Part shown: positions 1 through 64,000 of the stretch, piece after piece
Numbering within the stretch: position 1 is the first letter of the stretch
How the letters are laid out: each line of letters opens with the position of its first letter
Assembly: GCA_900539595.1 (NCBI GenBank)
Contig: UQCQ01000001.1
Span: forward strand, 172,291 to 236,290
Reading direction: 5' to 3'
Source: an uncultured Mollicutes bacterium
Lineage (GTDB): Bacteria; Bacillota_I; Bacilli_A; RFN20; CAG-826
Length of the DNA stretch: 64,000 bases
Position numbers and translations under genes: made by a program
The notes under the pieces: generated by a model
The model's input: only the letters and a program-made list of their open reading frames with translations
What the model was told of the DNA's origin: nothing
Database searches by the model: none

Positions 1-396
1 ATCCAGGCATAACGTAAGGCCATATTCCGCCGCATTTCCACCCCAATTCCGTTCATCGTATTGCTCCACGTTAGCCAAACTATCCGCGGTATAGAGGATC
101 ATCCCCCATGTCGCTTTTCTAAAAGCGGCGCAGGCGGCAAGAGCGGAGCATTCCATTTCCACGACGGCACATCTTTCGCTTTTGCGGTACATGACTTTTT
201 CTTTGGTTTCGCGAAAGAAGCCATCGGTCGTCCACGTCATCACTTCTTGGTATTTCAAGTTGTGCTGAAGGATGTCCTTTTCAATCGCCTTTTGAGCCCT
301 TTCATCGATTTCCATAAAACGCGAGGGGGGAGCATAGTGATAGGAAGTTTCTTCATCTCGCAACGGTGATAAGGAAACGGATAACAAGCAAACCAT
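1..396 (-). pseudogene. PNP/UDP-family nucleoside phosphorylase fragment (MTAN/PNP-like). Only the C-terminal half of the fold is present. The ORF runs off the window start.
   Basis: Minus-strand translation from 396 down gives ...TWTTDGFFRET...AVVEMECSALAACAAFRKATWGMILYTADS.... This matches the C-terminal half of MTAN/PNP (VEME..A.A motif, ~res 150-200 of MTAN). About 90 N-terminal residues of the fold are absent, and a stop lies at 412-414. Confidence 0.35.
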
Positions 397-1030
397 TTGT
401 AAACCCTGCTTTCAGCACTCAAACCAAAGATATCGTCTTAGACTATGGGCCCCACTATTTTAGCGAATGGATTCCTGTCCAAGAGCCCACGGAAGAACAA
501 GGGGGCGTCCAAGGCCATAAAGATTGTTTGGTATGTCATAAGCATTTCGACCAAGAAGAAAATGAAATCCAAGATTTATCGATCCCTAAATTGCCTAGGA
601 AAGTAACTATCACCGTCATCAACGGATCTAACAGTGCTTCAAAAGTGGAGGTGGGAACCTCAGTTACCGTTACCGCGGATCAGCCAAAAGAGGGCATGCA
701 ATTCAAAGGATGGGTAGATACTTCTAACCGTATCGTCAGCCAAACAGAGGTCTATACATTTGTAGTAACCGAAGACGTAACGTTAGCAGCCGTATACGAA
801 CGGATTCCTATAGATACCAGTTCTAGCGAAGGTACGAATTCCAGCAGTTCTTCTTCTAGCAAATCCAGCGGGGACAGTGGGTCAAATAAGCCAGATTCTC
901 CAAACGAAAATACGCCTTCTCTTTATCATCCGCGGGCATCATTGCTATCTCCGTTATCTCAGTAGCAGCAGTAGCTTTTTTGGGCGGCGTGATTATTTAC
1001 AATGCAACGAAGAAGCGAAAACTTAAATAG
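366..1030 (+). pseudogene. C-terminal fragment of a cell-surface protein: Listeria-Bacteroides-type repeat, Ser-rich linker and TM anchor. Frameshifted, with no signal peptide.
   Basis: ORF 366..965 contains ...EGMQFKGWVDTSNRIVSQTEVYTFVVTEDVTLAAVYE (Flg_new-like repeat), then SSSEGTNSSSSSSSKSSGDSGSN. The +2 frame continues as SAGIIAISVISVAAVAFLGGVIIYNATKKRKLK* (hydrophobic anchor plus basic tail). No N-terminal signal is present and GC is elevated. Confidence 0.4.
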
Positions 1031-2261
1031 CCGTTACGGGAACGATTAAAACTTGAGGGGATAAAGCGCTCACGCTATCGGCGGTGCAAACCACACAGCT
1101 CTTGCCTCTTTCATATTTCGTCGCATCTAATTCTTTGAATCCAGAAACCTCAGATAACGTATGCTTATCGCCAAATTTGCATTCCACCGCATACAGGGTT
1201 CCTTTTTGGATAAAAACGAGGTCCACTTCGTGTTGAGCGTAATCCCGATAATAATAAAAATTCGTTTTATTCCCTTCGTTTTCATAGGATTTACGAATTT
1301 CGTTCACGACAAATGTTTCGAATAAACGGCCTTTGAGAAAACTTCTGGATAACGTCTCTTTCGAATCGATTCCTAGCAAAAAGCAAGCGATACCTGTATC
1401 AAAGAAATAGATTTTCGGACTTTTGACCATGCGCTTAGTCCACGAATCTTCATAGTAGGGCTGCAGCAAGTGGATGATGCCGGTCTTGGCCATAATACCC
1501 ACCCAGGTGCGGATTGTTGTCGCGGAAACACCCACCTGCTTGGACAAACTATCGTAATTCAATTCCTGTCCCGTCAAAGACGCTACTAATACAAGCAGGT
1601 TATAGAATTTGGATTCGTCCTTTAATTCAATTTGATCCCGAACGTCTTTTTCTAAGTACGTACTGATAAAGGAAGAATAGAAAATCGAGCCCCTCAGTCC
1701 TTCGTCATCATAGAGTTCCGGCATCTGTCCTTTGACGATGAAATCCAGGATTTCTTCCGCGGTTAAACGAGCAACAGCCGAACGTTGGCTAAGGGCCATA
1801 GGATCCGGCAAGAAAGGAATATTATGCTGACCCGAAATTTCGCTAAGCGATAACGGGGACATATCAAGCAACGCCGCACGTCCCGCTAAAGACTCCTTGG
1901 CCTTCTCTAGCAAATCCCTTCTGCTAGACCCGGAGAGAATGAACATTCCGTTAGCGGCTTGATTCCCTTCTAGCCTTCTTTTCTCGTTAACAAGGTATTC
2001 GACTTCTTCAAATAACCCCGTTGCTTTTTGGGCTTCATCAATAATAAGGGGACAGGGGTGGATAGCTAAAAAGGTTTTGGGGTCGTTCTGCGCTAATAAG
2101 CGGTCGGAGGAGTTATCCAGCGTCACATAAGAAAAACCGTGTCCGTCATATTTTTCCGACAATAGTGTCGATTTTCCGACTTGTCTGGGCCCCGTCAAGA
2201 TAACACAGGGAAAGTGCTGTATGGCGTAATCGATAACTTTTTTAATGTGCCGCTCAATCAT
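1023..2261 (-). CDS. AAA+ ATPase of the DUF4143/AAA_14 family (ATP-binding protein)
   Basis: Walker A VILTGPRQVGKSTLL. The size and architecture fit the abundant AAA_14-DUF4143 family. The start is reassigned to MIERHIKK at 2261 (RBS GAGGTGA 6 nt upstream); the first ATG of the ORF at 2312 overlaps the palindromes. Confidence 0.7.
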   Translation of the reverse strand: MIERHIKKVIDYAIQHFPCVILTGPRQVGKSTLLSEKYDGHGFSYVTLDNSSDRLLAQNDPKTFLAIHPCPLIIDEAQKATGLFEEVEYLVNEKRRLEGNQAANGMFILSGSSRRDLLEKAKESLAGRAALLDMSPLSLSEISGQHNIPFLPDPMALSQRSAVARLTAEEILDFIVKGQMPELYDDEGLRGSIFYSSFISTYLEKDVRDQIELKDESKFYNLLVLVASLTGQELNYDSLSKQVGVSATTIRTWVGIMAKTGIIHLLQPYYEDSWTKRMVKSPKIYFFDTGIACFLLGIDSKETLSRSFLKGRLFETFVVNEIRKSYENEGNKTNFYYYRDYAQHEVDLVFIQKGTLYAVECKFGDKHTLSEVSGFKELDATKYERGKSCVVCTADSVSALSPQVLIVPVTAI

Positions 2262-2297
2262 ATAAATCACCTCAACTTTGGATTTTCTGAAGTTCAA

Positions 2298-2335
2298 CTT
2301 TGGATTTTCCAAACTTCTACTTTGGATTTTCCAAA
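2298..2335. promoter_or_regulatory. Two copies of a perfect palindrome, CTTTGGATTTTCCAAAG-like, about 40-75 bp upstream of the ATPase start. Operator-like.
   Basis: Direct reading gives aaCTTTGGATTTTCCAAAct (2298-2313) and taCTTTGGATTTTCCAAAGtt (2320-2335). Each copy is self-complementary. Confidence 0.35.
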
Positions 2336-2500
2336 GTTATATTACACCATTTTTAAAAATTGGGGGATATCAATAAGTTTTAAGCGCGAAGGAAAAATAA
2401 CCGACAGCAAATATTCAGCTTCTAAGCTTAATTTTGGCCGTCATTCATGATTGCACATTTTTGCAATCGTTTGCCTTTTTTCTTAAGGACGCCGAATTTG

Positions 2501-3901
2501 TTATTTCAAATCAAGCCGTTCCTCGTAAAACTCATCTAACGAATAAGTGATGGGTGCCCGTTTTTTTGCTTCGGGTGTAAATCCATTGCGGGAAATGTAT
2601 CCTAAACGATAAAAGGGAAGGGGGGATTGCAAGGTCTGCTTCTCCTTTTCGTGAATCGTGTCCATGCCAATTGGATCCTTCGTGTATTTGCATTCATAAG
2701 AAGCAAAGCCATTCTTATCTTGGGTAACCACGTCAAATTGAAGGTTCTTTTTATTCTTCGCATCATTGAAGCTATAAGTTCCAATCTGAAAGAACGGGGG
2801 TTTGATTTCACCCGCCTTGTTTTTGCGAATCAAGAAATCCTTGCTCACTCTTTCAAAGGCTTTTGGAAGGTAACATTTTTCAAAATCCGGCTCGACCATC
2901 TCTTGATAGAAAAGGTCTTTACCCATGAAGGAAATGGATGATCCGTTGGAAAAAATATAACGGAAATAAAACCGAAGCAAGTTATCGTCAAAGTCGTAAT
3001 AAGTCAGTTTCTTATTTTGTGAATCGTTAATCGGGGAAACCTTCGTCAAGAAATGCAAGCCAACCCCTTTGGACAAAGCATATTCGGGGCGGGAATCCTT
3101 GCCCAACGCCGCAACCAAATCGCTAAATTTATGCTTTCCAACAGCTACAAGGTTAAGAACGCTATTTAAGGAAGCGACCTTCGTTCCTTCGCTTTCAATC
3201 ATTTCTTGGCATAAAAGCGTCATGGTGGAGGTATCTACGCCAAAGCAATCTTTGATATTTTCTTCTACGCTTTTTGATGGATTCACCAAGGATAACGCAT
3301 AAGGGAGTCCGCCAAAAACGGCATAGGCTTTGAATTTCTCTTCTGGTGAATAATGAGGAAAGAATTTTGCGGCGTCATAGTAATCGAATTCATGAATTTC
3401 TTGAATAAGGTCAAAATGGCCATGCAGCGGAGAGGAACGATCCACGATGTTCTGCATCAAATCGCAATAAGACCCGGAAAGAATAAGCTTTAAATGCAAA
3501 TCATCGCCTTTCCTTAAGTCGATTAATCGAGCCAAGCTGGCGTCCACCCCATCATCCCCGCCTAGCGGAAGATAAGAAAACTCATCAATCACGAAAATGA
3601 TTTTTTGATCCTTTGCAGCAAGAAAAATAGCGTCGAACAAATCGTCGTAACTGGAAAAGGTGGTATACGCAGGCAAGCCCAATACCCTTTTGGATTCTTT
3701 TTCTAATAGGGAAAGATTGATAGAGGGCAATACCTTTTTGCATTCGCAATGGAGAATTATCCCTTCTTCTCCTTCCAGGGCTTTTTTGATGATTTCTGTT
3801 TTGCCAACGCGTCGACGGCCAAAAATCATCATCGCCTTGTATGCGTCGCCCGCCATCAACTCTTTCAGCTTTCGAATCTCTTCTTTTCTTCCTACAAACA
3901 T
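2501..3901 (-). CDS. AAA+ ATPase of the so-called archaeal ATPase family (DUF234-type ATP-binding protein)
   Basis: Walker A FGRRRVGKTEII and Walker B-like IFVIDEFSYL. The start is reassigned to MFVGRKEE (RBS GGAG at -7); the ORF's first ATG is at 3994. Confidence 0.6.
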   Translation of the reverse strand: MFVGRKEEIRKLKELMAGDAYKAMMIFGRRRVGKTEIIKKALEGEEGIILHCECKKVLPSINLSLLEKESKRVLGLPAYTTFSSYDDLFDAIFLAAKDQKIIFVIDEFSYLPLGGDDGVDASLARLIDLRKGDDLHLKLILSGSYCDLMQNIVDRSSPLHGHFDLIQEIHEFDYYDAAKFFPHYSPEEKFKAYAVFGGLPYALSLVNPSKSVEENIKDCFGVDTSTMTLLCQEMIESEGTKVASLNSVLNLVAVGKHKFSDLVAALGKDSRPEYALSKGVGLHFLTKVSPINDSQNKKLTYYDFDDNLLRFYFRYIFSNGSSISFMGKDLFYQEMVEPDFEKCYLPKAFERVSKDFLIRKNKAGEIKPPFFQIGTYSFNDAKNKKNLQFDVVTQDKNGFASYECKYTKDPIGMDTIHEKEKQTLQSPLPFYRLGYISRNGFTPEAKKRAPITYSLDEFYEERLDLK

Positions 3902-4071
3902 ATCAATCTCCAGTAGTATTTTAACATAAATTTTTTTGGGACAAATATTTTTGTGTAAAAATTTATAGAGAAAAGCATGCTTATCAATTAACACAAATCA
4001 ATTTATGATAAATGAATTTGTGCTATTTTATAAATCGTTAATCTTAGCATCAAGCCAATGACCTAAAATAG

Positions 4072-5256
4072 CTAATGATAAGAGTCCTTAATGAAGCCGC
4101 AAGGGTCGATAGCGATACCATTTTCAAACAATTTCTTATATGGTTCGAACACTTTGTGCGGTTGAGCCAGAATTAACACGTCCGAACGTCTTATCGCCTC
4201 TTCAATGGGGACATTAATAATGCCTTCTATCATCTCAACATGGGAATTCGGTTCACACCCAATGACGTCAAAGCCATCTTCCGTCAATTTTTTTGCAATA
4301 ACAAGGCCGCTAGAATTACGTAAATCTCCAATATTCGCTTTATAACTCAGTCCAAACACCCCGATTGTTTTACCCTTTCTTGCGATGCATAGTCTTTCCG
4401 CTTCCTCCGCAACGAGAACCGGTTTCTTATCATTTATCGTTCTCGCCATAGAAAGCAAACCGACATCGTCACCATAACGATTAATCAAAAACAATGGGTC
4501 CACAGGAATGCAATGGCCGCCTACGCCGCTGCCCGGGTTTGGAACCTTAATACGTGGATGTTTATTTATTTTGTTAATCAAGGCAAATGGGTCTATCCCC
4601 TCTTTTTCCGCAATAAATCCCACCTGATTTGCAAACGCCAAATCGACATCCCTCGCCGCATTTTGAAGGAGTTTCACCAATTCGGCTTCTTCAAACGAAC
4701 AAACGTCGATATCGGATAGGCTGATTTTAGAATAAAGGGATTTTGATCTCCTTAAAGCCACGGGGTCGTCGGACCCAATCACGCGGGCGTTGTTCTTAAT
4801 TTCCGCCATCACGTTTCCTGGCAAAATCGTTTCGGGGCAATACGCGAAACAACCTTCAAAGCCCAAACTCGAAAGCATCTTTTTTATTCGTTTCCCAGTT
4901 CCAACAGGAACGGTGCTTTCAAGAATAAGCAACGTGTCTTTTTTCAATATTCCAGCAACATCTTTTAATGCGCCTGTAACGCTAGATAAATCAGGTGTTC
5001 CATCGAGTTTCGTCGGCGTTTGAACGGCAATAACAATGCGGTCGCACTCCTTCGGTTTGTCCACATATGAAATCCGACGCGAATTTTCTTTCAGCAAGGC
5101 ATCGACGTCGGGTTCGCCATATAGAAAAGATCCGTCGATTAGTGATTGAAGACGCGAAACATTCTTCTCAACGACAATAACCTCCGCGCATTGAGAAAAG
5201 GCAGCGGCCAGCGGAAGTCCAATATAACCAGCACCAATGATTTCAATTTTTTCCAT
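4072..5256 (-). CDS. UDP-N-acetyl-D-mannosamine / UDP-sugar 6-dehydrogenase family (WecC/Cap5O-like)
   Basis: N-terminal Rossmann IEIIGAGYIGLPLAAAF. The catalytic Cys region GGHCIPVDP and overall length are typical of nucleotide-sugar dehydrogenases. It overlaps the upstream epimerase-containing gene by 14 bp. Confidence 0.7.
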   Translation of the reverse strand: MEKIEIIGAGYIGLPLAAAFSQCAEVIVVEKNVSRLQSLIDGSFLYGEPDVDALLKENSRRISYVDKPKECDRIVIAVQTPTKLDGTPDLSSVTGALKDVAGILKKDTLLILESTVPVGTGKRIKKMLSSLGFEGCFAYCPETILPGNVMAEIKNNARVIGSDDPVALRRSKSLYSKISLSDIDVCSFEEAELVKLLQNAARDVDLAFANQVGFIAEKEGIDPFALINKINKHPRIKVPNPGSGVGGHCIPVDPLFLINRYGDDVGLLSMARTINDKKPVLVAEEAERLCIARKGKTIGVFGLSYKANIGDLRNSSGLVIAKKLTEDGFDVIGCEPNSHVEMIEGIINVPIEEAIRRSDVLILAQPHKVFEPYKKLFENGIAIDPCGFIKDSYH

Positions 5257-8200
5257 ACACATGCTCCAAAATTACCGACGCGATTTTAGCTCCAGCGCCG
5301 CCTTTGCCATAACGATCATCTGGTTGAATAGTCCCCGACTTGATTAATTCATTCAGAAGCTTTGCCATGCCTTTTCCTGAAGGAGGGAACATGCACTTCC
5401 CCGCTCGTTCCGTTTTTTCGCGGACAATTAATGCGGGAATGCCAAGAAATAACGCTTCTTCTTCCACGCCGCCAGAATCCGTTATGACGGCAATAGAAGA
5501 CGATAGTTTCCTTTGAAACTCTTGTGGCTCCAACGGATTGGTAAGCGTTAGATTCGGAATGTTCTTCAGTTTTTGCGCTGCGGCAACAATCACGGGATTG
5601 GGGTGAACGGGGAACAAAAACTGCACGCGTGGATTCAATTGGCAGCATTCCCTTATTTCGGAAAAAATATTTGTCAAAAAAGGGAGGTTTTCCTTCCGAT
5701 GAATGGTAATAAGAACACCCTGCCTCGATTCGGAAACAACATTTTGTCTCAAATAATCAACGAATGTATTACCGGTAACAATCACGCCGCGTGCGCCTTC
5801 TCTTATCAGGTTTTCTTCTTCCTTGCTTGATGGGGCGAAATTCAAAGCGGCTTCTTTGCTGATTCTTTTTCGAATAATTTCTTCAGGAAAAGGATTCGAT
5901 TCATCGAAACTACGCAAACCGGCTTCCACATAATAGAGAGGAACGCCAAGCAGCAGTGACAGCTTGGCACCAGACAATGCGGATGAAGTATCACCCTGAA
6001 CACAGATATAAGAAGGGGCGAACGGCAAGACTCGCATAGTATCTTCGGCCCATTTTTCGGATATCTTGTCAAAATCTCCTTGTCGCAGCTTAACGAAACA
6101 ATGCGTATCAATCCCACCTTTCATTAGTATCTTCGTTGGAAGACCATCATGTTGATGCGTATCAAGAACATAAAAGGGTGCCTCTCTTTGTTGCAATGAT
6201 TCTAGAATCGGAAGCATCTTGATCGCTTCGGGGCGGGTTCCAAGAACAAATAAGCCTGGATGCCGATCCATGGTAAAAAGCAATTTCTCTTGCTCTTTTT
6301 CATAGGAATACAAAGATGCAATCGCATAGGCCCGCTCCGTAAGGGCATTTGTCCTTTGAACATCACGGTTCAACATTTCTATCAAGTTGGCGGCCTCTTC
6401 AACATTGGAATAAAACGCCATAGAGTCTCCAAACGTGTATTGAATGCGATTTAGGCGAGAGCTAACGACGCACGGAAGCCTCGACAAAGCGGCCTCATAA
6501 ACGCACCTCCCAAAAGTTTCCTGCAAAGAAGTGCAAAGATAAAAATCCGACTGATCGAGAGCCGTCTTCAACTGCAGCTGACCAACAGAGCCCTTAAAGA
6601 AAATGAAATCACCAGCGTCCTCTATCATGGATTCGTAAATTGTCTTCTCGTCGATTGTCCCATAGATGCTAAGGGTCGCATCATATCCACGTTTTCGTAG
6701 CAAAGAGACAATTTCTTTGGATTCGGGAAGATTTTTTTGAAGTTTAGTGCTGGAAATCATGACGATTCGCACTCTACGTCCTCCAGTCTCCCTTTCTTTT
6801 GGTTTTGAATCAAAGATTTGAGATATGCCTCTTGATATTACTTTGATGCGATTAGGATTCGCACCATAGTGTTTGGTTATCACTTCTTTGTCTTCTTCGT
6901 TTGGAACAACAATCGCCATGACATTTTGGTAAACCCTTCTTTCGGCGGCAAAATATTCTTTAGGCGGAAACTCGCCAGACCTTAAATAATCGCAACCGTT
7001 AAACATTGGGAATACTATGGCTTTCGCAAGATTTGCGTCATTCAGTCCAAAAGCTTTGGATGTATGAACAACAACAATTTCATCATAATTTTCCAAAAGA
7101 CCATTAATTCTCTCTTCGTAATGAGCGATCGAGTCAATCCTGCGGGAAAATTTCCCTTCTCGACAAGGATTTGGTAGAAATACGTGATGACGAAAAGCAT
7201 TGATATCTCCGTAATCACTTCTTGGCGAACGCAGGCAATAAAAGTCTAAATCATAGTGTCCTTTGGCGGCTTTCACTATTGACGAAACCATGCTGGATCC
7301 CCCGCCATCAGGGACCCCATAGAACTTGGAAGTAATGAGAGCAACTCGTTGACGCTCCCAAAAACGTAAATATTTTTGGAATATCGCCTCGAAGTCATAA
7401 CCATCAACCTCTTCATCTCGAGGAAGTTCTTCAAGAGGTGCCGCCAACACGGCTGCCGCGATTTCAGACGGCGAATCACCACAAATAACCCCCCTCTTGC
7501 CATTTATAATTTCACTTAATGCTCCAGAATCGGTTGAAACAATATAGGTTCTCGAAGCTATAGCCTCCAAAATCGTTCTTCCCATTCCCTCGCAATGAAT
7601 ATAACGGCCTCCAGGAACCTCATATTCAAGGTTCCCAGAGCATTGCAAATAAATATCTGCGCCTACAATATAAGGAAGTACTTTCTCGTGTTCTTTTTTT
7701 CCAAGAAAATAGATGCGCTCATTTTTTTCGTATTTTAGTTTTAGTTCCGAAAAGTCTGGGCCATCGCCGATAATGGTAAGGTCGTATGGTTTTGGAAGCA
7801 GATTAAAAGCAGTTAAAAGAAGCCCCATGCGCTTATAAGGCTCAAATCTAGCGCTGCACACAAGGTGAATTCTTTGCTCTTTAAAAAGCTTCTTCTTTAT
7901 TGCCTTTTTATCCAGCGATTCAATGGAAGAAAGTGGTACGCCTCCCCTACAGAGGCGGAGCATCGACCCTCGAATCCCCAATTCTTCCAATCGTTTTTCC
8001 GTAAAACAACTATTGGTAATGAGAATATCGACATTGCGATTAAGCGTTTCGATCCAATACCTTTGCCTATTTTCAAGTGGTTTGGTTAAATCCAATAACG
8101 GGGCCGAAGGGATTTCGTTACCACCCGTCCGATAGAGAACCCTGGCCTTTGGAAAAAACGATTTGATTTCATCCATTTCCTCAATCCAATGGCCAGAGTT

Positions 8201-9127
8201 AAAGAACACGCGAATATCGCGATGCCCAATTACGGTTTTCAAATCGGCGTACTTAGTCGAGCACCCCATGTTTGACTCGACAATTGTATTTTCGCCGTTC
8301 CTATGTGAAACAACATAAACGTCGCCTTTGTCCCAAAGAAACTTTTTAAGATACTTTGCATGGGTTTCCATGCCACCAATATCGTCAAGACTTGATTCGA
8401 TGTAGAGAAGATAAACGGGTGGCAATAGATTTAATATACTTAACGCGTTACTAACCCCATTTTCGAATGAGGCGGCAGTCACGAACTTCGCGGCGTAGCC
8501 CACTTCCGCCGGGCATCCGGCCATCGCAACGGAATTTGGAAACGATTGAATCATCTCAAAATCATTCGGGCCGTCACCAAAGACCGCAACTTCTTCTTTG
8601 GACCATCCTTCTTTATTGCAAATTAATTCAATCGCGGAAGATTTGGAAACACCTTTTCTAAGGCAAACATCCACCCCGGATTTTTGCCAGCGAACCACAT
8701 GGTATTGCTTTGGAGAAGCGCCTGTTTCATAGACCAGAGCATAAATGTTTCCTTCCGGTCGGGAGCAATCCGTCGTCACAAACCCTTTCTTTAAAAGTGA
8801 CTTTTGAATTTCTTCATTCTTTGCATGAATACCAGAATCGGCATAGGCGGCGAGCCAATTATCATTTAAGACAGCCGAAATTGGCCTTTCCGATATTTTT
8901 GTTTCTCGCTTGTATATAACAGCACCATCAAACAAAACATAGTAGTCGAATTCAAAATCCCCCAGAGCGGCTTTTGCCATACCCATATTTCGAATGCTGC
9001 ACACTCCCAGTTTAATGCCACGTTTTTGCAAGGATCTAAGATCGTTTTGCAAGGATGGCGGCATCCCCAATCCTTTGCTCTTGCAAACCAGCGTATTACC
9101 AATATCAAAGAAACAGGCTTTAATCAT
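5243..9127 (-). CDS. 1294-aa multidomain glycan-synthesis protein. Domain order: HAD-like hydrolase, GT4 glycosyltransferase, a second GT4-like domain, then a non-hydrolysing UDP-GlcNAc 2-epimerase (WecB-like) C-terminal domain.
   Basis: N-terminus MIKACFFDIGNTLV (HAD-like motif I). GGMETH and EGMGRTILEAIA are GT4 signatures. The C-terminal ~370 aa carry GTRPEAIKM, VEAGLRS, TGNT, HRKEN, DSGGVEEEA and TER motifs colinear with WecB. It is a single uninterrupted ORF. Confidence 0.65.
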   Translation of the reverse strand: MIKACFFDIGNTLVCKSKGLGMPPSLQNDLRSLQKRGIKLGVCSIRNMGMAKAALGDFEFDYYVLFDGAVIYKRETKISERPISAVLNDNWLAAYADSGIHAKNEEIQKSLLKKGFVTTDCSRPEGNIYALVYETGASPKQYHVVRWQKSGVDVCLRKGVSKSSAIELICNKEGWSKEEVAVFGDGPNDFEMIQSFPNSVAMAGCPAEVGYAAKFVTAASFENGVSNALSILNLLPPVYLLYIESSLDDIGGMETHAKYLKKFLWDKGDVYVVSHRNGENTIVESNMGCSTKYADLKTVIGHRDIRVFFNSGHWIEEMDEIKSFFPKARVLYRTGGNEIPSAPLLDLTKPLENRQRYWIETLNRNVDILITNSCFTEKRLEELGIRGSMLRLCRGGVPLSSIESLDKKAIKKKLFKEQRIHLVCSARFEPYKRMGLLLTAFNLLPKPYDLTIIGDGPDFSELKLKYEKNERIYFLGKKEHEKVLPYIVGADIYLQCSGNLEYEVPGGRYIHCEGMGRTILEAIASRTYIVSTDSGALSEIINGKRGVICGDSPSEIAAAVLAAPLEELPRDEEVDGYDFEAIFQKYLRFWERQRVALITSKFYGVPDGGGSSMVSSIVKAAKGHYDLDFYCLRSPRSDYGDINAFRHHVFLPNPCREGKFSRRIDSIAHYEERINGLLENYDEIVVVHTSKAFGLNDANLAKAIVFPMFNGCDYLRSGEFPPKEYFAAERRVYQNVMAIVVPNEEDKEVITKHYGANPNRIKVISRGISQIFDSKPKERETGGRRVRIVMISSTKLQKNLPESKEIVSLLRKRGYDATLSIYGTIDEKTIYESMIEDAGDFIFFKGSVGQLQLKTALDQSDFYLCTSLQETFGRCVYEAALSRLPCVVSSRLNRIQYTFGDSMAFYSNVEEAANLIEMLNRDVQRTNALTERAYAIASLYSYEKEQEKLLFTMDRHPGLFVLGTRPEAIKMLPILESLQQREAPFYVLDTHQHDGLPTKILMKGGIDTHCFVKLRQGDFDKISEKWAEDTMRVLPFAPSYICVQGDTSSALSGAKLSLLLGVPLYYVEAGLRSFDESNPFPEEIIRKRISKEAALNFAPSSKEEENLIREGARGVIVTGNTFVDYLRQNVVSESRQGVLITIHRKENLPFLTNIFSEIRECCQLNPRVQFLFPVHPNPVIVAAAQKLKNIPNLTLTNPLEPQEFQRKLSSSIAVITDSGGVEEEALFLGIPALIVREKTERAGKCMFPPSGKGMAKLLNELIKSGTIQPDDRYGKGGAGAKIASVILEHVYGKN

Positions 9128-9842
9128 TGTCGAAAGCCTCTTTCATTAAACAACAACGGTAACCATGCGTCTTTAAAGCCTTAACAAGGTCAATGAACAA
9201 ATTTGCAATCCCATAGCCGCAATATCTTCTTTCATCGATTATGTTTTTATCAATAGAACGGTATTCCTGTCGTGACAATTGGTCCTTTAGTGTTCTAGTC
9301 AGTTGGTAATCGAATGAATTGAAGGCAAGGTGAATCGGATGAAATACAAAAACCAAATTATCCGCATTTTTTGCAGCATTCATAACCACATTAACGTCAA
9401 AGGGCAGACCTGCTTTGATAAATGCGCCGTCTTCAAAGAAAACCGGCATCTCGATACAATTCTCCTCAACGCGAATGGGCAACGGCTTCAGCAAAGACAA
9501 AACATTTGATGTTACCGTTATCCCAGTCATATTCATAAAAGAGCCGAAAGCCGGTTCTGGGGCGTGGTACAAATGGCATCGTACTATTCTTTTTTCCGCC
9601 GGAATATTTTTGAGTGAATTCGCAATCTCTTTCACAGAACCCCCATGGCTAGAACCAAGCATGAAATTCGGGTGCCATTCCAACGAAGACAAATGGTTTT
9701 TACAATACAAAAGAACACGCTCTGACTTATGAGTTTGGAAAAAAGTAATTGGAACATTCGCGTCCGCCACAATTGTTAGCGCTTCGCCAATAACAGCTTC
9801 GCTCGCCCAGTCTAAATCGATGGTTATATAAGCTTTATTCAT
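9120..9842 (-). CDS. Hypothetical protein, possibly a divergent polysaccharide deacetylase-like enzyme
   Basis: 240-aa ORF translationally coupled on both sides (8-bp and 4-bp overlaps). It shows weak NodB-like motifs (ITIDLDW, H..H). The assignment is speculative. Confidence 0.35.
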   Translation of the reverse strand: MNKAYITIDLDWASEAVIGEALTIVADANVPITFFQTHKSERVLLYCKNHLSSLEWHPNFMLGSSHGGSVKEIANSLKNIPAEKRIVRCHLYHAPEPAFGSFMNMTGITVTSNVLSLLKPLPIRVEENCIEMPVFFEDGAFIKAGLPFDVNVVMNAAKNADNLVFVFHPIHLAFNSFDYQLTRTLKDQLSRQEYRSIDKNIIDERRYCGYGIANLFIDLVKALKTHGYRCCLMKEAFDND

Positions 9843-10747
9843 GATAGTTTATGAAAGCGATCAAATTGAGAAGCATCGATTCCAAGTTCCTCTTTTAACT
9901 CATCCATACTCTCGTATTCCCATATACTCCGCGAGATCACCTTTGTTCTAACGCCATTCACGTCTTTAAACGCTTCAATTCTCCCCGCATGTGACAGATT
10001 AACCATCGAGTCTTCCATGGTTTTATTGTCCTTGAACGCCAACTCAATTCCAGACCCTTGACACATCTCGTTGATTTTTTCGCAAATTGAAGCGTACCTT
10101 TCATCCGAAATTGAATAAATTTCATCTTTAGCCGGATCGTTGTATGTCATGTATTGATAGAACTTCCATTTTGTAATCGGATATTCCCTTTGATGAGATA
10201 AGACCATGGCAACAACATCAAGAAGACCATCGTAATTTACAGGCGTAACAACAGAATGTAGTTTGATGTCGAACCCCCGTTCTTTGATGGATTTAATTCT
10301 TTTTTTGAAGCGTTCCAAATATTGAGTGTGTTGTCCATAGTTTCTCCCAAGTCTAGTGAGAATATTGTCGTCAACTGAATCAACGGTGATTGTAATACGG
10401 TCCACGACTCCAACGAGCTTATCAAGCACCCAATCCTCCAAAAGCACTGCGTTAGTTAAAAGTTCGATGCGGAGATTGCTCTCTTTGTTTTTTGGGTATT
10501 TATAGCGTTTGATGAAATCGATTAAAGAAAGAAAGTCAGAAACTTTATTCCCTCCAATGAAGAGCGGTTCTCCCCCGGACAGCGTAAGTTTTCTAACATT
10601 GAGGCGATACAAAGCTTCTACGGCTTTCTTTTTGTTTTCAAGCGACAGTTCAGACGCAACGGATGCCGGTGAACAATCACGAAAGCAGTATCCACAATTC
10701 AATACACACAAAGGCGTTAGCATCCAATAAACGGCATACTGATCCAT
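9839..10747 (-). CDS. Radical SAM enzyme
   Basis: CVLNCGYC (CxxxCxxC) at residues 14-21 and GGEPLF glycine-rich SAM motif. No obvious SPASM cysteine cluster. It is the first gene of the glycan operon. Confidence 0.7.
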   Translation of the reverse strand: MDQYAVYWMLTPLCVLNCGYCFRDCSPASVASELSLENKKKAVEALYRLNVRKLTLSGGEPLFIGGNKVSDFLSLIDFIKRYKYPKNKESNLRIELLTNAVLLEDWVLDKLVGVVDRITITVDSVDDNILTRLGRNYGQHTQYLERFKKRIKSIKERGFDIKLHSVVTPVNYDGLLDVVAMVLSHQREYPITKWKFYQYMTYNDPAKDEIYSISDERYASICEKINEMCQGSGIELAFKDNKTMEDSMVNLSHAGRIEAFKDVNGVRTKVISRSIWEYESMDELKEELGIDASQFDRFHKLS

Positions 10748-10942
10748 TCGTTCTCCTTATCAATTACTTCCGTTTAGGTGGGAAATATTGGCTTTAATTG
10801 TTTTTGATTTTATCAGTGTAACAAAAAGGAGAAAATGTTTTTATTTTCGTTGCGTAAAAATCAAAAACCGCAATCGACTTTTTGAGTTGCTACAAAACGT
10901 AAATTACCGGCATGACGTGAACGGGTAGTTCAATCACCCGTT

Positions 10943-11512
10943 TTATAAATTGATGTAATTTCGTTTTGCTTTGAATTTCGTCTCGGAGTCATGATCAAAT
11001 TCCTCTCCAGGCTTATCGAGACGATTTTTAATATCCGTACCCTTCAGAATATCAAGGAGTGGAATCATATAGTCGCCCTGTATTCCAAGCTCATGGTCCG
11101 GGAATTTGAAGAGAATCGCTACTAGGAACCTGGCGTCATCCTTTTTGCCGTCCCATTCTACTTCAACATCATCTTCCACAAGCGTTATCCCTTCAATTCT
11201 ATCCTTGATATTTACATCGATTTGCTCGACGTTTTGGAGGGCTGACGTCGCCTCGCTTTCTTTAATTTCCTTAACGAAAAACCTAGGATGGTCATCGTCT
11301 TGACTTCCAAACAAGGGATAGGGGCTATAGTCGTAATCAATCATGACCACGGAATCTTCGAGAAACAACTCAACCCTTCCGTAAACGGTTCCATCCCCAA
11401 ATTTGTCCAAGGGGTCGTGTCGTATTTTGCTCAACTTTTTCCCTATCAAGCTTTTAAGCAAAGATTTTTCTTTGTCGCTTAGACACAAATTGATCATATC
11501 AAGTTTAGCCAT
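10943..11512 (-). CDS. Hypothetical acidic protein (189 aa), a candidate partner of the upstream DinJ-like antitoxin
   Basis: ORF with strongly acidic composition. It lies 45 bp downstream of the antitoxin-like gene on the same strand. No recognisable RelE/YafQ motifs. Confidence 0.45.
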   Translation of the reverse strand: MAKLDMINLCLSDKEKSLLKSLIGKKLSKIRHDPLDKFGDGTVYGRVELFLEDSVVMIDYDYSPYPLFGSQDDDHPRFFVKEIKESEATSALQNVEQIDVNIKDRIEGITLVEDDVEVEWDGKKDDARFLVAILFKFPDHELGIQGDYMIPLLDILKGTDIKNRLDKPGEEFDHDSETKFKAKRNYINL

Positions 11513-11557
11513 CTATTCCCGTTGTATTCCTCGATTAAGCGACGTCGCCCTTAAAAC

Positions 11558-11812
11558 TCACTTAGCCAATTCCTCATAAACTTTGCCGTGCTTCTTGTCC
11601 GACTTCTCCGAAAGCTCCATCAAGGTCTTTCTATCAAGATATTGAATATCGGTGCTTTTAGTAACTTTGAAAGGAATGCTCTGCTCTCTGATAGACTGTT
11701 TGATGAACATATTGAAGGCCGCGTTCATTGTGAGTCCAAGCTCCGAGAAGAGCTTCTCCGCCTTCACCTTGTCATCCGCATCCATTCTGATGGTTACGTT
11801 TACGCTTGCCAT
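11558..11812 (-). CDS. DinJ/RelB-family antitoxin (ribbon-helix-helix)
   Basis: MASVNVTIRMDADDKVKAEKLFSELGLTMNAAFNMFIKQSIREQSIPF aligns motif-for-motif with E. coli DinJ (V.aRiDedLK..A..vl..mGLT......i.L..v.re..lPF). Confidence 0.65.
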   Translation of the reverse strand: MASVNVTIRMDADDKVKAEKLFSELGLTMNAAFNMFIKQSIREQSIPFKVTKSTDIQYLDRKTLMELSEKSDKKHGKVYEELAK

Positions 11813-12239
11813 AAATTGTCTCCTTGTTTTGGAATATTATATCAGAAATCTAAAGTAATAGAAGGCAAAAAATGTGCTATATATGTGCAAATAAACATTT
11901 GTAGTTTTTTCTCGCGTGGATAAAAAAGAATAAGAGGCAATCCGCATTACCTCACCTTTTCAATAAAGTCAGTGGGAAAACTCGACACGACGAGAAAAAC
12001 GGGCGATTCATTCTTCGTTTTGTCTTTGTTTAGCTACTTGTTCAGCCGTCTTTAATGTTTCTATGTATCGCTTGAGCCGTCCCGTGAGATATTTTACAAG
12101 AAGTTTGAACATTGCTTTGGGGGAACCGGTGAACCAAGATGAATTTTTCTACCCATTATGGCTCATTTTCTTTTCTGTCCGTATCCTTCATCAGGAACCA
12201 TTAGGAACCTTGCTGAATTGCCGATGCGGACGAATTGCG

Positions 12240-12780
12240 GACCATTTAAGCGTCCACGATGATGGCCCTATAAGTTCCTTCCTCGGTAATGGCTTCCCCG
12301 GCTTTGTAGTCATAGGCCTCGCCGTTTCTAGTGACGACGATGGTCTTTTTTTCGCCTGGGGCGATAGTGACCGGATCGTTGGTGATGTCACCGTCTGCTA
12401 CGTTCATATCGAAGGCGACAGTCTTGTCGATCACGATGGTGAAGGAGGTCTTGTTGCCATAGGCGTCCTGAACGGTGATGGGGTCGTGACCATTGACGGC
12501 CTAACCGAAGAGGGAACCGTCGAGGTCTATAAGGGCGGCCAGAAGATTGCCTACAGCCTCGGCGACGAGATCAAGGACTACGGCCACTACGAAGTCGTCG
12601 TGACCGATGCCTTGGGCAACTCCAGGACCTACGCCTTCACTCTCCAGTTCCAGATGAACGCCTGGGCAATCAATCACCCTCATCGCCGTTGGCCTAGCCG
12701 CCGCCATCGGTGTCACTGCAACCATCGTTCCGAAACGCAAACGCGTCTTCAAGAAGCGTGGCTAAGACCTTATTGGAGGG
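12240..12780. pseudogene. GC-rich remnants of a repeat-domain cell-surface protein gene, present on both strands and with a frameshifted C-terminal TM anchor
   Basis: The minus strand (12246-12434) encodes ...GEAYDYKAGEAITEEGTYRAIIVDA. The plus strand (12483-12660) encodes LTEEGTVEVYKGGQKIAYSLGDEIKDYGHYEVVVTDALGNSRTYAFTLQFQ. A shifted frame gives ITLIAVGLAAAIGVTATIVPKRKRVFKKRG* after a stop. The 323-aa ORF 12063-13034 is a chimera of sense and antisense pieces. Confidence 0.35.
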
Positions 12781-13490
12781 GGAAAGTGCCCCGTCTTGCT
12801 AAACAGGATAAGGAGGTGGCTCAATCTGCGCCACTTCCCCTCCGGACCAGGGTTCGGCAGTGGGAAACCCACATGACGAGAACACAAACAGAAATGGACC
12901 TAATTGAAGAAGATTATTGTCTGATGGCAGAAACGGTTCTGGCAATGGTATATTTCTGCCATCTATCCAGGACGTTAATAATTCGGTCTCTAAAACTATT
13001 TGAGATTGGTAAAACCCTGCAGCTCAACTCCTGAGCTTCCAAACGAAGAAGGTAGAACTGAACAGCTCGCCATGTCCTTAAAGCGTCTGGTTTATTTCCT
13101 TCTTCGAAACATTGAATCTCTTGCCGATGGCCGAGGCCTTCTGGTTGACAGCCACGGGCAAAGTATCAAAAAAACGAAAGTCCACCCTCTATGAAGAGAG
13201 GGTCATCGTTTATACATCAATGTCAACGAAGAGTTGTTTCTTCTTTTTCTTGAATTTGTTGATGATTGATATCTGCTTGTTTCGACGGCAGGTTGGACCA
13301 CATGTTTGGCACTGTATTTATTACGGCCGAGATTCATGTATCGCCTCTTTCTTTTTATTGGCACATTACTCCGACACCAAAAAATCACAAACTGACGGTG
13401 TGATTCAAGGACGATTTCTCAGATTACTTTCAGGGACGAAAAAAGAAGTCCACAAAGGATTTGATTGTAACGTTGGAGCTCTAGTTATGT

Positions 13491-14708
13491 TCAGTTGAAA
13501 TCCAGATTCTCTTGTTCCAGTTTGACATCGTGCTCAAGCATGTAGCGGATGGTTTCGTGGAATTCCTTGGCTTCTTCCTTGTGGAGCATTAGGCCAAGGC
13601 GCTTCTTGTCATTTTCAGAAAGATGCATGCATTCGGTTGCGTATTTCTCCAGTTCAGGGATGCCCATCATAAGAGGATGAACGTCAATACCCGTCTTCCT
13701 TCTTAGGTCAAGGAGGATGTTGAATCCACCCCAATCGATGTCACCGATGTGGTAGAAAGGCAAGGAAGGATTGAAATCATGAATCTTTTTTAAGAGTTCC
13801 CTCTTGATGGAATTGTGGTAGCCGGCGAGATAGATCACGATGGCATCTTTGCCTAGGTAGTAATAGTAGGTTGTGAGGTTCTCGATGGTGATGACTTTCT
13901 TCTTGGATATCGAAAGGATTTTCATCTCGCCGATTTCTTTGTCCGTCATAGAGAAATCATCATTCAGGGCATCAAGGTCAATAATCTGGCTGTTGATGGA
14001 AAATGACATCCCATACCGGAGATAGGCGAACAAAGGGTTCTTGACGATGCCGTGTTCGGCATAGACATCGTCGATTTTTTCATATTCCTCCCCCGAGAAT
14101 TCCTGGAAAATGCGTAGAATCTTGGTTTCGTTGCGCTGAAGGAGTTTGGAGTCGGAGAAATTTCTGGCCGAAAAGTTCCGCAGCAAGATTTCTTCATGCT
14201 GATTTTCGATGGCGCGGACGATGCTGACCTGTGTCTTCAAGTCATCCAAGTCTTTGTAATGGCTGAGGTGGGATTTATGGGCCTCAACCAAGCCAAGAAG
14301 AAACAGCAGATAGGATTTCTCCGTTGGCCCTGCTTCAGTATCGGACAGGCGGGACTGGATGAATTCCTTTTCAGAAGAGACGACATTGCTTTTCCTTTTG
14401 TGTCCGGTTAGCCGATACGCCTCATTCAGTTTCTTTTCGCTTTGGTTAAGCTCGATATGGTGTAGAAGTTTTGTCTTCCGGTCCCAGTCGAGGAGAACCA
14501 GGCCATCCTTTTCCAGAGATTTGGCGGCCTGATCGATGTCATCCCGGTATTTGTAGGAATCCTCTGCCATATATTCCGGCAGAGCCTTGTCTTTCCAGAC
14601 ATCAATTCGGATTTTCGTTTGTTTTGAATCCTCGGCTTCAAAGCCTCTTTCCCCGCCTTGGTGTTTGTCCAAAAGCCGGTTTAGGATGATGTTTTCATAA
14701 TCCTTCAT
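13491..14708 (-). CDS. jetD: Wadjet JetD (Toprim/DUF2220-type nuclease subunit)
   Basis: C-terminal Toprim-like FYHIGDIDWGGFNI. It is ~405 aa and the last gene of a four-gene operon following an SMC-like ATPase; its start overlaps the jetC stop by 4 bp. Confidence 0.7.
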   Translation of the reverse strand: MKDYENIILNRLLDKHQGGERGFEAEDSKQTKIRIDVWKDKALPEYMAEDSYKYRDDIDQAAKSLEKDGLVLLDWDRKTKLLHHIELNQSEKKLNEAYRLTGHKRKSNVVSSEKEFIQSRLSDTEAGPTEKSYLLFLLGLVEAHKSHLSHYKDLDDLKTQVSIVRAIENQHEEILLRNFSARNFSDSKLLQRNETKILRIFQEFSGEEYEKIDDVYAEHGIVKNPLFAYLRYGMSFSINSQIIDLDALNDDFSMTDKEIGEMKILSISKKKVITIENLTTYYYYLGKDAIVIYLAGYHNSIKRELLKKIHDFNPSLPFYHIGDIDWGGFNILLDLRRKTGIDVHPLMMGIPELEKYATECMHLSENDKKRLGLMLHKEEAKEFHETIRYMLEHDVKLEQENLDFN

Positions 14709-17700
14709 GATTCCTTGAACCTCGGACGCGGGAAGATCCGGTCTTTGATTTTGACGAGCCCAATCGTTGTGTCGACGTAAGGGAATATCGGTTTTGCGTT
14801 CCTTGAAGGAACGGCGATGATGGGCTGGATGGATAGCTTGCGGAAGAACTGCATCATGGAATCGACGTGGGCCTCGTCCATCTTCTCAAAGGCCTCGTCG
14901 AACATGACGATGCACCCTTTGGATCGCTCGGAGTAGCCTGACTTTACGATTTGGTCGAATGAGGCGGCAATAATGACGTAAAAAGGCGTCTGGGTCTCGC
15001 CACCGCTCTTGGACTTGTTAATCTTGGAGAAACGATAACTCTTGCCGTATTTGTTCGTGATGATGATGTCGTAACTCATGAACTTCCGGTAATCGGTGAA
15101 ATCTTGTATGACTTTCATGGATTTCTCGTCCTTAGTATCTGCCGTAAGTCTCTTGAAGAGATCGTTCATGAGCTCCATGTTGCTGGTTGAGAGCTGCTCG
15201 GTGAAAAGATCCTTGATGGAATAATCTTCATTGCTTCGGAAGATTTCGTAGAATGGCGCAAACGTCGGATCCTTGGCTTTGGAAATCTCGAACTGATAAA
15301 TCTCCTCAGACGAGCCGAAGGGCTTGTCCTTGAGAATTTTGTTCAGATCTTTTATGTTCCTGATCTCATTGTTGATGTTGTTTCTAATCTCGGCGATGTA
15401 AGAGTTCTGGAAGGTTGTTTTCGCCTCTTCTTTGACTTTATTGAGACGATCTTCGTATTCGGCGAGATGACGCTTGACCACATTGTTGTATTCCTGGTAG
15501 AAGCCATCCAGACTGTCCATGTCGGCTCTGGCGTCGAAGGAAAACTTCGCGATGTATTCATTCATCAGGGCAATAATCGCTCTGAAATCGCTATCAATGG
15601 TTTGCGCATAATTGCCGATACGGGATTGCAATTGACCGTCGTTCAAAGGGTTTTCGGCGATAAAGGAATCCAAGTGTGCGCTTATTTGCGGGTCGCGCAT
15701 CATACCCAAAAATTCCCCATTGGCTTTTTCTAGGCCGGCAGAAGAGCTCTTCAGCTCCTCTTCTGCTTTTGTGGAAGAGGCTATGGATGCCTTTTCGCTT
15801 TTGTCGGCATCGGTCTGCTGTTTTTTCAGCCCGTCAATTTTGTCATTGATTGTATTGACCTGCGCCGTCAGTTTGCCGACGTTTTCCTTAAGACTATCGT
15901 ATTGTGTCTGAAGCCCGCTGACCTCCTTTTCCTTTTCTATCTTCTGCTGCCAGTAGTTCTCGATTTTAGAGAGTCGGCTATAGTCGTTTCCTTCGCCTAA
16001 TTTGATAAGCTGGCGGAGTTCGCCTGCCTTTGCTTCCAAAGGCGGCATCTTTTCCCCGACTTCCTTCAGTTCGTTTTCAACTTGTTCCAGCTGTATCTTG
16101 ATGGAATTGAGGCCGATATAAGGCGTCCTGTAGACTTCGGGCCTCGTCTGCCTTGCGGCCTTGTTTCGATAGACCATGACGGTCTTCGTGATGGAGCAAG
16201 GGTACTTTTTCAATTCATCCTCGGAATCCACGCAGATGACCTGACCAAGGATATAGCTGGCGTATTTCCCGGCATCCTCAGTCAAAGCGGTGACTTTCTC
16301 AGCAAGGGAGCCTTCGAGAGGCTTATCGTCTTTGAGCTTGGCGACGTCGACCAGTCCGACTCCGGAGATGTGTCTCTCAGTTTTGTATCTTTCATAAAGT
16401 CGAAGCGCCTCATCGAAGTATTCTTTCGGCACGAAAAGGTCAAAGCGTCTGGTGTTCAAATAACCTTCAATGGCGTTTCTCCACTCCTCGTTCTCCTGAG
16501 GAATCTCCAGCAGCTCACAGAACGGTTTAGGCTCAACGTCGACTCCGTATTTCCGCTTAAGGCCTGCTTGCATGACTTCTTTAAGCGACGTTATTTTTGG
16601 GTCATAATCCGGGATGCCCTTCTTCAGGCTATCCCTCCTAGCCATCAGCTTGCTCTGCTGATCTTTCAAGTCATTCAGCTCTCCCTTCAGATCTGATTCA
16701 ACTTGCCTGTTTTCGGAAAGGGCCGCGTCCAGTTTGGCCTTATAGGCTTCCAGTTCTCCTTTGAGCTCGGCAAAATCCTCTTCCGCAACGGCGTGGGAAA
16801 ACCTCGTCTGGATACGGAAGGCCGTGGCGATCTCCTTCTCCTTGAGAACGTCCTGGCTCAATTCGGTAGCCTTGTCGGCGAGCCTGCGGAGTTCCTTGCT
16901 GGCCCCATCGAGTTTGTCTTTGATTTCCTTGATTCGGATGTATGCCTCCTGGTGCTCGATGGCATATTTGCTTTCCTTCAACTCGTCGAGCTGGTCGGAA
17001 ATCTGTGCCTTTAGGGTGTTCAGAGCCTCTTGGCGCGCCTTTTCCTCGATGATTTTTCTTTGGCAGGAGGTGATAGAGCCGTTGAAGCGGTCGATCTGCC
17101 TCTTTTTCTGATAGGCGAAGCAAAGTTTCCGGTTCAGCAAGGCCTCTTTGTATTCATCACCGCGATGGATGATGTTCTCGAGGATCGTCTGTTTGGCCTT
17201 GTCGGTCTCAACAATGGCGAGAGTATCGTTATAGGTTCGGATGTTGGCGCGTATTTCCTCGATACTGACGTTCTTTTCCGGCATCAGGAAGCGGTAGACG
17301 AAACTGTCCACATCGTCGATCGGCTTGAAGGAGACGGCCTTGGGGAGGAGTTCGTAATACTTTCCGCCTTCAAGGGAGAGAATCGAATACAAAGCCCTTC
17401 GGATATCTTTTTTGGCGTCCCCGAGGTCATTCAGATCCTTGAATCTTTTCTTCATCGCCGCGAAATTCAGGTAAACCTTCTTTCCTTCAATTTCGGTCGA
17501 GAAAAGATCCTCGGTCATCTTGGTGTCTTTGAAATGGTAGAAGCCTCTTCCGGTCCTTGCCTTTCCCTCTTGGATTTCAAGGACGGCCCCGATGACAAAA
17601 TATTTTTTGGCTTCCTCATCAAAGAACTCCAGGGCGATGTGACTCACCACCGAAGGTTCTGTACGGAGGTCAGGATGGTCCACTTCTCCTGTGTGGCCTC

Positions 17701-17914
17701 GCATATAGGTCTCGATCGTTCTGTCGTTTTTGTCGTTGGCGGCTGCGTTGAAATAATCAGTGTCCCCACCTGTCAATAGGAAATACAAAGCATCGATGAG
17801 GGAGGATTTCCCCGAGCCGTTCTCTCCGGTTACGAGAATCGATCCCCTCACGTCGACGGTCTCGTCATAGAAGCCCTGCCAGTTGATGAGCTTAATCTTC
17901 GTCAGCGTCTTCAT
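14705..17914 (-). CDS. jetC: Wadjet JetC (SMC-like ATPase, MksB-like)
   Basis: N-terminal Walker A GENGSGKSSLIDALYFLLTGG. It has a long coiled-coil middle and a C-terminal Walker B/D-loop (IVMFDEAFEKMDEAH). 1069 aa. Confidence 0.8.
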   Translation of the reverse strand: MKTLTKIKLINWQGFYDETVDVRGSILVTGENGSGKSSLIDALYFLLTGGDTDYFNAAANDKNDRTIETYMRGHTGEVDHPDLRTEPSVVSHIALEFFDEEAKKYFVIGAVLEIQEGKARTGRGFYHFKDTKMTEDLFSTEIEGKKVYLNFAAMKKRFKDLNDLGDAKKDIRRALYSILSLEGGKYYELLPKAVSFKPIDDVDSFVYRFLMPEKNVSIEEIRANIRTYNDTLAIVETDKAKQTILENIIHRGDEYKEALLNRKLCFAYQKKRQIDRFNGSITSCQRKIIEEKARQEALNTLKAQISDQLDELKESKYAIEHQEAYIRIKEIKDKLDGASKELRRLADKATELSQDVLKEKEIATAFRIQTRFSHAVAEEDFAELKGELEAYKAKLDAALSENRQVESDLKGELNDLKDQQSKLMARRDSLKKGIPDYDPKITSLKEVMQAGLKRKYGVDVEPKPFCELLEIPQENEEWRNAIEGYLNTRRFDLFVPKEYFDEALRLYERYKTERHISGVGLVDVAKLKDDKPLEGSLAEKVTALTEDAGKYASYILGQVICVDSEDELKKYPCSITKTVMVYRNKAARQTRPEVYRTPYIGLNSIKIQLEQVENELKEVGEKMPPLEAKAGELRQLIKLGEGNDYSRLSKIENYWQQKIEKEKEVSGLQTQYDSLKENVGKLTAQVNTINDKIDGLKKQQTDADKSEKASIASSTKAEEELKSSSAGLEKANGEFLGMMRDPQISAHLDSFIAENPLNDGQLQSRIGNYAQTIDSDFRAIIALMNEYIAKFSFDARADMDSLDGFYQEYNNVVKRHLAEYEDRLNKVKEEAKTTFQNSYIAEIRNNINNEIRNIKDLNKILKDKPFGSSEEIYQFEISKAKDPTFAPFYEIFRSNEDYSIKDLFTEQLSTSNMELMNDLFKRLTADTKDEKSMKVIQDFTDYRKFMSYDIIITNKYGKSYRFSKINKSKSGGETQTPFYVIIAASFDQIVKSGYSERSKGCIVMFDEAFEKMDEAHVDSMMQFFRKLSIQPIIAVPSRNAKPIFPYVDTTIGLVKIKDRIFPRPRFKES

Positions 17915-18536
17915 CGCTATCCTCCTCTCCTCCGCTCTCGTGCTTCAGGGCGCTGATTCGCCCGATAATGTCCTCCAGCTTCTCTTGCGGAATCACGATC
18001 TGGATGGAAGGAAGAATGTGAATCTGGGTGTTCTCATCGATTCTCGTCGCCGAGAATTCGACGATGCTATGAGCACGGAACTTCCTTAGAGCGTCATTGT
18101 ATTTGGATACCTGTTTCGAATCGGGAACTACCTGAGCGGTGTCCATCTGGGTGATGAGCTCATCCACGGAGACGAAGATCTCGTCGCTCGAGGTGATCTC
18201 CCGCTTCTTCTGGTTGTAGACTTTCCTCAGGATCAGCAGCAAGGCCGTGTCGAACTTGGTGAGCCTCATCCGGTCCCGATTGGCAAGCGTCTTGACGTAG
18301 ATAACACCGATTTCCTTTTGGGCGATGAGGTCGTAGTCAAGCAAGGAAAACAGGGAGGAGAAGCACTCTAGGTTTTCGATGACGACGAAATAGTCCTGGT
18401 AGTCGTCCTTCTTCTCCCGAATCAGGAAGTTGTTCCCGAGGAGCTTGGCTGAGATTCGGGAGAAAGTTTTACTATCCGTCTCCCCCAGAGCCATGTATTT
18501 GGTATAAAACGTCTCGCAGTCCTGCTGCTTACTCAT
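17892..18536 (-). CDS. jetB: Wadjet JetB (MksE-like, DUF4194-type)
   Basis: 214-aa acidic protein between jetA and jetC with overlapping start/stop codons. Assigned by its position and size within the jetABCD operon. Confidence 0.55.
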   Translation of the reverse strand: MSKQQDCETFYTKYMALGETDSKTFSRISAKLLGNNFLIREKKDDYQDYFVVIENLECFSSLFSLLDYDLIAQKEIGVIYVKTLANRDRMRLTKFDTALLLILRKVYNQKKREITSSDEIFVSVDELITQMDTAQVVPDSKQVSKYNDALRKFRAHSIVEFSATRIDENTQIHILPSIQIVIPQEKLEDIIGRISALKHESGGEEDSDEDADED

Positions 18537-19939
18537 CTTTTTTCCTCCTTCCTGCAGATCTCGAATTCCTTCTCTCGGAAGCCGTTCTGCGCGTAATAGT
18601 CATTCCTGAATGTCACCGTATAGCACATGTCGTCGTATTCAGAATAAAGTTCCAGCATCAGCATGAGGAACTGTTTCTCCTTCGTATCCTGATCGATATC
18701 CTTAGAGGAGACTTTGTTTCTATCTCCCAGCACCTCGGAGGCAAACTCGTTGACCTTTTCCTTAGAGAAGGCATCCTCATCGAATAAATGAGCTTCTTCT
18801 TTCTGGATTTCCTCATCAGAGACATTGGGTATCTCACTTGGAGAATAGGTGATTTTCTCTTTATCGAAGCTTCTGGAGTATGTGGACCGGTCATCGATCT
18901 GGATCGTCGAATAAATCCCCACCACATCCTCGAAACTCTCTTTCGGATCTGCTTTGGCAAGAGCCTTCAAGGCAGAATTCAGAAGCCCATTGACATCCCT
19001 TCTAGTATTGATGAGGAACTTCAGTCTTGCCAAGGCTGAATTATGGAATTTCATGTTCCGGCGATCGATGAGCGAGACGAAGTCGTTCACAGACTCGAAT
19101 TTGGCGATGCAGTCGTCCAGCCCGTCGGCGACGGATTTCTCTAGTTCTTTGTACTTCTCGCCGGTCAGGCCACTGGTGTGGGTGGCAAAGCTATCGACGA
19201 TGCGCTCGAAATCCTCTCTGTTGTAACGAAATGCTCTTAGCTTCACCAGGATCTCCGACGTATACTTTGAAGGATTGTCTTTCCCCTTCAGGCTGTTGAA
19301 GGCAGTCAGGACGACCTGGTCTTGGTATTTGTATAGCAAGGTATCCAAGACTTCCTCTGGGGTGATATCCGGCCGGTTGATCATCTCCTCAATGAAACGC
19401 CGGATGGTCGAACTCAGCCCTTGAAGGCTGTTGAACAGATCGACAGTGTTCTTTTCTATTTGCTCAAGGCGGGCTTTCGCCTCATTGAACTCAAACGTCT
19501 GAAGAAGAGAATAGACCGTGTAGAAATAACCGGTGTACTCCAAGGGACGATCCTGCTGCGAAACGATTTCATGGAAAACCTGAAGTAGTTTCAAGGCGTT
19601 GTCGTTCAAGGAGTAGGCGACCGTGAACTGATGAGTCTCGTCCGGGTCCTCTTCGAGCCAGCCGGCCTTCTTGAACTGCTTGATTTTGAGAACAGCTTTG
19701 TCTTTAGCGCTTTTGGTTGCGATGTCTTCCCCTTCCTCGTCTTCTAAGCTGCCGAAATCCCGTGACTGGATATAGGCCGTTAAGTCATCAATCAAGTCAT
19801 CCCTAGAAATGGTCTGCCGTCTCTCGCCTTTGGTGAAAAGGTCGTAAATCACCGAAAGAAGGTCGTAATTGGCATTGCGATCTTCTCGGGAGAATACGGT
19901 GAAGATTCTTGGGTTCAGGATTTCAAACAGCTGATTCAT
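18533..19939 (-). CDS. jetA: Wadjet JetA (MksF-like, DUF3375-type)
   Basis: 468-aa first gene of the operon, with a 4-bp overlap onto jetB. Assigned by operon position and size; no catalytic motif is expected. Confidence 0.55.
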   Translation of the reverse strand: MNQLFEILNPRIFTVFSREDRNANYDLLSVIYDLFTKGERRQTISRDDLIDDLTAYIQSRDFGSLEDEEGEDIATKSAKDKAVLKIKQFKKAGWLEEDPDETHQFTVAYSLNDNALKLLQVFHEIVSQQDRPLEYTGYFYTVYSLLQTFEFNEAKARLEQIEKNTVDLFNSLQGLSSTIRRFIEEMINRPDITPEEVLDTLLYKYQDQVVLTAFNSLKGKDNPSKYTSEILVKLRAFRYNREDFERIVDSFATHTSGLTGEKYKELEKSVADGLDDCIAKFESVNDFVSLIDRRNMKFHNSALARLKFLINTRRDVNGLLNSALKALAKADPKESFEDVVGIYSTIQIDDRSTYSRSFDKEKITYSPSEIPNVSDEEIQKEEAHLFDEDAFSKEKVNEFASEVLGDRNKVSSKDIDQDTKEKQFLMLMLELYSEYDDMCYTVTFRNDYYAQNGFREKEFEICRKEEKR

Positions 19940-19978
19940 AGTGATGTGTACCCATCTAATTAGACTACGTTGAAAACA

Positions 19979-20233
19979 TCATATCACAAGCTCAGACGCT
20001 AGATGTCTCCTGAACAGTTCAGAAGACACCTTTAGTCTGAGTTTGATGCGCTTCGTGTTATACCATTGAACATCCTCGTCTTCTCCTCGCATAAGCCTTT
20101 TTGGCTCATGCTTCGGATGTCCTTCTCTCCGCCGCCATTTGGTCCGCAAGGACTTGGTGGCACTCATGCGGACAGACATGGGAGTTTTTGACCTCGAGAT
20201 GTCCGCAGTTTCTCTTGTCCGCGCCACCATCAA
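19979..20233 (-). mobile_element. IS3-family (IS150-group) transposase C-terminal fragment; a scar with no intact transposase
   Basis: The ORF ends ...VQWYNTKRIKLRLKVSSELFRRHLASEL, resembling the conserved IS3 OrfB tail ..YYNNKRIKAKLKGLSPVQYRTQAL. The surrounding 19.94-20.55 kb is GC-richer and contains only broken ORFs. Confidence 0.45.
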
Positions 20234-20615
20234 TTTCCCCTGGTTCTATCAGGGGTTTTCGGTTACCCGAATTCCTCACGCGTTAGATCCTAAGTCCTAC
20301 ATAGTCCTTTCTTTCCTTTGGAAGAGCAAAGCGTATCCGATAGGAATAGGACGGAAAATAGCGTATTTGTTTCCAGCCCAAGGTACGAAAAAGAATGCCA
20401 ATCAATAGCGTATATTGGCTTTTGTGGACGAGCTGCAGACGGAAGCGGACGGCCATGGCAAGCGTATTTTTGAGACCTGCCAGATGATGGCGTTTCATCA
20501 GTCGGAACCGCCTTCGTTCCTGTAAGCATTATAACAAAACAAAATGCGAATACAATAGGGAAAACAAAGATTTCATCGAACTTTTTTCGATGCCAGGATA
20601 GGATTCTATCGTGTT

Positions 20616-20933
20616 CTATTTAAGGCGTGCGGACGCATCGGAATTATTGTTTTCACTTGCGGAACTTTGTTCGTTCGCGTTGTTTATGGCTGTGCAAATT
20701 TTCTCTATTAGTCCCTTGAATCTATCAAAAATGATTTTGTCATTTTCCGTTAAATGTTCTTTGCCGATTACATTGATTTCAACTTGCTCATTGATTGGTA
20801 CTGATTTAAAGATAAAATCATATAAATCTTTACCAGTAACCGAGTGATCCTTTGAAATGGAAAACAATTTGCTTTCTTCTTCCATGACTACTAATTCTTC
20901 ATCAATACGTTTAATCTGTAATTGTTTTTTCAT
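20616..20933 (-). CDS. Hypothetical 105-aa protein translationally coupled to the upstream PHP-ATPase gene
   Basis: Its start overlaps the stop of the 815-aa gene by 23 bp. It has the same very low GC content and no recognisable motifs. Confidence 0.5.
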   Translation of the reverse strand: MKKQLQIKRIDEELVVMEEESKLFSISKDHSVTGKDLYDFIFKSVPINEQVEINVIGKEHLTENDKIIFDRFKGLIEKICTAINNANEQSSASENNNSDASARLK

Positions 20934-23358
20934 ATCTTTTCCATCTCTTTCTTAATGAATCTACACCGCCATCTAGATTTTCACTTACTATTTTTAAAAT
21001 ATCTAGATTTTTATCCTGATATTCTAGCGCACCACTTTCTATTTGAAGAACGCCATCTTTTGTATCGTGAAAATAAATCACATTATCAGCATCGAGGTTA
21101 ACAACAAATTGGGGATTATGAGTGACTAAAATGATTTGTTTGTTTTTTGACATTTCTTTGAGGTCTTTTACAACGCTTGCTTTGATACTTGGCTGGGAAA
21201 TGTCATCCTCCGGTTGATCAATAATGTAAATGGTATTTTCTTTGCTATGTGCCAAGATATCTATATATTTAGCCGAATTAAAGCCGGCCGAATAAGTTGC
21301 TGTTACATCCTCTCCTTTTTTGATTATGACTTGTTTTGACTTGAGGGCATTTTCTATTTCGGTATCAATTTTAGCCTTCAATATATCAACTGGATCTTCG
21401 GAGGTGGTTTCATCTTTATCTTTTATGGATGATAAAAATTGATCTTTTGTTAAGCTTTTAAGGTCAAAAATTTTATTTAAGTCTGCTCCTTGTTTCATTA
21501 CATTAGCTAATAACTCTTCGCAAAACGAACTATCATAGAAAGCTTTATTGGAAGCAAAGCGACTTACAAGTTTGACATCGCTTAATTCTGTGTATTTATA
21601 GTCTGGTGTGTATTTTTCAAAAGAAAATCTGAAGACTGTAATTTTTGATTTTTTTCTTAGAATGGTCGAGATTTTGTCGGCAAAATGTTCAGAGGTTGTT
21701 TCGAAGGTTGTCCATTTCGCATCTTTGCTATTTTGAATAGCGCTTTGCTCGGAAATTAAAGAATCAATCGAATCATTAATACAATTTCTAATTTTGTTAT
21801 TCCATTCGATAAGATTCGTTTTACTTGAATATTTCTTTATAAGAGACTCGATATTATTACGCGTTTCAGTCAAAAGTTTTTTATCGACAGGGTCTGTGAT
21901 GAATTTAAGTGCTTCATCGATAGGGGTTAATGTTTTTTTGAGATTGGAGACAATTGATTCAAATGTGGAGCTTTCCTCAAAAGAAAAATCGGGTATTTTC
22001 TTTGGCTGTAAAGAAACTCCAGGAGAAGGTTCTATATTCAAATCGATTGTTTCATTGAAAAAATTAAGAATTTCTTGGTCTAAAGAAAATTTATCTGATA
22101 AAGCCCCATAAAATTTTTGAAAACTATTTTCGAGCTTCTCCTTCAAAACGGAAGAATCTGTTTCGGCTGGTTGGAATTTTTTGATGAGGGGATTGGAAAA
22201 GAATGTACCAGTTTCAAATGAATTTCGAATTTCACCTTGGAAGTCGAATTGAAAATTTAGGTTATTTTTAATTCTATCTATTTTTATGTCTTTGCTTTTT
22301 AGGTAATTGGCATATTCTTTCTTTTTCTTAGGTGTTGCTTTTCCGTCATTTGTCTTTCTATAGTTGGTTAACTCATGAAGAAACATCGATTTTCCTTTTG
22401 AGTTGTCACCTATTATCGCATTTATGCCTCGAGACAAAGGTATGCTGAATTTGTTTCCTTTAATACTATAGTCGAGCGATTCGAGAAAATTGTTCGAATT
22501 ATAAAAGAAAGTATTATTGCGAAGTATCCGAGTGTCATCCGTCAAAGCCATGGCCAGCCCTCTAAATGTTGGCAAGCATTTGAGGAAGGTCGGAGACATT
22601 TCTCCTTCCCTAGCGTTGCATTTGTCATGATGTGGGTAGGCCTCCCATTGATGACAATCAGAGCCGGTGATAAAACGAACCTTTTCGTAGGTTTCATTTG
22701 CTCGTTTCTTAAAGAGGTAGTGAAAGACATGGGTGTTTTCGGTCTTGAATTCATAAGCTTCGAAGTACCCAAAATTTAAAAGCTCATTAAATTTATCCGT
22801 TCCTAAAGCTTTTGCATCAGGTGAGGATTGCTTCTCACTCCCTGGCGAGTTTTTTTGGTGCGCAATTAAGCAAACGTTCATTCCGCTTTTTTGAAGTATG
22901 TCTCGGAAGGTTTTTTCAGCAAACATTTGCAAATTATGGGAATTCTTGGATCCAACAGCATCATAATTTTGGGATTTCAACAACCTTTCCAAGTCTTTTA
23001 CTTTTTCATCGTTTGAATCGTCAAATATTGCTATTACATGAACTTGTTTTGTTGTCACAATGCCTTCATCTTTTGTCTCTATTCCGACAGAGAACTCAAC
23101 GCCGGGAAGGATTTTCTTGAATTCTTTTCCTTCGTGTTCTTTCAAAGCATGGTAAAGGGAATAATCAAAGCAATCATGGTCAGTTATAGCAAACATATCT
23201 ATCGAATTATCTTTGAGCTTTGACAATAAGACTGGGATATTTTTAATCGTTCCGTCCTTTACAAGACTTCCGTCTTTTTTTGATGAAGCTGCTGAATGAA
23301 TATGAAAATCGACTTTTTGGCCTTGCAGAACTATCTTATCCATGATGGCGTCCCCCAT
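20911..23358 (-). CDS. PHP phosphoesterase domain fused to an ABC/SMC-type ATPase; Ppl-like defence protein candidate
   Basis: N-terminal PHP motifs (VDFHIHSAASS..., ITDHDC, further His/Asp ligands). Walker A NAIIGDNSKGKSMFL. C-terminal Walker B IYIIDQPEDDIS and H-loop LVTHNPQFV. 815 aa. Confidence 0.6.
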   Translation of the reverse strand: MGDAIMDKIVLQGQKVDFHIHSAASSKKDGSLVKDGTIKNIPVLLSKLKDNSIDMFAITDHDCFDYSLYHALKEHEGKEFKKILPGVEFSVGIETKDEGIVTTKQVHVIAIFDDSNDEKVKDLERLLKSQNYDAVGSKNSHNLQMFAEKTFRDILQKSGMNVCLIAHQKNSPGSEKQSSPDAKALGTDKFNELLNFGYFEAYEFKTENTHVFHYLFKKRANETYEKVRFITGSDCHQWEAYPHHDKCNAREGEMSPTFLKCLPTFRGLAMALTDDTRILRNNTFFYNSNNFLESLDYSIKGNKFSIPLSRGINAIIGDNSKGKSMFLHELTNYRKTNDGKATPKKKKEYANYLKSKDIKIDRIKNNLNFQFDFQGEIRNSFETGTFFSNPLIKKFQPAETDSSVLKEKLENSFQKFYGALSDKFSLDQEILNFFNETIDLNIEPSPGVSLQPKKIPDFSFEESSTFESIVSNLKKTLTPIDEALKFITDPVDKKLLTETRNNIESLIKKYSSKTNLIEWNNKIRNCINDSIDSLISEQSAIQNSKDAKWTTFETTSEHFADKISTILRKKSKITVFRFSFEKYTPDYKYTELSDVKLVSRFASNKAFYDSSFCEELLANVMKQGADLNKIFDLKSLTKDQFLSSIKDKDETTSEDPVDILKAKIDTEIENALKSKQVIIKKGEDVTATYSAGFNSAKYIDILAHSKENTIYIIDQPEDDISQPSIKASVVKDLKEMSKNKQIILVTHNPQFVVNLDADNVIYFHDTKDGVLQIESGALEYQDKNLDILKIVSENLDGGVDSLRKRWKRYEKTITD

Positions 23359-23519
23359 TGAATGATTTAAAAAAGTCTTTTGGTTATGTTTACTATAAGT
23401 AGATTATATTATGAATCGCATTTTATATGAAAAATCAAACGTCAGGAAGGGCGTCAGGTACTTGCTTGCCATTTGGAACAAATCGATTGTTTACGAAGTT
23501 TGAAATGGATAAAGCAAGA

Positions 23520-25286
23520 TTAACCTTTAAGTTTAAACTTTTCTTTGAGGTATTTGTTTAAGTTTTTATCGCAGCAGTAAATATACGTTCCCTTCATTCC
23601 TCTAGTCAGAAGAACGAGATAGGAATTGATGATGTCCTCAATCGTTTTGTTGACATCCGTCCCTACTTTTCCATGCTTATCATAATAGGAACTTGGAACG
23701 AATTCGATGATGCCTTTTTCTTTGTTGAAACGGATATCGTTTGAAAAGATGACGCCTGCATAATTCAGATCATATCCCTGGCAGGTGAAAACCGAGCCGA
23801 TAAGCGATACGGATTTCTTATCGGTTGCGAAGTTTTCGTTGATTCCATTCCAACTGTATTTCTTTCCGTCAATCATAAAATCATAGTCCTGGGTGGAATG
23901 GATTCCTTTCTTATCTCGCATGGATTTTGTGAATGGGAAACCATAGCCAGAGACGACTCGGCATAATCCGTCGTATTCCTTGTCTTTTTCCTTTATCGCA
24001 TCCATCATTTCGGCACAGTCGTCGAATATCTTGAAATCGTATCCTGTAGAACGAAAGTCGGGTGCGTTTTCCTTTGTTTCGTTTCGCAGCAACTTCGACC
24101 AATAGGAGATGTAGTCTTCTCCGGCAATGAGCCGGATCTGATGGTTAATCGGATACCAGTTGTTCTTTTTCTCATCCTTCATGGCAAGGAAATCCTTCTC
24201 TGGAACATCGGCACCGGAGGTGGACTGCTTTCGGTCATAGAAAAAGATTGCGACATGTTTCGCCTGCTTCTTGATCCAGTCGAGCTGAGTGGTGTTTACA
24301 TAGTCAGTGAAACCAAGACGATTATCGGCTTGCTTGAACGAGAGATGGCTTGTGGATTTTCCGTATGTGGCGAGGTGGTGAGCTTCGTCTACTAAGACGA
24401 TGTCGTAGCCTTCTTTTCTCTTCGTCAGGTCGACAGGGCTGACGACATCCACGTTTTTCAAGGATGGTATATTCTTGAACACGGACTTCACCGTGTTTCT
24501 GAACTCCGTCATCGGAGCAACGAAGGCGATGCTCGGCTTTGGAAGATTTGCTAGCTCCCGGTTCATCTGCATGTAGCTGATTGTGCTCTCAAGATCCTCG
24601 TAGCTATCGATGTCGGTATAGTCGATTTTCTGGGTGCAGACGTCTGCGATGTATTTGATGAGGGAGACGGCGAGAATCGATTTCCCGGTCCCCGCTCCTC
24701 CTTCTACGACGATGTTTCTCTTCTGCCCAGTTTTCAATGCGTCGGTTATATCAGCAAGGAGTTTTGCTTCAAGGTCATATTGCTCATCTGTAAGCTGTTT
24801 GAATGGTGAGTATTTGAAAATCTTGGAGTTCTCTACTTGTAGGATGGTTTTGTCTGCTAAGCCCTTGTCTCTCAATTGTTTCCAGATTCTCTTGAACAGC
24901 TCTTTGTATAAGGCACGCTGATAGTAGTTGTGGAACTTGGACTGCCCATTGTTCAGGTTTTGGAGCTCATACTTTCCATCTGCGTGCATGTGCTCGATGA
25001 GCATGTTCTCGATATCCAGAATGGCGGATTTGTTGAACATGTCGTTGAAGAGGACGTATTCGTTTATCATTGGCTTTCTTACGGAATTTTCCAGATGCTG
25101 AAGCATACGATTATATGCGCTTGAGGTTTCACCAACGTAGGCAACAGGCTTCTGCCCGTCTTTTCCATCTAAAATATAGACGACAGGCCAGTCGACTCCT
25201 TTGTTTGTGCTCAAAAGAGCCTTTGCGCCGTCTTCGTTGAAGCTGTATGTTCCGATGGTTGTCGTAGGAAGTGCTGTGTGTTCCAT
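23520..25286 (-). CDS. GIY-YIG nuclease domain fused to a DUF2075-type P-loop NTPase (Schlafen-like helicase-related ATPase)
   Basis: N-terminus VVYILDG....AYVGETSSAYNRMLQHLEN (GIY-YIG). Walker A VVEGGAGTGKSILAVSL and Walker B/DEAH IVLVDEAHHL. Confidence 0.65.
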   Translation of the reverse strand: MEHTALPTTTIGTYSFNEDGAKALLSTNKGVDWPVVYILDGKDGQKPVAYVGETSSAYNRMLQHLENSVRKPMINEYVLFNDMFNKSAILDIENMLIEHMHADGKYELQNLNNGQSKFHNYYQRALYKELFKRIWKQLRDKGLADKTILQVENSKIFKYSPFKQLTDEQYDLEAKLLADITDALKTGQKRNIVVEGGAGTGKSILAVSLIKYIADVCTQKIDYTDIDSYEDLESTISYMQMNRELANLPKPSIAFVAPMTEFRNTVKSVFKNIPSLKNVDVVSPVDLTKRKEGYDIVLVDEAHHLATYGKSTSHLSFKQADNRLGFTDYVNTTQLDWIKKQAKHVAIFFYDRKQSTSGADVPEKDFLAMKDEKKNNWYPINHQIRLIAGEDYISYWSKLLRNETKENAPDFRSTGYDFKIFDDCAEMMDAIKEKDKEYDGLCRVVSGYGFPFTKSMRDKKGIHSTQDYDFMIDGKKYSWNGINENFATDKKSVSLIGSVFTCQGYDLNYAGVIFSNDIRFNKEKGIIEFVPSSYYDKHGKVGTDVNKTIEDIINSYLVLLTRGMKGTYIYCCDKNLNKYLKEKFKLKG

Positions 25287-25590
25287 GTTTTGCGTTTTTT
25301 CTTTGGAAAAGCTTTAGATCCCCAAAGGTCAATTGCGGTATTCGAATGTGATTTCAAAGACGCTTATATGATATCACAAATGTTTTCAGAACTTTTTGGA
25401 AAGGATAAACTCGTAGGAGAATTGTGAAAAACGATGAAAATGGATGAAAATAGCCTGTCAAGTCCTGAAATTCACTATTTTCGAAGCTATAATATAAGTA
25501 GATTAAAGGGCTTTGCCCCATTTGCTTACGATCATGGAGTACGTAAGGAAACAAGACTCCTTAACAAAAGAAAGAAGGAGGTTTTTCTTT

Positions 25591-25743
25591 ATGAACTATG
25601 AGTACACAGTCCTATCCGAGAACAATTATGGAGTGATGCAACAGGAACTCAACAGCTGCGGAAGATATGGGTGGAAACTTGTCAATGTCGTCTGGGACAA
25701 CGACAATGCCTGTTCGGTTGCTGTGATGATGTGGGGGAAATAA
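25591..25743 (+). CDS. DUF4177-like small protein (50 aa), divergent from the DUF2075 gene
   Basis: Consensus RBS AAGGAGGT 8 nt before the ATG at 25591. MNYEYTVLSE....GRYGWKLVNVV resembles DUF4177 (YEYKV....GWELV). Confidence 0.45.
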   Translation: MNYEYTVLSENNYGVMQQELNSCGRYGWKLVNVVWDNDNACSVAVMMWGK

Positions 25744-26014
25744 TCTTTTCCAGCTCTTTTATGTTTCATCTTGTGCACTAGGACTGTCTAGAAACCTAGC
25801 CTTTTTTCGTTTGGTTATAATGTTGCATATTCCTGCCGACAATGTTATATTGTTTATATGGAATTTTAGGATGATATTGGTTTGGCGAAGTTGCTTTTCC
25901 GTGCCATATGCACTCCTGGTTCCTGGGTCGAGCCGTTCAATCAGGGACTTATTGATGACGCTCCTTTAGCAAAGACATGCCTTCCATCGTTTGATGGGAG
26001 AATAGGGGGAGGAA

Positions 26015-29000
26015 ATGGCAGAGTACATAGACAACAAGACCAAGCTTCTTGGTGACGATTTGAAGAAGGAACTTAGCGAATCATCCCAAGTGGAAATCAT
26101 CGCCTCGGTCTTTACTATTTACGCTTTTGAATCCCTGAAAGAAGAACTCGAAAAAGTCTCGGAACTCCGTTTTATCTTTTCTTCGCCTGCCTTTGCCCAG
26201 AAGATGCTAAATGGTGTAGACAAGAAACCCAAGGAATTCATGATATCCGAGGCGTTCTCCAAGACGTCCCTTTATGGGACTTCTTTTGAGTTGAAGCTTA
26301 AGAATCAGCTTACCCAGAAGGCGGTTGCCAGAGAATGCGCAGACTGGATTCGAAAGAAAGTGCGCTTCAAGGCAAACGTGTCCGGTCAGGACGCCAACAG
26401 CTTCATCGCTGTGAACAAACCTTATGATCCTAGCTCTACCATTGCGTATAGCCCTATCGCCTCTGGCTTTTCTAGTGACTCCCTTGGCTATTCGAAGACA
26501 AAGCAGCTTTTCAGCATCACCGTGAAGATAGGGGCCAACGAAGGCGCGTTGTCCTTTTCTAAGAATTTCGAGGATTTCTGGAATGATTCTGAGAAAACAC
26601 AGGATGTCACCGATGCCGTTATCGATTATATCGGAACAGCCTATAAGGACAATTCGCCGGAATTCCTCTATTACGTCACTTTATACAATATCTTCAAGGA
26701 TTTCCTTGATGATATCCTTTCAGAAGACAATATGCCCAATGACGCCACAGGTTATAAGGATTCCCTTATTTGGAAGAAGCTTTACTCCTTCCAAAAAGAC
26801 GGGGCCATTGGCGTCATCAACAAGCTTGAAAAATACAACGGATGCATCCTTGCCGATTCTGTCGGTTTAGGTAAGACATTCACCGCGTTGGCGGTCATGA
26901 AATACTACTCTTCCCGGAACAAGAACATCCTCGTCCTTGCCCCAAAGAGACTCTCCAACAATTGGAACCAATACAAAGACAATCTGAAGACGAACCTTTT
27001 CTGGAATGATCATATCCGCTATGACGTTCTCTACCATACAGATTTGGGAAGATCCAAGGGTTATTCCAATGGCCATGATTTATCTATATTCAACTGGGAG
27101 AACTATGATCTTCTTATTATCGATGAATCCCACAACTTCAGGAATGCCCAACATTTCCGCGGAAGAGAGACGAGATATGAATTCCTGATGAATCATGTCA
27201 TCAAGCCAGGCGTGAAGACCAAGGTTCTCATGCTTTCGGCAACTCCGGTAAACAACCGCTTTACAGATCTTAGAAACCAGTTGGCCCTTGCCTACGGAGA
27301 CAATCAGGAAGAGTTCAACGAAAAACTGGATACCAAGAAAAACGTGGACGTCATCCTCAGAAACGCCCAGCAGACTTATAACGAATGGTGCAAGCTTCCG
27401 AAAGCGGAACGCCATACCAAAGATCTTATGAACAGTTTGGATATGGATTTCTCGGTGCTTCTGGACAACGTCACTATCGCAAGATCGAGAAAGCACATCA
27501 CGAAATACTATGATATGAGTGAAATCGGCCATTTTCCAAAGAGAAAGAAACCTATCTCACTTTATACGGATATTGCCAAGGACGAAGACAGAATCGCCTA
27601 TGATGATTTGTTCAAGACGCTGAAACAATTAAGACAGGCAGTCTACGCCCCGATGAATTACATCCAGCCGAGCAAACTGGTAAAATACGAGAACATGTAC
27701 GACACTACCGGAGTTGCCGGCAATCGCCCTGATCTCAAGCAGATCAACCGTGAGCTCGCCCTTCAGAACCTGATGACCGTGTCCCTCCTCAAACGACTTG
27801 AATCCTCCGTGGATGCGTTCCGAATCACCTTAAGCCATGTGAAGAATGTCAACAAGAACACTCTTTCGGCTATCGAAAATTTTGAGAGACTCCATATTTC
27901 AAGTCTCAAAGGCGAATTCGCCAACATCAATCCTGACGATTTCGACGAAGAGGATATGGATAACGACGAGAAGTGGGGGACCACAGGCAAGATCACCATC
28001 GACTTCGCCGATATGGACCTGCTTTCCTTCAAGAACGACATCACACGCGATATCGAAATCCTTTCCGGTTTATTGGAACTCATGGAATGGATCACTCCTT
28101 CCAAGGATTTGAAACTGAACAAGCTTGTCTCCATCATCGAGGACAAGATTTCGAATCCAATCAATCCTGGTAACCGGAAAGTGCTTATCTTTTCCGCATT
28201 CGCCGATACGGCAAACTACCTTTATGAAAACCTGTCAGTCCATTTCAAGGAAAAGTATGGAATGAATAGTGCGGTCGTTACCGGAAGCAAAACGAACAAG
28301 TCTACTATTGCTTCTCTTCATGACACCGAGGAAATCCTCACCTTGTTCTCTCCGCTTTCCAAGGAAAAAAGGGTCAAGATGCCGAATGATAATCGTAACA
28401 TCGATATTCTTATTGCTACGGACTGTCTTTCCGAAGGACAGAACCTGCAGGATTGTGATGAGTGCATCAATTACGATATCCATTGGAATCCAGTGAGAAT
28501 CGTCCAGAGATTCGGCCGTATCGACCGAATCGGCTCCAAGAACGACTATATCCAGCTCGTCAATTTCTGGCCGAATATGTCTTTGGATGAATACATCAAC
28601 CTGACCAACCGTGTCGAAAATCGTATGTCCATCGTCGATGCCACGGCAACCGGGGATGACAACATCATCTCCGAAGAGAATGTAGAGCTTGATTACCGCA
28701 AGGAGCAGCTCAAGAAACTCCAGAACGGCGAACTCCAGGATCTGGAGGATATCGACGGCTCCATTACGATTACGGATCTTGGATTGAATGACTTTAGAAT
28801 GGACCTCGCTAACTATATCCGTGAGAAAGGTTATCCTGATGGTGTTCCCTATGGCTTATATGCCGTCACAAAGGAAGACAAGGAAAAAGGAATCGTTCCT
28901 GGTGTGATCTTTGCCTTGAAGAATACCAATGACAAGGTATCCATCCACACGAAGAACAGACTCCATCCTTATTATCTTGTTTATCTCGATATGGATGGAA

Positions 29001-29296
29001 ACGTTGTCTATGACTATACCCAGGTGAAGAAAATACTCGATGTGATGCGGACAATATCCAAGCATCATCCGGAACCGGACCGCTCCCTCTGTTCTTCTTT
29101 TAACAAGGAAACGAAGGATGGAACCAAAATGGAGAAGTATTCGGATCTCCTCGAGGCGTCTGTCGCCTCGATCATCGACGTGAAGAAACAGGATGATTTC
29201 GCTTCCCTGCTATCCGATGGAAGCGATGTTCTTTATGACGGAGGCATAAAGGGGTTAGATGACTTCCAGCTCGTCAGCTTCTTTGTGATCAGATAA
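26015..29296 (+). CDS. SNF2-family helicase with a ~250-aa N-terminal extension of unknown function
   Basis: Motif I LADSVGLGKTFTALAV, motif II LLIIDESHNFRN, motif III LMLSATPVNN, motif VI QRFGRIDRIGS. It is the first gene of a four-gene operon ending in a type III R-M pair. Confidence 0.8.
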   Translation: MAEYIDNKTKLLGDDLKKELSESSQVEIIASVFTIYAFESLKEELEKVSELRFIFSSPAFAQKMLNGVDKKPKEFMISEAFSKTSLYGTSFELKLKNQLTQKAVARECADWIRKKVRFKANVSGQDANSFIAVNKPYDPSSTIAYSPIASGFSSDSLGYSKTKQLFSITVKIGANEGALSFSKNFEDFWNDSEKTQDVTDAVIDYIGTAYKDNSPEFLYYVTLYNIFKDFLDDILSEDNMPNDATGYKDSLIWKKLYSFQKDGAIGVINKLEKYNGCILADSVGLGKTFTALAVMKYYSSRNKNILVLAPKRLSNNWNQYKDNLKTNLFWNDHIRYDVLYHTDLGRSKGYSNGHDLSIFNWENYDLLIIDESHNFRNAQHFRGRETRYEFLMNHVIKPGVKTKVLMLSATPVNNRFTDLRNQLALAYGDNQEEFNEKLDTKKNVDVILRNAQQTYNEWCKLPKAERHTKDLMNSLDMDFSVLLDNVTIARSRKHITKYYDMSEIGHFPKRKKPISLYTDIAKDEDRIAYDDLFKTLKQLRQAVYAPMNYIQPSKLVKYENMYDTTGVAGNRPDLKQINRELALQNLMTVSLLKRLESSVDAFRITLSHVKNVNKNTLSAIENFERLHISSLKGEFANINPDDFDEEDMDNDEKWGTTGKITIDFADMDLLSFKNDITRDIEILSGLLELMEWITPSKDLKLNKLVSIIEDKISNPINPGNRKVLIFSAFADTANYLYENLSVHFKEKYGMNSAVVTGSKTNKSTIASLHDTEEILTLFSPLSKEKRVKMPNDNRNIDILIATDCLSEGQNLQDCDECINYDIHWNPVRIVQRFGRIDRIGSKNDYIQLVNFWPNMSLDEYINLTNRVENRMSIVDATATGDDNIISEENVELDYRKEQLKKLQNGELQDLEDIDGSITITDLGLNDFRMDLANYIREKGYPDGVPYGLYAVTKEDKEKGIVPGVIFALKNTNDKVSIHTKNRLHPYYLVYLDMDGNVVYDYTQVKKILDVMRTISKHHPEPDRSLCSSFNKETKDGTKMEKYSDLLEASVASIIDVKKQDDFASLLSDGSDVLYDGGIKGLDDFQLVSFFVIR

Positions 29297-29298
29297 CC

Positions 29299-30006
29299 AT
29301 GTTCATATTACCGAGTAAAGCGTATGTTCATCGCGAATACCCGCTTAAGGATGTCTATAAGGCGATTGGGGCAGACAAGAAGCTGATAGAGGCTTCCAAG
29401 AACATCAAGAAGATCTACATCGAATACGTCTTCAACCAGAAGAACACTAACCTTCAGGTGAAGTCGGTCAAGGAAATCCATTTCTATAAGATAGAGCTGA
29501 CAGACTTCCACGTGCCGGAGGACTTCATCCTGGCACTGGACAAGAAGGATAAGTTCCAGGTGGTGTTCATTATCACGTGTGAGGACTTGGAGAAGGATAT
29601 GACCGCTCCCAAGAGAATCAATGGGGAGGAGGTTACAAAAGCCAAATACATCCAGTCCGAATGGATGAAGATAGGGGATGATGTCAAGATACCTCCTGCC
29701 GATACTTTGGATGAACTATACTGCTTCCTCTATGGAGCCTTCAACGAATATAAGCCCTTCAAAGGTGAACTGCTTGAGAATTATATTAAAAGATGTAATG
29801 AACTGAGGAAACTCGATTATCAGATCAGTAAGACCACGATGGCAATCCAGAATGAAAGACAGTCGAAGAAGAGAATCGAATACAATCACAATCTGAACGA
29901 ATACAAAGAAAGAAAATCCTATCTATTAAACCAAAGGAGAATGGAAAATGCAGAAATTATCAGCGCAATCGAAGGATTTGTCTCAGGAGAACATAAAGAA
30001 GGTTGA
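29299..30006 (+). CDS. Hypothetical 235-aa protein between the SNF2 helicase and the methyltransferase (possibly DUF4391-type)
   Basis: Its start lies 3 bp after the SNF2 stop, and its end overlaps the mod start by 59 bp. The family assignment is inferred from the recurring helicase / DUF4391 / MTase / Res synteny, not from motifs. Confidence 0.45.
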   Translation: MFILPSKAYVHREYPLKDVYKAIGADKKLIEASKNIKKIYIEYVFNQKNTNLQVKSVKEIHFYKIELTDFHVPEDFILALDKKDKFQVVFIITCEDLEKDMTAPKRINGEEVTKAKYIQSEWMKIGDDVKIPPADTLDELYCFLYGAFNEYKPFKGELLENYIKRCNELRKLDYQISKTTMAIQNERQSKKRIEYNHNLNEYKERKSYLLNQRRMENAEIISAIEGFVSGEHKEG

Positions 30007-31849
30007 GGAATTATTCCCCAACTGCGTGACCGAAACCTATGACCAGGACGGCAACCTCGTCAGAAGCATCGACTTCGACATCCTCCGCCAGGACCTCTCC
30101 GACCATGTCGTGGAAGGCCCGAAGGAGAGATACCAGTTCAACTGGCCTGGAAAGAGAGATGCCATCCTTTTAGCAAACGCACCGACCACGAACACATTGA
30201 GACCTTTGCCAGAGAAGTCCGTCAATTTCGAGAATACGAAGAACGTCTATATCGAAGGAGATAACCTCGAGGCTCTGAAAATCCTCAGAGAGACCTACAT
30301 GGGCAAGATCAAGATGATCTACATCGACCCACCGTACAATACAGGTAATGATTTCGTCTATAAAGATGACTTCAAACAGTCTACTGAAGAATATTTGAAA
30401 TCATCCGGCGACATCGACGAGGAAGGCAACCGCATGGAAGTCAACGGAGAATCCAACGGAAGATTCCATTCAGACTGGCTCAATATGATGTATCCAAGAC
30501 TCGTTCTCGCAAGAGACTTGCTCACGGATGATGGATTGATCTTCATGAGCATCGATGACAATGAGCAGGACAATTTAGTTCGTCTAGGAAAAGAAATATT
30601 TGGCGAATCGAATTTTGTGGCGACTTTTCCTTGGAGAAAACGCACTGCGAAATCTGATGTGCCTTTTGGTGTTTCGCAGGATTTTGAATGGGTTCTCTGC
30701 TTTGCTAAATCGAGTCAAACAAGAGTTAGTATTGAAGGAAAAGAAAGAAAATACTTTGAAACGGATGATTTTCCAGGGCGTCCCTGGCGAATTCATGATT
30801 TGACTAAGCAAACCACAGCGTCTGAACGACCTAACAGTTACTTCACTATTGTGGATAAAAAAAGAAATATATCTTACCCTGCAAACCCAAATAGAACATG
30901 GTGTGTCTCTAAAGACACTTTTTCCCAATATGATGCTGAAAATCGAATCGTCTATCCTGGAGACTATCCTTTTTTGAAAATATCGCAGCCTGTTCTAAGA
31001 TATTGGAAAGAAGACGATCAGAAAAAAGATGGCGAATTATTCGGACGTGTTGCATTAAGCACATTATTTCCACAAAGTGTAGGAATGTCCCAAGATGGAA
31101 GTAAAGATGTTTTTAAATTATTCAATTCCAAAATATTCAGCTTTCCAAAGCCGGTCTCATTGATAAAGTATTTAATATCTGCTGCTACGCAAGAAGACGA
31201 TTTAATCGCAGATTTCTTTTCCGGATCCGCCACCACCGCAGAAGCCGTTTTCAAGCAAAACCTTGAAGATAATGGAAACAGAAAATTTCTTTTGATACAG
31301 ATGCCGGAACACACCGGTGATACTGAAGCCTTTAAAAATGGTTTTTCAGATATTTGCAGCCTTGCTGAGGAAAGAATACGTCGTGCAGGAAAAGTTATCA
31401 AAGAGGAAAATCTTCTTACTATAGAGGGATTTGATTTTGGATTTCGTGTATTTAAGACCGATTCTTCCAATATGAAGGATGTTTTGAGTACTCCAAAAGA
31501 AACTCAGCTGAGTCTTCTTGAAAATGCTGAGTCTGCTATTAAACCTGACCGAAGTCCTCTTGATCTTGTCACTCAAGTTATGCTTCAGCTGGGCATGACT
31601 CTCGATGCTGATATAAAAATTGGAAAGTTTGCGGGCGGAGGGCAATTCTATGCCGTTAACGGCAATGATCTCGTCTGCTGCTTTGATAAGAACATTTCCG
31701 AATCTAACATTGAGGAACTGGCTCGGATACAGCCTTTAAACGTTGCATTCAAAGATGATTCCTTTGCTTCTGATCAGGATGAAGTCAACTGTGAGCAGAT
31801 ATTTAAGACTCTTTCTCCGATTACCGGTAAAAATATCTTTGTTCTTTGA
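29948..31849 (+). CDS. mod: Type III restriction-modification Mod subunit (beta-class N6-adenine DNA methyltransferase)
   Basis: Motif IV MIYIDPPYNTGNDF precedes motif I DFFSGSATT (beta order). 633 aa, with a 4-bp overlap onto res. Confidence 0.8.
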   Translation: MQKLSAQSKDLSQENIKKVEELFPNCVTETYDQDGNLVRSIDFDILRQDLSDHVVEGPKERYQFNWPGKRDAILLANAPTTNTLRPLPEKSVNFENTKNVYIEGDNLEALKILRETYMGKIKMIYIDPPYNTGNDFVYKDDFKQSTEEYLKSSGDIDEEGNRMEVNGESNGRFHSDWLNMMYPRLVLARDLLTDDGLIFMSIDDNEQDNLVRLGKEIFGESNFVATFPWRKRTAKSDVPFGVSQDFEWVLCFAKSSQTRVSIEGKERKYFETDDFPGRPWRIHDLTKQTTASERPNSYFTIVDKKRNISYPANPNRTWCVSKDTFSQYDAENRIVYPGDYPFLKISQPVLRYWKEDDQKKDGELFGRVALSTLFPQSVGMSQDGSKDVFKLFNSKIFSFPKPVSLIKYLISAATQEDDLIADFFSGSATTAEAVFKQNLEDNGNRKFLLIQMPEHTGDTEAFKNGFSDICSLAEERIRRAGKVIKEENLLTIEGFDFGFRVFKTDSSNMKDVLSTPKETQLSLLENAESAIKPDRSPLDLVTQVMLQLGMTLDADIKIGKFAGGGQFYAVNGNDLVCCFDKNISESNIEELARIQPLNVAFKDDSFASDQDEVNCEQIFKTLSPITGKNIFVL

Positions 31850-34800
31850 GGAATTTAATTATGAAATTCATATTTAAAGAACAGGATTACCAGATATCGG
31901 CTGTGAAAGCTGTCACGGATGTTTTTGCTGGACAACGTTATCAGTCGCTTTCTCAATACACACGTGACTTGGGAAAACTTTCACCGAAAGAAGCTGGCAA
32001 GAATCAGCAATTAAGACTTGACTTAGGGCTTAATAACAAAAGCGACCTTTTGGTGGCCAAAGGCAACGATAATGATGATTTAGCCATAGGTTTTGCTAAT
32101 GCGCCAATTCAGATTGATGATCAACAGGCCTTGAAAAATATTCAAACCATTCAGATGAAATCCAATTTATCGGTGGATGAGCATCTTTCCAAAGTTCTTA
32201 GCCCTTTGGACTTAGATGTGGAGATGGAGACCGGAACGGGTAAAACCTATGTCTATATCCGCACAATGTTTGAGTTGAATAAACTTTACGGCTTTTCTAA
32301 ATTCATCGTCATGGTTCCATCCATTGCTATTCGTGAAGGTGTCAAGAAGTCATTCGAACAGACTCAGGAACACTTCATGTCCATCTACGGGAAGAAAGCC
32401 CGTTTCTTTATTTATAGCAGTGCAAACCTGGCTGAAATCGATAACTTCGCCAAAGATAGTTCCATCGAAGTGATGATCATCAACATCCAGGCTTTCAATA
32501 CGCACGGCAAGGACGGACGAAAGATTTATGAGGAACTCGATGAATTCCAGTCCAGAAGACCGATCGACGTCATCAAGAAGACTAGACCGATTCTGATTCT
32601 TGATGAGCCACAGAAGATGAGTGGAGACGCTACCAAATCTTCCATAGGTGAATTCAATCCACTTTTCACCATTAACTACTCGGCTACGCACAAAGAAAAA
32701 CACAATCTTGTATATGTTCTTGATGCCTTGGACGCCTATAACGCGAAGCTTGTTAAGAAAATCCAGGTAAAAGCAGTCAAGGTCGATAATGTCAAAGGAA
32801 CCCAGGCTTTCTTATATTTGGAGGATATCATCCTTCGAGGTGATAAAGATCCTCAGGCGAAAATCAGCTTCTTCCGCAACACCAAGCAAGGAATCAAATC
32901 CTATACACAGCTGCTTAGTCGCCAAGACAACATCTATGAACTATCCGGTTTTGATGCCACAAGCCAATTATCGGTCTATAAGAACAACTATATCGTCGAT
33001 GAAATCGATTATGTATCAAATACCGTCAGATTGCTGAACGGCATTGTTTTGCATGCCGGAGAAGTGATTGGGGATAACTCGGAAGATTTGATAAGAAGAA
33101 TACAAATCCGTGAGACTATCGCTTCCCATTTGGAAAAGGAGCAGGATAATTTCCATAAAGGAATAAAGACCCTTTCTCTTTTCTTCATCGACGAAGTCAA
33201 AAAATATAGAGACTATTCTCAGCCCGATGAAAAAGGCGAATATGCCAAGATTTTCGAGGAAGAATACAACTGGGCGGTTACTGAATTTTGCAATAACCTC
33301 ATCAACACAGATGAGGAATATAAGAAGTATCTTCAGCTATTTACTCCTGATCAGGTCCATAACGGCTATTTTTCCATCGATAAGAAAGGACATGCAATCG
33401 ATTCCAAAGCGGATCGCAAGACAGGTTTATCCGATGATCAATCCGCCTATGATTTGATTTTGAAGAACAAGGAACGTCTTCTTTCCTTCGATGAGCCCAC
33501 TCGTTTCATATTCTCCCATTCTGCCTTACGGGAGGGATGGGACAACCCGAATGTCTTCCAAATCTGCTTCTTAAGACATACCAAGAGCGAAACTCAGAAA
33601 CGGCAGGAAGTGGGTCGTGGTCTTCGTATCGCCGTAGATAAGAACGGAAACCGTCAAGACGCCACTGTTTTAAGTGATTTCTTCGGCGTGAATAAGCTTA
33701 CTGTCATTGCTAATGAGGATTACGAGTCATTCGTAAAAGGATTGCAGTCTGAAATCAAGGAAGTCCTCTATAAGCATCCGACCAAGGCGGACAAGGACTT
33801 CTTCTTTGGCAAGCCGATCACGAACGCAGAAACCAATGCTGAAACCAACATTACGGATGCTCAGGCTAGAAGCATTTACCAGTATTTGGTGAAAAACGAT
33901 TATGTGGATGCTTCTGACAATCTTACAGAGAAATTCCGTGACGATGTGGATAAGTCCATATTAGTTGACATGCCGGAAGATTTGAAACCTTATCAGGCAT
34001 CCATCATCGAACTTGCAAACAGCATCCGCAAAGGCGGAAATATTGAAATCGAAAACGGCAAGAAACCTAAGGTTCTCGAAAACAAAGTCAATCAGAATTT
34101 CGATAGAAAGGAATTCAAAGAGCTTTGGAACGCCATCAACCATAAGTACTCCTATCGCGTTTCCTTCAGCTCTGACGAATTAGTTAAGAATTGCATCGAA
34201 AGAATCAAGAAAGAATTGGAAGTTTCTAAAATAACCTATTCGGTCGATGTCGGTGAGCAGAAAGAAACTATTGATCAGAAAGATATTGATAATTCCTTCC
34301 AAAGAGGTGCCGATAGTGGAAAGAAAGAAAAACTCCATGTTGCTGCTCCTTCTTCTGCAAAATACGATCTTGTTCACGAAATAGCTCAGCGCACGCATCT
34401 TACTCGAAGAACGATTGTCCGTATTCTCGTCGGGACAAAAGAAAAGCTTCAGATGTTCCGTAATAACCCGGAAGAATACATCACAAAGATTAGTAATCTG
34501 ATTGATGATGAAAAGGCCTCTGTGATTGTTCGTGGCATCCGCTATGACAAATTGACTGACAAATTTGACGATACCATTTTCAACGAAAAGCACGCCGATT
34601 TTGATAGTCAGAAGGCTTTCAAATCCAAAAAGGCAATCCAGGATTATGTCTTTGTCGACGGTACCGCCAAAAACGGCGAATCCAATGAGATGAAGTTTGT
34701 CAAAAATCTTGAACAGCAAGAAAACGTCAAGGTATACGCAAAAATGCCTAAAGGTTTTTATATTCCTACTCCGATGGGAAGATATTCTCCTGACTGGGCC

Positions 34801-35028
34801 ATCGTCTATGAATCCAATGGCGAAAAAGGCATTTATTTCATTGCTGAAACGAAAGGAAACTTGAGTTCCTTATCTTTGCGAAAGGTTGAGGAATCCAAGA
34901 TTGAATGCGCGAAGAGCCTTTATAACCAGCCCAAATCCAAGGTCAATTATGGCTTAGTACATACCTATGATGATCTTGTCACGAAGGTGATGGACATTTT
35001 GGAAAAACACAACGGAGAGCAATCATGA
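31846..35028 (+). CDS. res: Type III restriction enzyme Res subunit (SF2 helicase plus C-terminal PD-(D/E)xK nuclease)
   Basis: Walker A VEMETGTGKTYV and DEPQ box ILILDEPQKM. C-terminal YSPDWAIVYE...IAETKG nuclease motif. 1060 aa. Confidence 0.8.
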   Translation: MRNLIMKFIFKEQDYQISAVKAVTDVFAGQRYQSLSQYTRDLGKLSPKEAGKNQQLRLDLGLNNKSDLLVAKGNDNDDLAIGFANAPIQIDDQQALKNIQTIQMKSNLSVDEHLSKVLSPLDLDVEMETGTGKTYVYIRTMFELNKLYGFSKFIVMVPSIAIREGVKKSFEQTQEHFMSIYGKKARFFIYSSANLAEIDNFAKDSSIEVMIINIQAFNTHGKDGRKIYEELDEFQSRRPIDVIKKTRPILILDEPQKMSGDATKSSIGEFNPLFTINYSATHKEKHNLVYVLDALDAYNAKLVKKIQVKAVKVDNVKGTQAFLYLEDIILRGDKDPQAKISFFRNTKQGIKSYTQLLSRQDNIYELSGFDATSQLSVYKNNYIVDEIDYVSNTVRLLNGIVLHAGEVIGDNSEDLIRRIQIRETIASHLEKEQDNFHKGIKTLSLFFIDEVKKYRDYSQPDEKGEYAKIFEEEYNWAVTEFCNNLINTDEEYKKYLQLFTPDQVHNGYFSIDKKGHAIDSKADRKTGLSDDQSAYDLILKNKERLLSFDEPTRFIFSHSALREGWDNPNVFQICFLRHTKSETQKRQEVGRGLRIAVDKNGNRQDATVLSDFFGVNKLTVIANEDYESFVKGLQSEIKEVLYKHPTKADKDFFFGKPITNAETNAETNITDAQARSIYQYLVKNDYVDASDNLTEKFRDDVDKSILVDMPEDLKPYQASIIELANSIRKGGNIEIENGKKPKVLENKVNQNFDRKEFKELWNAINHKYSYRVSFSSDELVKNCIERIKKELEVSKITYSVDVGEQKETIDQKDIDNSFQRGADSGKKEKLHVAAPSSAKYDLVHEIAQRTHLTRRTIVRILVGTKEKLQMFRNNPEEYITKISNLIDDEKASVIVRGIRYDKLTDKFDDTIFNEKHADFDSQKAFKSKKAIQDYVFVDGTAKNGESNEMKFVKNLEQQENVKVYAKMPKGFYIPTPMGRYSPDWAIVYESNGEKGIYFIAETKGNLSSLSLRKVEESKIECAKSLYNQPKSKVNYGLVHTYDDLVTKVMDILEKHNGEQS

Positions 35029-35219
35029 ACTATGCCGAGAAACTAAAAAAAATCCGTGAAACTTTACTATTATCTCAGGATGAATTGGCCAAAGAACTTA
35101 GTGTTACTTTTGCAACCGTGAATCGTTGGGAAAACGGACATCATGAGCCATCGCTAAAAGGAAAGAAGGCCATCAGAGATTACTGCAAGAAAATGCACAT
35201 TAAATTGGAAAAGGATTAA
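35025..35219 (+). CDS. XRE-family helix-turn-helix protein (64 aa)
   Basis: LSQDELAKELSVTFATVNRWENGHHEPS is a canonical Cro/CI-type HTH. Its start overlaps the res stop by 4 bp. Confidence 0.6.
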   Translation: MNYAEKLKKIRETLLLSQDELAKELSVTFATVNRWENGHHEPSLKGKKAIRDYCKKMHIKLEKD

Positions 35220-36159
35220 GATTGCTGATTTTATCGTTCTTCAAAAAATCTAAAACAAAATCTCTCCAATTTTGGTACCAATACCATTGTTTACCGACAA
35301 AGACACCATAGTGCTTTTCTGGATTTCTTGCATCATATTTTTTCCATAGCTTTGTGTGTTGATCTAGATTGAAAGTCGGAAAACCATTCTCTTTAACGAA
35401 ATTGACTATGGCACTAGGCAAAAACTTTGGCCTTTCTGTTTCTTTTATCAATAAATTTATTGCGTTGCTTTCCTCACTTCCTGACTTGACAAACCTTATT
35501 GCCTGGTCGGCTTGGTTTGGCTTGTTAACGTTTACAGGTACGAAACATACTCTATAAGAATATTTAGAATTTTCTAATATTTCGCTTGAGAGTGATTTTT
35601 CATAGGAAGAGATAATACTTGTGATGTTGTCAGCTGTCTTTTTGTTGATTAAGCCATTTTTTTGTTCTGGATTCAATGATGAAAATTGTATTGCCATACA
35701 CATAGTTTTATCTAATCCGAATTTGACGCCGAACAATTGCTTGATATAGTAATTGAAGTTGATGCTGCAAGCTTGGATTTTGGCACTTATTAATGAATCG
35801 TTTGTTTCGTAATAGCTATGCTCGATTTTGTTTCTAATTTGGATAAGAAGTTCTAAATTTTTCGCAGTAGGTTCATCTATTGGCGATTTGGTTTCTTTGA
35901 TGCTTCGCGATAAATCCCACTCTCTTTTCCGACCATCTATATATTCGTATTTGTATTTCCCATTGTCTTGAGACTTTCTATAGTAATAGCAAATATGATT
36001 TTTGTAGTAATACGCATGGAATAAATAAGTCCAGGCAATTTCTGAATTTACAATAAATAGTTCGCTTTTAAATGTGATTGTTGGATTGTTGTAGATTGCA
36101 ACTGCTGACATCATTGCTTGTCTAGCTTTTTCGACCAATGTTTTCCATTTGGCTTTCAT
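35200..36159 (-). CDS. HEPN-like protein (RNxxxH motif; Abi/DUF4145-like), 319 aa
   Basis: LELLIQIRNKIEHSYY carries an Rx4H HEPN-type motif. It is convergent with, and overlaps by 20 bp, the HTH gene at the 3' end of the R-M operon. AT-rich. Confidence 0.45.
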   Translation of the reverse strand: MKAKWKTLVEKARQAMMSAVAIYNNPTITFKSELFIVNSEIAWTYLFHAYYYKNHICYYYRKSQDNGKYKYEYIDGRKREWDLSRSIKETKSPIDEPTAKNLELLIQIRNKIEHSYYETNDSLISAKIQACSINFNYYIKQLFGVKFGLDKTMCMAIQFSSLNPEQKNGLINKKTADNITSIISSYEKSLSSEILENSKYSYRVCFVPVNVNKPNQADQAIRFVKSGSEESNAINLLIKETERPKFLPSAIVNFVKENGFPTFNLDQHTKLWKKYDARNPEKHYGVFVGKQWYWYQNWRDFVLDFLKNDKISNLNPFPI

Positions 36160-36319
36160 TTCTATACTCCTTTATTTAATGATTCGTAAAAAGATTTTTA
36201 AAAGAATATTTTGCGAATATTCACGCCTATCTTTTAACACGATAAATGCGCAAATAATTTGTAAACGTCACGTATATATTAAAACAGACCTCGATGAGAA
36301 AGGCAGTTCTGAAAAAGTC

Positions 36320-36490
36320 GGCTCGATGTTCTCCACATCGTCGAAGGGAGCGGATGCAACATGCCTCATCCTGATGATCGCTCAGACCGTACGTCTGAAC
36401 GAGCTGTGCCTGGACGGGTACGTCCGGCATCTTCTCGAGAACCAGAATGAGCTGAGCGACGGAAGGACGATGCAGAAGTATATCCCATGA
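36320..36490 (+). mobile_element. IS66-family transposase C-terminal fragment (scar)
   Basis: ...GSMFSTSSKGADATCLILMIAQTVRLNELCLDGYVRHLLEN matches the conserved IS66 tail ..NWLFS.S..GA.ASA..YSLIETAK.NGL.P..YL..LLE. Only ~57 aa are retained. GC-rich. Confidence 0.5.
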
Positions 36491-36701
36491 TCCAAGTCCA
36501 TTTCGGGCAGTGTGAAGTTCACAAAAGCGGAAATGGAGCAGGCGAAGGAAGCTGTGGTGAAGAACACGAAGAAGGGACAAAAAATAGTGGCCGGTTCCCA
36601 CGATTGCGGAAGCCGGCCTTTCTTACGGCTTTTTACAAGGGGAATTGACGCTTATCAAAAAATCTTCGGACCCATTGAATCCGAAGACTGTTTTTACTGT
36701 G

Positions 36702-36786
36702 TGGTGCGGGCAACAGGACTTGAACCTGCACGGAGTTACCCATTAGATCCTAAGTCTAACGCGTCTGCCAATTTCGCCATGCCCGC
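36702..36786 (-). tRNA. tRNA-Leu (anticodon TAG)
   Basis: The reverse complement folds as a class II tRNA: acceptor GCGGGCA/TGCCCGC, anticodon stem TTAGA/TCTAA with loop CTTAGGA, a long variable arm, T-arm GCAGG-TTCAAGT-CCTGT, and CCA encoded. Confidence 0.8.
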
Positions 36787-36892
36787 ATAACCCGATAACG
36801 ATGGGTAGCCGTCTTTGCGATATCCGAAGAATATCCGTTTCACAAAGCAAGACGATTATACTCGGTTCACAGGGATTTCGTAGTATTTTTTC

Positions 36893-36930
36893 GTAAAAGA
36901 AAACCCTCCGTTTCCTAGAAGCGAAGGGTG
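36893..36930 (-). terminator. Rho-independent terminator downstream of the 51-aa ORF
   Basis: Minus-strand reading ACCCTTCG-CTTCTAGGAAA-CGGAGGGT followed by TTTTCTTTT. Confidence 0.4.
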
Positions 36931-36948
36931 TCTTTCAAGTCGAATGGG

Positions 36949-37104
36949 TTAGAAATTTCCGTTGTTGATGCCATCCGCGAGGTTGATGCCATAGCCTTCA
37001 GCTACAGAATCAAGGAATTTGCGAACGGGGCGACGGGAAGACGACTTACGCGAGTGCTGGACATGAGTGCTACCAGCAAGGTGCTTTTTGATGAATTCAA
37101 CCAT
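36949..37104 (-). CDS. Unannotated 51-aa ORF with a consensus RBS; function unknown
   Basis: AAGGAGGT-ATAACA-ATG on the minus strand. Protein MVEFIKKHLAGSTHVQHSRKSSSRRPVRKFLDSVAEGYGINLADGINNGNF. A terminator hairpin follows. It is below the 60-aa cutoff of the ORF track. Confidence 0.45.
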   Translation of the reverse strand: MVEFIKKHLAGSTHVQHSRKSSSRRPVRKFLDSVAEGYGINLADGINNGNF

Positions 37105-37231
37105 TGTTATACCTCCTTCTCATTTTGTGATGTATGACCTTTTGGGCCATTCCCTCGTTTTTGAGGGACACGTACTTTACTTCAATGAAAAGGAAAAACA
37201 AGAGAAAAGTTTTCAGAAAGCGGTTACAAGA

Positions 37232-38515
37232 TTATTCCTTGGCAGGCTTTTGGGCCTTTAATTTGGCTAGATTGTTCGACCGCCCCGCTTTCTTTAATTC
37301 CTGATAACGGGCATTTAACGCGCGAATATAGGAAGAAGGCGAATTTGGTTCTTCGATAAAGAATTCCACATCCTTAAAGGGATCGGGCAAATATTGCAAC
37401 TTCGGCCACACGTCCGGACGATCATAGGGATATTGATCCTCTTCCTTCACATTGACGGGGGTGAGTTTTAGATAATCTTGAACCACGAAGGGTTGGGTAG
37501 ATGCGAAATCCATGGCCTTTTTCATGGAATCGTCTCCTACGCGAGAATGGGGGGACAAGCATAGATCTACGACCGCATCGCCAAGAGGAATCGTAGCTTC
37601 AGGGAAACCCACTTGTTCTGCTGCTTGAATGGCTAGTTGGGTTCGCATCACCGCTTGAGGATTGGCTAAGCCGATATCTTCATAAGCTGCTACAAGCAAA
37701 CGTCTTTTAATCGAATCCAAATCCTTGGCCACGCAAAGTCGAGCCAGATAATAAAGGGCAGCATTCACATCACATCCGCGAATCGATTTTTGGAGGGCGG
37801 AAACAGAATCGTAATGTTCCTCATCATCTTTATCCATTGCGTAATTCGGAACGTTTTCAATGACGGCTACATCGTCTTTTGTAATGACATCTTTTCCCGC
37901 GAATTGAACCGATGCTTCTTCCAGCAGGTTTAGGGAGTAACGCATGTCGCCCCCGCAGAGCTTAGCAATGTAGCGTAAGGCATCTTCATCAAAAGAGCAT
38001 TTGCCGTTTAGCCCTTCCGGGATTTGAATGGCTCGTTTTAATCCTTGCACCACTTCATCTTCGCTTAAGGGTTTAACTTCCAATAAGCGGCACCGGCTTC
38101 GAATCGCGCGGTTTAAAGAGATGTAGGGGTTCGCGGTAGTTGCACCAATCAAATAGAAAGTTCCGTTTTCCACAAAGGGCAAAAGGTAATCTTGTTTGGA
38201 CTTATCCAAGCGATGAACTTCGTCCATGATAAGAATGGTCGGTTTCCAAATTTTGGCATCTTCTACCGCCTGCTCCATATCCTTCTTAGAGCAGGTAACG
38301 GCATTCAGGGAAACATAGTGAATTTTCATCGAGCGAGCATAAGCTTCGGCGATGGTTGTTTTTCCAGTTCCAGGAGGCCCAAAGAAGATAAAAGAAAACA
38401 ATGCTTTTTGATCGAGGGACTTCCGTAAAAACGATTCCGGCCCAACAAGGGCGGATTGCCCAACAACATCATCTAACGTTTTCGGGCGAATTCTGAATGC
38501 TAAAGGTTCAAACAT
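37232..38515 (-). CDS. rarA: Replication-associated recombination protein A (RarA/MgsA AAA+ ATPase)
   Basis: FGPPGTGKTTIAEAYA Walker A, ILIMDEVHRL Walker B, a C-terminal MgsA-type domain, and N-terminal RPKTLDDVVGQ. Confidence 0.85.
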   Translation of the reverse strand: MFEPLAFRIRPKTLDDVVGQSALVGPESFLRKSLDQKALFSFIFFGPPGTGKTTIAEAYARSMKIHYVSLNAVTCSKKDMEQAVEDAKIWKPTILIMDEVHRLDKSKQDYLLPFVENGTFYLIGATTANPYISLNRAIRSRCRLLEVKPLSEDEVVQGLKRAIQIPEGLNGKCSFDEDALRYIAKLCGGDMRYSLNLLEEASVQFAGKDVITKDDVAVIENVPNYAMDKDDEEHYDSVSALQKSIRGCDVNAALYYLARLCVAKDLDSIKRRLLVAAYEDIGLANPQAVMRTQLAIQAAEQVGFPEATIPLGDAVVDLCLSPHSRVGDDSMKKAMDFASTQPFVVQDYLKLTPVNVKEEDQYPYDRPDVWPKLQYLPDPFKDVEFFIEEPNSPSSYIRALNARYQELKKAGRSNNLAKLKAQKPAKE

Positions 38516-39280
38516 AAGACAACAAAATTATACCAAATAGGTGCGCTAAAACGAGAAATAGGAGGTAAGGAAAAGAAAACTTGTGCATAAAAGGAATGAT
38601 TTTTTGCGCATGAAAACTAGCGGAAACCCAATGCCTATAGAAAACCAACAATTTACTGTGAATTAGCAAATGTAGGAGCATCAAATTGTGTGTCAAACAA
38701 AAGACGAACATTCACGGCAACCTTGCATAATTGTCGAAATGGATCCGACAAAATATTTTTAAAAACTTACGAGAGGTGTGATACAGAACAATCAGGTGTT
38801 ACTATACTTTTTATAGTGTATTTTTGGAAAGTGGATATTAATAATTTACCTGTTTTTAAAAATTAAAAATTATTTTTTTATTAGGTTTTGTCGAATGTTT
38901 ATATTTAAAAGAAAGCAGATAGTAAATTGATTGAACTATATTTTTTATAGTTTATAATTATTATAAATGGTGGGCTATGTTTTACATGGATGGCCTCTAT
39001 GTGTGGAGGGAAACCGACTAAAATTCTAGAAATGAATTCCCATTTTCTAAAATTGTTTAAAAAGAAAAATCTTTCAGTCAATTTACTTTAAAATTTTTAA
39101 AATTTATGGGGCTGTGTTTTGGAAACTGAAATCGATTTATTTTTAAATAATTACGGGATGGTAAATTGGAAACTGAACAAAAAATCTATCATCGAAAAGG
39201 AAACTATTTTTTAAAAATTTCATCCTGGTGGATTTGTTAAAAAATTCGATAACATCTTAACTATTTAACTCTCATTAGGA

Positions 39281-39302
39281 TATATATCAAAGTATATATC
39301 AA
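39281..39302. promoter_or_regulatory. Direct repeat TATATATCAA x2 immediately upstream of the HxlR-family gene RBS
   Basis: The sequence reads ggaTATATATCAAagTATATATCAAtcaaaaaggctcgaatgaaaggaaactcaacATG. Confidence 0.3.
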
Positions 39303-39333
39303 TCAAAAAGGCTCGAATGAAAGGAAACTCAAC

Positions 39334-39720
39334 ATGGAAAAAAGAATGACGTATGAGGAATTTACCTATCGTATTGGTGAACCCATCACTGACGAGTACG
39401 GAAAAAGCCCAATTATGCCCGTTTTTGAACTCCTACAAGGGAAATGGAAGATGCAAACCCTTTACGCCATGATGTGTTTGACCGAAGCTCGATTTGGTCA
39501 AATCCAATCTTTCTGCGATGGGATTACCCCTGCGGCTTTGTCTTCAACGTTAAAAGATTTGGAGAATTTAGGATTCGTTAAAAAAGACGTTTCCGGACCT
39601 CGGGAAACATCTTATCGTTTAACGGATCAAGGTGAAGATTTAATGCCCGCCTTTTATGAATTAATGAACTGGGGTTTCTACTACAAGCCTAAAGATAAAA
39701 GAAAGAAAAAATCCAAATAG
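39334..39720 (+). CDS. HxlR-family (DUF24) winged-helix transcriptional regulator
   Basis: PVFELLQGKWKMQTLYAM is the hallmark HxlR N-terminal helix. 128 aa. Confidence 0.7.
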   Translation: MEKRMTYEEFTYRIGEPITDEYGKSPIMPVFELLQGKWKMQTLYAMMCLTEARFGQIQSFCDGITPAALSSTLKDLENLGFVKKDVSGPRETSYRLTDQGEDLMPAFYELMNWGFYYKPKDKRKKKSK

Positions 39721-39723
39721 AAA

Positions 39724-40503
39724 TCATTCAGTTTCCATTTTCTTGCGTTCACTTGGGAAGGTATATTGTCCGTGAGAGTTAGTCGCTTTTCCATTCCCAT
39801 AATAGATTGCATGTTTAGGACAACGATGAAGGCAGCCTAAACACATGACGCAAAACTCCGCTATCCAAACCGGCTTTTTATCTTTAATTTCAATGGCCTG
39901 AACCGGACAATTCTTTGCACATATACCACAGCCAATGCAACTATTGCTTACCGAAAGATTGCGTGTTTTTCTAACCTTGTTGTCATAAGTATTTTGATAA
40001 TGATCTGAGACAAATCTTGGGGTGGTTAAACCCATGTGATTCCCTATAATTTGTTTTTTTAATTGACACTGTAATTTTTGAATTTCTTTATCCGATTTTA
40101 AAAGTTTCTTATCGACTTTTTTCTTGTTGGATACATCAAATATCACAGTCCAAGTGTCCGGCATTTTAATATCAAAACAAGCATCTAAAGAAAGACCCTT
40201 ATTCTTTAATAAATCCTTGGCAATGGAGCCAGAACTTCCAGGAGTCGTCCCGCACGTAGCAACGTAAAAACAATAGGGTTTTCCCTTATATTTAAAATGC
40301 GCTTTTTCTAGAAAGTCTTTTACAATGCTGGGCAATCCCCAAAAGTACGTAGGGGAAAGAATACCAACCCTATTATCCATTACGTCAAAATCAAACGTTC
40401 CCTTTTTGATTGCATCAGGAATAAAAACGACGGATTCCCCATTTGTTTTAATTTCCTCAACAACGTGCTCGGTATTGCCGGTGGCAGAAAAATAGAAAAG
40501 CAT
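39724..40503 (-). CDS. Flavodoxin-like domain fused to a 2x[4Fe-4S] ferredoxin domain
   Basis: N-terminus MLFYFSATGNTEHV (flavodoxin). CIGCGICAKNCP and CVMCLGCLHRCP are 4Fe-4S motifs. Confidence 0.65.
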   Translation of the reverse strand: MLFYFSATGNTEHVVEEIKTNGESVVFIPDAIKKGTFDFDVMDNRVGILSPTYFWGLPSIVKDFLEKAHFKYKGKPYCFYVATCGTTPGSSGSIAKDLLKNKGLSLDACFDIKMPDTWTVIFDVSNKKKVDKKLLKSDKEIQKLQCQLKKQIIGNHMGLTTPRFVSDHYQNTYDNKVRKTRNLSVSNSCIGCGICAKNCPVQAIEIKDKKPVWIAEFCVMCLGCLHRCPKHAIYYGNGKATNSHGQYTFPSERKKMETE

Positions 40504-40515
40504 TTTATTTGCCCA

Positions 40516-41871
40516 TCAATGTTCTTGAATCAAAAAAGACAAATAATAAGGCAACGACAATTTATCGTCCTGCGTTCCAACATTACCCGAATAAAGTTTA
40601 ATCATTTGATTTACATGATATTTGGGATTACTCAAAACTTCATTGGCGGCCTTTGTTTTTCCGTTTCTAGCCTTTACTTCAATTAACGTAGCTTGACCTT
40701 GGTAACGGGTAACAAAATCAATCTCTAATCCCGTTGTCTTCCGGAAATAATAGAGTTTGCGCCCGTTTTTAGTAAAAGCGTCTGCCACCATCTCTTCGTA
40801 CAATGCACCTTTGTAGATCCCTAAATTGTCGTTAATAATATCGCTTGCCGTCCCTTCTTCGAGTTGAGATACAAAGAGCCCAACATCCGAAAAATAGATT
40901 TTAAATTCGTTCGGTATTGCGGATCCATTTAACGGTAGGTCAAAGCTCGCCAAATTAAAACAAGGGACGAGAAGTCCGTAATCAACAAGCCATTGCAAAG
41001 CTTCGGAGTATCGATCCGATTTTGCATTTTTGTCCACGTTACTAAACTGGAATTTTTTATAATCTTTCGCCAATTGAATGGGTAACGAATCCATGATTTG
41101 ATTCAGTTTAATGAGCAGGGGTTTATCCGTTCGTTCCTGCCCTGTTTCGGAGATAAATTTTCCAAAATCACTTCGATAGCTCTCCATAAGATTTCTTTGC
41201 TTTTCGCGTGTAACCGCATAATCCCCGCTTTTTAGGAAAAGATCTACGACTTCTGGCATTCCTCCCACAACCAAATATTCACGGTAATAACCTAATAATG
41301 CCGTGTGAATAGCCAAAGGAATTGATGTCCGGTTCTCATAGGACTTCTGGAGCAAATTTAAAATGGTCTCATTCACTCCTTTTGCCCAAAGGAATTCCTC
41401 AAAATCCATGGATGTCATCGTAAGAATGCTTTCTTGCCCCACAGATGGTCCTTGCCCAGGTGTACGGTTATATCCTTTGATCCCCAATAAAGAACCAGTG
41501 GCCAAAACATCGTATCTTTGATCCAAAACAAAACTTCGTAAGCTAGAACGGGCATTCGGGCATTCTTGAATCTCATCCATGATAAGAAGGGTTTTCCCAG
41601 GAACCAAATGGAAGGGAGGCAAATATAAAGACAAAGCCGTCATAATAGAATCGACGCGTAAATCCTCAAGAAAAGCGTTCTTGATTTCAGGTTGCATCTT
41701 AAAATTCATATAAACGACGTTTTCGTAGTTTTCTTCGCCGAATTGTTTGGCAATATAAGTTTTGCCCACTTGCCTTAAGCCTTTGATAATCAAAGCCTCG
41801 TGATTTTTTCCAGCGATTTTAGAATTCTTCCAACGAAGAAGTTCCGACATAATCTTTCTTTTGAATCCCAT
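40516..41871 (-). CDS. AAA+ ATPase of the DUF4143/AAA_14 family (paralog of 1023-2261)
   Basis: Walker A ALIIKGLRQVGKTYIAKQF and Walker B LLIMDEIQ. Same architecture as the ATPase at the window start. Confidence 0.7.
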   Translation of the reverse strand: MGFKRKIMSELLRWKNSKIAGKNHEALIIKGLRQVGKTYIAKQFGEENYENVVYMNFKMQPEIKNAFLEDLRVDSIMTALSLYLPPFHLVPGKTLLIMDEIQECPNARSSLRSFVLDQRYDVLATGSLLGIKGYNRTPGQGPSVGQESILTMTSMDFEEFLWAKGVNETILNLLQKSYENRTSIPLAIHTALLGYYREYLVVGGMPEVVDLFLKSGDYAVTREKQRNLMESYRSDFGKFISETGQERTDKPLLIKLNQIMDSLPIQLAKDYKKFQFSNVDKNAKSDRYSEALQWLVDYGLLVPCFNLASFDLPLNGSAIPNEFKIYFSDVGLFVSQLEEGTASDIINDNLGIYKGALYEEMVADAFTKNGRKLYYFRKTTGLEIDFVTRYQGQATLIEVKARNGKTKAANEVLSNPKYHVNQMIKLYSGNVGTQDDKLSLPYYLSFLIQEH

Positions 41872-41905
41872 AACACCAGTCCCTCCAGAATAAGAATAAT
41901 TCTTT

Positions 41906-41968
41906 TTGCCAATTTATTCACCGTATTTTTTGGCATTTTGCCAATTTATTCACCGTATTTTTTGGCAT
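41906..41968. repeat. Tandem duplication of a 31-bp unit (period 32 bp)
   Basis: ttgccaatttattcaccgtattttttggcat occurs at 41906-41936 and again at 41938-41968, between the ATPase start and tRNA-Thr. Confidence 0.7.
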
Positions 41969-42034
41969 ACTTGCAAAAATCGAAAACAGAAAAACAAAAA
42001 ACCACCGAATTTCTTCGGTGGATAGATACATGAT

Positions 42035-42110
42035 TGGTGCCGCGAACCGGAATCGAACCAGCAACCTACTGATTACAAATCAGTTGCTCTGCCAATTGAG
42101 CTATCGCGGC
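42035..42110 (-). tRNA. tRNA-Thr (anticodon TGT)
   Basis: Reverse complement GCCGCGA-TA-GCTC-AATTGGCA-GAGC-A-ACTGA-TTTGTAA-TCAGT-AGGTT-GCTGG-TTCGATT-CCGGT-TCGCGGC-A-CCA. Confidence 0.8.
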
Positions 42111-42119
42111 AAGCGAAGC

Positions 42120-42194
42120 TGGTGGGTGTTGGGGGGATCGAACCCTCGACCTCTTCCGTGTGAAGGAAGCGCTCTCCCTCTGAGCTAAACACCC
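42120..42194 (-). tRNA. tRNA-Val (anticodon CAC)
   Basis: The reverse complement has acceptor GGGTGTT/AACACCC, anticodon arm CTTCC-TTCACAC-GGAAG and T-loop TTCGATC, with CCA encoded. There is one A:C mismatch in the T-stem. Confidence 0.7.
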
Positions 42195-42245
42195 AAGAAA
42201 CAAAATAACCCCGGACCGTGAAGCGATCCGGGGCTTTCTTCTAAA

Positions 42246-42322
42246 TGGTGGGCCTTAATGGGCTCGAACCATCGACCTTGCGCTTATCAAGCGCACGCTC
42301 TAACCAACTGAGCTAAAGGCCC
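42246..42322 (-). tRNA. tRNA-Ile (anticodon GAT)
   Basis: The reverse complement has acceptor GGGCCTT/AAGGCCC, D-arm GCTC-AGTTGGTTA-GAGC, anticodon arm TGCGC-TTGATAA-GCGCA and T-arm GATGG-TTCGAGC-CCATT, with CCA encoded. Confidence 0.8.
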
Positions 42323-42524
42323 ACACCACGCCCGAAAGCGCTTCAATATAATAGGACAACGCTAGGCACTAGGCAAGCATAATTTTTCAACTTTCACAGA
42401 TTTTGCAAAAACCATTTCTCACGACCGTGTAATCGATAAAATTAAGCCAATTTTCGGATGTTATCGGCCTCTTGGCTTTCTTATTCAAAACGAATTACAT
42501 TGGCATATTGATGACATCTTACGC

Positions 42525-42998
42525 CTAGCGTTTCGTGTACATCTCTTTGATTTCTTTCAGTATTTGTTCCTTTGTTTTGCCGACTAGCCCCAATTGTTTC
42601 ATATCAACGCTTTCGTTTTGCATCCTTTGCACAAATTCCTGAATGTCAGCGTAAACGCTCGAAGGAACCGTTATTTTATTCGTTGGATCAACCAATTCGG
42701 TTAAACGGAAAACATCGTTTTTGTGTTTCTTGATATTTTTGTCATCTATGTGTTGTCCCAAGACTTTGTGTTTTGTTAAATCCAACCACGCTTTTGCCTT
42801 AAATGGAATCAAATAGTCCGCGGCAAGAACCGTTATTCCATCCAACGTCACTTTTCCTTCTTTCAAAAACTCATAATAATCGTCATCCAACAAAATGGCG
42901 GATAAACTCGAAATATCCTCATCCATGGGCAAGGGCGTTAATATTGCATCCTTCGGAAGCTGAATGGCATCCAATTTGCGAGTGAACAATTCGATCAT
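42525..42998 (-). CDS. Hypothetical 157-aa protein translationally coupled (ATGA overlap) to the upstream minimal nucleotidyltransferase; a candidate TA partner
   Basis: Start/stop overlap CCATGATCG at 42995-42998. No Rx4-6H motif was found. Confidence 0.45.
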   Translation of the reverse strand: MIELFTRKLDAIQLPKDAILTPLPMDEDISSLSAILLDDDYYEFLKEGKVTLDGITVLAADYLIPFKAKAWLDLTKHKVLGQHIDDKNIKKHKNDVFRLTELVDPTNKITVPSSVYADIQEFVQRMQNESVDMKQLGLVGKTKEQILKEIKEMYTKR

Positions 42999-43294
42999 GG
43001 CTGGATATCGATTCGAAATGGGACGACTAAATCGATAAAACTGCGGGGCCCCGTACTTTTATTGCAATGTTCGTATCCTGCTTGTTTGATGTAATCCCAA
43101 AACTTCCTTCCGAAATTCACATCCACCGCTTCTATAATCAAAACAAGATCAATATCCTTGGTCGCGCGAAAGTCCAGCCCTTCCTTTGCCATCAAGATAT
43201 CGCATGCCGTTCCGCCGATGATGACATATTGTCCTTCGCAACCCCGAAACCATTTTTTAAAAGTCAATTCCTGCAACCATCTATTTCCTTCCAC
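42995..43294 (-). CDS. Minimal nucleotidyltransferase (MNT / Pol-beta superfamily), 99 aa
   Basis: VIIGGTACDILMAKEGLDFRATKDIDLVLI has the G[GS]x...DxD nucleotidyltransferase signature. Confidence 0.55.
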   Translation of the reverse strand: MEGNRWLQELTFKKWFRGCEGQYVIIGGTACDILMAKEGLDFRATKDIDLVLIIEAVDVNFGRKFWDYIKQAGYEHCNKSTGPRSFIDLVVPFRIDIQP

Positions 43295-44223
43295 AGCTCG
43301 CTTAGCATTTCTTCTACCGCATCTTCTACGCGTTCATCGGTGTTTTCCCTCAATGCCAGCGCCAGTGAAAGCCTATCCACACGATTCTGCTTAGCTAACT
43401 TCCAAGGGCTGTATCGCCACATTTCCACAGCAACCTGTGTCCGAGAATCCAGCAACCTTTCCGTCATTACGCCTTGCCACTGAGAGATTTTTTCCGTTGC
43501 ATAACATTTAACACCCGGAGCATTTAACATGGAATACCCCGCCAAGGCCGAACATCCACTTTCCAATAAATTAGTAGATACGCATTCCTTTGGAACATAG
43601 ACCGTACGCTTGATGGGGTTCAACAAAGTATCTTTTGCTTTTTGGAATAATTCTTCGGGGGAATTTTCTGCTGTCAGAATCCTTTGAACCCCCATTTTCC
43701 TTATCTGCAGCAATCCAAATTCCTCAAGTTGTTTGGAAGCTCTTGATATGGAAGTTGGGGTCCATTCCAAATCTTTCGTGGCTTGGCTGGTAGTTAGTTC
43801 TTTTGCCCCGTTATAAATGAAATGTAATAGCAGAACTTGGGCCGACGGAAGAATTGCGTCTCTTTTTTGTATCTCTGCGGTGCCTCGTTCTTGCAAGTAC
43901 ATCGCCATAAAAGGCAAATAAACCTGTTTTTCTTCTACAATAAAAGGAATTCTATCGCGAATTAAATATTCCTTGTGACGGAAACTAAGTCCCCGTAGTA
44001 CCAACACAATAGGCAAATTCACGTTTTCTTGAATTCGAGCAATATGTTTTTTCAAAGCGTCCACTTGCTCTAGTTCAGTCTTAGGGTAAAGAAAAATTGC
44101 CTTTTGTTTATCGATAAATACAGGTTGCACGCGATACCTTGAGACAATAAAGTTGGGTAAATGTTCGATCTTTACGTTGCTATAAGTGACCTTGATTCCG
44201 AGAACTTTGTTGAGATAATCCAT
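43264..44223 (-). CDS. Hypothetical 319-aa protein with a central winged-HTH-like segment; first gene of the NTase module
   Basis: Overlaps the NTase gene by 31 bp. ...LTTSQATKDLEWTPTSISRASKQLEEFGLLQ is wHTH-like. The family is unassigned. Confidence 0.4.
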   Translation of the reverse strand: MDYLNKVLGIKVTYSNVKIEHLPNFIVSRYRVQPVFIDKQKAIFLYPKTELEQVDALKKHIARIQENVNLPIVLVLRGLSFRHKEYLIRDRIPFIVEEKQVYLPFMAMYLQERGTAEIQKRDAILPSAQVLLLHFIYNGAKELTTSQATKDLEWTPTSISRASKQLEEFGLLQIRKMGVQRILTAENSPEELFQKAKDTLLNPIKRTVYVPKECVSTNLLESGCSALAGYSMLNAPGVKCYATEKISQWQGVMTERLLDSRTQVAVEMWRYSPWKLAKQNRVDRLSLALALRENTDERVEDAVEEMLSELWKEIDGCRN

Positions 44224-44346
44224 GCGAGCACCTTTATTCTTAACTCTTTTTATGTATTTTAACTTTTTTAGGTTAAGATACAGTATTTATGTAAAGATAA
44301 GTAAGAAACCGCTAATCAAAACTGTTCTTCAAGGAAATAACGAAAT

Positions 44347-44378
44347 AAAAAACTCCGGAACCTGAATTCCGGAGTTTT
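44347..44378 (-). terminator. Rho-independent terminator downstream of rpsI (bidirectional hairpin)
   Basis: AAAACTCCGGAA-CCTGAA-TTCCGGAGTTTT forms a perfect 12-bp stem flanked by A and T runs. Confidence 0.6.
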
Positions 44379-44406
44379 GAAGCAATTGAATTGGAATTTC
44401 GAGCGA

Positions 44407-44796
44407 TTAACGCTTGGAGAATTGCGGAGCGCGACGAGCGGCTTTGAGACCGTATTTCTTACGTTCCTTAACGCGAGCGTTACGGGTCAACATTCCAGCC
44501 TTCTTGAGGGTGGAACGATCTTCGTGGGCTTCGAGCAACGCACGGGCGATGCCAAGACGGATCGCTTCGGCTTGTCCAGTGAAGCCGCCGCCTTCAACGA
44601 AGGAGACGACATCGTACTTGTCTTCAGCACCAAGAAGGGCAAGGGGCTGCTTCAAGTTCTGGATGAGGGTGGCATAGGGGAAGTATTCCTTCACTTCGCG
44701 GCCATTGACCGTGATTTTGCCGCTGCCAGCAACAACGTAGACGCGGGCGACCGAGGATTTACGGCGGCCAGTTCCATAATATTTTTCGTTAGCCAT
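44407..44796 (-). CDS. rpsI: 30S ribosomal protein S9
   Basis: [12 protein letters not shown] and the C-terminal RRAPQFSKR are universally conserved S9 motifs. Confidence 0.9.
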
Positions 44797-44807
44797 GGGT
44801 TATCTCC

Positions 44808-45251
44808 TTATTTGCTAAGGTCGAGAACGACCGGTTTTTGAGCGGATTGCTCGTGCTTGTCGTCAGCATAGACGTGAAGCTTCTTGATTATCTGACGGCC
44901 AAGAGGTCCTTTCGGAAGCATGCCCCAAACGGCACGTTCCATCATTTCGACCGGGTATTCCTTGAGCATGACGCCGGAGGAACGGGTGCGGAGACCACCG
45001 TTGTATCCAGAAACGTTGTAGTAGTTTTTCTTGGATTGCGGATGGTTGCCGGTGAGTTTCACTTTCGAGGCATTGATGATGATGACGTTGTCACCGCAAT
45101 CAAGGGTCGGAGTGTAGGTGGGCTTGTTCTTGCCCATGAGGATGACCGCGACTTTGGAAGCCAAGCGGCCGAGAGGGATGTTGGTAGCATCAACGACGTA
45201 CCAATCGTGTTGGACAGTCGAAGCTTTCGCCAACGTGGTTTGACGCTGCAT
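44808..45251 (-). CDS. rplM: 50S ribosomal protein L13
   Basis: MQRQTTLAKASTVQHDWYVVDATN...VAVILMGKNKPTYTP is typical L13. It lies immediately upstream of rpsI. Confidence 0.9.
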   Translation of the reverse strand: MQRQTTLAKASTVQHDWYVVDATNIPLGRLASKVAVILMGKNKPTYTPTLDCGDNVIIINASKVKLTGNHPQSKKNYYNVSGYNGGLRTRSSGVMLKEYPVEMMERAVWGMLPKGPLGRQIIKKLHVYADDKHEQSAQKPVVLDLSK

Positions 45252-45369
45252 AGTAATTTCCTTTCTGATAATTGATAGACAGAGTTTCTTTTGAAACGCC
45301 GTGTTGTATTATCCTTAGCATACCCCCCAATGTCAAAGAAATTTCAAGACTTTCATTTTCTTTTAGACA

Positions 45370-45981
45370 ATGTTTTCTTATAATTGTTGCGTGAAAGAAA
45401 AGAAAATTCAAAAATTACTCGATTTTGCCGAACTAAATGATGGATACGTTTCTGTGGCAGAAGCCAGGGAAAAAGGCATTGCTCAGACCTATTTATGCAT
45501 GGCAGAGGAAGAAGGGATCTTCAAAAAAGTCTGCAAAGGGCTCTATGTGAAAAAAGGGTATGAGGTAGATCCCTTCACCATTCTTCATTTCCGATACCGC
45601 AAAGCCGTATTCGCTTCTCGAAGCGCTTTATTTCTCCATGGCATCCTGAAGGAACAGCCCAAGGAATTAGAAGTCTATCTCCCAAGAAACTACATGACTT
45701 CCGGTATCGAAGGATCACGTTCCTATCACGTATCAGGAGACGATTTCCTTTTAGGCCTTGGCCTTGCCGTTTCTCCTCACGGTCCTCTTGTTCCTACTTA
45801 TGACAAGGAACGAGCCTTTCTAGATGTATTACGTCATTACAATCGATACGAGGACGAAGAATACCGTTCCATCCTATCTCAAGCAAAAAGCTACGACTTA
45901 GACCACGAAAAACTATTAAGGTACGCGGACGCGTTTCACGTGCGCGAGGCCGTAGAAATGGCTTTAAAAGGAATTTGGTAA
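45370..45981 (+). CDS. AbiEi-like (type IV TA antitoxin / transcriptional regulator N-terminal domain) protein; no cognate AbiEii adjacent
   Basis: LLDFAELNDGYVSVAEAREKGIAQTYLCMAEEEGIFKKVCKGLYV matches the AbiEi_4 N-terminal domain pattern. It sits on the opposite strand between rplM and yebC. Confidence 0.5.
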   Translation: MFSYNCCVKEKKIQKLLDFAELNDGYVSVAEAREKGIAQTYLCMAEEEGIFKKVCKGLYVKKGYEVDPFTILHFRYRKAVFASRSALFLHGILKEQPKELEVYLPRNYMTSGIEGSRSYHVSGDDFLLGLGLAVSPHGPLVPTYDKERAFLDVLRHYNRYEDEEYRSILSQAKSYDLDHEKLLRYADAFHVREAVEMALKGIW

Positions 45982-46026
45982 GAAAAAAGGGCCCACGAAG
46001 GAGCCCTGAATCGTCTTGTTTTAGGA

Positions 46027-46743
46027 TTAGAGGTTTTCGACGTTGGTATAGACGGCTTGGACGTCTTCGCATTCGTCGAGCTGAGCCTGCATGTCTTGGA
46101 GCTTGCCAAGGGCATCGCCATCAACGGTGATCCATTCGTTCGGATACATCGTGGTTTCAGCGCGGTCGAAGTCAGTCACACCGAGATCCTTAAGGGCGTC
46201 TTTGGCTTTGTCCATGTCGCTAGGAGCAACGCGGACTTCGATTTCTTCGCTGTCATCAATCGAGACTTCGCGAACATCGATGTCACCTAAAATCAAGGCT
46301 TCTTCAACAGCGTCGCGGGTCGCTTGTTCGGTGGCCTTGAAATTCAAGATGCCGAGCAATTCAAAGTTATAGGCAACGCTGGCCATTTTGCCGCCTTTGC
46401 GGGTGACGATGGTGCGAACGTTAACCAAAGCACGGTTCACGTTATCGGTGAGGGTATCAACGATGATGTTGCTGCCTTCCGGTCCCATGAATTCATAACG
46501 GCCCTGGATATAAGCAACGGCGTCTCCGCCTTTGGCTTTTTCAATGGCGCGTTCAATGACGTCTTTTGGGCATTGTTTGCGATATTTTTCAATCGCGCTG
46601 CGAAGCGCGAGGTTGCTCTCGGGATCCGGATCGCCGGATTTTGCCGCTGCATAGATTTCTTTCGAAGCACGCATGTAGATCGCGGACTTCGCTTTGGCGG
46701 TGGCCGCCATGGCCGCTGCACGAACTTCAAAGTGTCTTCCCAT
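46027..46743 (-). CDS. yebC: YebC/PmpR-family transcriptional regulator
   Basis: MGRHFEVRAAAMAATAKAKSAIYMRASKEIYAAAKSGDPDPESN is the canonical YebC N-terminus. 238 aa. Confidence 0.85.
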   Translation of the reverse strand: MGRHFEVRAAAMAATAKAKSAIYMRASKEIYAAAKSGDPDPESNLALRSAIEKYRKQCPKDVIERAIEKAKGGDAVAYIQGRYEFMGPEGSNIIVDTLTDNVNRALVNVRTIVTRKGGKMASVAYNFELLGILNFKATEQATRDAVEEALILGDIDVREVSIDDSEEIEVRVAPSDMDKAKDALKDLGVTDFDRAETTMYPNEWITVDGDALGKLQDMQAQLDECEDVQAVYTNVENL

Positions 46744-46840
46744 AAAAACTCCTGGTTTTTGCGCGTCTACTATACCACTAGGAAAAACCGAGAAAAAGGT
46801 AAATGTAATAAACTACACACGCATACGCACACGAAATAGG

Positions 46841-47653
46841 CTATTTTTCGCTTTTTTTCGTTAATGAGAGCGTTTCGAGGCGGTGTAAATGATGCTTCTT
46901 AATAAATTCGTGGAAGGGAGCGTCGCTTACTTCGTCGTAAATGGAAGGAAGATGAGCGTCGACTCCAATCACGCAGTCTGACCCTTCTTGGGCAACGATA
47001 TCCCAAAAGAGAGGATAAGGATAATGGGCAATGCGTTCGTCGTTTAAGTCCAGTTCCGGAGAACGGGACTTCGGGCCCATATTCACTTCCAAAGGAATTC
47101 CAAGTTCTTTGGCTTTTCTAGCAATGCGTCTAGAAACCTCACGGGTATGCGAATTCCAGCTTGGATACCAAAGCATGAAGAAATCGGGATGGCAGACATA
47201 AAGAAAAAGCCCCGATTCCATCCCCTCGATCACGGCATCGCAATAATCATCCAACGCTTGATCGGCATCTACTTGGTTGCCATACCAGCAAAACTGGTCG
47301 TCACGCAAAAAGCAATGCTGTCCTAAAATCAGGTATTCCACCTTCCCGCTTTCTAACAAATCGCGGTAATAGGATTCGTAACGTCTCCCATACCATTCGC
47401 ATTCAAACCCAGTATGGATTTCGATTTGGTCTTTGTATTTTTCTTTGAGGCGAGCCACGGAATCAAGGTAATCCGGAAGCAGATAGGGGGCTCCCCGCAT
47501 TCTTGGCTGAGTTTTGTCCGGCAAAATGACGTGATCGGAGAATCCAAAAATCGAAATTCCCGCGCGGATACCCGCCTGGACGTATTCTTCATCCTCCCCA
47601 GTCGCGTGCCCACAACGGACCGTATGGCTATGGTAATTCGCTTTTAATTGCAT
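46841..47653 (-). CDS. PHP-family histidinol-phosphatase-like protein (HisJ/HisK family)
   Basis: ANYHSHTVRCGHATG and GFSDHV metal-ligand motifs. The start is reassigned to MQLKANYH at 47653, just after the truA stop; the ORF's first ATG is at 47677. Confidence 0.7.
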   Translation of the reverse strand: MQLKANYHSHTVRCGHATGEDEEYVQAGIRAGISIFGFSDHVILPDKTQPRMRGAPYLLPDYLDSVARLKEKYKDQIEIHTGFECEWYGRRYESYYRDLLESGKVEYLILGQHCFLRDDQFCWYGNQVDADQALDDYCDAVIEGMESGLFLYVCHPDFFMLWYPSWNSHTREVSRRIARKAKELGIPLEVNMGPKSRSPELDLNDERIAHYPYPLFWDIVAQEGSDCVIGVDAHLPSIYDEVSDAPFHEFIKKHHLHRLETLSLTKKSEK

Positions 47654-48396
47654 GGATAAAGCACCTCCAAAAGGCAAAGCCCTTCCGCGGGAGCTTTGAA
47701 GGACATGATTTTCCTTTGTTCTTTTTCTAAACGTTCTTTAATATCTCGGACCTGGATTTTTCCTAATGCACATTGGAAGGCCGCGCCCATTAAAAATCGA
47801 ACCATGTAGGTCATAAAGCCATTCGATTTAAAAACCACGGATCCCGTTCGTTTTTCCATATCCACCTGGATGTCTTGAATATGAACGTCACGGATAAAGC
47901 CGTCCTTATCCTCGGCTTTGGAGGTGAAATTCTTAAAGCAATGTTTTCCTTCAAAGGCTTCTAATGCCTCTTGGAATTTTTCCAAATCAAAATTCCTTCG
48001 GTCGCCTAAATAAGCCACCACATCGGCTTGAAGGGGCAATTTCGGCCCAAAGGAAAAATCGTATCGATAGATTTTCCCGTAACAGGAATGGCGGGCATCG
48101 AAAGACAAAGGGACTTCTTTTAATTCCAACACTTCCATCGTGCGGGGTAACAAACGATTTAACGCGTACATAAAATGGGTTAAATCACAGATTTCTTTCG
48201 CCTCAAAGGTAAAGGTCTGTCCTAACGCATTCACTCCAGCATCTGTTCTTCCCGCGGCTTTAATCACCGTTTTTCTTCCCGTTAAAGAGGTGAGTTGCTC
48301 TTCCAAAATTCCCTGAATCGTCTTCCCTTCTTTTTGCCGTTCAAAACCAAGGTAGGGGGCTCCTAAATAGGAAAGCTTTCCAAAATATTTTTTCAT
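47644..48396 (-). CDS. truA: tRNA pseudouridine(38-40) synthase TruA
   Basis: AGRTDAGVNALGQ catalytic-Asp motif. The start is reassigned to MKKYFGKLSYLG at 48396, abutting the ecfT stop; the longer ORF overlaps ecfT by 169 bp and is unlikely. Confidence 0.85.
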   Translation of the reverse strand: MKKYFGKLSYLGAPYLGFERQKEGKTIQGILEEQLTSLTGRKTVIKAAGRTDAGVNALGQTFTFEAKEICDLTHFMYALNRLLPRTMEVLELKEVPLSFDARHSCYGKIYRYDFSFGPKLPLQADVVAYLGDRRNFDLEKFQEALEAFEGKHCFKNFTSKAEDKDGFIRDVHIQDIQVDMEKRTGSVVFKSNGFMTYMVRFLMGAAFQCALGKIQVRDIKERLEKEQRKIMSFKAPAEGLCLLEVLYPCN

Positions 48397-49295
48397 GGGA
48401 CCATCACTCCAAACAAAGCGAAGATATCCACATGGAGACAAGATAACGTGATAAATCCGGACATAACAATGGCCGCAAAAAGGAAAGCGAATAAGTCGCT
48501 CCAATGGAATTTTAGAATCCGATATTTGGTTCTTTTGGCAGCAGGATCGTATCCGCGACATTCCATAGCGTTTGCCAGTTCCTCACTGCGCATAAAGGAA
48601 GAAACAAATAAGGGGATGATTAAAGAAGTCACCCCCGCAATGCGACGGAACAAAGAACCATGCTCAAAATCCACGCCACGAGAGGACTGGGCCTTCATGA
48701 CACGAGTCGCGTCCTCTAATAACGTGGGAATAAAACGCAAGGCAATCGAAATCGTCATGGCGACTTCCGCGGCGGGGAAATGCAAAATTTTTAAGGGGGA
48801 CAGGTACCATTCAAACGCATAGGTAAGGTCCAAAGGCTTCGTCGATGCCGTAAGAATCATCGTGAGTTCAATCATGAGGACGAGACGTAATAGAATCCGC
48901 CCTGCTTCTGCAAAGGAATCCCAATAGACGGTCCAGTTATTGAAAGCGGGGACGGTCCAAGCCACGCCAAGAGTCGGATTTTGATAAGGAACCAAGCAAT
49001 AGATGACAAGAAGAAAAATCACCATGAACCACAGGGACCTTAAATTCGAGATGACGCTACGAATGGACATGTGGGTGCTCCATAAAATAATAGAAATCAC
49101 TAGGACCATGACCGCCTGCATCAAATAAGACATCGCCCAGGCATTCACCAAAGACCCATCATCCAAAACATGTTGAAAAGGGAAGAAGACCGCGACCATT
49201 AAAAGGATGGTCGTGGCAATTTTCACGCGGGGATCCAACCGATGAACCCAAGAAGAATAGGGTACGTATTTCCCTAAGGCGAACCCCTTCATCAT
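48393..49295 (-). CDS. ecfT: ECF transporter transmembrane component EcfT
   Basis: Multi-pass hydrophobic protein in the conserved position after the two EcfA genes. 4-bp overlap with ecfA. Confidence 0.8.
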   Translation of the reverse strand: MMKGFALGKYVPYSSWVHRLDPRVKIATTILLMVAVFFPFQHVLDDGSLVNAWAMSYLMQAVMVLVISIILWSTHMSIRSVISNLRSLWFMVIFLLVIYCLVPYQNPTLGVAWTVPAFNNWTVYWDSFAEAGRILLRLVLMIELTMILTASTKPLDLTYAFEWYLSPLKILHFPAAEVAMTISIALRFIPTLLEDATRVMKAQSSRGVDFEHGSLFRRIAGVTSLIIPLFVSSFMRSEELANAMECRGYDPAAKRTKYRILKFHWSDLFAFLFAAIVMSGFITLSCLHVDIFALFGVMVP

Positions 49296-50152
49296 AAGGT
49301 TTTCTCCTTGTTGGATGCGATTTGTTTGGCCAAGGTTTGGCAGTCTACGATTTTCCCTTCATCCAGTTTCATTCCCTTTTGCTTTAGGCGGGTAATGAAG
49401 GAATATAGCAACGGGGTTTCTAGGCTAAACCGTTCCATGTCCTCGCTGAATAGTTCTACCGGGGTGGAAATTCGCGCGATTTTCCCCTGATCCATCACAA
49501 TGACTTTGTCGCAATAACGAAGTACCAAATTCATATCGTGGGTCACTAAAATAATCGTGGTTCCCTCTTGGTGGATTTTCTCAAATAAATCCATCAAAGC
49601 CAAAGCTCCCGCTGGGTCTAATCCCGCGGTCGGCTCGTCGATAATCAAATAGGAAGGACGATAAGCCAAAATGCCGGCAATGGCCACGCGCCGTTTTTCT
49701 CCCCCAGAAAGTTCTAACGGGGAACGCTTGTCAAAGGATTCGTCCAAGCCTACCATTCGTAAAGCTTTATGGGCTTCTTCCAATGCCTCCGGCCCCTTCA
49801 TCCCAAAATTCTTAGGTCCATAGGCAACGTCTTTTTCCACCGTATCTTCAAATAACTGATATTCGGGGAATTGGAAAACCAAACCAACGTGACGACGTAA
49901 TTCTTTTGTTTTCTTGGTCCGTTTCTTTTTGTCGCTGGAATTGCAAAAATCATCGACCTTCACTTCGCCCGAAGTCGGGTTAAGCAAGGCGTTAATATGT
50001 TGAATCAACGTGGATTTTCCGCACCCCGTTCGACCAACAAGGGCAACGAAGGACCCGTTTTTGATATCTAAAGAAACGTCTTTTAACGCCTCGTATTCTA
50101 AAGGCGATTTCCGGTTATAGATAAAGGAAACATCATGGAAGTTTATCGGCAT
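49292..50152 (-). CDS. ecfA: ECF transporter ATPase EcfA (second copy, EcfA2)
   Basis: Walker A GRTGCGKSTL, ABC signature LSGGEKRRV and Walker B LIIDEPTAGLD. Confidence 0.85.
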   Translation of the reverse strand: MPINFHDVSFIYNRKSPLEYEALKDVSLDIKNGSFVALVGRTGCGKSTLIQHINALLNPTSGEVKVDDFCNSSDKKKRTKKTKELRRHVGLVFQFPEYQLFEDTVEKDVAYGPKNFGMKGPEALEEAHKALRMVGLDESFDKRSPLELSGGEKRRVAIAGILAYRPSYLIIDEPTAGLDPAGALALMDLFEKIHQEGTTIILVTHDMNLVLRYCDKVIVMDQGKIARISTPVELFSEDMERFSLETPLLYSFITRLKQKGMKLDEGKIVDCQTLAKQIASNKEKTL

Positions 50153-50967
50153 AGATATTCCTCCAGTTCCTGCGTGGTCTTGATGCTATCAGGGATAGCA
50201 AGCCCTTCTTTTTCTAACGCATCCTTCATTTCAAAGAAAAAAGGCACGCCTAATTTCATGGAACGTAGTTCATCGATATGGGAAAAGACTTCGTTTGGCT
50301 TTCCTTGAAGACGGATTTCTCCTTCGTCTAAAACAATGACCTCATCGCTATGAAAAGCCTCTTCAATATCGTGGGTAATAGAAAGTAAGGTCAAGGAAGG
50401 ATTCTCTTCCCTCATCTTGCTAATCAATTCATGGATTTCCCTTTTGCCTTTAGGATCTAGCATCGCCGTTGCTTCATCAAAAATCACTAAATCGGGGTGC
50501 ATGGCCAAAACCCCAGCAATCGCGACGCGTTGCTTCTGCCCTCCGCTAAGCATCTGGGGTTCATGATCGAGGAAGTCTTGCATCCCCACTTCTTGAGCCA
50601 CCTTTTCAATCAGGGGCTGCATTTGTTCGTGGGGAACCTGTCGGTTTTCTAATCCGAAAGCAATGTCGTCTTCCACCGTCGAACCTACGAACTGGTTATC
50701 TGGGTTTTGGAAAACAATGCCGATTCGAGAGCGGATAGAAGCAAGATTTTTACGGTTTAAGGGGATGCCAAAAGCTTCGATGTCCCCATCAAATCCCCCT
50801 AGTAGTCCCATGATGCATTTGGCTAAGGTCGATTTCCCGGAGCCATTATGCCCGATGATGGAAACATATTGGCCAGGATAAACGGAAAAGGAGACGTCCT
50901 TGAGCACTTTAACGTCTTCATCATAGCCATAACGAAGATGGCAAACATCCAAAAGGGGCTTATTCAT
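50143..50967 (-). CDS. ecfA: ECF transporter ATPase EcfA (first copy, EcfA1)
   Basis: Walker A GHNGSGKSTL, signature LSGGQKQRV and Walker B VIFDEATAMLD. The start is reassigned to MNKPLLDV at 50967; the ORF's first ATG is at 51048. Confidence 0.85.
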   Translation of the reverse strand: MNKPLLDVCHLRYGYDEDVKVLKDVSFSVYPGQYVSIIGHNGSGKSTLAKCIMGLLGGFDGDIEAFGIPLNRKNLASIRSRIGIVFQNPDNQFVGSTVEDDIAFGLENRQVPHEQMQPLIEKVAQEVGMQDFLDHEPQMLSGGQKQRVAIAGVLAMHPDLVIFDEATAMLDPKGKREIHELISKMREENPSLTLLSITHDIEEAFHSDEVIVLDEGEIRLQGKPNEVFSHIDELRSMKLGVPFFFEMKDALEKEGLAIPDSIKTTQELEEYLCR

Positions 50968-51184
50968 GTTCTTCCTCCTTTTGGCTTTCTTTCCGTTTTT
51001 TATGCCAAACGATTTCAACGATGATGACCGTTGCAATAAACCCAGCAATCAAGACGCCTAATAACGTCCAAAGAACCCAGTCCGTGCGGTTCTTATCATT
51101 AAGAAGCGGCACAAAAATCGCGATGCCGGCCAATCCGTAGCATAACGCGATGATGAAGATGCGGTAAAAAACGGAATGATTCAC
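50960..51184 (-). CDS. Small membrane protein (74 aa, two predicted TM helices)
   Basis: IFIIALCYGLAGIAIFV and LWTLLGVLIAGFIATVIIV hydrophobic helices. Coupled between comEB and ecfA. Confidence 0.4.
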   Translation of the reverse strand: MNHSVFYRIFIIALCYGLAGIAIFVPLLNDKNRTDWVLWTLLGVLIAGFIATVIIVEIVWHKKRKESQKEEEHE

Positions 51185-51672
51185 TTCGCACTGATCTCCA
51201 CATTCCGCCCTTCGTAGCGGCGGTATTTGACTCCAGCCATATCCAGGATTCTTCTCGAAGCCTGTTCTTCCAAATGGTCATGGTATTTATCATCGGCAAA
51301 GATGATTTCCTTGATGCCGACTTGAACGATGGCTTTCGCGCATTCGTTGCACGGGAAGAGGGTGACATAAATCGTGCATCCATTTAAAGCAGAGCCGTCA
51401 CGGGTATTCAAAATCGCATTGAATTCGGCGTGGCAAACATAAAGGTATTTGGAATCGAGCCCTTCTCCATGCCCCCAGGGGATTTCATCGTCACAAACGC
51501 CGCGAGGCATGCCGTTATAGCCAATGGAGACAACTTTATGGTTATCGTCGACAATGCAGGCGCCCACCTGAGTGGACGGGTCTTTGGAACGCATCGCAGA
51601 GAGCTTAGCAAGCCCCATGAAATATTCGTCCCATTTGAGGTTATTCGTTAAGGGTTTCGTATTTTCAGCCAT
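51181..51672 (-). CDS. comEB: dCMP deaminase (ComEB/CMP-dCMP deaminase zinc-binding family)
   Basis: VCHAEFNAI and PCNECAKAI zinc-ligand motifs. 163 aa. Confidence 0.8.
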   Translation of the reverse strand: MAENTKPLTNNLKWDEYFMGLAKLSAMRSKDPSTQVGACIVDDNHKVVSIGYNGMPRGVCDDEIPWGHGEGLDSKYLYVCHAEFNAILNTRDGSALNGCTIYVTLFPCNECAKAIVQVGIKEIIFADDKYHDHLEEQASRRILDMAGVKYRRYEGRNVEISAK

Positions 51673-51796
51673 AATGATGCGTCTCCTTTGTTAACCAAAA
51701 TATCATACACGAATGCGCGTGCGTGCCTAGAGGGGCAAAGGGAAACAGTTTTCGGAACGCCTATTTTCCTCGGCACGATTAATTCTATCGGAAAGT

Positions 51797-51862
51797 TTTT
51801 CGGTTTGAACCTGAAAAACTTCTCTCTCAGACATACTTTTTTGGTTTCAACCTTAAAAACTT
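51797..51862. promoter_or_regulatory. Two ~20-bp near-palindromic direct repeats upstream of the comEB-ecf operon
   Basis: cGGTTTGAACCTGAAAAACTT and tGGTTTCAACCTTAAAAACTT (18/20 identical), 26 bp apart. Each contains GGTTTSAACC, which is self-complementary. Confidence 0.3.
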
Positions 51863-51939
51863 TTCATAATAGGCAACAAAACAAGATATGTTGTCTATTT
51901 TTATGGAAATACAGGTTTCCAATTAGAGAGAAAGAAATA

Positions 51940-52125
51940 TCAACTTCCGACGGGTCCACCGAGGGCATAAATCACGATAATGCAGGCGGCAATAAGCACG
52001 GCCATCACCGAAAAGAAGATCACGTACCCCGCTATTTTGGGTTTACGGTGCAGTTCTTCTTTTTGTTCTGGGGTCAAAAGCGATTCGTCGATTTCTGGAA
52101 TCGGATCTTGGTCTTTCTTTTTCAT
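51940..52125 (-). CDS. Small membrane protein (about 61 aa)
   Basis: MKKKDQDP...KIAGYVIFFSVMAVLIAACIIVIYALGG has a single TM helix. It begins 3 bp after the folC stop if started at MKKKDQ. Confidence 0.35.
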   Translation of the reverse strand: MKKKDQDPIPEIDESLLTPEQKEELHRKPKIAGYVIFFSVMAVLIAACIIVIYALGGPVGS

Positions 52126-53342
52126 AAACGTTGTTTTAAGTAGGCAACGAATTCCGGGCACCCCGTAGCCACGATTGTTTCGTCTGGATGCTCCGCTTCT
52201 AATTGCATTAAGGCCATCAAGGGATTTCCAATATAGGCGTGGTCTTCCACATATAGGGCATAACCCATCTCGTCTCTGGCGTCTGCATGATCAAAGGTCG
52301 TTAAAGTCACCGAGCCTGCGGCATCATCTAGCAATGGAAGCATCGCAGAAAGATTTTGACGGCGGAGGCAGGCAAATAGAACATGGACGTCTTTCTTTTG
52401 TCCTAAGGTTGCAAAGCAACGACGGAGGACATCCACCGCTTGGGAATTATTCGCCCCATCAAAATAAACGACTCCATGATGGTCGAGGTGGCCTTCTAAT
52501 ATCCCGCCTTCTTGGAAAGAGGCGTTGATTTGTTCTTCGTTTAGCCCTTGTAGGTTTGGAATCGTTTTGGCCGCTTCTAGAGCCAAACAGGCATTGGTCA
52601 CGTGATAAGAGGCTAGCCCCGGAACGATAATGTCCTTATAAGGGGGATAATCAAAATGGAAGGCCTCGCGATGAACAAGATGGGGAAGGTATACCCGTTC
52701 GACTCCGCGAATCCACGTTTTCTTTTTGGCGGCGACGAGGCGAAGCGTTTCTTCCGCGCTTTCGTCCATGCCCCCCACAATCACAGGAACGCCTTTAGCA
52801 ATAATTCCCGAAATCGAAAGAGCGATTTCGCTTAGGGTCGTCCCTAAATATTCAGTATGTTCCAAGGCGACGTTGGTGATGACCACGCCGACTTGATTCA
52901 ATTCTTCGATGTGAGTCGGATCTTCTTCTCCGCCCATCCCACATTCCAAAATGGCAAGGGACATATGGGCTTCTTGGAAAGCCAGCAACGCCACGGCAAG
53001 GCATAATTCAAAACGGGTGATGCCATATTGATTCGCTAATGGCAAAAGGCGTTCTAGGTACTGACAGGCCTTCTCTTCGGAAAGAGGTTTGCCATCTAGC
53101 CAAATAGATTCGGTGAAATTTTGATAATAAAAATTATAAAAAGAGCCGACCCCTGTATGCTTCTTTGCCAAAGCGAGGCGAGTTAAATAGAAAACAGTCT
53201 CACCTTTCCCATTGCTTCCCGCCACATGGATGACGTCGCCATCAAAATGGATTTTGGCTTTGCGTAGGAATTTGGGAAAAGAAAGGCTCGATATTTCTTG
53301 ATTCCGATTTAAAAGGAGGGCATTCGCTTCGGATAAAGTCAT
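52122..53342 (-). CDS. folC: Folylpolyglutamate synthase / dihydrofolate synthase (Mur ligase family)
   Basis: VIHVAGSNGKGET P-loop of FolC/Mur ligases. 406 aa. Confidence 0.8.
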   Translation of the reverse strand: MTLSEANALLLNRNQEISSLSFPKFLRKAKIHFDGDVIHVAGSNGKGETVFYLTRLALAKKHTGVGSFYNFYYQNFTESIWLDGKPLSEEKACQYLERLLPLANQYGITRFELCLAVALLAFQEAHMSLAILECGMGGEEDPTHIEELNQVGVVITNVALEHTEYLGTTLSEIALSISGIIAKGVPVIVGGMDESAEETLRLVAAKKKTWIRGVERVYLPHLVHREAFHFDYPPYKDIIVPGLASYHVTNACLALEAAKTIPNLQGLNEEQINASFQEGGILEGHLDHHGVVYFDGANNSQAVDVLRRCFATLGQKKDVHVLFACLRRQNLSAMLPLLDDAAGSVTLTTFDHADARDEMGYALYVEDHAYIGNPLMALMQLEAEHPDETIVATGCPEFVAYLKQRL

Positions 53343-53344
53343 TG

Positions 53345-53821
53345 TTAATCCTCCGCTCCTCGCCCGTCTTTTAACGCGCGATCGATTCGCTTCTTCGCAT
53401 CTCTTTCCTTGATGGCGTCGCGTTTATCGTGGGCAGCCTTGCCCTTGGCCAAAGCAATTTCGACTTTGGCGTACCCGCGAGAGAGGAAAACCTTCGTAGG
53501 GACGCAGGTCATGCCCGTTCCTTTAAGGTTATTGCTTAACCGGCGTATTTCTTGCTTGGTAAGAAGGAGCTTGCGATCCCGAAGGTGATCCACGTTATAA
53601 ATCGTTCCTTCTTTATAAGGGGCAATATGCATGTTCGCGATGAACACCTCGTTATTTTTGACGTAGATATAGCTATCCGCCAAAGAAGCGTTTCTTCCCC
53701 TTAGCGATTTGATTTCCGTGCCGGTTAAAACAATTCCCGCAGTCATGAAATCGCTCAAGAAATAAAGGAACCGGGCTTTGCGGTTTTCTAGTAGTACGCT
53801 GGAATCACTCTTCTTCGACAT
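53345..53821 (-). CDS. smpB: SsrA-binding protein SmpB
   Basis: NRKARFLYFL...GTEIKSLR...LLLTKQEIRRL are typical SmpB motifs. 158 aa. Confidence 0.9.
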   Translation of the reverse strand: MSKKSDSSVLLENRKARFLYFLSDFMTAGIVLTGTEIKSLRGRNASLADSYIYVKNNEVFIANMHIAPYKEGTIYNVDHLRDRKLLLTKQEIRRLSNNLKGTGMTCVPTKVFLSRGYAKVEIALAKGKAAHDKRDAIKERDAKKRIDRALKDGRGAED

Positions 53822-53876
53822 GGTTGAACCTTAATGGGGCAAATTATAAATTCTACAAAACGAATCCGCCACTTCT

Positions 53877-55469
53877 TTAGGCAAGGCTGATGGTGACGGT
53901 CGCATGATCGGCAGCCACTTCATCAAAGGTGATGCGATAGGGGAAATCCGACCCTTTATTGAAACAAGCATCCCCGTTTGAATTACGGAATGGGAAAGAA
54001 GAACGATACGTCTTCATGGAGAAACTATCCCCCGTGTGGAACAAATCGTTGTTGGTCCCATATTTCCCCGCGGCAAACGCCCCGTCGTTATCCGCTTCCA
54101 TCATGTGGATTAAGGAACAACGACTATCCACGCCGTCGTTTTTATTGCAGTTACTCGCACCTACCATATAGCCATAAACATAACGTCCATCGTAGGCTTT
54201 CATGCCGTCTTTGGGGTTTTCCATATAGGAATAGGTGGTATCGTGCGTCGACGTATTTTGTTTCAATTCCAATAAACGGGAATCGATGTGATAGAGCTTC
54301 GCCCCATAGGTGCTATAGCCAAGTAAACGTCCTGGATAACGTTCATGGGAATCCAAATAGTTGAGGTCGGTCGGAGTATAAAGCTCCAAAAGCATATATT
54401 CATCGTAGGCCGTACCGTTCCAAGAACTAGAAGGGATCAGCAAGCAGTCCCCGCTTGTCGCGGAAGGATTGATGGAATAAGTTCCCGGCCCTTGGACCAC
54501 ATGGGGAGAAGTCCAACCTAACACCATTTTGCTATAGGCGTCATGGTCCAAGATGTTTTCATCCATCATATCCCAGCCACCGGCAAGGTTGGCCTTGCTA
54601 TCGGTCTGATTGGGATAATAGTCATCGAGGCCATACATATGTCCCGTCTCATGAATCAAGGTATGCGCATCCACTTTCGGGGAGCTGACGGCTTGATACA
54701 AAAAGTCATAGGAAAGCCAAAAATAAAGGTTCGGGGTGGGATTCTTGGGGTTAGGATCACACCATCCTCCGGCTGCACTCGTCATCGACATCCAATAGGT
54801 ATAGGCCCAGTAATAATTGGTTTCGGAATCATATAAATTCGTGGGCGCATTCGTGCAGTTGGGCCCTGAATAAACAGCGACAATGCCATCGATATAGCCG
54901 TTTCCGTCCGAATCGAAAGCTTTGGTCGCCCCCTTCCCTTTAGCACTTACGTAATTATCGTAAGCATAATGAATCAAATTTCCGCCATTATCGGATTCCC
55001 CCGTCCGAGAGGAGACGTAACGAGAATAAGCGTTTCTCTGGGTTAATCCCGTTTTGTAGACGGGAGCCACCTCAAAGGAAAGATTGCTCTTGCCGTAACT
55101 GCTTTTGGAATAGAAAGAAGAAACGGATTCCCAATATCCCGTATCCTCTGCCTTGCCATTCAAGGCCACGTCCAAATCTTTTAAGGATCGGCTTGAGAAA
55201 GGCGAATCCGTGAATTCGATGGGCAAGACCAGCAATTTGACGTCGCCAGTAGGAGGAAGGGTGTCCGCCCCATAGGTTTCGTGGGCAGATTTCAAACTAA
55301 AAGGAAGGACGTCTGTGGTCCAATCTCCCTCGTGGTTCACCCCATTGCTGGCATTGGGGTTTCCACCGGGAAAACCACCAAATAGAATGTCATAAATGGA
55401 GCAGCTCGTTAGAGCCAGCGGCAAGGCTCCAACGAAAGTGAATAAAAATAATTTCTTAAGGTTTTTCAT
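53877..55469 (-). CDS. Secreted lipoprotein zinc metallopeptidase (HExxH)
   Basis: Signal peptide with lipobox MKNLKKLFLFTFVGALPLALTSC. Zinc motif HTLIHETGHMYGLDDYY. The start is reassigned to 55469; the ORF's first ATG is at 55550. Confidence 0.6.
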   Translation of the reverse strand: MKNLKKLFLFTFVGALPLALTSCSIYDILFGGFPGGNPNASNGVNHEGDWTTDVLPFSLKSAHETYGADTLPPTGDVKLLVLPIEFTDSPFSSRSLKDLDVALNGKAEDTGYWESVSSFYSKSSYGKSNLSFEVAPVYKTGLTQRNAYSRYVSSRTGESDNGGNLIHYAYDNYVSAKGKGATKAFDSDGNGYIDGIVAVYSGPNCTNAPTNLYDSETNYYWAYTYWMSMTSAAGGWCDPNPKNPTPNLYFWLSYDFLYQAVSSPKVDAHTLIHETGHMYGLDDYYPNQTDSKANLAGGWDMMDENILDHDAYSKMVLGWTSPHVVQGPGTYSINPSATSGDCLLIPSSSWNGTAYDEYMLLELYTPTDLNYLDSHERYPGRLLGYSTYGAKLYHIDSRLLELKQNTSTHDTTYSYMENPKDGMKAYDGRYVYGYMVGASNCNKNDGVDSRCSLIHMMEADNDGAFAAGKYGTNNDLFHTGDSFSMKTYRSSFPFRNSNGDACFNKGSDFPYRITFDEVAADHATVTISLA

Positions 55470-55587
55470 CGTTCTTACTATAGAGGAAATTAAAGGGAGG
55501 TCAATGCTTCTGCAAACGCTTGTCCTTTTCGGTTCTTTGGATTTTAACATTGACTAACCATTGTCAAACAAGGGATAACATTGGGAC

Positions 55588-56763
55588 ATGAAATTCTTGC
55601 GTCGATTATTCATTAAAAATTACCAGAACGTTCAGGACGAAACCGTCCGTTCCGCCCATGGCATCCTCGCCGCTTGGCTTGGCCTCCTCATCAACGTGAT
55701 TTTGGTTGGAATGAAACTAAGTCTCGCCATCTTATTGGCCTCGCAGTCCTCCTGGATTTTTCCAATGGCCTTGCTTGCCGACTGCATTGATAGCGCAGGC
55801 GACATGGCTTCTAACATCGTGACCCTCGTTGGCTTCCGCGCCGCTTCTAAACCCGCGGACGCCGATCATCCCTATGGCCACGAAAGAATGGAATATATCG
55901 CCGGCATTTTAGTCGCCACCTTGGTCTTGGTGGCAGGGGGCGAGCTTATCGTAAATTCTATCAAGGGAATCGTCGCAGGAGACGCCGCCTTCTATACCTG
56001 GCCAACCGTTATCGTCCTAGTTGTCGCAATTGGGTTAAAAGTACTACAAGGCCTTATGAATTTAAGCTTAGCCAAAACGATTTCCTCCCCGGCTTTAAAA
56101 GCCACGGCAATCGATAGTTTCACCGATACGGCCGCCACCTTCGCCGTTGTCTTATCCGCAATTTTGTCCATCACGTTGAATTGGACATTCTTAGATGGGT
56201 ATTTTGGAATTGGGGTTGCTTGCTTCATCATCTACTCGGGAATCCGCATGATTCAAGAGACTGCGAACCCATTAATTGGACTAGCCTTCTCCGCTAAAGA
56301 CGTGGAAGACATCACCTCTTTAGCTATGCAACGTCCAGGAATTCTCGGCGTTCATGACGTTTTGTTCCATCGTTATGGACCGACCAAAGTCTTCATCACC
56401 CTCCACGTAGAAGTATCCGCAGATCAAAAGCTTCCCATTATCCATGAAACGATTGATTCCTTGGAACGGGAGATTAACGCCAAATACCACGCGGAAACCA
56501 CCATCCACATGGATCCGGTAGAATCGGATCAAGAATCCAAGGAAGTGAGAGAAAAAATCATGATGGTTTTGAAAAGGTTCTACGAAAATCCCTCCATGCA
56601 CGATCTGCATATCTATCACGACGACAAGGGGACCCGCATCGAATTTGACGTCCTTCTTCCTTATTCATTAGGAACGAAGAAAGAGGAAATCCTAAAGGCA
56701 TTATCCCAAGCCTTCCCCCATAAACAATTAGATGTGATCTTCGACCATTCTTACGTCGAATAG
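55588..56763 (+). CDS. Cation diffusion facilitator (CDF) family metal efflux transporter
   Basis: Multi-TM N-terminus with ADHPYGHERMEYIAG-type motifs and a C-terminal cytoplasmic domain. 391 aa. Confidence 0.8.
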   Translation: MKFLRRLFIKNYQNVQDETVRSAHGILAAWLGLLINVILVGMKLSLAILLASQSSWIFPMALLADCIDSAGDMASNIVTLVGFRAASKPADADHPYGHERMEYIAGILVATLVLVAGGELIVNSIKGIVAGDAAFYTWPTVIVLVVAIGLKVLQGLMNLSLAKTISSPALKATAIDSFTDTAATFAVVLSAILSITLNWTFLDGYFGIGVACFIIYSGIRMIQETANPLIGLAFSAKDVEDITSLAMQRPGILGVHDVLFHRYGPTKVFITLHVEVSADQKLPIIHETIDSLEREINAKYHAETTIHMDPVESDQESKEVREKIMMVLKRFYENPSMHDLHIYHDDKGTRIEFDVLLPYSLGTKKEEILKALSQAFPHKQLDVIFDHSYVE

Positions 56764-56768
56764 GACAT

Positions 56769-56802
56769 AAAAAATCGCCCCGTTATTCAGCGAGGCGATT
56801 TT
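56769..56802. terminator. Bidirectional rho-independent terminator between the CDF gene and gpmA
   Basis: AAATCGCC-ccgttattcagcga-GGCGATTT hairpin with flanking A and T runs. Confidence 0.5.
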
Positions 56803-56816
56803 CGTTAACCTAAGAA

Positions 56817-57524
56817 TTAGAGATAGTATTTGTTAAGGACCTTGAGGTCTTTCTCATCCAATTCGTAGACCAAGGGTTTTCCCGTCGGAATTTCGACGGA
56901 GATGATTTGATCCGGGGTGAGATGTTCCAACATCATGACAATGGCGCGGAGCGAATTACCGTGGGCCGCGATGAGAACTTTCTTACCAGCTTTGATTTCC
57001 GGGGCGATCTTCTCGTCGAAATACGGCTTCACGCGATCAGCGGTGTCGATGAGGCATTCCGTAAGGGGGCAATCCTCAATCGTCATTTCTCCTTTGGCAA
57101 TCAATTCTTTGTATTTTTCTTGGTTGCCGGGCCAACGCTCATCCTCTTTGGTGAGAGCTAGAGGCGGGACATCCGCGCTGCGGCGCCAGATGTGAACTTG
57201 CTCATCGCCCCATTTTTTGGCGGAATCGGCTTTGTTGAGGCCTTGGAGGGCACCATAGTGACGTTCGTTAAGTCTCCAGGAATAGAACTTCGGAATCGAG
57301 TTTTCTCCCATTTCGGACAAAGCGAAGTCCATCGTGTGGTTGGCGCGCTTCAAAACGGAAGAGAAAGCCATATCGAAGGTATACCCCTTCTCTTTGAGCA
57401 ATTTGCCGGCGGCTTTGGCTTCGGCAACGCCATTTTCCGAAAGCTCGACATCCGTCCAACCCGTGAAGAGGTTTTTGAGATTCCATTCGCTTTGGCCATG
57501 GCGAATCAAGACTAATTTAACCAT
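56817..57524 (-). CDS. gpmA: 2,3-bisphosphoglycerate-dependent phosphoglycerate mutase
   Basis: LVLIRHGQSEWNLKNLFTGW catalytic His motif. 235 aa. Confidence 0.9.
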   Translation of the reverse strand: MVKLVLIRHGQSEWNLKNLFTGWTDVELSENGVAEAKAAGKLLKEKGYTFDMAFSSVLKRANHTMDFALSEMGENSIPKFYSWRLNERHYGALQGLNKADSAKKWGDEQVHIWRRSADVPPLALTKEDERWPGNQEKYKELIAKGEMTIEDCPLTECLIDTADRVKPYFDEKIAPEIKAGKKVLIAAHGNSLRAIVMMLEHLTPDQIISVEIPTGKPLVYELDEKDLKVLNKYYL

Positions 57525-57635
57525 TGAAACAATATCCTTTCGGTCTTATGAACCAAAGGGAATTATAAAGCAAATCAAAGAATGGGGCGAGGTCTTCGCG
57601 TCCAAAAATGAAAGCAAAAATAGCAAAATCAAACT

Positions 57636-58322
57636 TTAAGCCAGGCGAAGAGCCATCGCCATGGCAATTTGAGAAGCGATTGCCGAGCACTTCTTCACGT
57701 TAAGGGGATATTCCACCTCCGGATGTTCGGCGTCGCTGATCACACGAATCGCGCAGAAAGGAACATGGAAGACGGAAGCAATTTGAGCAAACGGGGCACT
57801 TTCCATATCTAAACAAAGGGAACCGAATTCCTCGGTGATGCTCTTCTTCTTTTCGCCTTCGGATAAGAAGGTATCACCGCTAGAGATGGTTCCTTCCACA
57901 TAAGGGATGGATAAGCCTTTGCAAACTTGTCCCGCCACTTCCATTAGGGATTTGCAGCCCGGGAGATAAACCATGTTGATGCCCGAGATAAGTCCTTTAG
58001 GATCCCCAATCGCCGAGGTATCCATATCGTGTTCCACGTATTGATTACCAATCACTGCGGAGAAGATGTCCGCCTTCGCCTTGTTTTGGCTTCCGGCAAC
58101 GCCGACATTGATGAAAGAATCGACTTTATACAAATTGGCGATCGAGGCAATGGCACTCGCGGCAAAGCCTTTTCCAATCCCAGAAATCGCGACCAAAAAT
58201 TTCTTTTCGTCCTTTTTGACTTCGAAAATCTCTGTGTAACCGACGCAGCGGTTTTCAAGGATTTCGACATTTTTTAGAAGCTCCGAAGCTTCTTTTTCCA
58301 TTGCAAACAGTAAACAAACCAT
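57636..58322 (-). CDS. mtnN: 5'-methylthioadenosine/S-adenosylhomocysteine nucleosidase
   Basis: CLLFAMEKEA (cf. IGIIGAMEEE), VAISGIGKG and AIRVISDAE motifs of MTAN. 228 aa. Confidence 0.7.
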   Translation of the reverse strand: MVCLLFAMEKEASELLKNVEILENRCVGYTEIFEVKKDEKKFLVAISGIGKGFAASAIASIANLYKVDSFINVGVAGSQNKAKADIFSAVIGNQYVEHDMDTSAIGDPKGLISGINMVYLPGCKSLMEVAGQVCKGLSIPYVEGTISSGDTFLSEGEKKKSITEEFGSLCLDMESAPFAQIASVFHVPFCAIRVISDAEHPEVEYPLNVKKCSAIASQIAMAMALRLA

Positions 58323-58354
58323 GGCGGTTATTCTATCGTTATCCGCTAAATTGT

Positions 58355-58900
58355 CTACCTTTTCTCGCCTTTTTTACGATGGAAATGCAGTTCTTGGAGG
58401 TCCGTGGAATCAAAAGAAGGAAAATAAGCCGCCCGCACTTTCGAAGAATCGTCCACGACGACAATGGAGAAATCTCGGTAAGCAGACAAATCCAAAAGAG
58501 GGGATATCGTATAGGTTAAGGAAGCGGATCTTCTGGCGTTGCGAGGAATGGCGATGCTATAGGTGGAGCCTCGACGTGAAATAAACCTCGAATCGGGGTC
58601 GTTAGATAAAGGAAGCCCGTCTAAATGGGCAACAAGACTTTCGACGCCATCCTTCTTTCCATAAAGGTCAAATCCCGAATAAACGCGGTCTTTGGCATCG
58701 ACGTTTTCAAAGGTCAAATCCAAACGGACATCCCGACGATCGATATAGGCGTGACGACGGCATTGGACGTTGAAGTCGCCGCTGCGAAAAAGGTTCTGGG
58801 CGATGAAAATTAAAATCGCGACGAGGGCGGATAGTCCCATCGTAATTACCGTGACCCAGAATCCGGCTTTTGCTGCGACATCGAATTGGAAAACAAACAT
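58355..58900 (-). CDS. Hypothetical membrane-anchored protein (181 aa)
   Basis: N-terminal TM helix GFWVTVITMGLSALVAILIFIA. No recognisable catalytic motifs. Confidence 0.4.
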   Translation of the reverse strand: MFVFQFDVAAKAGFWVTVITMGLSALVAILIFIAQNLFRSGDFNVQCRRHAYIDRRDVRLDLTFENVDAKDRVYSGFDLYGKKDGVESLVAHLDGLPLSNDPDSRFISRRGSTYSIAIPRNARRSASLTYTISPLLDLSAYRDFSIVVVDDSSKVRAAYFPSFDSTDLQELHFHRKKGEKR

Positions 58901-58986
58901 ACGTACCTAATGCTTTTCTATCATACGCGGAAATAAAAGCAGGGAAAGGTGCAAGCGCTTTCCCCGCGTCTTTTCCAAAGAAAACC

Positions 58987-59889
58987 TTATTTTCCCAGCA
59001 CGAAATCCCGAATATCCACGAAGACGGTTCCACGTTCCGTTTCATTGGTGATTTCATGACGCATATGGGGATAGAGTTTGACGGTGACGTTCCTCACGCC
59101 CAATTTCTGATAGGCAGCGCAAAGCCAGGTGGGTCCTTTGCCAAATTGACCCACGGGATCCTCTTCTCCAGCAATGATGAAAATCTGTTCGTCTTTCGCT
59201 ACGCGCTTCAGCTCTTTTTTCGTCCAAATCAAGCGCACGCCCCGAAGCAATTCCTTCCAGAAGCCTCCCGTTGGCGGGAAGCCGCAATAAGGATGCGCGG
59301 CATAGGCTTTGCGGTTTTCTTCATCATAAGAAAGCCAATCGAGTTCGGTTTCGGCGTCCTTCACGCTTTTGGCATATCCCCCAAGGCTTAGTTTCGTTAA
59401 CGAGGGGTTTGGCTTATCCCAATTGGATTTATGAACCTTCAAGCAAGCGAGCAAATACCCCATCTTCATAAGGCAAGCCTGGCCGCCGTTGCTGCCAATA
59501 ATCAAGGTACGATCCGAATCATGGGGGTAAACCTGCAAGCGGCGTTGGGTCATGAACGATCCCATGGAATGCCCCGCTTGGGTCGTGGGCAATCCGTTTT
59601 TACGCGCGAGCAGACACATCATATGGATGCCTTCAACGTTTTTAGCAAATCCGTTTTCTGGCCACTTCATCTGGTCTTCGGGGTTGGGGGCGTTGAGTCC
59701 TTGCCCAATCGCATCCAAAACCCAAACTTCGATATGAAAATCATTCAAATATCGGGCGAGTTCATCATAGCGGGCGCTATATTCCTGCATGCCCGTGATC
59801 ATGCAGTAGTTAGCTTCGGGATTCGGGGTCGGCCAATGATGACCCTTCATGATCGTCCCATCGCGGAGTTGTACCTGAAATTCTTCCAT
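58987..59889 (-). CDS. Alpha/beta hydrolase (lysophospholipase / monoacylglycerol lipase-like)
   Basis: GHSMGSF nucleophile elbow (GxSxG). 300 aa. Confidence 0.65.
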   Translation of the reverse strand: MEEFQVQLRDGTIMKGHHWPTPNPEANYCMITGMQEYSARYDELARYLNDFHIEVWVLDAIGQGLNAPNPEDQMKWPENGFAKNVEGIHMMCLLARKNGLPTTQAGHSMGSFMTQRRLQVYPHDSDRTLIIGSNGGQACLMKMGYLLACLKVHKSNWDKPNPSLTKLSLGGYAKSVKDAETELDWLSYDEENRKAYAAHPYCGFPPTGGFWKELLRGVRLIWTKKELKRVAKDEQIFIIAGEEDPVGQFGKGPTWLCAAYQKLGVRNVTVKLYPHMRHEITNETERGTVFVDIRDFVLGK

Positions 59890-60049
59890 TCTCGTTCTCC
59901 TTATTTCGGGTTGGAGTTTCCTTTTCCAAACCCTCTTCTATTTCATTATAAGAAAGGGACGAAAAAATAGAAAAGAGAAAAATTCGACAAAATTGCGAAT
60001 AGGACAAAAGGGGGCTTATGCCCCCCTGCGTTTAAAATTTTACTAGCAA

Positions 60050-61072
60050 TTATTGAATGCCGTTCGGATTCATCTTTTGGAAGCGATAGGCATCCTTGCA
60101 GGCATCTAAAACGTTGCGACGGGCCTTCCAGCCAAGCTCTTCGAAAGCTTTGTCGCAGTTGGCGTAATTCTCCGCGACGTCTCCCGCTCGACGAGCTTCG
60201 ATTTGATAGGGAATCTTGACGCCATTAGCCTCTTCGAAGGCATGGACGATTTCCAAAACGGAAGTTCCCTTTCCCGTTCCAAGGTTATAAACAACAACCC
60301 CCGGGTTATCCGCTAATTTACGGATGGCAGCAACGTGGCCTTCCGCCAAATCGCAGACATGGATATAGTCGCGGATTCCCGTTCCGTCAGGAGTTGGGTA
60401 GTCATCCCCATAAACGCGAAGGAATTTCAATTTGCCAATAGCCACCTGAGAAACATAGGGCAGCAAATTATTGGGGATGCCATTAGGATCCTCCCCAAGC
60501 AGTCCAGAGGGATGGGCACCGATCGGGTTGAAATAACGAAGCAAGACGACATTGAGGTCTTTCCAAGCCTTATGGGTATCTTCCAAAATACGCTCAATCA
60601 TGACTTTGGTCTCGCCATAGGGGTTCGTCGCGCTTTGGACGGGATCGGTTTCTTTTAACGGCACGCGTTCCGGCACGCCGTAAACGGTCGCCGAGGAGGA
60701 GAAGATGATGTTGCGGACATCGAATTCGCGCATCAAATCCAAAAGGTTCAACGTGGAGACCAAGTTGTTGGAATAATATTCAATCGGCTTAGAAACGGAT
60801 TCGCCGACCGCTTTAAGTCCCGCGAAATGAATCACGCCATAGAGGTCTTTCTCTTCTTCAAAAACTTTACGGAATGCGGCTTTGTCGCAGCAATCCACAG
60901 GATGAAAAATCGGGCGGACGCCGGTGATGGTTTCGATACGACCCACGACGGCTTCCTTGGAATTGCAAAGATTGTCGACGATGACGGGTTCATACCCGTT
61001 TTCGATGAGGGCGATGACGGTCTCAGAACCAATGAATCCGGTTCCGCCGGTAACGAGAATACGTTTTTTCAT
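60050..61072 (-). CDS. galE: UDP-glucose 4-epimerase
   Basis: MKKRILVTGGTGFIGS NAD-binding motif and YxxxK region. 340 aa. Confidence 0.85.
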   Translation of the reverse strand: MKKRILVTGGTGFIGSETVIALIENGYEPVIVDNLCNSKEAVVGRIETITGVRPIFHPVDCCDKAAFRKVFEEEKDLYGVIHFAGLKAVGESVSKPIEYYSNNLVSTLNLLDLMREFDVRNIIFSSSATVYGVPERVPLKETDPVQSATNPYGETKVMIERILEDTHKAWKDLNVVLLRYFNPIGAHPSGLLGEDPNGIPNNLLPYVSQVAIGKLKFLRVYGDDYPTPDGTGIRDYIHVCDLAEGHVAAIRKLADNPGVVVYNLGTGKGTSVLEIVHAFEEANGVKIPYQIEARRAGDVAENYANCDKAFEELGWKARRNVLDACKDAYRFQKMNPNGIQ

Positions 61073-61869
61073 TTTTCAGTTTTCCTTTCCCTTTTCGCAT
61101 GCCGTTTTTGGCTTGCTTCTTTCTTTTTGGCTTCCTCGTCTTCTTTTATTTTCTTGGCGATTTGGCTTTCCCTTTCTTTAATCGCGGCTACCCGTTCGGC
61201 TTCATGCATGCCTTGACGGATTTCGTGCTTGGTTTCTTTGGGGGAGAGATTTGCCGCGGCTTTCGCGATGTCTTCGCCGTGCATATCCTTCCGCAACAAG
61301 CCAATGATGTAATCGCTTAAGAGTTTATCCGCCTGCGCTTGAATCGCAAGGCGCAAGGCGATGAGGCCCAAGGAGTCGCGGGCATTGGTTTCCGCCGCCT
61401 GCTTATCCTTCTTTTTCTTTTCGTTTTCGTAACGGAGGGCAACGTCATTGACACGTCCTGCTGTAATGGTCGCCGCGTTAGACAAAATGGATTGTTCCAT
61501 GTTGCTCCAAAAGGCGTAAACCCTTTCTTTGGAGGAAGAAATTCCTTCATCTAATTCGATTAACAAGGACATGTCCCCCATCGATAAGGTGCTTTTGCAA
61601 AGACAGATGGCCATCAAATAGCCAATTTGCTCGCGGGAATATTTCTTTCTATTGGGCTCCCCAATCATTTTGGCCTTCACGTAGTTATTGACCATGAAGG
61701 AGGTGAGCATTTTTTCTCCATCAGGAGACAAATCCTTCAAAGCATCGTTGATAAAGCAAAGGACTTGCTCCATGTAGAGATCGACGCTCGGAAGCTCGCG
61801 AAATCGCGGCAACGAAAATTCCGCGATCCTTTGTAAATACTGTTGCAGTTCTTTAATTTCGTCTTCCAT
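61069..61869 (-). CDS. Conserved hypothetical protein with a lysine/glutamate-rich C-terminal tail (possibly DUF1836-like)
   Basis: 266-aa ORF coupled by a 4-bp overlap to galE. The C-terminal ~60 residues are highly charged (KKIKEDEEAKKKEASQKRHAKRERKTEK). Confidence 0.45.
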   Translation of the reverse strand: MEDEIKELQQYLQRIAEFSLPRFRELPSVDLYMEQVLCFINDALKDLSPDGEKMLTSFMVNNYVKAKMIGEPNRKKYSREQIGYLMAICLCKSTLSMGDMSLLIELDEGISSSKERVYAFWSNMEQSILSNAATITAGRVNDVALRYENEKKKKDKQAAETNARDSLGLIALRLAIQAQADKLLSDYIIGLLRKDMHGEDIAKAAANLSPKETKHEIRQGMHEAERVAAIKERESQIAKKIKEDEEAKKKEASQKRHAKRERKTEK

Positions 61870-61880
61870 GGTCCCCCTTT

Positions 61881-63311
61881 CTAGCGTTTGGCTAATTCTT
61901 CCGCCATGACTTTGGCTACTGCGGCAGGATTGACCTTGCCTTTTGCCGCTTTCATAACTTGACCAATTAAGAATCCCTTGGCGCGATCTTTGCCGGCCTT
62001 GAAGTCGGCCACGCTTTGGGGGTTGGCGTCCAAAACGGCGCTAACAAAGCCCAAAACGGCCCCATCATCGCTCACTTGCTTTTCGATGTGCTTGGCTAAA
62101 CGGGCTTCTTCTGCTCCCACGTTATTTTCAAGGCAATAGAAGAAGATATCCGCGCATTGTTTATGGGTGTACCCGTCATTCTGCATGGAGGCGATTTCAC
62201 CCAAAGTCTCAGGAGGCAATGGGAATTCCTTCATCGAGATTCCGTTCTTGTTCAAATAGGAATTGGCTTCCACGATCAAGAAATTCGCGATGACTTTGGC
62301 TAATTTTTCATTCTTGGCGATCGCTTTCTCAAAATACAGAGCCATATCCATGTTCGCCAAGAGGATGTCCGCGTCGGTTTCGCTTAATCCCGCGCTTACA
62401 TAACGAGCCTTCTTGGCATCATAGAGTTCTGGGCAGGTATCAATCGCCTTTTGGACGAATTCTTCGGAAAGGCGGATCGGGACGATATTGGGTTCTGGGA
62501 AATATTTATAGTCCACCGCGTCGGTTTTCACACGCATCAAGACGGTTTTGCCGCTGGCTTCGTCGAAGCGTCTAGTTTCTTGCTGGACGGGGACGCCGCT
62601 TAATAAGCAGGCGCTTTGCCTTGCAATTTCATAGTCCAAAGCCGTTTCGATGTTTTTGGTGGAATTCAAGTTTTTAAGCTCGACCTTGGTGCCGAATTCC
62701 TCGGAACCATAAGGGCGGATAGAGACGTTGACGTCGCAGCGGAGCGACCCTTCTTCCATCTTCCCATCGCTAGTTCCCGAATAAAGGACGATGTTGCGGA
62801 TGGCTTCCACGTAATGCATGGCTTCCGTGCCGTTACGCATATCGGGAAGGGAGACGATTTCGACAAGAGGCACCCCCGCGCGGTTATAGTCCAAGAGGGA
62901 ATAATCCGCGAAATGGAGCTGCTTGCAAGTGTCTTCTTCCATATGAATGCGTTCGATGCGGATCCGCTTGGTTTCTCCGTTTTTGCCTTTGACATCCAAA
63001 TACCCATCCCGTCCAATCGGATGGAATTGTTGGGTGATTTGAAATCCCTTAGGAAGATCGCTGTAGAAATAATTCTTACGATCGAAACGAACCAAGGGAT
63101 CAATGGTCATATGCAAGGCATTCGCCACGCGAATCGCATTGACGACGGCTTGCTTATTCACTAATGGCATCGTGCCGGGATAAGCCATGTCGAAAGGGGT
63201 AATCTCCGTATTGGGATTACGGGAGAAGGAATTGGGGGAGGCAGAAAACATTTTGGATTTGGTTTTCATCTCCACGTGGATTTCAAGTCCGATGACGGCT
63301 TCAAAATTCAT
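61881..63311 (-). CDS. gatB: Asp-tRNA(Asn)/Glu-tRNA(Gln) amidotransferase subunit B
   Basis: MNFEAVIGLEIHVEMKTKSKMFS is the canonical GatB N-terminus. 476 aa. Confidence 0.9.
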   Translation of the reverse strand: MNFEAVIGLEIHVEMKTKSKMFSASPNSFSRNPNTEITPFDMAYPGTMPLVNKQAVVNAIRVANALHMTIDPLVRFDRKNYFYSDLPKGFQITQQFHPIGRDGYLDVKGKNGETKRIRIERIHMEEDTCKQLHFADYSLLDYNRAGVPLVEIVSLPDMRNGTEAMHYVEAIRNIVLYSGTSDGKMEEGSLRCDVNVSIRPYGSEEFGTKVELKNLNSTKNIETALDYEIARQSACLLSGVPVQQETRRFDEASGKTVLMRVKTDAVDYKYFPEPNIVPIRLSEEFVQKAIDTCPELYDAKKARYVSAGLSETDADILLANMDMALYFEKAIAKNEKLAKVIANFLIVEANSYLNKNGISMKEFPLPPETLGEIASMQNDGYTHKQCADIFFYCLENNVGAEEARLAKHIEKQVSDDGAVLGFVSAVLDANPQSVADFKAGKDRAKGFLIGQVMKAAKGKVNPAAVAKVMAEELAKR

Positions 63312-64000
63312 AAACGAGCCTCCTTTTTGTTGAGGATAGATAATCCGCCAAGGCCGCTGATGGATTCAAAGGCCTCGGAGATTTGGAGCAATTCTTTTTC
63401 TTCGAAGGCGCGGCCCGTGAAATTGATTCCAACGGGTAAATCGCGAACGAAGGTTAGCGGCAAGGTGATGGAGGGAAGGCCCGCGAAATTGCCAATGGCC
63501 AAATGATTGTCCGCGATAAGATATTCGTCAGAGAGCTTATCGCTCATTCCATTGATAAGGGGTGCTTCCTTGGGAGCGGCCAAAGCTAGAATCGCATCGT
63601 AGTCTTTTAAAATTTCGTTGGTTCTACGAACGATTTTGGCACGGGCTTTTTGGGCGCGGAGGAACAAAACATCTTGGTTTTCTCTCATCAAGGCAAACGA
63701 GCCGATGACGAAACGTCTCTTAATGAGCTCGCTGAACCCTTGGGTTCTGGCGTTGGACATGACTTCTTGGTAGGTTTTACCGCCACGGAACGGACCGAAT
63801 TTGATGCCATCCAAATTCGCATCATTCGAAGTGGCTTCCGCGCAGGAAATTACCATATAGGAGGCGTAGATCGCTTCGAGCTCGGCACGGCCAAAATCTA
63901 CGAAATCCACTACAGCTCCCGCTTCTTTTAATGCTCGTAACGATTTTTCGAAGCTACGGCGAACCGTTTCGTCCTTCACGGAATCAAAGATTTCGGAAAT
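63308..64000 (-). CDS. gatA: Asp-tRNA(Asn)/Glu-tRNA(Gln) amidotransferase subunit A. C-terminal part only; the gene continues beyond the window end.
   Basis: Amidase-family C-terminal sequence directly upstream of gatB with a 4-bp overlap. The reading frame stays open to the window edge. Confidence 0.8.
   Translation of the reverse strand: MSEIFDSVKDETVRRSFEKSLRALKEAGAVVDFVDFGRAELEAIYASYMVISCAEATSNDANLDGIKFGPFRGGKTYQEVMSNARTQGFSELIKRRFVIGSFALMRENQDVLFLRAQKARAKIVRRTNEILKDYDAILALAAPKEAPLINGMSDKLSDEYLIADNHLAIGNFAGLPSITLPLTFVRDLPVGINFTGRAFEEKELLQISEAFESISGLGGLSILNKKEARL

What the first reader, a model, noticed from the sequence alone, without database searches (positions are those of the whole stretch)
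4072..10747. Glycan operon with a 1294-aa HAD-GT4-GT4-UDP-GlcNAc 2-epimerase megaprotein, a UDP-ManNAc-type dehydrogenase and a radical SAM enzyme
One uninterrupted ORF fuses four activities that are normally separate: a HAD-like hydrolase, two GT4-type glycosyltransferase modules, and a full WecB-type non-hydrolysing epimerase. All WecB motifs (GTRPEAIKM, VEAGLR, HRKEN, DSGG..EEA) are present in order. The downstream gene, overlapping by 14 bp, is a WecC/Cap5O-type dehydrogenase. The locus therefore appears to make UDP-ManNAc and UDP-ManNAcA and polymerise them, a teichuronic-acid or capsule-like polymer, on a single polypeptide. The operon is headed by a radical SAM gene (CVLNCGYC), and a 240-aa deacetylase-like protein is coupled by 4-bp and 8-bp overlaps. 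Radical SAM chemistry in a surface-polysaccharide operon suggests an unusual sugar modification such as epimerisation, C-methylation or dehydration.
Basis: partly seen in the sequence, partly recalled or inferred. Interest (0 to 1): 0.6.

Follow-up and report, generated by a model that had tools for sequence, protein, structure and literature searches.

The report
Viperin-like radical SAM sugar cassette
The giant fused enzyme is real, but the operon looks like a compact, mobile pathway for a small modified sugar compound, led by a relative of the antiviral enzyme viperin, and it sits in an anti-phage defence island rather than being a capsule or cell-wall polymer locus.

Summary
Four co-directional, overlapping minus-strand genes encode a radical SAM enzyme, a WbmS-like hydrolase, a 1294-aa HAD-IIB/GT4/GT4/WecB-type epimerase fusion, and a WecC-like dehydrogenase. 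The fusion is not an artefact: independent assemblies carry the same ORF, three related lineages carry 1293–1300-aa versions, and most relatives encode the four parts as separate adjacent genes in the same order.

The polymer interpretation is not supported. No initiating transferase, flippase, polymerase or membrane protein is present. The radical SAM enzyme is viperin-like by sequence and fold, but it misses the curated viperin cut-off, the conserved viperin tyrosine and the C-terminal RGG motif.

This enzyme defines a small, sharply separated family. In all 47 genome loci found, spanning many phyla, it sits next to the WbmS-like gene. Two GT4s, a HAD-IIB phosphatase and a second, interchangeable phosphatase are nearly always present. 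Epimerase, dehydrogenase and an MsbA-like exporter are frequent additions.

Best reading: an uncharacterised, horizontally mobile pathway that builds a de-N-acetylated glycoside on a phosphorylated acceptor, with a radical tailoring step. The window is from a gut Mollicutes/Enteromonas-type bacterium. There the cassette lies inside a ~36-kb defence island, which hints at a conflict role. The product and its function remain unknown.

The parts
9839..10747 (-). Viperin-like radical SAM enzyme (302 aa), first gene of the operon. It has C14/C18/C21 and SGGE57-60. Family-specific invariant residues are T55, H164 and H299. M248 stands where viperins have the conserved Tyr.
   Evidence: NCBIfam viperin_w_prok 104.7 bits, below the cut-off of 180. 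PADLOC pVip 3e-32 over the full length. By sequence, the 9 PDB hits of the single protein are all viperins or viperin-like enzymes; the family profile ranks the same 9 first, then MoaA. AF2 model pLDDT 95. Foldseek: 25 of the top 26 PDB hits are viperin or viperin-like chains, TM 0.64-0.82 (best 6q2p: 0.76/0.79). Residue mapping.
9120..9842 (-). WbmS-like predicted metal-dependent hydrolase/de-N-acetylase (240 aa). It overlaps the radical SAM gene by 4 bp.
   Evidence: PF22537 97.4 bits. PDB 3hft WbmS 1.8e-8. Adjacent to the radical SAM gene in 47/47 genome loci. Residues conserved in at least 93% of orthologs: D9, D11, H57, H66, H90, E137, D138, H168, H171.
5243..9127 (-). 1294-aa fusion protein, HAD-IIB / GT4a / GT4b / WecB-type epimerase. 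It overlaps the WbmS-like gene by 8 bp.
   Evidence: Uninterrupted ORF. Domains. The same ORF occurs in independent assemblies. Orthologs of 1293-1300 aa occur in L064, L065 and L005. Split orthologs in the same order occur in L001, L004, L010 and L011.
8423..9127 (-). HAD-IIB (Cof-type) phosphatase domain, residues ~1-235. Motif I reads D8-I-G-N-T12, so the second catalytic Asp is replaced by Gly. Motif IV (FGDGPND 183-189) is intact.
   Evidence: Hydrolase_3 93.5 bits and Cof subfamily 87.9 bits. Alignment of 47 HAD-IIB domains: every type-A copy has DxGNT and every type-B copy has DxDGT. Positions checked.
7334..8413 (-). GT4a glycosyltransferase module, residues ~239-598. The EX7E motif E513...E521 is intact.
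   Evidence: Glycos_transf_1 and Glyco_trans_1_4 at 408-561. More than 60 positions are conserved in at least 93% of 48 orthologs. The only PDB sequence relative is PimB' (6e-7).
6263..7333 (-). GT4b glycosyltransferase module, residues ~599-955. The EX7E motif E870...E878 is intact.
   Evidence: Glyco_transf_4 at 608-768. Scanned alone, this module hits Glycos_transf_1 at 182-335 of its 357 residues. Conserved residues. No PDB sequence relative. In type-B relatives this module carries the HAD-IIB domain at its C-terminus.
5243..6262 (-). Non-hydrolysing WecB-type UDP-GlcNAc 2-epimerase domain, residues 956-1294 plus the stop codon.
   Evidence: Epimerase_2 172.8 bits. TIGR00236 wecB 192.2 bits, just under its cut-off of 210.15. 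The 17 best PDB hits are all deposited as UDP-GlcNAc 2-epimerases. Residues conserved in at least 93% of orthologs: D1046, E1068, E1082/E1083, H1143, R1144, N1147, H1175, D1217-S-G-G, E1223/E1224.
4072..5262 (-). WecC-like NDP-sugar 6-dehydrogenase (396 aa from the first ATG, 394 aa as called publicly). It overlaps the fusion gene by 20 or 14 bp. The catalytic Cys is C251, in GGHC.
   Evidence: Three UDPG_MGDP_dh domains. TIGR03026 295 bits, above its cut-off. UDP-ManNAc dehydrogenase PRK11064 266.7 bits, below its cut-off of 459. Gene call. Conserved residues.
10748..10942 (-). 195-bp upstream intergenic region with a Shine-Dalgarno sequence (AAGGAG) 6 nt before the radical SAM ATG. This is the presumed promoter region; no promoter was confidently identified.
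   Evidence: Sequence read directly. The consensus promoter/terminator scan was uninformative, with fewer hits than in shuffled sequence. No Rfam element.

Best explanation
The operon is one version of a conserved, horizontally mobile biosynthetic cassette. It most likely makes a soluble or exported modified glycoside, not a surface polymer.

Proposed pathway. The enzyme families and intact active sites are shown; the substrates and the order of steps are inferred.
1. The WecB-type domain and the WecC-like dehydrogenase supply UDP-ManNAc and UDP-ManNAcA from UDP-GlcNAc.
2. The two retaining GT4 modules transfer sugars one after the other onto a phosphorylated acceptor. The GT-linked HAD-IIB domain then removes the phosphate. 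This is the logic of sucrose-phosphate synthase/phosphatase and of the MshA/BshA-type first steps.
3. The WbmS-like metal hydrolase removes an N-acetyl group to expose an amine, as MshB, BshB and BtrD do.
4. The viperin-like radical SAM enzyme uses a 5'-deoxyadenosyl radical to tailor a phosphate-bearing sugar or nucleotide-sugar intermediate. The most likely chemistry is a viperin-type or AprD4-type dehydration, giving a deoxy or unsaturated sugar.

Relatives add a second phosphatase and often an MsbA-like ABC exporter. The second phosphatase is HAD_2, ComB-like or Y_phosphatase3, depending on the lineage. The 1294-aa protein is simply four consecutive, translationally coupled genes of this cassette that have fused into one.

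In this gut Mollicutes genome and in several other Firmicutes, the cassette is cargo of defence islands or mobile elements. Its product may therefore act in conflict with phages or competitors (about 40% likely).
For: Cassette conservation. The radical SAM family is a sharply separated island. Five full-length 50%-identity clusters score 350-435 bits, and the next full-length protein scores 133 bits. In 47 genome loci from Clostridia, Acholeplasma, Bacteroidota, Chlamydiae, Rickettsiales, Holosporales, Legionellaceae, Francisellaceae, Myxococcota, Gemmatimonadota, Planctomycetota and large sulfur bacteria, the component counts are:
- radical SAM plus WbmS-like: 47/47
- GT4a: 46/47; GT4b: 46/47
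- HAD-IIB: 43/47
- second phosphatase: HAD_2 in 10/11 type-A loci, ComB-like in 34/36 type-B loci
- epimerase: 31/47; dehydrogenase: 25/47
- MsbA-like ABC exporter: 13/36 type-B loci

Fusions that link the parts functionally:
- GT4b-HAD-IIB (~550 aa) in 32/36 type-B loci
- HAD-IIB-GT4a (609-619 aa) in L012 and L062
- HAD_2-radical SAM (496 aa) in L004
- the four-domain fusion in the window, L005, L064 and L065

Active sites are intact in both GT4s (EX7E), the epimerase, the dehydrogenase and the WbmS-like protein.

There is no polymer machinery and no membrane segment.

Viperin relationship.

Altered active site. Residues kept relative to mouse viperin: K120, K220, K247, R194, D182, SGGE. Residues changed relative to mouse viperin: Y302 to L/M in 52/52 members, N222 to an invariant His, and the C-terminal RGG...Y.W motif to (F/Y)-His.

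Defence or mobile context:
- window: Wadjet, Type III RM, HKD-Snf2, PDC-S01/S19/S27 and a RelB antitoxin gene, with a tRNA at the island edge
- L001: Type I RM, AAA_21, integrase
- L056: caspase-like genes, Type I RM, AAA_13
- L062: two serine recombinases; the contig is listed in IMG/VR
- L064: helicases, methyltransferases, PDDEXK ATPase
Against: - No product, acceptor or substrate is known. The step order and the radical SAM chemistry rest on analogy only.
- GT4 enzymes can also act on lipid-linked acceptors without having membrane segments, and an MsbA/PglK-type ABC protein could be a flippase rather than a small-molecule exporter.
- The window's HAD-IIB lacks the second catalytic Asp (DIGNT), and the window has none of the three alternative second phosphatases. 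The phosphatase logic is therefore weakest in this very locus.
- The census of 139 flanking ORFs, drawn mostly from type-B loci, shows few defence genes. A defence role is therefore not general.
- The closest relatives outside the family are solo viperin-like genes, so a nucleotide substrate cannot be excluded.
Confidence: 0.5

Rival explanations
1. One reading: a surface-polysaccharide operon (teichuronic-acid-like or capsule-like) in which the megaprotein makes UDP-ManNAc(A) and polymerises it, with the radical SAM enzyme adding an unusual sugar modification.
For: - WecB/WecC-type enzymes and GT4s are typical of ECA, Cap5/8 and teichuronic-acid loci. The weak NCBIfam hits of the GT4 modules are to TuaC, EpsE and VpsD.
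- WbmS itself comes from an O-antigen locus.
- Some proteobacterial and chlamydial relatives carry an MsbA/glucan-exporter-like ABC gene.
Against: - No initiating transferase, Wzx/Wzy, ABC-2 exporter, chain-length regulator or ligase lies in or beside the operon.
- All cassette proteins are soluble.
- The cassette is self-contained in very different genomic contexts.
- A HAD-IIB phosphatase always accompanies the GT4s and a second phosphatase nearly always does. Phosphatases have no obvious role in polymerisation.
- The dehydrogenase is absent from 22 of 47 loci.
- NCBI names for window proteins give the host as a Mollicutes / Ca. Enteromonas-type bacterium. From general knowledge, peptidoglycan-anchored teichuronic acid is implausible in such an organism; this was not checked here.
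Confidence: 0.1
2. A membrane glycolipid or lipid-linked oligosaccharide pathway. The GT4s decorate a lipid acceptor (a diacylglycerol-, lipid A- or polyprenol-linked glycan), the deacetylase and radical SAM enzyme tailor it, and the MsbA/PglK-like ABC protein flips it across the membrane.
For: - An orthologous ABC_membrane+ABC_tran half-transporter sits next to 13 of 36 type-B cassettes. Its best NCBIfam hits are MsbA, glucan exporter, HepA and, more weakly, PglK.
- The closest solved relative of GT4a is PimB', which glycosylates a phosphatidylinositol mannoside.
- The GT4 modules give weak hits to glycolipid synthases (IagA/BgsA, Dgs, Mgs).
- The cassette is common in intracellular bacteria (Chlamydiae, Rickettsiales, Legionellaceae, Cardinium), where envelope glycolipids matter for host interaction.
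Against: - All ABC scores are far below the curated cut-offs.
- The exporter is missing from type-A cassettes, including the window.
- Two phosphatases per cassette, together with GT4-HAD-IIB fusions, fit a soluble phospho-acceptor better.
- No acyltransferase or lipid-handling gene is conserved in the cassette.
Confidence: 0.15
3. A canonical prokaryotic viperin (pVip) defence gene that makes ddhNTP chain terminators. The neighbouring sugar enzymes would be an unrelated operon, or would merely modify or detoxify the nucleotide.
For: - Best family matches are to viperin models over the full length.
- The predicted fold is viperin-like, and 25 of the 26 best PDB matches are viperin or viperin-like chains.
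- The gene lies in a defence island.
- Several basic residues that I recall as contacting the triphosphate in mouse viperin are retained (K120, K220, K247).
Against: - The score is well below the curated viperin cut-off (104.7 vs 180).
- The Tyr present in every viperin and viperin-like neighbour examined is L/M in all 52 family members. The C-terminal RGG...Y.W motif and the beta-8-loop base-recognition residues are absent. N222 is replaced by an invariant His.
- The gene is never solo. It is translationally coupled to the WbmS-like gene and linked to the GT4s in 46-47 of 47 loci, whereas the nearest outgroup member is solo.
Confidence: 0.08

Closest known systems
Viperin / prokaryotic viperins (pVips; ddhNTP synthases)
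   Same: - Radical SAM core (CxxxCxxC, SGGE).
- Same overall fold including the C-terminal extension (best match 6q2p, TM 0.76/0.79 over ~302 aligned columns).
- Shared motifs K-x-x-S (K220 region), W-K-x-x-Q (W246/K247/Q250), D182 and R194.
- Occurs in defence islands in some genomes.
   Different: - Scores below the curated viperin HMM cut-off.
- The conserved Tyr (mouse Y302) is L/M; N222 is an invariant His; the C-terminal RGG(K/I)Y.W is replaced by (F/Y)-His; the beta-8-loop residues C314/K319 are replaced by hydrophobic/Gly; there are extra loops after GGEP and before beta-4.
- Never solo or kinase-linked. It is always embedded in a glycosyltransferase/phosphatase/deacetylase cassette.
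Sugar-phosphate synthase/phosphatase pairs and GT4 + deacetylase thiol pathways (SPS-SPP; MshA-MshA2-MshB; BshA-BshB). This comparison rests on my own knowledge of those pathways.
   Same: A retaining GT4 is fused or adjacent to a HAD-IIB phosphatase and is followed by a de-N-acetylase. The GT4 modules give weak NCBIfam hits to BshA, MshA and GlcN-PG synthase.
   Different: - Two GT4s rather than one.
- The deacetylase is WbmS-like, not LmbE-type.
- A radical SAM enzyme and UDP-ManNAc(A) supply enzymes are added.
- No cysteine ligase is present.
- All hits are far below the equivalog cut-offs.
Aminoglycoside and nucleoside-antibiotic gene clusters that combine a GT, a deacetylase and a radical SAM enzyme (BtrM/BtrD/BtrN; the paromamine to lividamine route with AprD4; TunB/TunD/TunE; the KasQ epimerase). 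This comparison rests on my own knowledge.
   Same: The same enzyme logic: a UDP-HexNAc-dependent GT, N-deacetylation, radical SAM redox or dehydration tailoring, a phosphatase and sometimes an exporter. A WecB-type epimerase feeds the pathway.
   Different: - No 2-deoxystreptamine/inositol cyclase, aminotransferase or resistance genes.
- The radical SAM enzyme is viperin-like, not BtrN/AprD4 (twitch/SPASM) type.
- No sequence-level orthology was shown. The sequences of those enzymes were not available to test.
UDP-ManNAcA supply modules of ECA, S. aureus Cap5/8 and teichuronic acid (WecB/MnaA/Cap5P plus WecC/Cap5O)
   Same: The epimerase domain and the dehydrogenase are clear homologues with conserved catalytic residues.
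   Different: Both score below their equivalog cut-offs. They are optional in the cassette (31 and 25 of 47 loci). Here the epimerase is fused to two GT4s and a HAD domain. No WecA/WecG/Wzx/Wzy-type partners are present.

Membership tests
Viperin / pVip (ddhNTP synthase) | Radical SAM CxxxCxxC cluster motif and GGE SAM-binding motif | tested here: met
   C14/C18/C21 and SGGE57-60 are invariant in 52 family members.
Viperin / pVip (ddhNTP synthase) | Viperin fold including the C-terminal extension | tested here: met
   AF2 model pLDDT 95.2. Of the top 26 Foldseek PDB hits, 25 are viperin or viperin-like chains; the best is 6q2p at E 2.7e-17, TM 0.76/0.79.
Viperin / pVip (ddhNTP synthase) | Score at or above the curated cut-off of NCBIfam NF038283 (180 bits) | tested here: not met
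   104.7 bits. A true pVip among the neighbours (P0120) scores 251.8 bits.
Viperin / pVip (ddhNTP synthase) | Conserved tyrosine proposed to deliver the proton/electron (mouse Y302; 'conserved tyrosine' in PMC9642334) | tested here: not met
   The window has M248. The 52 family members have L (30) or M (22). All three structure-derived viperin sequences and all nine viperin-like neighbours have Y.
Viperin / pVip (ddhNTP synthase) | C-terminal R-G-G-(K/I/V)-Y-x-W motif (mouse R347...W353). That it binds the triphosphate is from my own memory and was not verified here. | tested here: not met
   The window ends ...DRFHKLS. The family consensus is (F/Y)-H, with His299 in 50/52 members. The motif is present in mouse and T. 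virens viperins and in pVip P0120.
Viperin / pVip (ddhNTP synthase) | Beta-8-loop base-recognition residues (mouse C314/K319, or the Asn of promiscuous pVips; bioRxiv 10.1101/2023.09.13.557418) | tested here: not met
   The aligned positions are F260/G265 in the window and M/F/Y plus G/T/S across the family. The alignment in this loop is less certain.
Viperin / pVip (ddhNTP synthase) | Produces ddhCTP, ddhUTP or ddhGTP and protects against phage | not testable with these tools
   Requires enzymology and phage assays.
Non-hydrolysing UDP-GlcNAc 2-epimerase (WecB/MnaA) | Epimerase_2 domain, curated equivalog score and catalytic residues | tested here: inconclusive
   PF02350 172.8 bits, above its cut-off. 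TIGR00236 192.2 bits, just under 210.15. The 17 best PDB hits are all deposited as UDP-GlcNAc 2-epimerases. Conserved D1046, E1068, E1082/3, H1143 and H1175. Activity was not tested.
UDP-ManNAc 6-dehydrogenase (WecC/Cap5O) | Three-domain NDP-sugar dehydrogenase with catalytic Cys, plus the equivalog score | tested here: inconclusive
   TIGR03026 295.3 bits, above 189.8, and GGHC with C251: met. PRK11064 266.7 bits, below 459: not met. Substrate was not tested.
GT4 retaining glycosyltransferase | GT-B Glycos_transf_1 domain with the EX7E motif | tested here: met
   Two modules: E513...E521 and E870...E878, conserved in 48 and 49 orthologs respectively.
Pfam PF20706 'GT4 in conflict systems' | Score at or above the gathering threshold (26 bits) | tested here: not met
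   16.8-19.3 bits in the window. Only 4 of 48 GT4b orthologs hit at all, and only locally around the EX7E motif.
HAD-IIB (Cof-type) phosphatase | Hydrolase_3 domain with catalytic motif I DxDx(T/V) | tested here: not met
   The domain score is met (93.5 bits). Motif I, however, reads D8-I-G10-N-T, so the general acid/base Asp is missing. This holds for all type-A copies; type-B copies have DxDGT.
Capsule / teichuronic acid / O-antigen type polymer locus | An initiating phosphoglycosyltransferase, a flippase or ABC exporter, and a polymerase or chain-length regulator in the locus | tested here: not met
   None was found among the operon or its neighbours by Pfam, NCBIfam or PADLOC. No transmembrane segment in any cassette protein.
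WbmS-like polysaccharide-deacetylase-fold family (PF22537) | Score above the gathering threshold and similarity to the WbmS structure | tested here: met
   97.4 bits against a threshold of 27. PDB 3hft 1.8e-8. The biochemical activity of this family is itself uncharacterised, to my knowledge.

The most novel reading that the evidence does not exclude
A branch of the viperin family has been repurposed. Instead of making free chain-terminator nucleotides, it acts as a tailoring dehydratase inside a mobile 6-9-gene pathway. One possible reaction converts a UDP-linked or glycosidic amino-uronic acid to a 4-deoxy-4,5-unsaturated sugar, the pyranose analogue of the 3'-deoxy-3',4'-didehydro product of viperin.

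The end product would be a new aminoglycoside-like or nucleoside-like antimetabolite. It would act as a 'chemical defence' against phages or competitors in gut Firmicutes and Mollicutes. In Chlamydiae, Rickettsiales, Legionellales and other intracellular bacteria it would be exported.
Probability: 0.25. Interest if true: 0.85.

Novelty: new variant of a known kind. Interest (0 to 1): 0.62.

Why it matters
Viperins are one of the few immune enzymes shared between bacteria and humans, and their only known chemistry is NTP to ddhNTP. Here a sharply separated viperin-like family has kept the fold and half of the residues I recall as phosphate-binding, but has systematically replaced the proposed catalytic Tyr and the triphosphate-binding tail. 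It is locked into a glycosyltransferase/phosphatase/deacetylase cassette across more than ten phyla.

If this family performs new radical chemistry on a sugar or nucleotide-sugar, it extends the catalytic repertoire of the viperin fold. It also points to an unknown natural product made by gut commensals and by many obligate intracellular bacteria. Both claims can be tested directly: the operon is only 6.7 kb and all its proteins are soluble.

The result also corrects an annotation risk. Public records call these genes 'MoaA', 'AslB' or simply 'UDP-GlcNAc 2-epimerase', and a reader sees a capsule locus.

Tried and rejected
- PADLOC on all cassette proteins. Only the radical SAM enzyme matches (pVip models); the rest match no known defence system.
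- Pfam 'GT4-conflict' membership. Rejected: scores are sub-threshold and only 4 of 48 orthologs hit.
- The 189-aa ORF upstream (10943-11512) as the missing HAD_2. Rejected: there is no similarity. It sits next to an 84-aa RelB antitoxin gene.
- Search of the window for HAD_2, ComB-like or Smr genes, the cassette ABC exporter, or the L005 accessory genes. None lies near the operon.
- The 394-aa 'members' listed in the megaprotein's cluster. These might have been split alleles, but they are the neighbouring dehydrogenase.
- Promoter/terminator consensus scan and Rfam. Nothing informative.
- Viral contigs. There was a single hit, a mobile-element-like contig carrying two serine recombinases, so the cassette is not a phage feature.
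- Literature. The eLife 2020 conflict-systems paper does not cover it.
- The Rickettsia buchneri 'aminoglycoside (AGAB)' array. This lead could not be checked because the paper is not held. R. buchneri was not among the 47 loci.
- The megaprotein could not be modelled by AlphaFold because it exceeds the 1200-aa limit. Domain integrity was judged from the split orthologs instead.
- The defence-island association is not general. The census of 139 flanking ORFs is dominated by the ComB-like phosphatase and ABC exporter, not by defence genes.

Full report
**1. What is in the sequence**

On the minus strand there are four tightly packed ORFs:
- a 302-aa radical SAM protein (9839-10747; CVLNCGYC at 14-21);
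- a 240-aa protein (9120-9842; 4-bp overlap);
- an uninterrupted 1294-aa ORF (5243-9127; 8-bp overlap);
- a 396-aa dehydrogenase (4072-5262). Its overlap is 20 bp from the first ATG or 14 bp from the second. Public gene calls use the second.

Pfam and NCBIfam give the megaprotein the order HAD-IIB (Hydrolase_3/Cof), GT4, GT4, Epimerase_2. The 240-aa protein belongs to the WbmS-like family (PF22537; PDB 3hft). The dehydrogenase is an NDP-sugar dehydrogenase whose best equivalog is UDP-ManNAc dehydrogenase, although it scores below that model's cut-off.

**2. The fusion is real and its origin is clear**

The exact 1294-aa protein is on record from several independent assemblies. Two gut-metagenome contigs show the same operon. 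NCBI names for window proteins point to a gut 'Mollicutes bacterium' or 'Candidatus Enteromonas sp.'.

Three more distant lineages, with radical SAM identity of 68-75%, carry 1293-, 1299- and 1300-aa orthologs. In most other relatives the four parts are separate, overlapping genes in exactly the same order, HAD-IIB, GT4a, GT4b, epimerase. The megaprotein therefore arose when stop codons were lost between translationally coupled genes.

Other lineages show different fusions of the same parts:
- HAD-IIB-GT4a, 609-619 aa;
- GT4b-HAD-IIB, about 550 aa;
- HAD_2-radical SAM, 496 aa.

These recurrent fusions argue that the parts work on a common set of intermediates.

**3. The radical SAM enzyme is viperin-like but not a canonical viperin**

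Its best matches in NCBIfam and PADLOC are the prokaryotic viperin models, over the full length. The score, however, is 104.7 bits against a curated cut-off of 180. By sequence, all nine PDB hits of the single protein are viperins or viperin-like enzymes. The family profile ranks the same nine first, at about 1e-15, followed by MoaA at 1.5e-11. An AlphaFold model built from 52 family members is confident (pLDDT 95). Of its 26 best Foldseek matches in the PDB, 25 are viperin or viperin-like chains. The best is mouse viperin with CTP bound (6q2p, TM 0.76/0.79, about 302 aligned columns).

A full HMMER scan of 1.84 billion representatives shows the family as a small island. Five full-length clusters score 350-435 bits, and the next full-length protein scores 133 bits. 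The ten nearest outsiders all hit the viperin model best, and only one of them passes its cut-off.

I rebuilt the mouse viperin sequence from PDB alignments. I checked the numbering against the Cys314 and Lys319 cited in bioRxiv 10.1101/2023.09.13.557418. I then aligned it with two T. virens viperin-like enzymes, nine neighbours and the 52 family members.
- Retained: the cluster and SAM motifs, K120 (K/R), D182, R194, K220, W246-K247, Q250 and S301.
- Changed family-wide:
  - Y302, the 'conserved tyrosine' of the proposed mechanism (PMC9642334), is L or M in 52/52 members (M248 in the window). All viperins and neighbours examined keep Y.
  - N222 becomes an invariant His (H164).
  - N122 becomes an invariant Thr.
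  - N77 and H79 become Y and M.
  - The beta-8-loop base-recognition positions become hydrophobic or Gly.
  - The C-terminal R-G-G-x-Y-x-W motif is replaced by (F/Y)-His299.

The enzyme therefore has the viperin scaffold and part of its phosphate-binding set. It fails several defining features of a ddhNTP synthase. The changes are invariant rather than degenerate, which points to a different but conserved substrate and chemistry.

**4. The operon is one version of a conserved, mobile cassette**

A scan of one genome per species found 47 loci. Their hosts include:
- Firmicutes and relatives: Clostridia and Acholeplasma;
- Bacteroidota: Alistipes, Capnocytophaga, Chitinophagaceae and Cardinium;
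- intracellular and symbiotic lineages: many Chlamydiae, Rickettsia/Rickettsiaceae, Holosporales, Caedibacter/Paracaedibacter, Legionellaceae, Francisellaceae and Mycoavidus;
- others: Thiomargarita/Parabeggiatoa, Myxococcota, Longimicrobium and Phycisphaerales.

tblastn and blastp with the window's domains give two gene orders.
- Type A (11 loci, plus the window and its relatives): [Smr]-HAD_2-radical SAM-WbmS-HAD-IIB-GT4a-GT4b-epimerase-[dehydrogenase].
- Type B (36 loci): [ABC]-dehydrogenase-epimerase-GT4a-GT4b::HAD-IIB-radical SAM-WbmS, followed by a convergent ComB-like phosphatase and often an ABC exporter.

| Component | Loci |
|---|---|
| Radical SAM + WbmS-like | 47/47 |
| GT4a | 46/47 |
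| GT4b | 46/47 |
| HAD-IIB | 43/47 |
| HAD_2 (type A) | 10/11 |
| ComB-like phosphatase (type B) | 34/36 |
| Epimerase | 31/47 |
| Dehydrogenase | 25/47 |
| MsbA-like ABC exporter (type B) | 13/36 |

For HAD-IIB, the four loci without a detected copy have short or interrupted GT4b ORFs. For the ComB-like phosphatase, the two exceptions are cut by contig ends.

The Mollicutes-type fused lineage has a third kind of second phosphatase. A Y_phosphatase3 gene is coupled after the dehydrogenase in L005, L064 and L065. The window's own lineage lacks it.

A Pfam census of 139 flanking ORFs confirms that the ComB-like phosphatase (22 hits) and the ABC_membrane/ABC_tran pair (12 each) are the commonest neighbours. 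No polysaccharide-export family is enriched.

Catalytic motifs are conserved across phyla in both GT4 modules (EX7E), the epimerase, the dehydrogenase (GGHC) and the WbmS-like protein, which has a set of invariant Asp and His residues. One detail stands out. All type-A HAD-IIB domains, including the window's, have motif I as DxGNT, so the second Asp is lost. Type-B copies have the canonical DxDGT, and the type-A HAD_2 genes are canonical.

**5. What the cassette is not**

There is no initiating transferase, flippase, polymerase or chain-length regulator in or next to the operon. No cassette protein has a hydrophobic segment compatible with a membrane helix. The cassette is complete and self-contained in unrelated surroundings. 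The dehydrogenase and epimerase are dispensable in a third to a half of the loci. This does not fit a teichuronic-acid or capsule polymerisation locus.

**6. Most likely mechanism**

The enzyme families and their intact active sites are shown. The substrates and the order of steps are inferred. The pathway analogies in this section come from my own knowledge and were not tested by sequence.
- The WecB-type domain and the WecC-like dehydrogenase supply UDP-ManNAc(A).
- The two retaining GT4s build a di-glycosyl unit on a phosphorylated acceptor.
- The GT-linked HAD-IIB removes the phosphate. GT4 + HAD-IIB is the architecture of sucrose-phosphate synthase/phosphatase and related compatible-solute pathways.
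- The WbmS-like hydrolase removes an N-acetyl group. GT4 + deacetylase is the logic of mycothiol, bacillithiol and paromamine synthesis.
- The viperin-like enzyme performs a radical, probably dehydrating, tailoring step on a phosphate-bearing sugar or nucleotide-sugar. The closest functional analogies are viperin itself and AprD4.

A canonical HAD_2 phosphatase is fused to the radical SAM enzyme in one lineage. A second phosphatase recurs through non-orthologous replacement. Together these suggest that the radical SAM substrate or product is itself a phosphate ester that must be dephosphorylated. The MsbA-like exporter in type-B cassettes suggests that the product leaves the cytoplasm in those organisms.

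**7. Biological role**

In the window the operon lies in the middle of a ~36-kb defence island:
- PDC-S01 (1023-2312)
- PDC-S27-like ATPase (2501-3994)
- RelB antitoxin gene (11558-11812)
- Wadjet JetABCD (13491-19939)
- Schlafen-type helicase (23520-25286)
- HKD+Snf2 (26015-29296)
- Type III RM (29948-35028)
- PDC-S19 (35200-36159)
- a tRNA at 36705-36786, at the island edge

Other type-A copies sit beside Type I RM, AAA_21 and an integrase (L001). Another sits beside helicases, methyltransferases and PDDEXK ATPases (L064). A third is next to two large serine recombinases, on a contig listed in IMG/VR. One type-B copy sits between caspase-like genes and a Type I RM (L056).

Most type-B copies, however, have housekeeping neighbours plus the exporter. 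A conflict role, antiviral or antibacterial through a small molecule, is therefore plausible at about 40% but not established. Alternatives are a host-interaction or stress-protectant metabolite, or a membrane glycolipid.

**8. Novelty**

None of my ten literature searches found this cassette. Public annotations are generic, for example 'MoaA', 'AslB' or 'radical SAM protein', and 'UDP-GlcNAc 2-epimerase' for the megaprotein.

The individual enzyme families are all known, and the megaprotein itself is an ordinary gene fusion. Two things are new:
- a distinct viperin-like subfamily with a re-tooled active site;
- its obligate linkage to a glycosyltransferase/phosphatase/deacetylase pathway in more than ten phyla.

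I rate the finding as a new variant of a known kind, with moderately high interest. The central uncertainty is the identity of the product.

Noticed in passing
window 1-36800: The finding sits inside a ~36-kb defence island. Its members are PDC-S01 (1023-2312), a PDC-S27-like ATPase_2+DUF234 gene (2501-3994), Wadjet type I JetD/C/B/A (13491-19939), an 815-aa ATPase with a Ppl/Gabija-like C-terminus (20911-23358), a Schlafen-group-3-type helicase (23520-25286), HKD+Snf2 (26015-29296), DUF4391 (29299-30006), Type III RM Mod (29948-31849) and Res (31846-35028), and PDC-S19/DUF3644 (35200-36159). A tRNA at 36705-36786 marks the edge, and housekeeping genes follow.
   Followed up: partly
window 10943-11812 (minus strand): An 84-aa RelB-family antitoxin gene (11558-11812) is followed by a 189-aa ORF with no family match (10943-11512). 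This may be a toxin-antitoxin pair with an unclassified toxin. The same pair precedes the cassette in an independent gut-metagenome contig (L059).
   Followed up: partly
window 11813-13490: About 1.7 kb between the RelB gene and jetD has no recognisable gene. The only long ORF (12063-13034, plus strand, 323 aa) has an odd Gly/Asp/Val-rich then Arg/His-rich composition and no Pfam hit. It could be a decayed gene or a non-coding spacer.
   Followed up: no
L001 9091-9426; L009 6-341; L011 9070-9420: In some Clostridia a 111-aa Smr-domain gene is translationally coupled to the start of the cassette (Smr-HAD_2-radical SAM...). Smr nucleases act on stalled ribosomes. If the product is a translation inhibitor, this gene could provide self-protection. 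That idea is pure speculation.
   Followed up: no
L005 2189-4701; L065 3178-5654: In two fused-type lineages, two proteins with no family match (about 361 and 463-476 aa) are coupled immediately upstream of the radical SAM gene; the second overlaps its start in L005. They may be lineage-specific accessory or regulatory components of the cassette.
   Followed up: no
L051 (Candidatus Pacearchaeota archaeon contig, 7.4 kb): A DPANN-archaeon MAG contig carries a type-A cassette whose matches to the window's proteins are nearly the same as those of the Thiomargarita and Parabeggiatoa loci (L039, L040). This could be a binning error or a recent transfer.
   Followed up: no
L047 and L053: In a Deltaproteobacteria MAG and a Chlamydiae MAG the radical SAM gene is split into two tblastn segments, and the GT4 genes are fragmented as well. 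The cassette appears to be decaying into pseudogenes in some genomes.
   Followed up: no
window 40516-41871 and 1023-2312: The window holds two DUF4143/AAA_14 ATPase genes (PDC-S01-type). A homologue also flanks the cassette in L005 (24% identity to the 1023-2312 copy).
   Followed up: no

What the first reader, a model, noticed from the sequence alone, without database searches (positions are those of the whole stretch)
10943..11812. DinJ/RelB-like antitoxin followed by a 189-aa acidic protein instead of a RelE/YafQ toxin
The 84-aa protein aligns closely with E. coli DinJ. The gene 45 bp downstream on the same strand is not a ~90-aa basic RelE/YafQ-like toxin. It is a 189-aa, strongly acidic protein with no recognisable motifs. 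Either the antitoxin is an orphan regulator, or this is a non-canonical pairing of a DinJ-type antitoxin with a new toxin family. A bidirectional hairpin (AACGGGT-agttcaatc-ACCCGTT at ~10912-10936) follows the pair.
Basis: partly seen in the sequence, partly recalled or inferred. Interest (0 to 1): 0.55.

Follow-up and report, generated by a model that had tools for sequence, protein, structure and literature searches.

The report
Orphan antitoxin left by toxin deletion
The DinJ/RelB-like gene is the surviving antitoxin of a RelB–Doc toxin–antitoxin pair whose Doc toxin gene was deleted, and the 189-aa acidic protein next to it is an unrelated gene that normally belongs to a different three-gene module, so this is not a new toxin–antitoxin pairing.

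Summary
On the minus strand an 84-aa RelB/DinJ-family gene (11558-11812) lies 45 bp upstream of a 189-aa acidic ORF (10943-11512).

The interpretation as a new TA pair is not supported. Closely related contigs carry an intact 125-aa Fic/Doc toxin gene between the two genes, overlapping relB by 4 bp. One of these contigs, L020, has the same flanking genes as the window. The window's 45-bp "gap" is the stump of the doc 5' end, with a net loss of 360 bp. The first ATG of the 189-aa ORF sits at the deletion junction. The family-conserved start is Met6 (11497), giving 184 aa.

RelB–Doc pairs persist down to 60% Doc identity without the 184-aa gene. The 184-aa family has no Pfam, PDB or phage match. 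In 11 of 26 unselected loci it is the third gene of a conserved module, DUF4417 / ~126-143 aa / ~185 aa. This holds down to about 31% identity and on one phage-like contig.

The doc-deleted allele occurs on many gut-metagenome contigs. Between two doc-deleted lineages relB shows dN/dS = 0.09, so the orphan antitoxin is maintained. It most likely acts as an autorepressor of a relB–p184 operon, as an anti-addiction factor, or both. This is an ordinary outcome with modest interest.

The parts
11558..11812 (-). relB: 84-aa RelB/DinJ-family (RHH) antitoxin, intact, now an orphan
   Evidence: - Family match: TIGR02384 62.7 bits against 45.65; PF04221.
- 85-90% aa identity to the RelB that precedes intact doc in L018 and L020.
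- This exact protein is on at least 83 contigs.
- dN/dS = 0.09 between two doc-deleted lineages.
11507..11561 (-). Stump of the deleted doc (Fic/Doc toxin) gene. The GTG start (11561-11559) overlaps the relB stop, and the remnant ORF GTG AGT TTT AAG GGC GAC GTC GCT TAA (11561-11535) has 8 sense codons. The deletion junction lies at about 11507/11506.
   Evidence: - DNA alignment to L018 and L017 shows 9-bp, 16-bp and about 333-bp gaps.
- blastn shows collinearity with L020 on both sides.
- The sequence was read directly.
- The stump is identical in 10 of 11 loci that carry the same RelB protein, and differs by 1 nt in the eleventh.
10943..11497 (-). p184: 184-aa acidic protein of an uncharacterised, mostly beta family. 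It is callable as 189 aa from the junction ATG at 11512. It is normally the third gene of a DUF4417 / ~126-143 aa / p184 module and stands alone here.
   Evidence: - 66 homologues; Met6 is invariant as the start.
- AF2 model: pLDDT 90.8.
- Census of neighbouring genes.
- dN/dS = 0.09-0.25.
11820..11890 (-). Putative relB promoter and operator.
- Extended -10, TGATATAAT (11844-11836).
- SD AAGGAG (11825-11820), 7 nt before the ATG.
- Three T[TA]GC[AC][CT] hexamers at an 11-bp period (11890, 11879, 11868).
   Evidence: - Read directly from the sequence.
- The same elements are present in the divergent doc-deleted locus L042: TGATATAGT, and TTGCAC/TAGCAC/TTGCAT at an 11-bp period.
- The generic -35/-10 scan found no canonical site.
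- Function is inferred, not shown.
10920..10942 (.). 7-bp inverted repeat AACGGGT-9 nt-ACCCGTT immediately after the p184 stop codon; a weak terminator candidate
   Evidence: - Found by the repeat scan.
- Not called by the terminator scan.
- Conserved only in close relatives, and the MFE structure is not this stem.
12011..12130 (-). 3'-terminal remnant (last 40 codons) of a 309/329-aa Fic-domain gene. This gene precedes relB intact in L022, L042 and L048. A terminator-like hairpin follows at 11953-11934.
   Evidence: - tblastn: 85% aa identity to the L022 protein and 92.5% to the L042 protein.
- Terminator scan.

Best explanation
The locus is a decayed hybrid type II toxin-antitoxin module, RelB(RHH)-Doc(Fic kinase family), lying next to an unrelated gene.

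**Shown**
- Sister alleles have relB (84 aa) overlapping a GTG-started doc (125 aa, motif HPFIDGNKR) by 4 bp, followed 46 bp later by the p184 gene.
- In the window's lineage, deletions of 9 bp, 16 bp and about 333 bp (net 360 bp) removed doc. What remains is an 8-codon stump, which brings relB and p184 within 45-60 bp of each other.
- Neither gene is the other's functional partner. RelB's partner was Doc. p184's usual partners are a DUF4417 protein and a ~126-143-aa protein, which are also missing here.
- relB stayed intact and under purifying selection after the deletion.

**Inferred mechanism**
- With no terminator between the genes, relB and p184 are now co-transcribed from the relB promoter, which has an extended -10.
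- RelB is a ribbon-helix-helix dimer and probably represses this promoter through the 11-bp-spaced hexamers. Without its Doc co-repressor there would be no conditional cooperativity.
- Its conserved C-terminal tail can still neutralise Doc toxins arriving on related elements (anti-addiction). Intact relB-doc alleles circulate in the same population.
- p184 is a non-enzymatic binding or regulatory protein, not a toxin.
For: **doc was deleted from this site**
- Intact doc lies between an 85-90% identical relB and a 90% identical p184 in L018, L020 and L021.
- L020 has the same downstream genes as the window: radical SAM 302 aa, WbmS-like 240 aa, and a 1294-aa fusion protein. It is collinear at 96% over 11506-6547 and 89% over 11891-11554, with only the doc segment missing.
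- The base-level alignment shows the stump.

**The missing gene is a Doc toxin**
- PF02661 E=4.9e-17.
- TIGR01550 48.2 bits against a cut-off of 38.65.
- P1 Doc structure 3k33 at E=1.7e-7.

**RelB-Doc is the conserved pair**
- RelB-Doc adjacency with a 1-20-bp start/stop overlap is conserved at 74%, 63% and 60% Doc identity, with no p184 homologue (tblastn, for L023-L027) and no ~185-aa gene called downstream (L054-L057).
- In L022 the two modules lie 3.5 kb apart.

**p184 belongs elsewhere**
- Its own homologues have no RelB or Doc nearby in 26 loci.
- They follow DUF4417 plus a ~126-143-aa gene in 11 loci, with remnants of that gene in 5 more. The same arrangement holds at 31% identity and on a phage-like contig.

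**The deletion is real and the orphan is maintained**
- The doc-deleted allele appears in every one of 10 places read for the exact RelB protein.
- It is also in GenBank as adjacent proteins MCI5452549.1 and MCI5452550.1, so it is not an assembly artefact.
- Window against L042, which shares the same junctions: relB has 11 synonymous and 5 non-synonymous changes, dN/dS = 0.09, P=2.6e-5 against neutrality.
Against: - No experiment shows that this RelB binds DNA or Doc.
- The selection estimate rests on 16 substitutions. Recombination with intact alleles could inflate it, and mosaicism is evident: relB DNA is nearly invariant among 11 loci while p184 has 9 DNA alleles.
- Only 64 kb of the genome is visible, so a doc copy elsewhere cannot be excluded.
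- Which p184 start codon is used after the deletion is unresolved. The junction ATG has a GGGAA 5 nt upstream, whereas Met6 lost its original spacing to that motif.
- The direction of the L022-like to L018-like rearrangement (deletion or insertion) is inferred from phylogenetic breadth only.
Confidence: 0.88

Rival explanations
1. One reading: RelB and the 189-aa protein form a genuine non-canonical type II TA pair, with the acidic protein as a new toxin family.
For: - The genes are on the same strand, 45 bp apart, with no terminator between them.
- The pair is conserved on many contigs of this lineage.
- p184 has no known family.
Against: - The adjacency is secondary to the doc deletion.
- No RelB lies near p184 homologues in 26 independently fetched loci.
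- p184 occurs with no small upstream gene in several loci, for example L003, L010, L011 and L029. That is not viable for an unguarded toxin.
- The wider family has only one nearly invariant residue (R179), so no catalytic signature.
- An acidic protein of 184 aa is atypical for a type II toxin.
- RelB's C-terminal tail is conserved with Doc-partnered homologues.
Confidence: 0.03
2. A three-component system, RelB-Doc-p184, in which p184 is an accessory factor of the TA module (a chaperone, adaptor or sensor). In the window, doc was lost and the other two components persist together.
For: - relB-doc-p184 are co-oriented and tightly spaced in L018, L020 and L021.
- relB and p184 stay linked across varied left-hand contexts: JetD, HTH_5/DUF5714, or a 309-aa Fic protein.
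- The 60-bp stump and spacer are more conserved than synonymous sites: 3/60 against 11/49, P=0.009.
Against: - The linkage exists only within one clade of 90% or higher identity.
- L022, from the same clade, has the modules 3.5 kb apart, with p184 in its usual DUF4417 cassette.
- RelB-Doc pairs at 60-79% identity lack p184.
- p184 at 25-70% identity lacks RelB-Doc.
Confidence: 0.06
3. Neutral wreckage: relB is a non-functional leftover that has not yet had time to decay, and nothing here is selected.
For: - The region is full of gene remnants: the doc stump, the Fic 3' remnant at 12011-12130, and a dubious 323-aa ORF.
- relB DNA is almost identical among most doc-deleted contigs, consistent with a recent event.
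Against: - Two doc-deleted lineages that share the same junctions have diverged to dS=0.27, yet the relB ORF is intact with dN/dS = 0.09, P=2.6e-5.
- The promoter -10 and the SD are conserved between them.
Confidence: 0.1

Closest known systems
Phd-Doc toxin-antitoxin module of phage P1 (Doc is a Fic-fold kinase that phosphorylates EF-Tu; PMC4803016)
   Same: - The toxin lost from this locus belongs to the Doc family: TIGR01550 above its cut-off, an HxFx(D/N)(A/G)NKR-type motif (HPFIDGNKR), and sequence matches to P1 Doc structures 3k33 and 3dd7.
- The antitoxin gene comes first, and the genes overlap.
   Different: - The antitoxin is a RelB/DinJ-type RHH protein, not Phd/YefM, so this is a hybrid module.
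- In the window the toxin gene is deleted.
E. coli DinJ-YafQ and RelB-RelE modules
   Same: The antitoxin shares the N-terminal ribbon-helix-helix DNA-binding domain family (TIGR02384, PF04221).
   Different: - There is no RelE/YafQ/ParE toxin here or in relatives.
- The C-terminal toxin-binding region is unrelated to DinJ or RelB.
- The E. coli DinJ equivalog model is far below its cut-off.
Orphan antitoxins and anti-addiction modules, for example the chromosomal CcdA of Erwinia chrysanthemi and the orphan antitoxins surveyed in Klebsiella (reviewed in PMC7354431)
   Same: - An antitoxin gene without a toxin, demonstrably derived from a degraded canonical module.
- It is retained while intact homologous TA alleles circulate.
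   Different: - Cross-neutralisation has not been tested here.
- This orphan may additionally have become the promoter and regulator for an unrelated downstream gene.
NFACT-N domain (RqcH/Rqc2/NEMF, FbpA/PavA) and the Fpg/MutM N-terminal domain
   Different: - Foldseek finds nothing (E>0.1, TM about 0.2).
- There is no sequence or profile match, and no conserved catalytic residues.

Membership tests
RelB/DinJ family type II antitoxin | Sequence match to the family model above its curated cut-off (N-terminal RHH domain) | tested here: met
   TIGR02384 scores 62.7 bits against a cut-off of 45.65. PF04221 scores 37.3 against 22.4.
RelB/DinJ family type II antitoxin | Cognate toxin gene immediately downstream in the same operon | tested here: not met
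   - In the window only an 8-codon doc stump remains.
- No Doc homologue lies elsewhere in the 64 kb.
- The feature is met in relatives L018, L020, L022, L023-27 and L054-57, where the toxin is Doc.
RelB/DinJ family type II antitoxin | Binds its own operator and neutralises the toxin by direct binding | not testable with these tools
   Only candidate operator repeats (11868-11890) and a conserved C-terminal tail were seen.
   - No such ORF exists here.
- Relatives carry Fic/Doc in the toxin position.
- A separate RelB (89 aa)-ParE/YafQ pair in L023 is a different paralogue, 31% identical.
Doc (death-on-curing) toxin family: the lost partner | Fic fold with the motif HxFx(D/N)(A/G)NKR, and a match to TIGR01550 | tested here: met
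   This holds for the L018 and L020 gene: HPFIDGNKR; TIGR01550 48.2 bits against 38.65; PDB Doc chains. The window itself retains only the first few codons.
Type II toxin (the claim for the 189-aa protein) | Conserved genetic pairing with an antitoxin across homologues | tested here: not met
   None of the 26 loci fetched by p184 homology has RelB or Doc within about 5 kb. Several have no small upstream gene.
Type II toxin (the claim for the 189-aa protein) | Growth inhibition on expression, relieved by the antitoxin | not testable with these tools
   Needs an experiment.
DUF4417 / ~126-143 aa / p184 three-gene module (uncharacterised) | p184 homologue immediately downstream of a DUF4417 gene and a ~126-143-aa gene on the same strand | tested here: not met
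   - The window has no DUF4417 gene or ~126-143-aa gene; p184 stands alone.
- The feature is met in L001, L004-L007, L009, L013, L022, L030, L034, L035, L038-40 and L053.
NFACT-N / Fpg-N fold | Significant structural superposition and conserved functional residues | tested here: inconclusive
   [not shown]

The most novel reading that the evidence does not exclude
The p184 family, the DUF4417 protein and the ~126-143-aa protein form an undescribed three-gene system. It is often paired with a divergent XRE regulator, sits in defence islands, and occurs on at least one phage-like contig.

In this reading p184 is the non-enzymatic inhibitor or immunity-like or sensor component. That would explain why it survives alone after the putative DUF4417 nuclease is lost, much like an orphan immunity gene.

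In the window two such "antidote-type" orphans, RelB and p184, have been welded into one operon under RelB control. This would be a small anti-addiction/immunity cassette selected in a population where the intact toxic modules still circulate.
Probability: 0.2. Interest if true: 0.55.

Novelty: new member of a known kind. Interest (0 to 1): 0.3.

Why it matters
- It removes a false lead. This is not a new toxin family paired with DinJ.
- It gives a clean, base-resolved example of how orphan antitoxins arise. The toxin was deleted inside a defence island, the stump is still readable, the deleted allele is common in gut metagenomes, and the antitoxin is kept by purifying selection afterwards.
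- That bears on the anti-addiction and co-option hypotheses for orphan antitoxins, which are mostly argued from annotation counts.
- As a by-product it defines an uncharacterised, Pfam-less protein family of about 155 clusters at 50% identity. It also defines a conserved module, DUF4417 / ~126-143 aa / ~185 aa, that may merit testing as a defence or phage-related system.

Tried and rejected
**Searches on p184 that found nothing**
- Family searches of p184 in Pfam, NCBIfam, PADLOC and PHROGs.
- Pfam on 60 diverse family members.
- A profile search against PDB sequences.
- Foldseek against PDB and BFVD: no hit better than E=0.14.
- The AFDB50 library was unavailable.
- tblastn of p184 against 50,697 phage and 72,556 plasmid records: no match.

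**Checks on the TA reading**
- tblastn of the window's RelB against the 16 genome loci carrying p184 homologues: no hit. This first showed that the pair is not conserved.
- A search for a trans-encoded Doc, ParE/YafQ, DUF4417 or ~126-143-aa gene in the whole window: none.

**Ideas considered and dropped**
- The 184-aa versus 189-aa gene-call length as a marker for intact versus deleted alleles. Rejected, because L042 and L043 are doc-deleted yet called as 184 aa.
- The hairpin after p184 as a conserved bidirectional terminator. Rejected as weak: it has a U-tract on one side only, it is not conserved beyond close relatives, and the MFE fold differs.
- A canonical -35/-10 promoter scan found none upstream of relB. 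An extended -10 was read by eye instead.

Full report
**1. What is in the sequence**

On the minus strand there is an 84-aa ORF at 11558-11812. Exactly 45 bp downstream lies a 189-aa ORF at 10943-11512.

The 84-aa protein is a RelB/DinJ-family antitoxin. TIGR02384 gives E=2.7e-17 and 62.7 bits against a cut-off of 45.65. PF04221 gives E=2.6e-9. It is not especially close to E. coli DinJ:
- The DinJ equivalog model scores 16 bits against a cut-off of 96.
- Solved DinJ and RelB chains match only the N-terminal RHH part, residues 4-55, at E=0.01-0.4.

The 189-aa protein is acidic, with pI 4.75. It has no hit in Pfam, NCBIfam, PADLOC or PHROGs.

It is a weak terminator candidate at best.

**2. The 189-aa protein is a real, conserved gene, but its start is Met6**

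A search of 5.8 billion proteins gave 66 homologues at 51-96% identity, all unnamed. In a 49-sequence alignment the invariant start is Met6 of the window ORF, which gives 184 aa beginning at 11497.

**3. The pair is not conserved**

Sixteen genome loci and ten metagenome loci were fetched by homology to the 184-aa protein ("p184"). They come from Erysipelotrichaceae and Bacilli MAGs and a few other gut or rumen bins. None contains a homologue of the window's RelB or of Doc.

**4. What used to be in the gap**

The closest p184 relatives that are not simply the same allele tell the story. In L018, L020 and L021 a 125-aa Fic/Doc gene sits between an 85-90% identical relB and a 90% identical p184. 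Its GTG start overlaps the relB stop by 4 bp.

This gene is a Doc-family toxin:
- PF02661 E=4.9e-17.
- TIGR01550 scores 48.2 bits against a cut-off of 38.65.
- It carries the motif HPFIDGNKR.
- It matches P1 Doc structures.

L020 is the same chromosomal site as the window. Downstream it has the same radical-SAM (302 aa), WbmS-like (240 aa) and 1294-aa genes. It is collinear with the window at 96% identity over 11506-6547 and 89% over 11891-11554.

The base-level alignment shows that the window's "45-bp spacer" is the 5' end of doc, broken by deletions of 9 bp, 16 bp and about 333 bp. The net loss is 360 bp.
- What remains is GTG AGT TTT AAG GGC GAC GTC GCT TAA (11561-11535), followed by recognisable doc sequence (TTAATCGAGGAATAC...) up to the junction at about 11507.
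- The ATG at 11512, which makes the ORF 189 aa long, lies in this junction sequence.

So there is indeed "no room for a toxin", because the toxin gene was excised.

**5. RelB-Doc is the conserved pair, and p184 belongs elsewhere**

RelB (78-87 aa, PF04221) directly precedes and overlaps Doc in unrelated contexts, with no p184 homologue or ~185-aa gene nearby. This holds at 74% Doc identity (L023-27), 60% (L054/55) and 63% (L056/57).

Hybrid associations of toxin and antitoxin superfamilies are well known. The canonical pairs are Phd-Doc and RelB-RelE (PMC4803016, citing Leplae 2011 and Arbing 2010).

Conversely, p184 is the last gene of a tight co-oriented module: DUF4417 protein (~224 aa) / ~126-143-aa protein / p184. 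A divergent XRE-type HTH gene often accompanies it.
- The module is present in 11 of the 26 unselected loci, and remnants of the middle gene lie just upstream of p184 in 5 more.
- The same triad recurs with a p184 relative only 31% identical, next to an ABC-3C-type system with DUF2326/MC7/CTD11.
- It also recurs on an unverified faecal phage contig, MT835627.1, detected with the broad family profile at E=1e-32.
- L022, from the window's own clade, has relB-doc and then, 3.5 kb further on, HTH/DUF4417/126 aa/p184. L018 and L020 look like L022 minus that 3.5 kb.

Both genes are orphans of different modules.

**6. What p184 is**

The AF2 model is confident (pLDDT 90.8, pTM 0.88) and mostly beta.
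- Foldseek finds nothing in PDB or BFVD.
- An exhaustive profile search finds 155 cluster representatives, almost all stand-alone proteins of 180-200 aa.
- Sixty diverse members have no Pfam family.
- These members share only one nearly invariant residue, an Arg near the C-terminus.

This argues for a non-enzymatic binding or regulatory protein and against a toxin. p184 is absent from the phage and plasmid collections at tblastn sensitivity.

**7. The deleted allele is common and the orphan antitoxin is kept**

The exact RelB protein of the window is recorded on at least 83 contigs. A one-cluster variant is recorded on 154 more. This includes GenBank MCI5452549.1 ("RelB/DinJ family antitoxin"), which is followed by MCI5452550.1 ("hypothetical protein", 189 aa). 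All ten places read show relB directly followed by p184, in three different left-hand contexts.

L042 is a more divergent doc-deleted allele with the same junctions, so the deletion predates the split. Between it and the window:

| Region | Changes | dN/dS | Test |
|---|---|---|---|
| relB | 11 synonymous, 5 non-synonymous (dS 0.27, dN 0.025) | 0.09 | P=2.6e-5 against neutrality |
| p184 | 25.5 synonymous, 24.5 non-synonymous (Nei-Gojobori estimates) | 0.21 | P=4.6e-7 against neutrality |
| 60-bp stump and spacer | 3 of 60 positions | - | fewer than at synonymous sites, P=0.009 |

There are three caveats. The counts are small, recombination is evident, and only one pair of lineages was compared.

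**8. Mechanism**

The following is inferred, not shown.
- relB keeps a good SD (AAGGAG, 7 nt from the ATG) and an extended -10 (TGATATAAT, 11844-11836). Upstream are three T[TA]GC[AC][CT] hexamers at an 11-bp period. All are conserved in L042.
- No terminator separates relB from p184.
- The likely state is a bicistronic relB-p184 operon repressed by RelB alone.
- RelB's C-terminal tail shows only one conservative change between the two doc-deleted lineages. It would still be available to neutralise Doc from incoming related elements, which is the anti-addiction role proposed for orphan antitoxins (PMC7354431).

**9. Context**

The window is a large defence island. It contains:
- PDC-S01- and PDC-S27-like ATPases.
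- A viperin-like radical SAM gene with a sugar-modifying cluster.
- The relB-p184 pair.
- Wadjet JetABCD at 13491-19939.
- An AAA protein and an SLFN-type helicase.
- An HKD+Snf2 protein.
- A type III R-M system.
- PDC-S19.

Compared with L018, the viperin-like cluster is an insertion between p184 and the PDC-S27-like ATPase.

**10. Verdict**

The "new toxin" reading is refuted and the "orphan antitoxin" reading is upheld and explained. This is a new example of a known phenomenon. The by-product is an uncharacterised protein family and a conserved three-gene module worth a separate look.

Noticed in passing
window 9839-10747 (-), with 9120-9842, 5243-9127 and 4072-5262 (-): A viperin-like radical SAM protein: PADLOC pVip E=3e-32; NCBIfam viperin_w_prok scores 104.7 bits, below its cut-off of 180. 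It is co-oriented with, and overlaps by a few bases, a WbmS-like deacetylase. Next come a 1294-aa HAD + 2x glycosyltransferase + UDP-GlcNAc 2-epimerase fusion and a UDP-glucose dehydrogenase. This is an unusual pVip-plus-sugar-nucleotide cluster. It is an insertion relative to L018, where p184 is followed directly by the PDC-S27-like ATPase.
   Followed up: partly
loci L001, L004-L007, L009, L013, L022, L030, L034, L035, L038-L040, L053: A conserved three-gene module: DUF4417 (~224 aa; PHROG 940 'nuclease') / ~126-143-aa unknown / ~185-aa p184 family. A divergent XRE HTH gene often accompanies it. It is found in defence-island-like contexts and on one faecal phage-like contig. No function is known, and the whole p184 family lacks a Pfam entry.
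   Followed up: partly
window 11813-13490: A gene graveyard between relB and jetD. It holds the last 40 codons of a 309/329-aa Fic gene (12011-12130, -) with its terminator (11953-11934). It also holds a 323-aa ORF (12063-13034, +) with no family hit. The middle of that ORF and an antisense ORF (12246-12434, -) both read, by eye, like fragments of Ig-like surface-protein repeats, which suggests rearranged pseudogene pieces.
   Followed up: partly
window 13491-19939 (-): A complete type I Wadjet system, JetA-JetB-JetC-JetD, with strong PADLOC and Pfam matches.
   Followed up: partly
window 20911-36159: Further defence genes:
- an 815-aa AAA protein with no Pfam family and weak PADLOC matches (Ppl, PDC-M49A; the GajA/PtuA-type ATPase hits cover only the C-terminal part);
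- a 588-aa SLFN-group-3 helicase;
- a 1093-aa HKD+Snf2 protein (PADLOC C3a139, E=9e-120);
- a 235-aa unknown;
- type III R-M Mod (633 aa) and Res (1060 aa);
- a PDC-S19 homologue (319 aa).

   Followed up: no
window 10943-11812 compared with L043-L052: Among 11 loci sharing the identical RelB protein, relB DNA has 1 segregating site in 255 bp and the stump has 1 in 60. p184 has 56 in 555 bp, rising towards its 3' end (8, 17 and 31 per third), with 9 DNA alleles. This looks like a recombination boundary or diversifying turnover inside p184.
   Followed up: partly
window 11539-11548: A perfect 10-bp palindrome, GCGACGTCGC, lies inside the doc stump, next to the 16-bp gap seen in the alignment to intact doc. 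Intact doc has GACGACATCATTTTTC... at this position. In L042 it is degraded to GCGCCGCCGC. Its significance is unknown.
   Followed up: no

Follow-up and report, generated by a model that had tools for sequence, protein, structure and literature searches.

A strain-specific defence island at tRNA-Leu(TAG) in an uncultured gut Bacilli lineage and its probable origin by successive integration

Anti-plasmid and anti-phage defence genes of contrasting base composition are crowded beside a single tRNA-Leu(TAG) gene in the 64,000-nucleotide stretch of DNA analysed here (the window), and the question is how they came together. A preliminary description of the window had seen a composite island put together by several independent acquisitions. 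We conclude that the genes make up a strain-specific defence island, carried by an uncultured gut Bacilli lineage, and that this island was probably formed by two successive site-specific integrations at tRNA-Leu(TAG) followed by decay, giving the present island at 12131–36701. Two elements would have inserted one after the other at the anticodon-loop region of the tRNA gene and then decayed: element A (20297–36701), bringing an extended type III restriction-modification (R-M) cassette, a HEPN (DUF3644) protein, a GIY-YIG/DUF2075 protein and a PHP-ATPase pair, and element B (12131–20239), bringing a type I Wadjet operon.

Extent, setting and composition of the island

The right-hand border was examined in six related genomes and contigs with a RarA 98–99% identical to that of the window. 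Identity runs up to the last base of tRNA-Leu(TAG) (36702–36786, minus strand; ARAGORN, Rfam 58.5 bits), at position 36702, and is followed by four different downstream sequences. The 3' end of the gene faces the island, and the tRNA gene is both the integration target and the right-hand island boundary. On the left, homology returns at 12130 in three relatives (L004, L007 and L011), within a truncated fic gene (HTH-Fic) of which a 3' remnant is left at 12008–12130 (minus strand), as aligned with the intact fic of the same three relatives; this junction sits in a 12-nt microhomology, ACCGGTTCCCCC. Since homology ends at 36702 and resumes at 12130, the variable interval is 12131–36701, replacing the earlier extent of 13491–36786 and moving the left edge to 12130/12131. 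It measures 24.6 kb; in L007 it is 1.6 kb long and in both L004 and L011 4.7 kb, with flanks 94–98% identical (98.4% in L011) and other DNA filling the interval. To the left of 13.5 kb there are further variable, defence-type genes, including a viperin-like sugar-enzyme cassette.

The assembly is supported by an independent contig, L034, covering 19179–30120 at 100% identity. The sequences compared all come from metagenomes, as contigs or MAGs, and may include chimeras; L010 looks rearranged. The genome of a distant relative is about 1 Mb in size.

Composition is mosaic, as had been described, with module GC ranging from 33 to 51% compared with 47% in the core at 44–64 kb. The Wadjet genes lie at 46–51% (GC3 0.60–0.73), the PHP-ATPase gene and its small partner at 33–35% (GC3 0.32–0.33), Mod and Res at 41% and the DUF3644 gene at 33%. 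The spread of GC3 between modules (0.32 to 0.73), together with a Wadjet block that is 98–99% identical elsewhere and a restriction cassette that is only 67–88% identical to its relatives, supports separate module histories.

The Wadjet block and the traces of tRNA-Leu

Wadjet is an SMC-like anti-plasmid system that senses and cuts small circular DNA. The operon occupies 13491–19939 on the minus strand (Pfam JetA, DUF4194, SMC-type ATPase and JetD_C/Toprim; PADLOC) and consists of jetA (18533–19939; PADLOC JetA1), jetB (17892–18536; JetB1), jetC (14705–17914; JetC1) and jetD (13491–14708; JetD1), all on that strand. PADLOC type I profiles cover the four proteins end to end (E 1e-39 to 5e-247), the genes overlap and follow the order jetA-B-C-D, and nothing unusual was seen in the operon. 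Elsewhere the 7.5-kb block recurs, 98–99% identical, in three or more contexts, one of them a lineage whose neighbouring relB is just 77% identical. It stands alone beside tRNA-Leu in L024–L026, L028 and L032, the gene being tRNA-Leu(TAG) in the other lineage represented by L024, and has other neighbours in L027–L031.

The distal end of element B (12119–13490) comprises a conserved arm about 140 bp long (12119–12260) and a doubtful ORF (12063–13034, plus strand), whose translation looks partly non-coding and for which a family search gave no match. Two copies in L021, both beside tRNA-Leu sequences, match the arm at 82% identity, and the arm of L029 and L030 matches it at 94%. In the sibling contigs L029 and L030 the Wadjet block (98.8%) and the arm are followed by a 62-nt copy of the tRNA-Leu 3' end (96.8%) and then by the native flank found beyond the intact tRNA of empty strains. 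The 62-nt copy serves as attR, an end that appears to have been lost from the present strain.

Between the two elements, at 20240–20296 (minus strand), blastn-short and alignment recovered a degenerate 3' half of a tRNA-Leu-like sequence. It includes an exact 14-mer of the tRNA-Leu anticodon stem-loop, TTAGATCCTAAGTC (blastn-short E=0.015), and the alignment takes in the half-tRNA of L015 (81.7% over 59–60 nt) and the pseudo-tRNA of L024. Both ARAGORN and Rfam missed this sequence, which is degenerate outside the 14-mer, and we read it as the relic of an internal att site separating element A from element B. A repeat of the tRNA 3' end had been suggested as a search target; no copy passed a mismatch search of the window. 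Next to the half-tRNA lies element A's distal arm (20297–20615, some 320 bp), within a match (20286–20638) that is 89.5–89.7% identical to L015–17, where the same arm also follows a partial tRNA-Leu, beside RNase III.

Transposase tails had been named as the scars that mark the junctions. An IS3-like C-terminal remnant is present at 19979–20233 (minus strand; rve_2 E=0.004, below the cut-off), with its best weak tblastn matches (E 0.1–5) in annotated IS3 transposases, and it was confirmed in L027, L034 and L035. It lies inside the Wadjet block common to all contexts but L029/L030 and is thus cargo rather than a junction. An IS66-like C-terminal fragment (36349–36490, plus strand; GC 56%) gave no match in Pfam or NCBIfam, and its weak tblastn matches (E 0.1–5) are mostly in annotated IS66 transposases; cassette homology with L015/L016 ends at 36348, just before it. 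As IS3 and IS66 remnants the two tails are weakly supported, and two junctions bear tRNA-Leu att relics as well, so that the tails are not their sole markers.

The restriction cassette and its neighbours

All the modules named earlier (Wadjet, PHP-ATPase, GIY-YIG-DUF2075, SNF2, the 235-aa protein, mod/res, XRE and HEPN) lie where they had been placed and passed HMM searches. Instead of seven or more modules they form four to five units, as SNF2-DUF4391-Mod-Res-XRE recurs elsewhere as one cassette, usually with DUF3644. The defence functions given here are all assigned by homology.

In type III R-M systems Mod is the subunit that methylates host sites, and invaders lacking this methylation are cut by Res. 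The cassette, on the plus strand, contains an SNF2-family helicase (26015–29296; Pfam SNF2-rel_dom and Helicase_C, PADLOC C3a139 9e-120), a 235-aa DUF4391 protein (29299–30006; PF14335 5e-22), the methyltransferase Mod (29948–31849; PADLOC MTase_III 4e-208, N6_N4_Mtase), the helicase and endonuclease Res (31846–35028; PADLOC REase_III 6e-292, Pfam ResIII and RE_endonuc; 1055 aa as called, with a likely ATG start at 31861) and, as fifth gene, an XRE/HTH_3 regulator (35025–35219; HTH_3 3.8e-11), the ATG of which overlaps the Res stop codon (ATGA). Upstream is a 50-aa DUF4177-like small ORF (25591–25743, plus strand; E=0.008, below the cut-off), and homologous small ORFs precede SNF2 in L016, L017, L021 and L022. 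The order SNF2-DUF4391-Mod is kept in every locus recovered, Res comes next wherever the contig reaches, and XRE is kept downstream of Res in L015–18 and L021/22. The cassette is itself mosaic, the two halves of L015 being 73% and 88% identical, and the central part of Mod (about 30.6–31.2 kb), which is without DNA similarity in any cassette homologue, would be the target-recognition region. In other lineages too (L018, L021) the SNF2 cassette adjoins tRNA-Leu(TAG).

Adjacent Mod (N6_N4) and Res (SF2 helicase plus endonuclease) in the usual order resemble EcoP15I-like type III systems; unlike these, SNF2 and DUF4391 always precede Mod, XRE is coupled to the Res stop codon, and a HEPN (DUF3644) or CTD6-MC2 module is attached. 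The SNF2 helicase (Walker A GLGKT, motif II DESH, an uncharacterised N-terminal region of 250 aa) has SNF2/RapA proteins as its PDB matches and lacks an HKD motif (HxKx4D). With its link to an N6-adenine methyltransferase in a multigene operon and partial matches to the DrmD profile (1e-34), it recalls DISARM class 1 (DrmD SNF2 plus adenine methylase); here, however, a complete type III Res is present, and a profile search did not detect DrmA or DrmB (DUF1998). DUF4391 is a family of 363 representative clusters for which a literature search found no study, and a fold search with its AF2 model (pLDDT 74) gave no significant match.

Convergent to XRE lies the DUF3644 HEPN-family protein (35200–36159, minus strand; PF12358 6.8e-48; PADLOC candidate PDC-S19 1.3e-103), which carries an RNKIEH (Rx4H) motif and is predicted to be an RNase back-up effector. 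It adjoins the cassette XRE in L003, L015–17 and L018, while L021 and L022 have a different module in its place. DUF3644 overlaps EC042_2821, a HEPN family reported from R-M operons (PMC3710099), and an Rx4H HEPN protein beside a restriction operon follows the pattern of R-M-linked HEPN nucleases (PrrC/RloC paradigm; EC042_2821/DUF3644; PMC3710099), although the present protein, unlike PrrC/RloC, is not fused to an ABC ATPase.

The gene at 23520–25286 (minus strand) encodes a fusion of a GIY-YIG nuclease with a helicase of the DUF2075 type, Schlafen group 3 (SLFN-g3_helicase 7.7e-61, GIY-YIG E=0.005, N-terminal PDC-S14 match 8e-12; motifs VVY...AYVG and GGAGTGKS). Homologues 71–75% identical occur near the cassette in L013 and L018, and the protein is a candidate single-gene defence. 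The 815-aa protein at 20911–23358 (minus strand) joins, like Ppl and TrlF, an N-terminal PHP phosphoesterase (HIH, DHD) and an ABC/SMC-type ATPase (ABC-type Walker A and B) in one polypeptide. The TrlF profile matches its N-terminus (NCBIfam 5e-50; 171 bits, cut-off 350) and the Ppl profile its C-terminus (NCBIfam 2e-19, 69 bits, cut-off 1000; PADLOC 4e-19), yet both scores fall far under the cut-offs, the profiles are longer (about 880–940 aa), and a 105-aa partner ORF (orf105; 20616–20933, minus strand) overlaps the end of the gene by 23 nt. The partner has no family match in Pfam, PADLOC or NCBIfam profile searches, and the pairing was found only in identical or near-identical contigs.

Formation of the island

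What the genes are, where the junctions lie, the att relics and the differences between strains are shown by the data; the order of events in the favoured reading is inferred. Both elements would since have lost their integrases, with the small IS3- and IS66-like fragments staying behind, and a deletion, possibly across the 12-nt microhomology, would apparently have removed the distal attR together with about 0.7 kb of flank and the greater part of fic. Neither an integrase nor an intact att repeat was found in the window, and no intact element carrying its cargo together with an integrase was obtained; a tyrosine integrase lies about 2 kb past a tRNA-Leu copy in L010, and C-terminal integrase fragments occur in L008, L027 and L031. 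Islands at tRNA genes that grow by tandem accretion of integrase-mobilised elements share the position on the 3' side, strain-variable content, mosaic composition, defence-dominated cargo, an internal att relic and, in the sibling contigs, a partial tRNA copy as attR; the present copy differs in lacking an integrase and an intact att pair, in the apparent removal of one end by deletion into fic, and in its host, an uncultured gut Bacilli lineage.

A history in which the content was swapped through homologous recombination at the conserved flanks (tRNA-Leu/rarA; fic/relB), without site-specific integration in this lineage and with the tRNA-like pieces as hitch-hiking relics from donors, would fit the shared tRNA-end breakpoint in all strains, the 100% identity of the tRNA in occupied and empty strains, the window's lack of an integrase and the recombination evident within the cassette (the two halves of L015). 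We nevertheless consider it unlikely, as in L029 and L030 the partial tRNA copy is followed by two different native flanks (of L008 and L004 type), a signature of integration into distinct backgrounds, and integrase genes or fragments are present at the site in L010, L008 and L027. The two processes are not mutually exclusive, and homologous replacement could be the source of the reconstituted tRNA's identity to that of empty strains. Somewhat less probable still is assembly by IS3 and IS66 elements that inserted, recombined and decayed, leaving scars at module junctions: besides the two fragments in the island, L036 has an intact rve-type IS after orf105 (from window position 20561) and L018 an HTH_Tnp_1 fragment between cassette and tRNA-Leu, but the scars come from two separate IS families, are about 50 aa in length and stay under HMM thresholds, the IS3 tail belongs to the shared Wadjet block, tRNA-derived sequences and conserved arms sit right at the internal junction and the left one, and neither inverted repeats nor target duplications turned up.

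That the whole 24.6 kb is the remnant of one ICE, IME or prophage is very improbable. It is one contiguous block beside a tRNA gene and keeps the same arrangement in four contigs, but GC3 differs widely between modules, an internal half-tRNA is present, the Wadjet block occurs alone or with other neighbours, at this site L003 carries DUF3644, XRE and Res genes that are 83% identical, and the Pfam-type family matches in the island include no conjugation, replication or phage genes. The earlier observation is confirmed in part, and its reading as several independent acquisitions is supported by the differing interval of the relatives, the separate Wadjet contexts, the diverged mosaic cassette and the internal half-tRNA.

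For the host, homology with characterised systems suggests that the modules would act independently and in layers, with the HEPN RNase, the nuclease-helicase and the PHP-ATPase serving as further or back-up effectors; these biochemical activities are likewise inferred. The near identity of the Wadjet block in several gut metagenome contexts points to its recent spread. The island is of an ordinary type, and one restriction cassette within it is poorly studied.

The tRNA-Leu(TAG) site and the assembly of the island

The gene for tRNA-Leu(TAG) (36702-36786) has its 3' end towards the island, and six related genomes and contigs are identical to the window through the last base of this gene and then split into four different downstream sequences. 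Homology to relatives picks up at position 12130. This point falls in the final 120 nt of a gene for an HTH-Fic protein, of which three relatives (L004, L007 and L011) have an intact copy, and the variable interval is therefore 12131-36701 (24,571 bp). The equivalent interval is 1.6 kb in L007, consisting of 0.7 kb between tRNA and fic plus fic itself, and 4.7 kb in L004 and L011, where it encodes a 718-aa protein, an MscS-like channel and Fic; the flanks of L011 are 98.4% identical to those of the window. As in tRNA-integrated islands, the insertion lies at the 3' part of a tRNA gene and relatives have an empty site. The other, smaller content (1.6-4.7 kb) of this interval in relatives answers the comparison suggested in the preliminary description and supports a strain-variable hotspot. 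At the same site, the comparison sequence L003 carries DUF3644, XRE and Res genes at 83% identity.

The window is matched at 99.995-100% identity by a 237-kb gut-metagenome contig from ENA, and its RarA shares 98-99% identity with the RarA of three uncultured Bacilli MAGs and 65% with the RarA of a relative whose chromosome is 1.06 Mb long. GC is 47% in the core of the window (44-64 kb). Per-gene GC is 46-51% for the Wadjet genes, 33-35% for the PHP-ATPase pair, 45% for the SNF2 gene, 41% for mod and res and 33% for the DUF3644 gene, and this range of 33-51% between modules bears out the mosaic base composition described earlier.

A direct repeat of the tRNA 3' part, which had been suggested as a check near 13 kb or the window start, was not found at the distal end: with up to 3 mismatches, the tRNA gene itself was the sole match to its 3' end in the window, and general repeat, tandem-repeat and Rfam scans gave nothing that bounds the island. 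The missing end is seen in two sibling contigs, L029 and L030, in which the Wadjet block extends to the equivalent of position 12119 and a 62-nt copy of the tRNA-Leu 3' part (96.8% identical) starts 15 nt beyond it, and next comes the flank found immediately after the intact tRNA in empty strains (L008-like in L029 and L004-like in L030). This arrangement is a classical attR. In the window, the same 140-bp arm (12119-12260) is instead fused directly to the fic remnant, with the junction falling in a 12-nt sequence, ACCGGTTCCCCC, common to the arm end and fic, and the distal end has no tRNA repeat because, we infer, attR was lost at this junction. The arm also holds short direct repeats (AGGAACC and GCGGAC, two copies each), which may be integrase arm-binding sites, and it has two copies in the unrelated contig L021 (3299-3390 and 5824-5935), both of them just upstream of a tRNA-Leu, full or partial. 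Two ORFs in this region (12063-13034 and 13112-13498) are doubtful as genes; their translations are partly non-coding in appearance.

A second trace of the tRNA lies inside the island. Positions 20240-20296 are a degenerate 3' half of a tRNA-Leu-like sequence, including an exact 14-mer, TTAGATCCTAAGTC, of the tRNA-Leu anticodon stem-loop, and adjoin an arm of approximately 320 bp (20297-20615). In L015-L017 this arm is approximately 90% identical and likewise follows a partial tRNA-Leu, beside an RNase III gene. Given the internal half-tRNA and the shared arm, we read the island as two tandem elements, A (20297-36701) and B (12131-20239). These would have integrated serially at one tRNA-Leu and lost their integrases, and an att site would have been lost along with part of the neighbouring toxin gene.

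No integrase gene was found in the window: tblastn with the integrase of contig L010 gave no match there, and the Pfam scans gave no integrase domain. Elsewhere, integrase C-terminal fragments occur in three comparison sequences (L008, L027 and L031), and L010 encodes a tyrosine integrase approximately 2 kb past a tRNA-Leu copy. Two strains, represented by L010 (7757-11523) and L009 (11730-11771), have flanks that are 98% identical and a break in homology inside the tRNA-Leu, at window position 36745. After this break, a second tRNA-Leu (88% identical) follows approximately 300 bp on, then an HNH gene and the 443-aa tyrosine integrase and, further along, L13 and S9 genes that are only 81% identical. 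Either an integrated element or an assembly chimera could account for this structure and, since the tRNA break, the second tRNA-Leu and the divergent L13/S9 genes leave room for rearrangement or chimerism, L010 is drawn on solely for its integrase. The same hotspot recurs in other lineages: in one of them (L024-L026, L028 and L032; relB 77% identical) the Wadjet block stands directly after tRNA-Leu(TAG) and before relB-doc, and in L018 and L021 tRNA-Leu(TAG) adjoins the SNF2 cassette. In L027, an HNH/integrase-type element beside the Wadjet block contains the Rfam Staphylococcus-1 RNA motif (612-742; 105 bits, above the gathering score).

The junctions had originally been described as marked by scars of insertion sequences, namely an IS3-family and an IS66 transposase tail. 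The family assignments are plausible, since the best of the weak tblastn matches of both tails fall consistently within transposases annotated as IS3 and IS66. In Pfam the IS3-like tail stays below threshold (rve_2, E=0.004; 17.6 bits, cut-off 22), NCBIfam and a permissive Pfam search gave no HMM match for the IS66-like tail, and neither tail has a tblastn match in plasmids at E<=1e-3. These scars are not the sole markers of the junctions. The IS3-like tail lies inside the Wadjet block common to all contexts except L029/L030, and both the internal junction next to it and the left junction of the island carry tRNA-derived sequence; cassette homology to L015/L016 stops at 36348, the start of the IS66-like piece. 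A resemblance of the IS66-like tail to a 167-aa ORF of L015 was rejected, being DNA homology upstream of DUF3644 read in another frame. The end of the IS3-like tail (19982-20044) is palindromic in DNA, as its translation matches its own reverse strand, and may be a terminator or an IS end. Additionally, a pig-gut contig (L036, 493-1605) is identical to window 20561-20978, around the 105-aa ORF beside the PHP-ATPase gene, and runs on from there into an rve/rve_3 transposase that is intact. In other strains, IS elements thus actively target the region downstream of this ORF.

Defence modules of the island

All modules named in the preliminary description were found again and are supported by profile searches, although they amount to four or five units instead of seven or more, the XRE gene being part of the restriction cassette. 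Element B carries a complete Wadjet type I operon, jetABCD (13491-19939, minus strand), of overlapping or abutting genes. In Pfam these are JetA (DUF5716/PF18982), JetB (DUF4194), JetC (an SMC-like ATPase with Walker A and B motifs) and JetD (Toprim/JetD_C), and all four match PADLOC profiles over their full length (JetA1 1e-69, JetB1 4e-39, JetC1 5e-247 and JetD1 1.5e-91). Wadjet type I systems restrict small circular DNA via loop extrusion and cleavage by JetD, and by analogy the operon in the window would do the same. The JetB protein is identical in many contigs and the block as a whole (approximately 12794-20296) recurs at 98-99% identity in three or more further contexts, a near-identical Wadjet block thus being in circulation among gut bacteria.

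Element A includes an 815-aa PHP-ATPase (20911-23358), the end of whose gene is overlapped by the 105-aa ORF. The protein has no Pfam match above threshold; its N-terminal half matches PHP weakly and carries the PHP motifs HIH and DHD, and its C-terminal half matches AAA_21 weakly, with ABC-type Walker A (GDNSKGKS) and Walker B (IYIIDQPEDD) motifs. An N-terminal PHP domain followed by an ABC-type ATPase is the architecture of Ppl and TrlF, but as a whole protein it falls far below the cut-offs of both TrlF (NF045780; 5e-50, 171 bits against 350) and Ppl (NF042955; 2e-19, 69 bits against 1000). A DUF2075/Schlafen-group-3 helicase (7.7e-61) of 588 aa matches GIY-YIG weakly at its N-terminus, and homologues 71-75% identical to it are found near the cassette in L013 and L018. 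By analogy, both this helicase and the PHP-ATPase pair are candidates for nuclease-NTPase effectors that act on their own.

The restriction cassette encodes, on the plus strand, an SNF2 helicase, a DUF4391 protein, a type III Mod and a type III Res. Mod and Res match PADLOC MTase_III (4e-208) and REase_III (6e-292) and Pfam N6_N4_Mtase, ResIII and RE_endonuc, and have the type III order, with Mod followed by a Res that combines an SF2 helicase and a C-terminal endonuclease. Type III systems hemimethylate an asymmetric site, and their ATP-dependent cleavage requires two inversely oriented sites; Mod and Res would, by analogy, restrict unmethylated DNA. A 64-aa HTH_3 (XRE) gene comes after res, with its ATG overlapping the res stop codon. 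We looked at DUF4391 homologues (43-95% identical) in six distinct genomic contexts, in all of which SNF2 (approximately 1090 aa), DUF4391 and Mod occur in this order, with Res next wherever the contig reaches. XRE follows Res in four of the six. The gene after XRE is DUF3644 in L015-L017 and L018, likewise in L003, and a CTD6-MC2 module in L021 and L022, while a small DUF4177-like ORF often stands upstream of SNF2. From this recurrent order, XRE belongs to the cassette and DUF3644 is often added to it.

The middle of mod (approximately 30577-31211), probably the target-recognition region, resembles none of six cassette homologues at the DNA level, and both of its flanks align. This suggests that the target-recognition domain has been exchanged, and therefore that specificities differ. 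Between L015 and the window, cassette identity is 73% in the half with SNF2 and 88% in the half with Res, in agreement with a step in third-codon-position GC in the window.

The DUF3644 gene is convergent to the cassette (PF12358, 6.8e-48; PADLOC candidate PDC-S19). DUF3644 overlaps the HEPN family EC042_2821, which has been described in restriction-modification operons and assigned to HEPN (PMC3710099), and the translation matches the DUF3644 profile and contains an Rx4-6H motif, RNKIEH; the initial label "HEPN-like" was therefore correct. The protein may serve as an RNase back-up, by analogy with HEPN nucleases linked to restriction-modification systems, such as PrrC.

DUF4391 is a small family (363 representative clusters) on which a literature search returned almost nothing; its structure model, an N-terminal alpha/beta domain with three long C-terminal helices, gave no significant fold match. 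Searches of plasmids and viral contigs with DUF4391, the PHP-ATPase and a viperin-like protein encoded left of the island returned no matches. The SNF2 protein received the PADLOC label "HKD+Snf2", which we rejected for want of an HxKx4D motif and a PLD match in Pfam. Its likeness to DISARM is confined to partial DrmD and DrmA profile matches. The DISARM core, a DrmA helicase and DrmB (DUF1998) with either DrmC (PLD) or DrmD, was not found in the island, where no ORF has a DUF1998 or PLD domain, and because DrmA/DrmB and the HKD motif are absent the cassette is not DISARM.

We tentatively consider it possible, if somewhat improbable, that SNF2-DUF4391-Mod-Res-XRE, with its effector slot and its spread at tRNA-Leu(TAG), represents a distinct and uncharacterised helicase-augmented class of type III system. 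The SNF2/DUF4391 pair would then be an obligatory partner, and its role might be the loading or licensing of Res, or the detection of anti-restriction. The slot after XRE would take exchangeable back-up effectors, the HEPN protein DUF3644 here and CTD6-MC2 elsewhere, and small integrase-mobilised elements targeting the anticodon loop of tRNA-Leu(TAG) would have spread the cassette among gut Firmicutes.

Accessory content beyond the island

Variable, defence-type content goes on to the left of the island, where homology to L004 is interrupted a second time, 2 nt below the stop codon of relB. The relB antitoxin gene (11558-11812) is without its doc toxin partner, and a 7.5-kb viperin-like cassette (4072-11512, minus strand) starts where the homology stops, in place of doc; L004 has doc and an ATPase there and no viperin-like cassette, and L011 has a DUF4238 gene at the corresponding position beside relB. 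The differing content below relB therefore marks a second variable spot adjoining the island.

The cassette encodes a HAD_2-like protein (189 aa), a viperin-like radical SAM enzyme (302 aa), a WbmS-like protein and a UDP-sugar dehydrogenase, and a 1294-aa fusion of a HAD phosphatase, two GT1 glycosyltransferases and a UDP-GlcNAc 2-epimerase. The viperin-like enzyme matches PADLOC pVip (3e-32) and scores 104.7 bits against NCBIfam viperin_w_prok, below the cut-off of 180 for a prokaryotic viperin; all nine of its PDB sequence matches are viperins, viperin-like enzymes or radical SAM proteins without a name, and the name MoaA is attached to none of them. The gene order recurs, as separate genes, in mouse-gut and other contigs (L041-L044), once beside a phage-type integrase and a type I HsdR, and a full-text literature search found no paper on it. 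Its product could be a modified nucleotide or nucleotide sugar, or else a surface glycan that varies between strains.

A number of DUF4143 AAA ATPases, paralogues of one another (PADLOC candidate PDC-S01), and an ATPase_2/DUF234 protein (PDC-S27) are encoded on either side of the tRNA-Leu (1023-3994 and 40516-41871). Two more lie beyond the window start, in sequence that is still accessory-like (L006, 19028-21290). A 22-bp tandem repeat of three copies (2272-2338) spans the predicted 5' end and upstream region of one of these ATPase genes.

Significance for defence in this gut lineage

The first reading of the region as a composite defence island holds, and the comparisons give a more precise account of how it was assembled. 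The island is real, well delimited and of a familiar kind; novelty is confined to the uncharacterised partners in the cassette and the candidate effectors, and current concepts of defence islands are unchanged by these results. The island offers a base-level picture of how such a region was built up and then decayed in a gut lineage known solely from metagenomes. Further, it singles out testable unknowns, namely the SNF2 and DUF4391 partners of the type III enzyme, the PHP-ATPase pair and the adjoining cassette of viperin-like and sugar enzymes.
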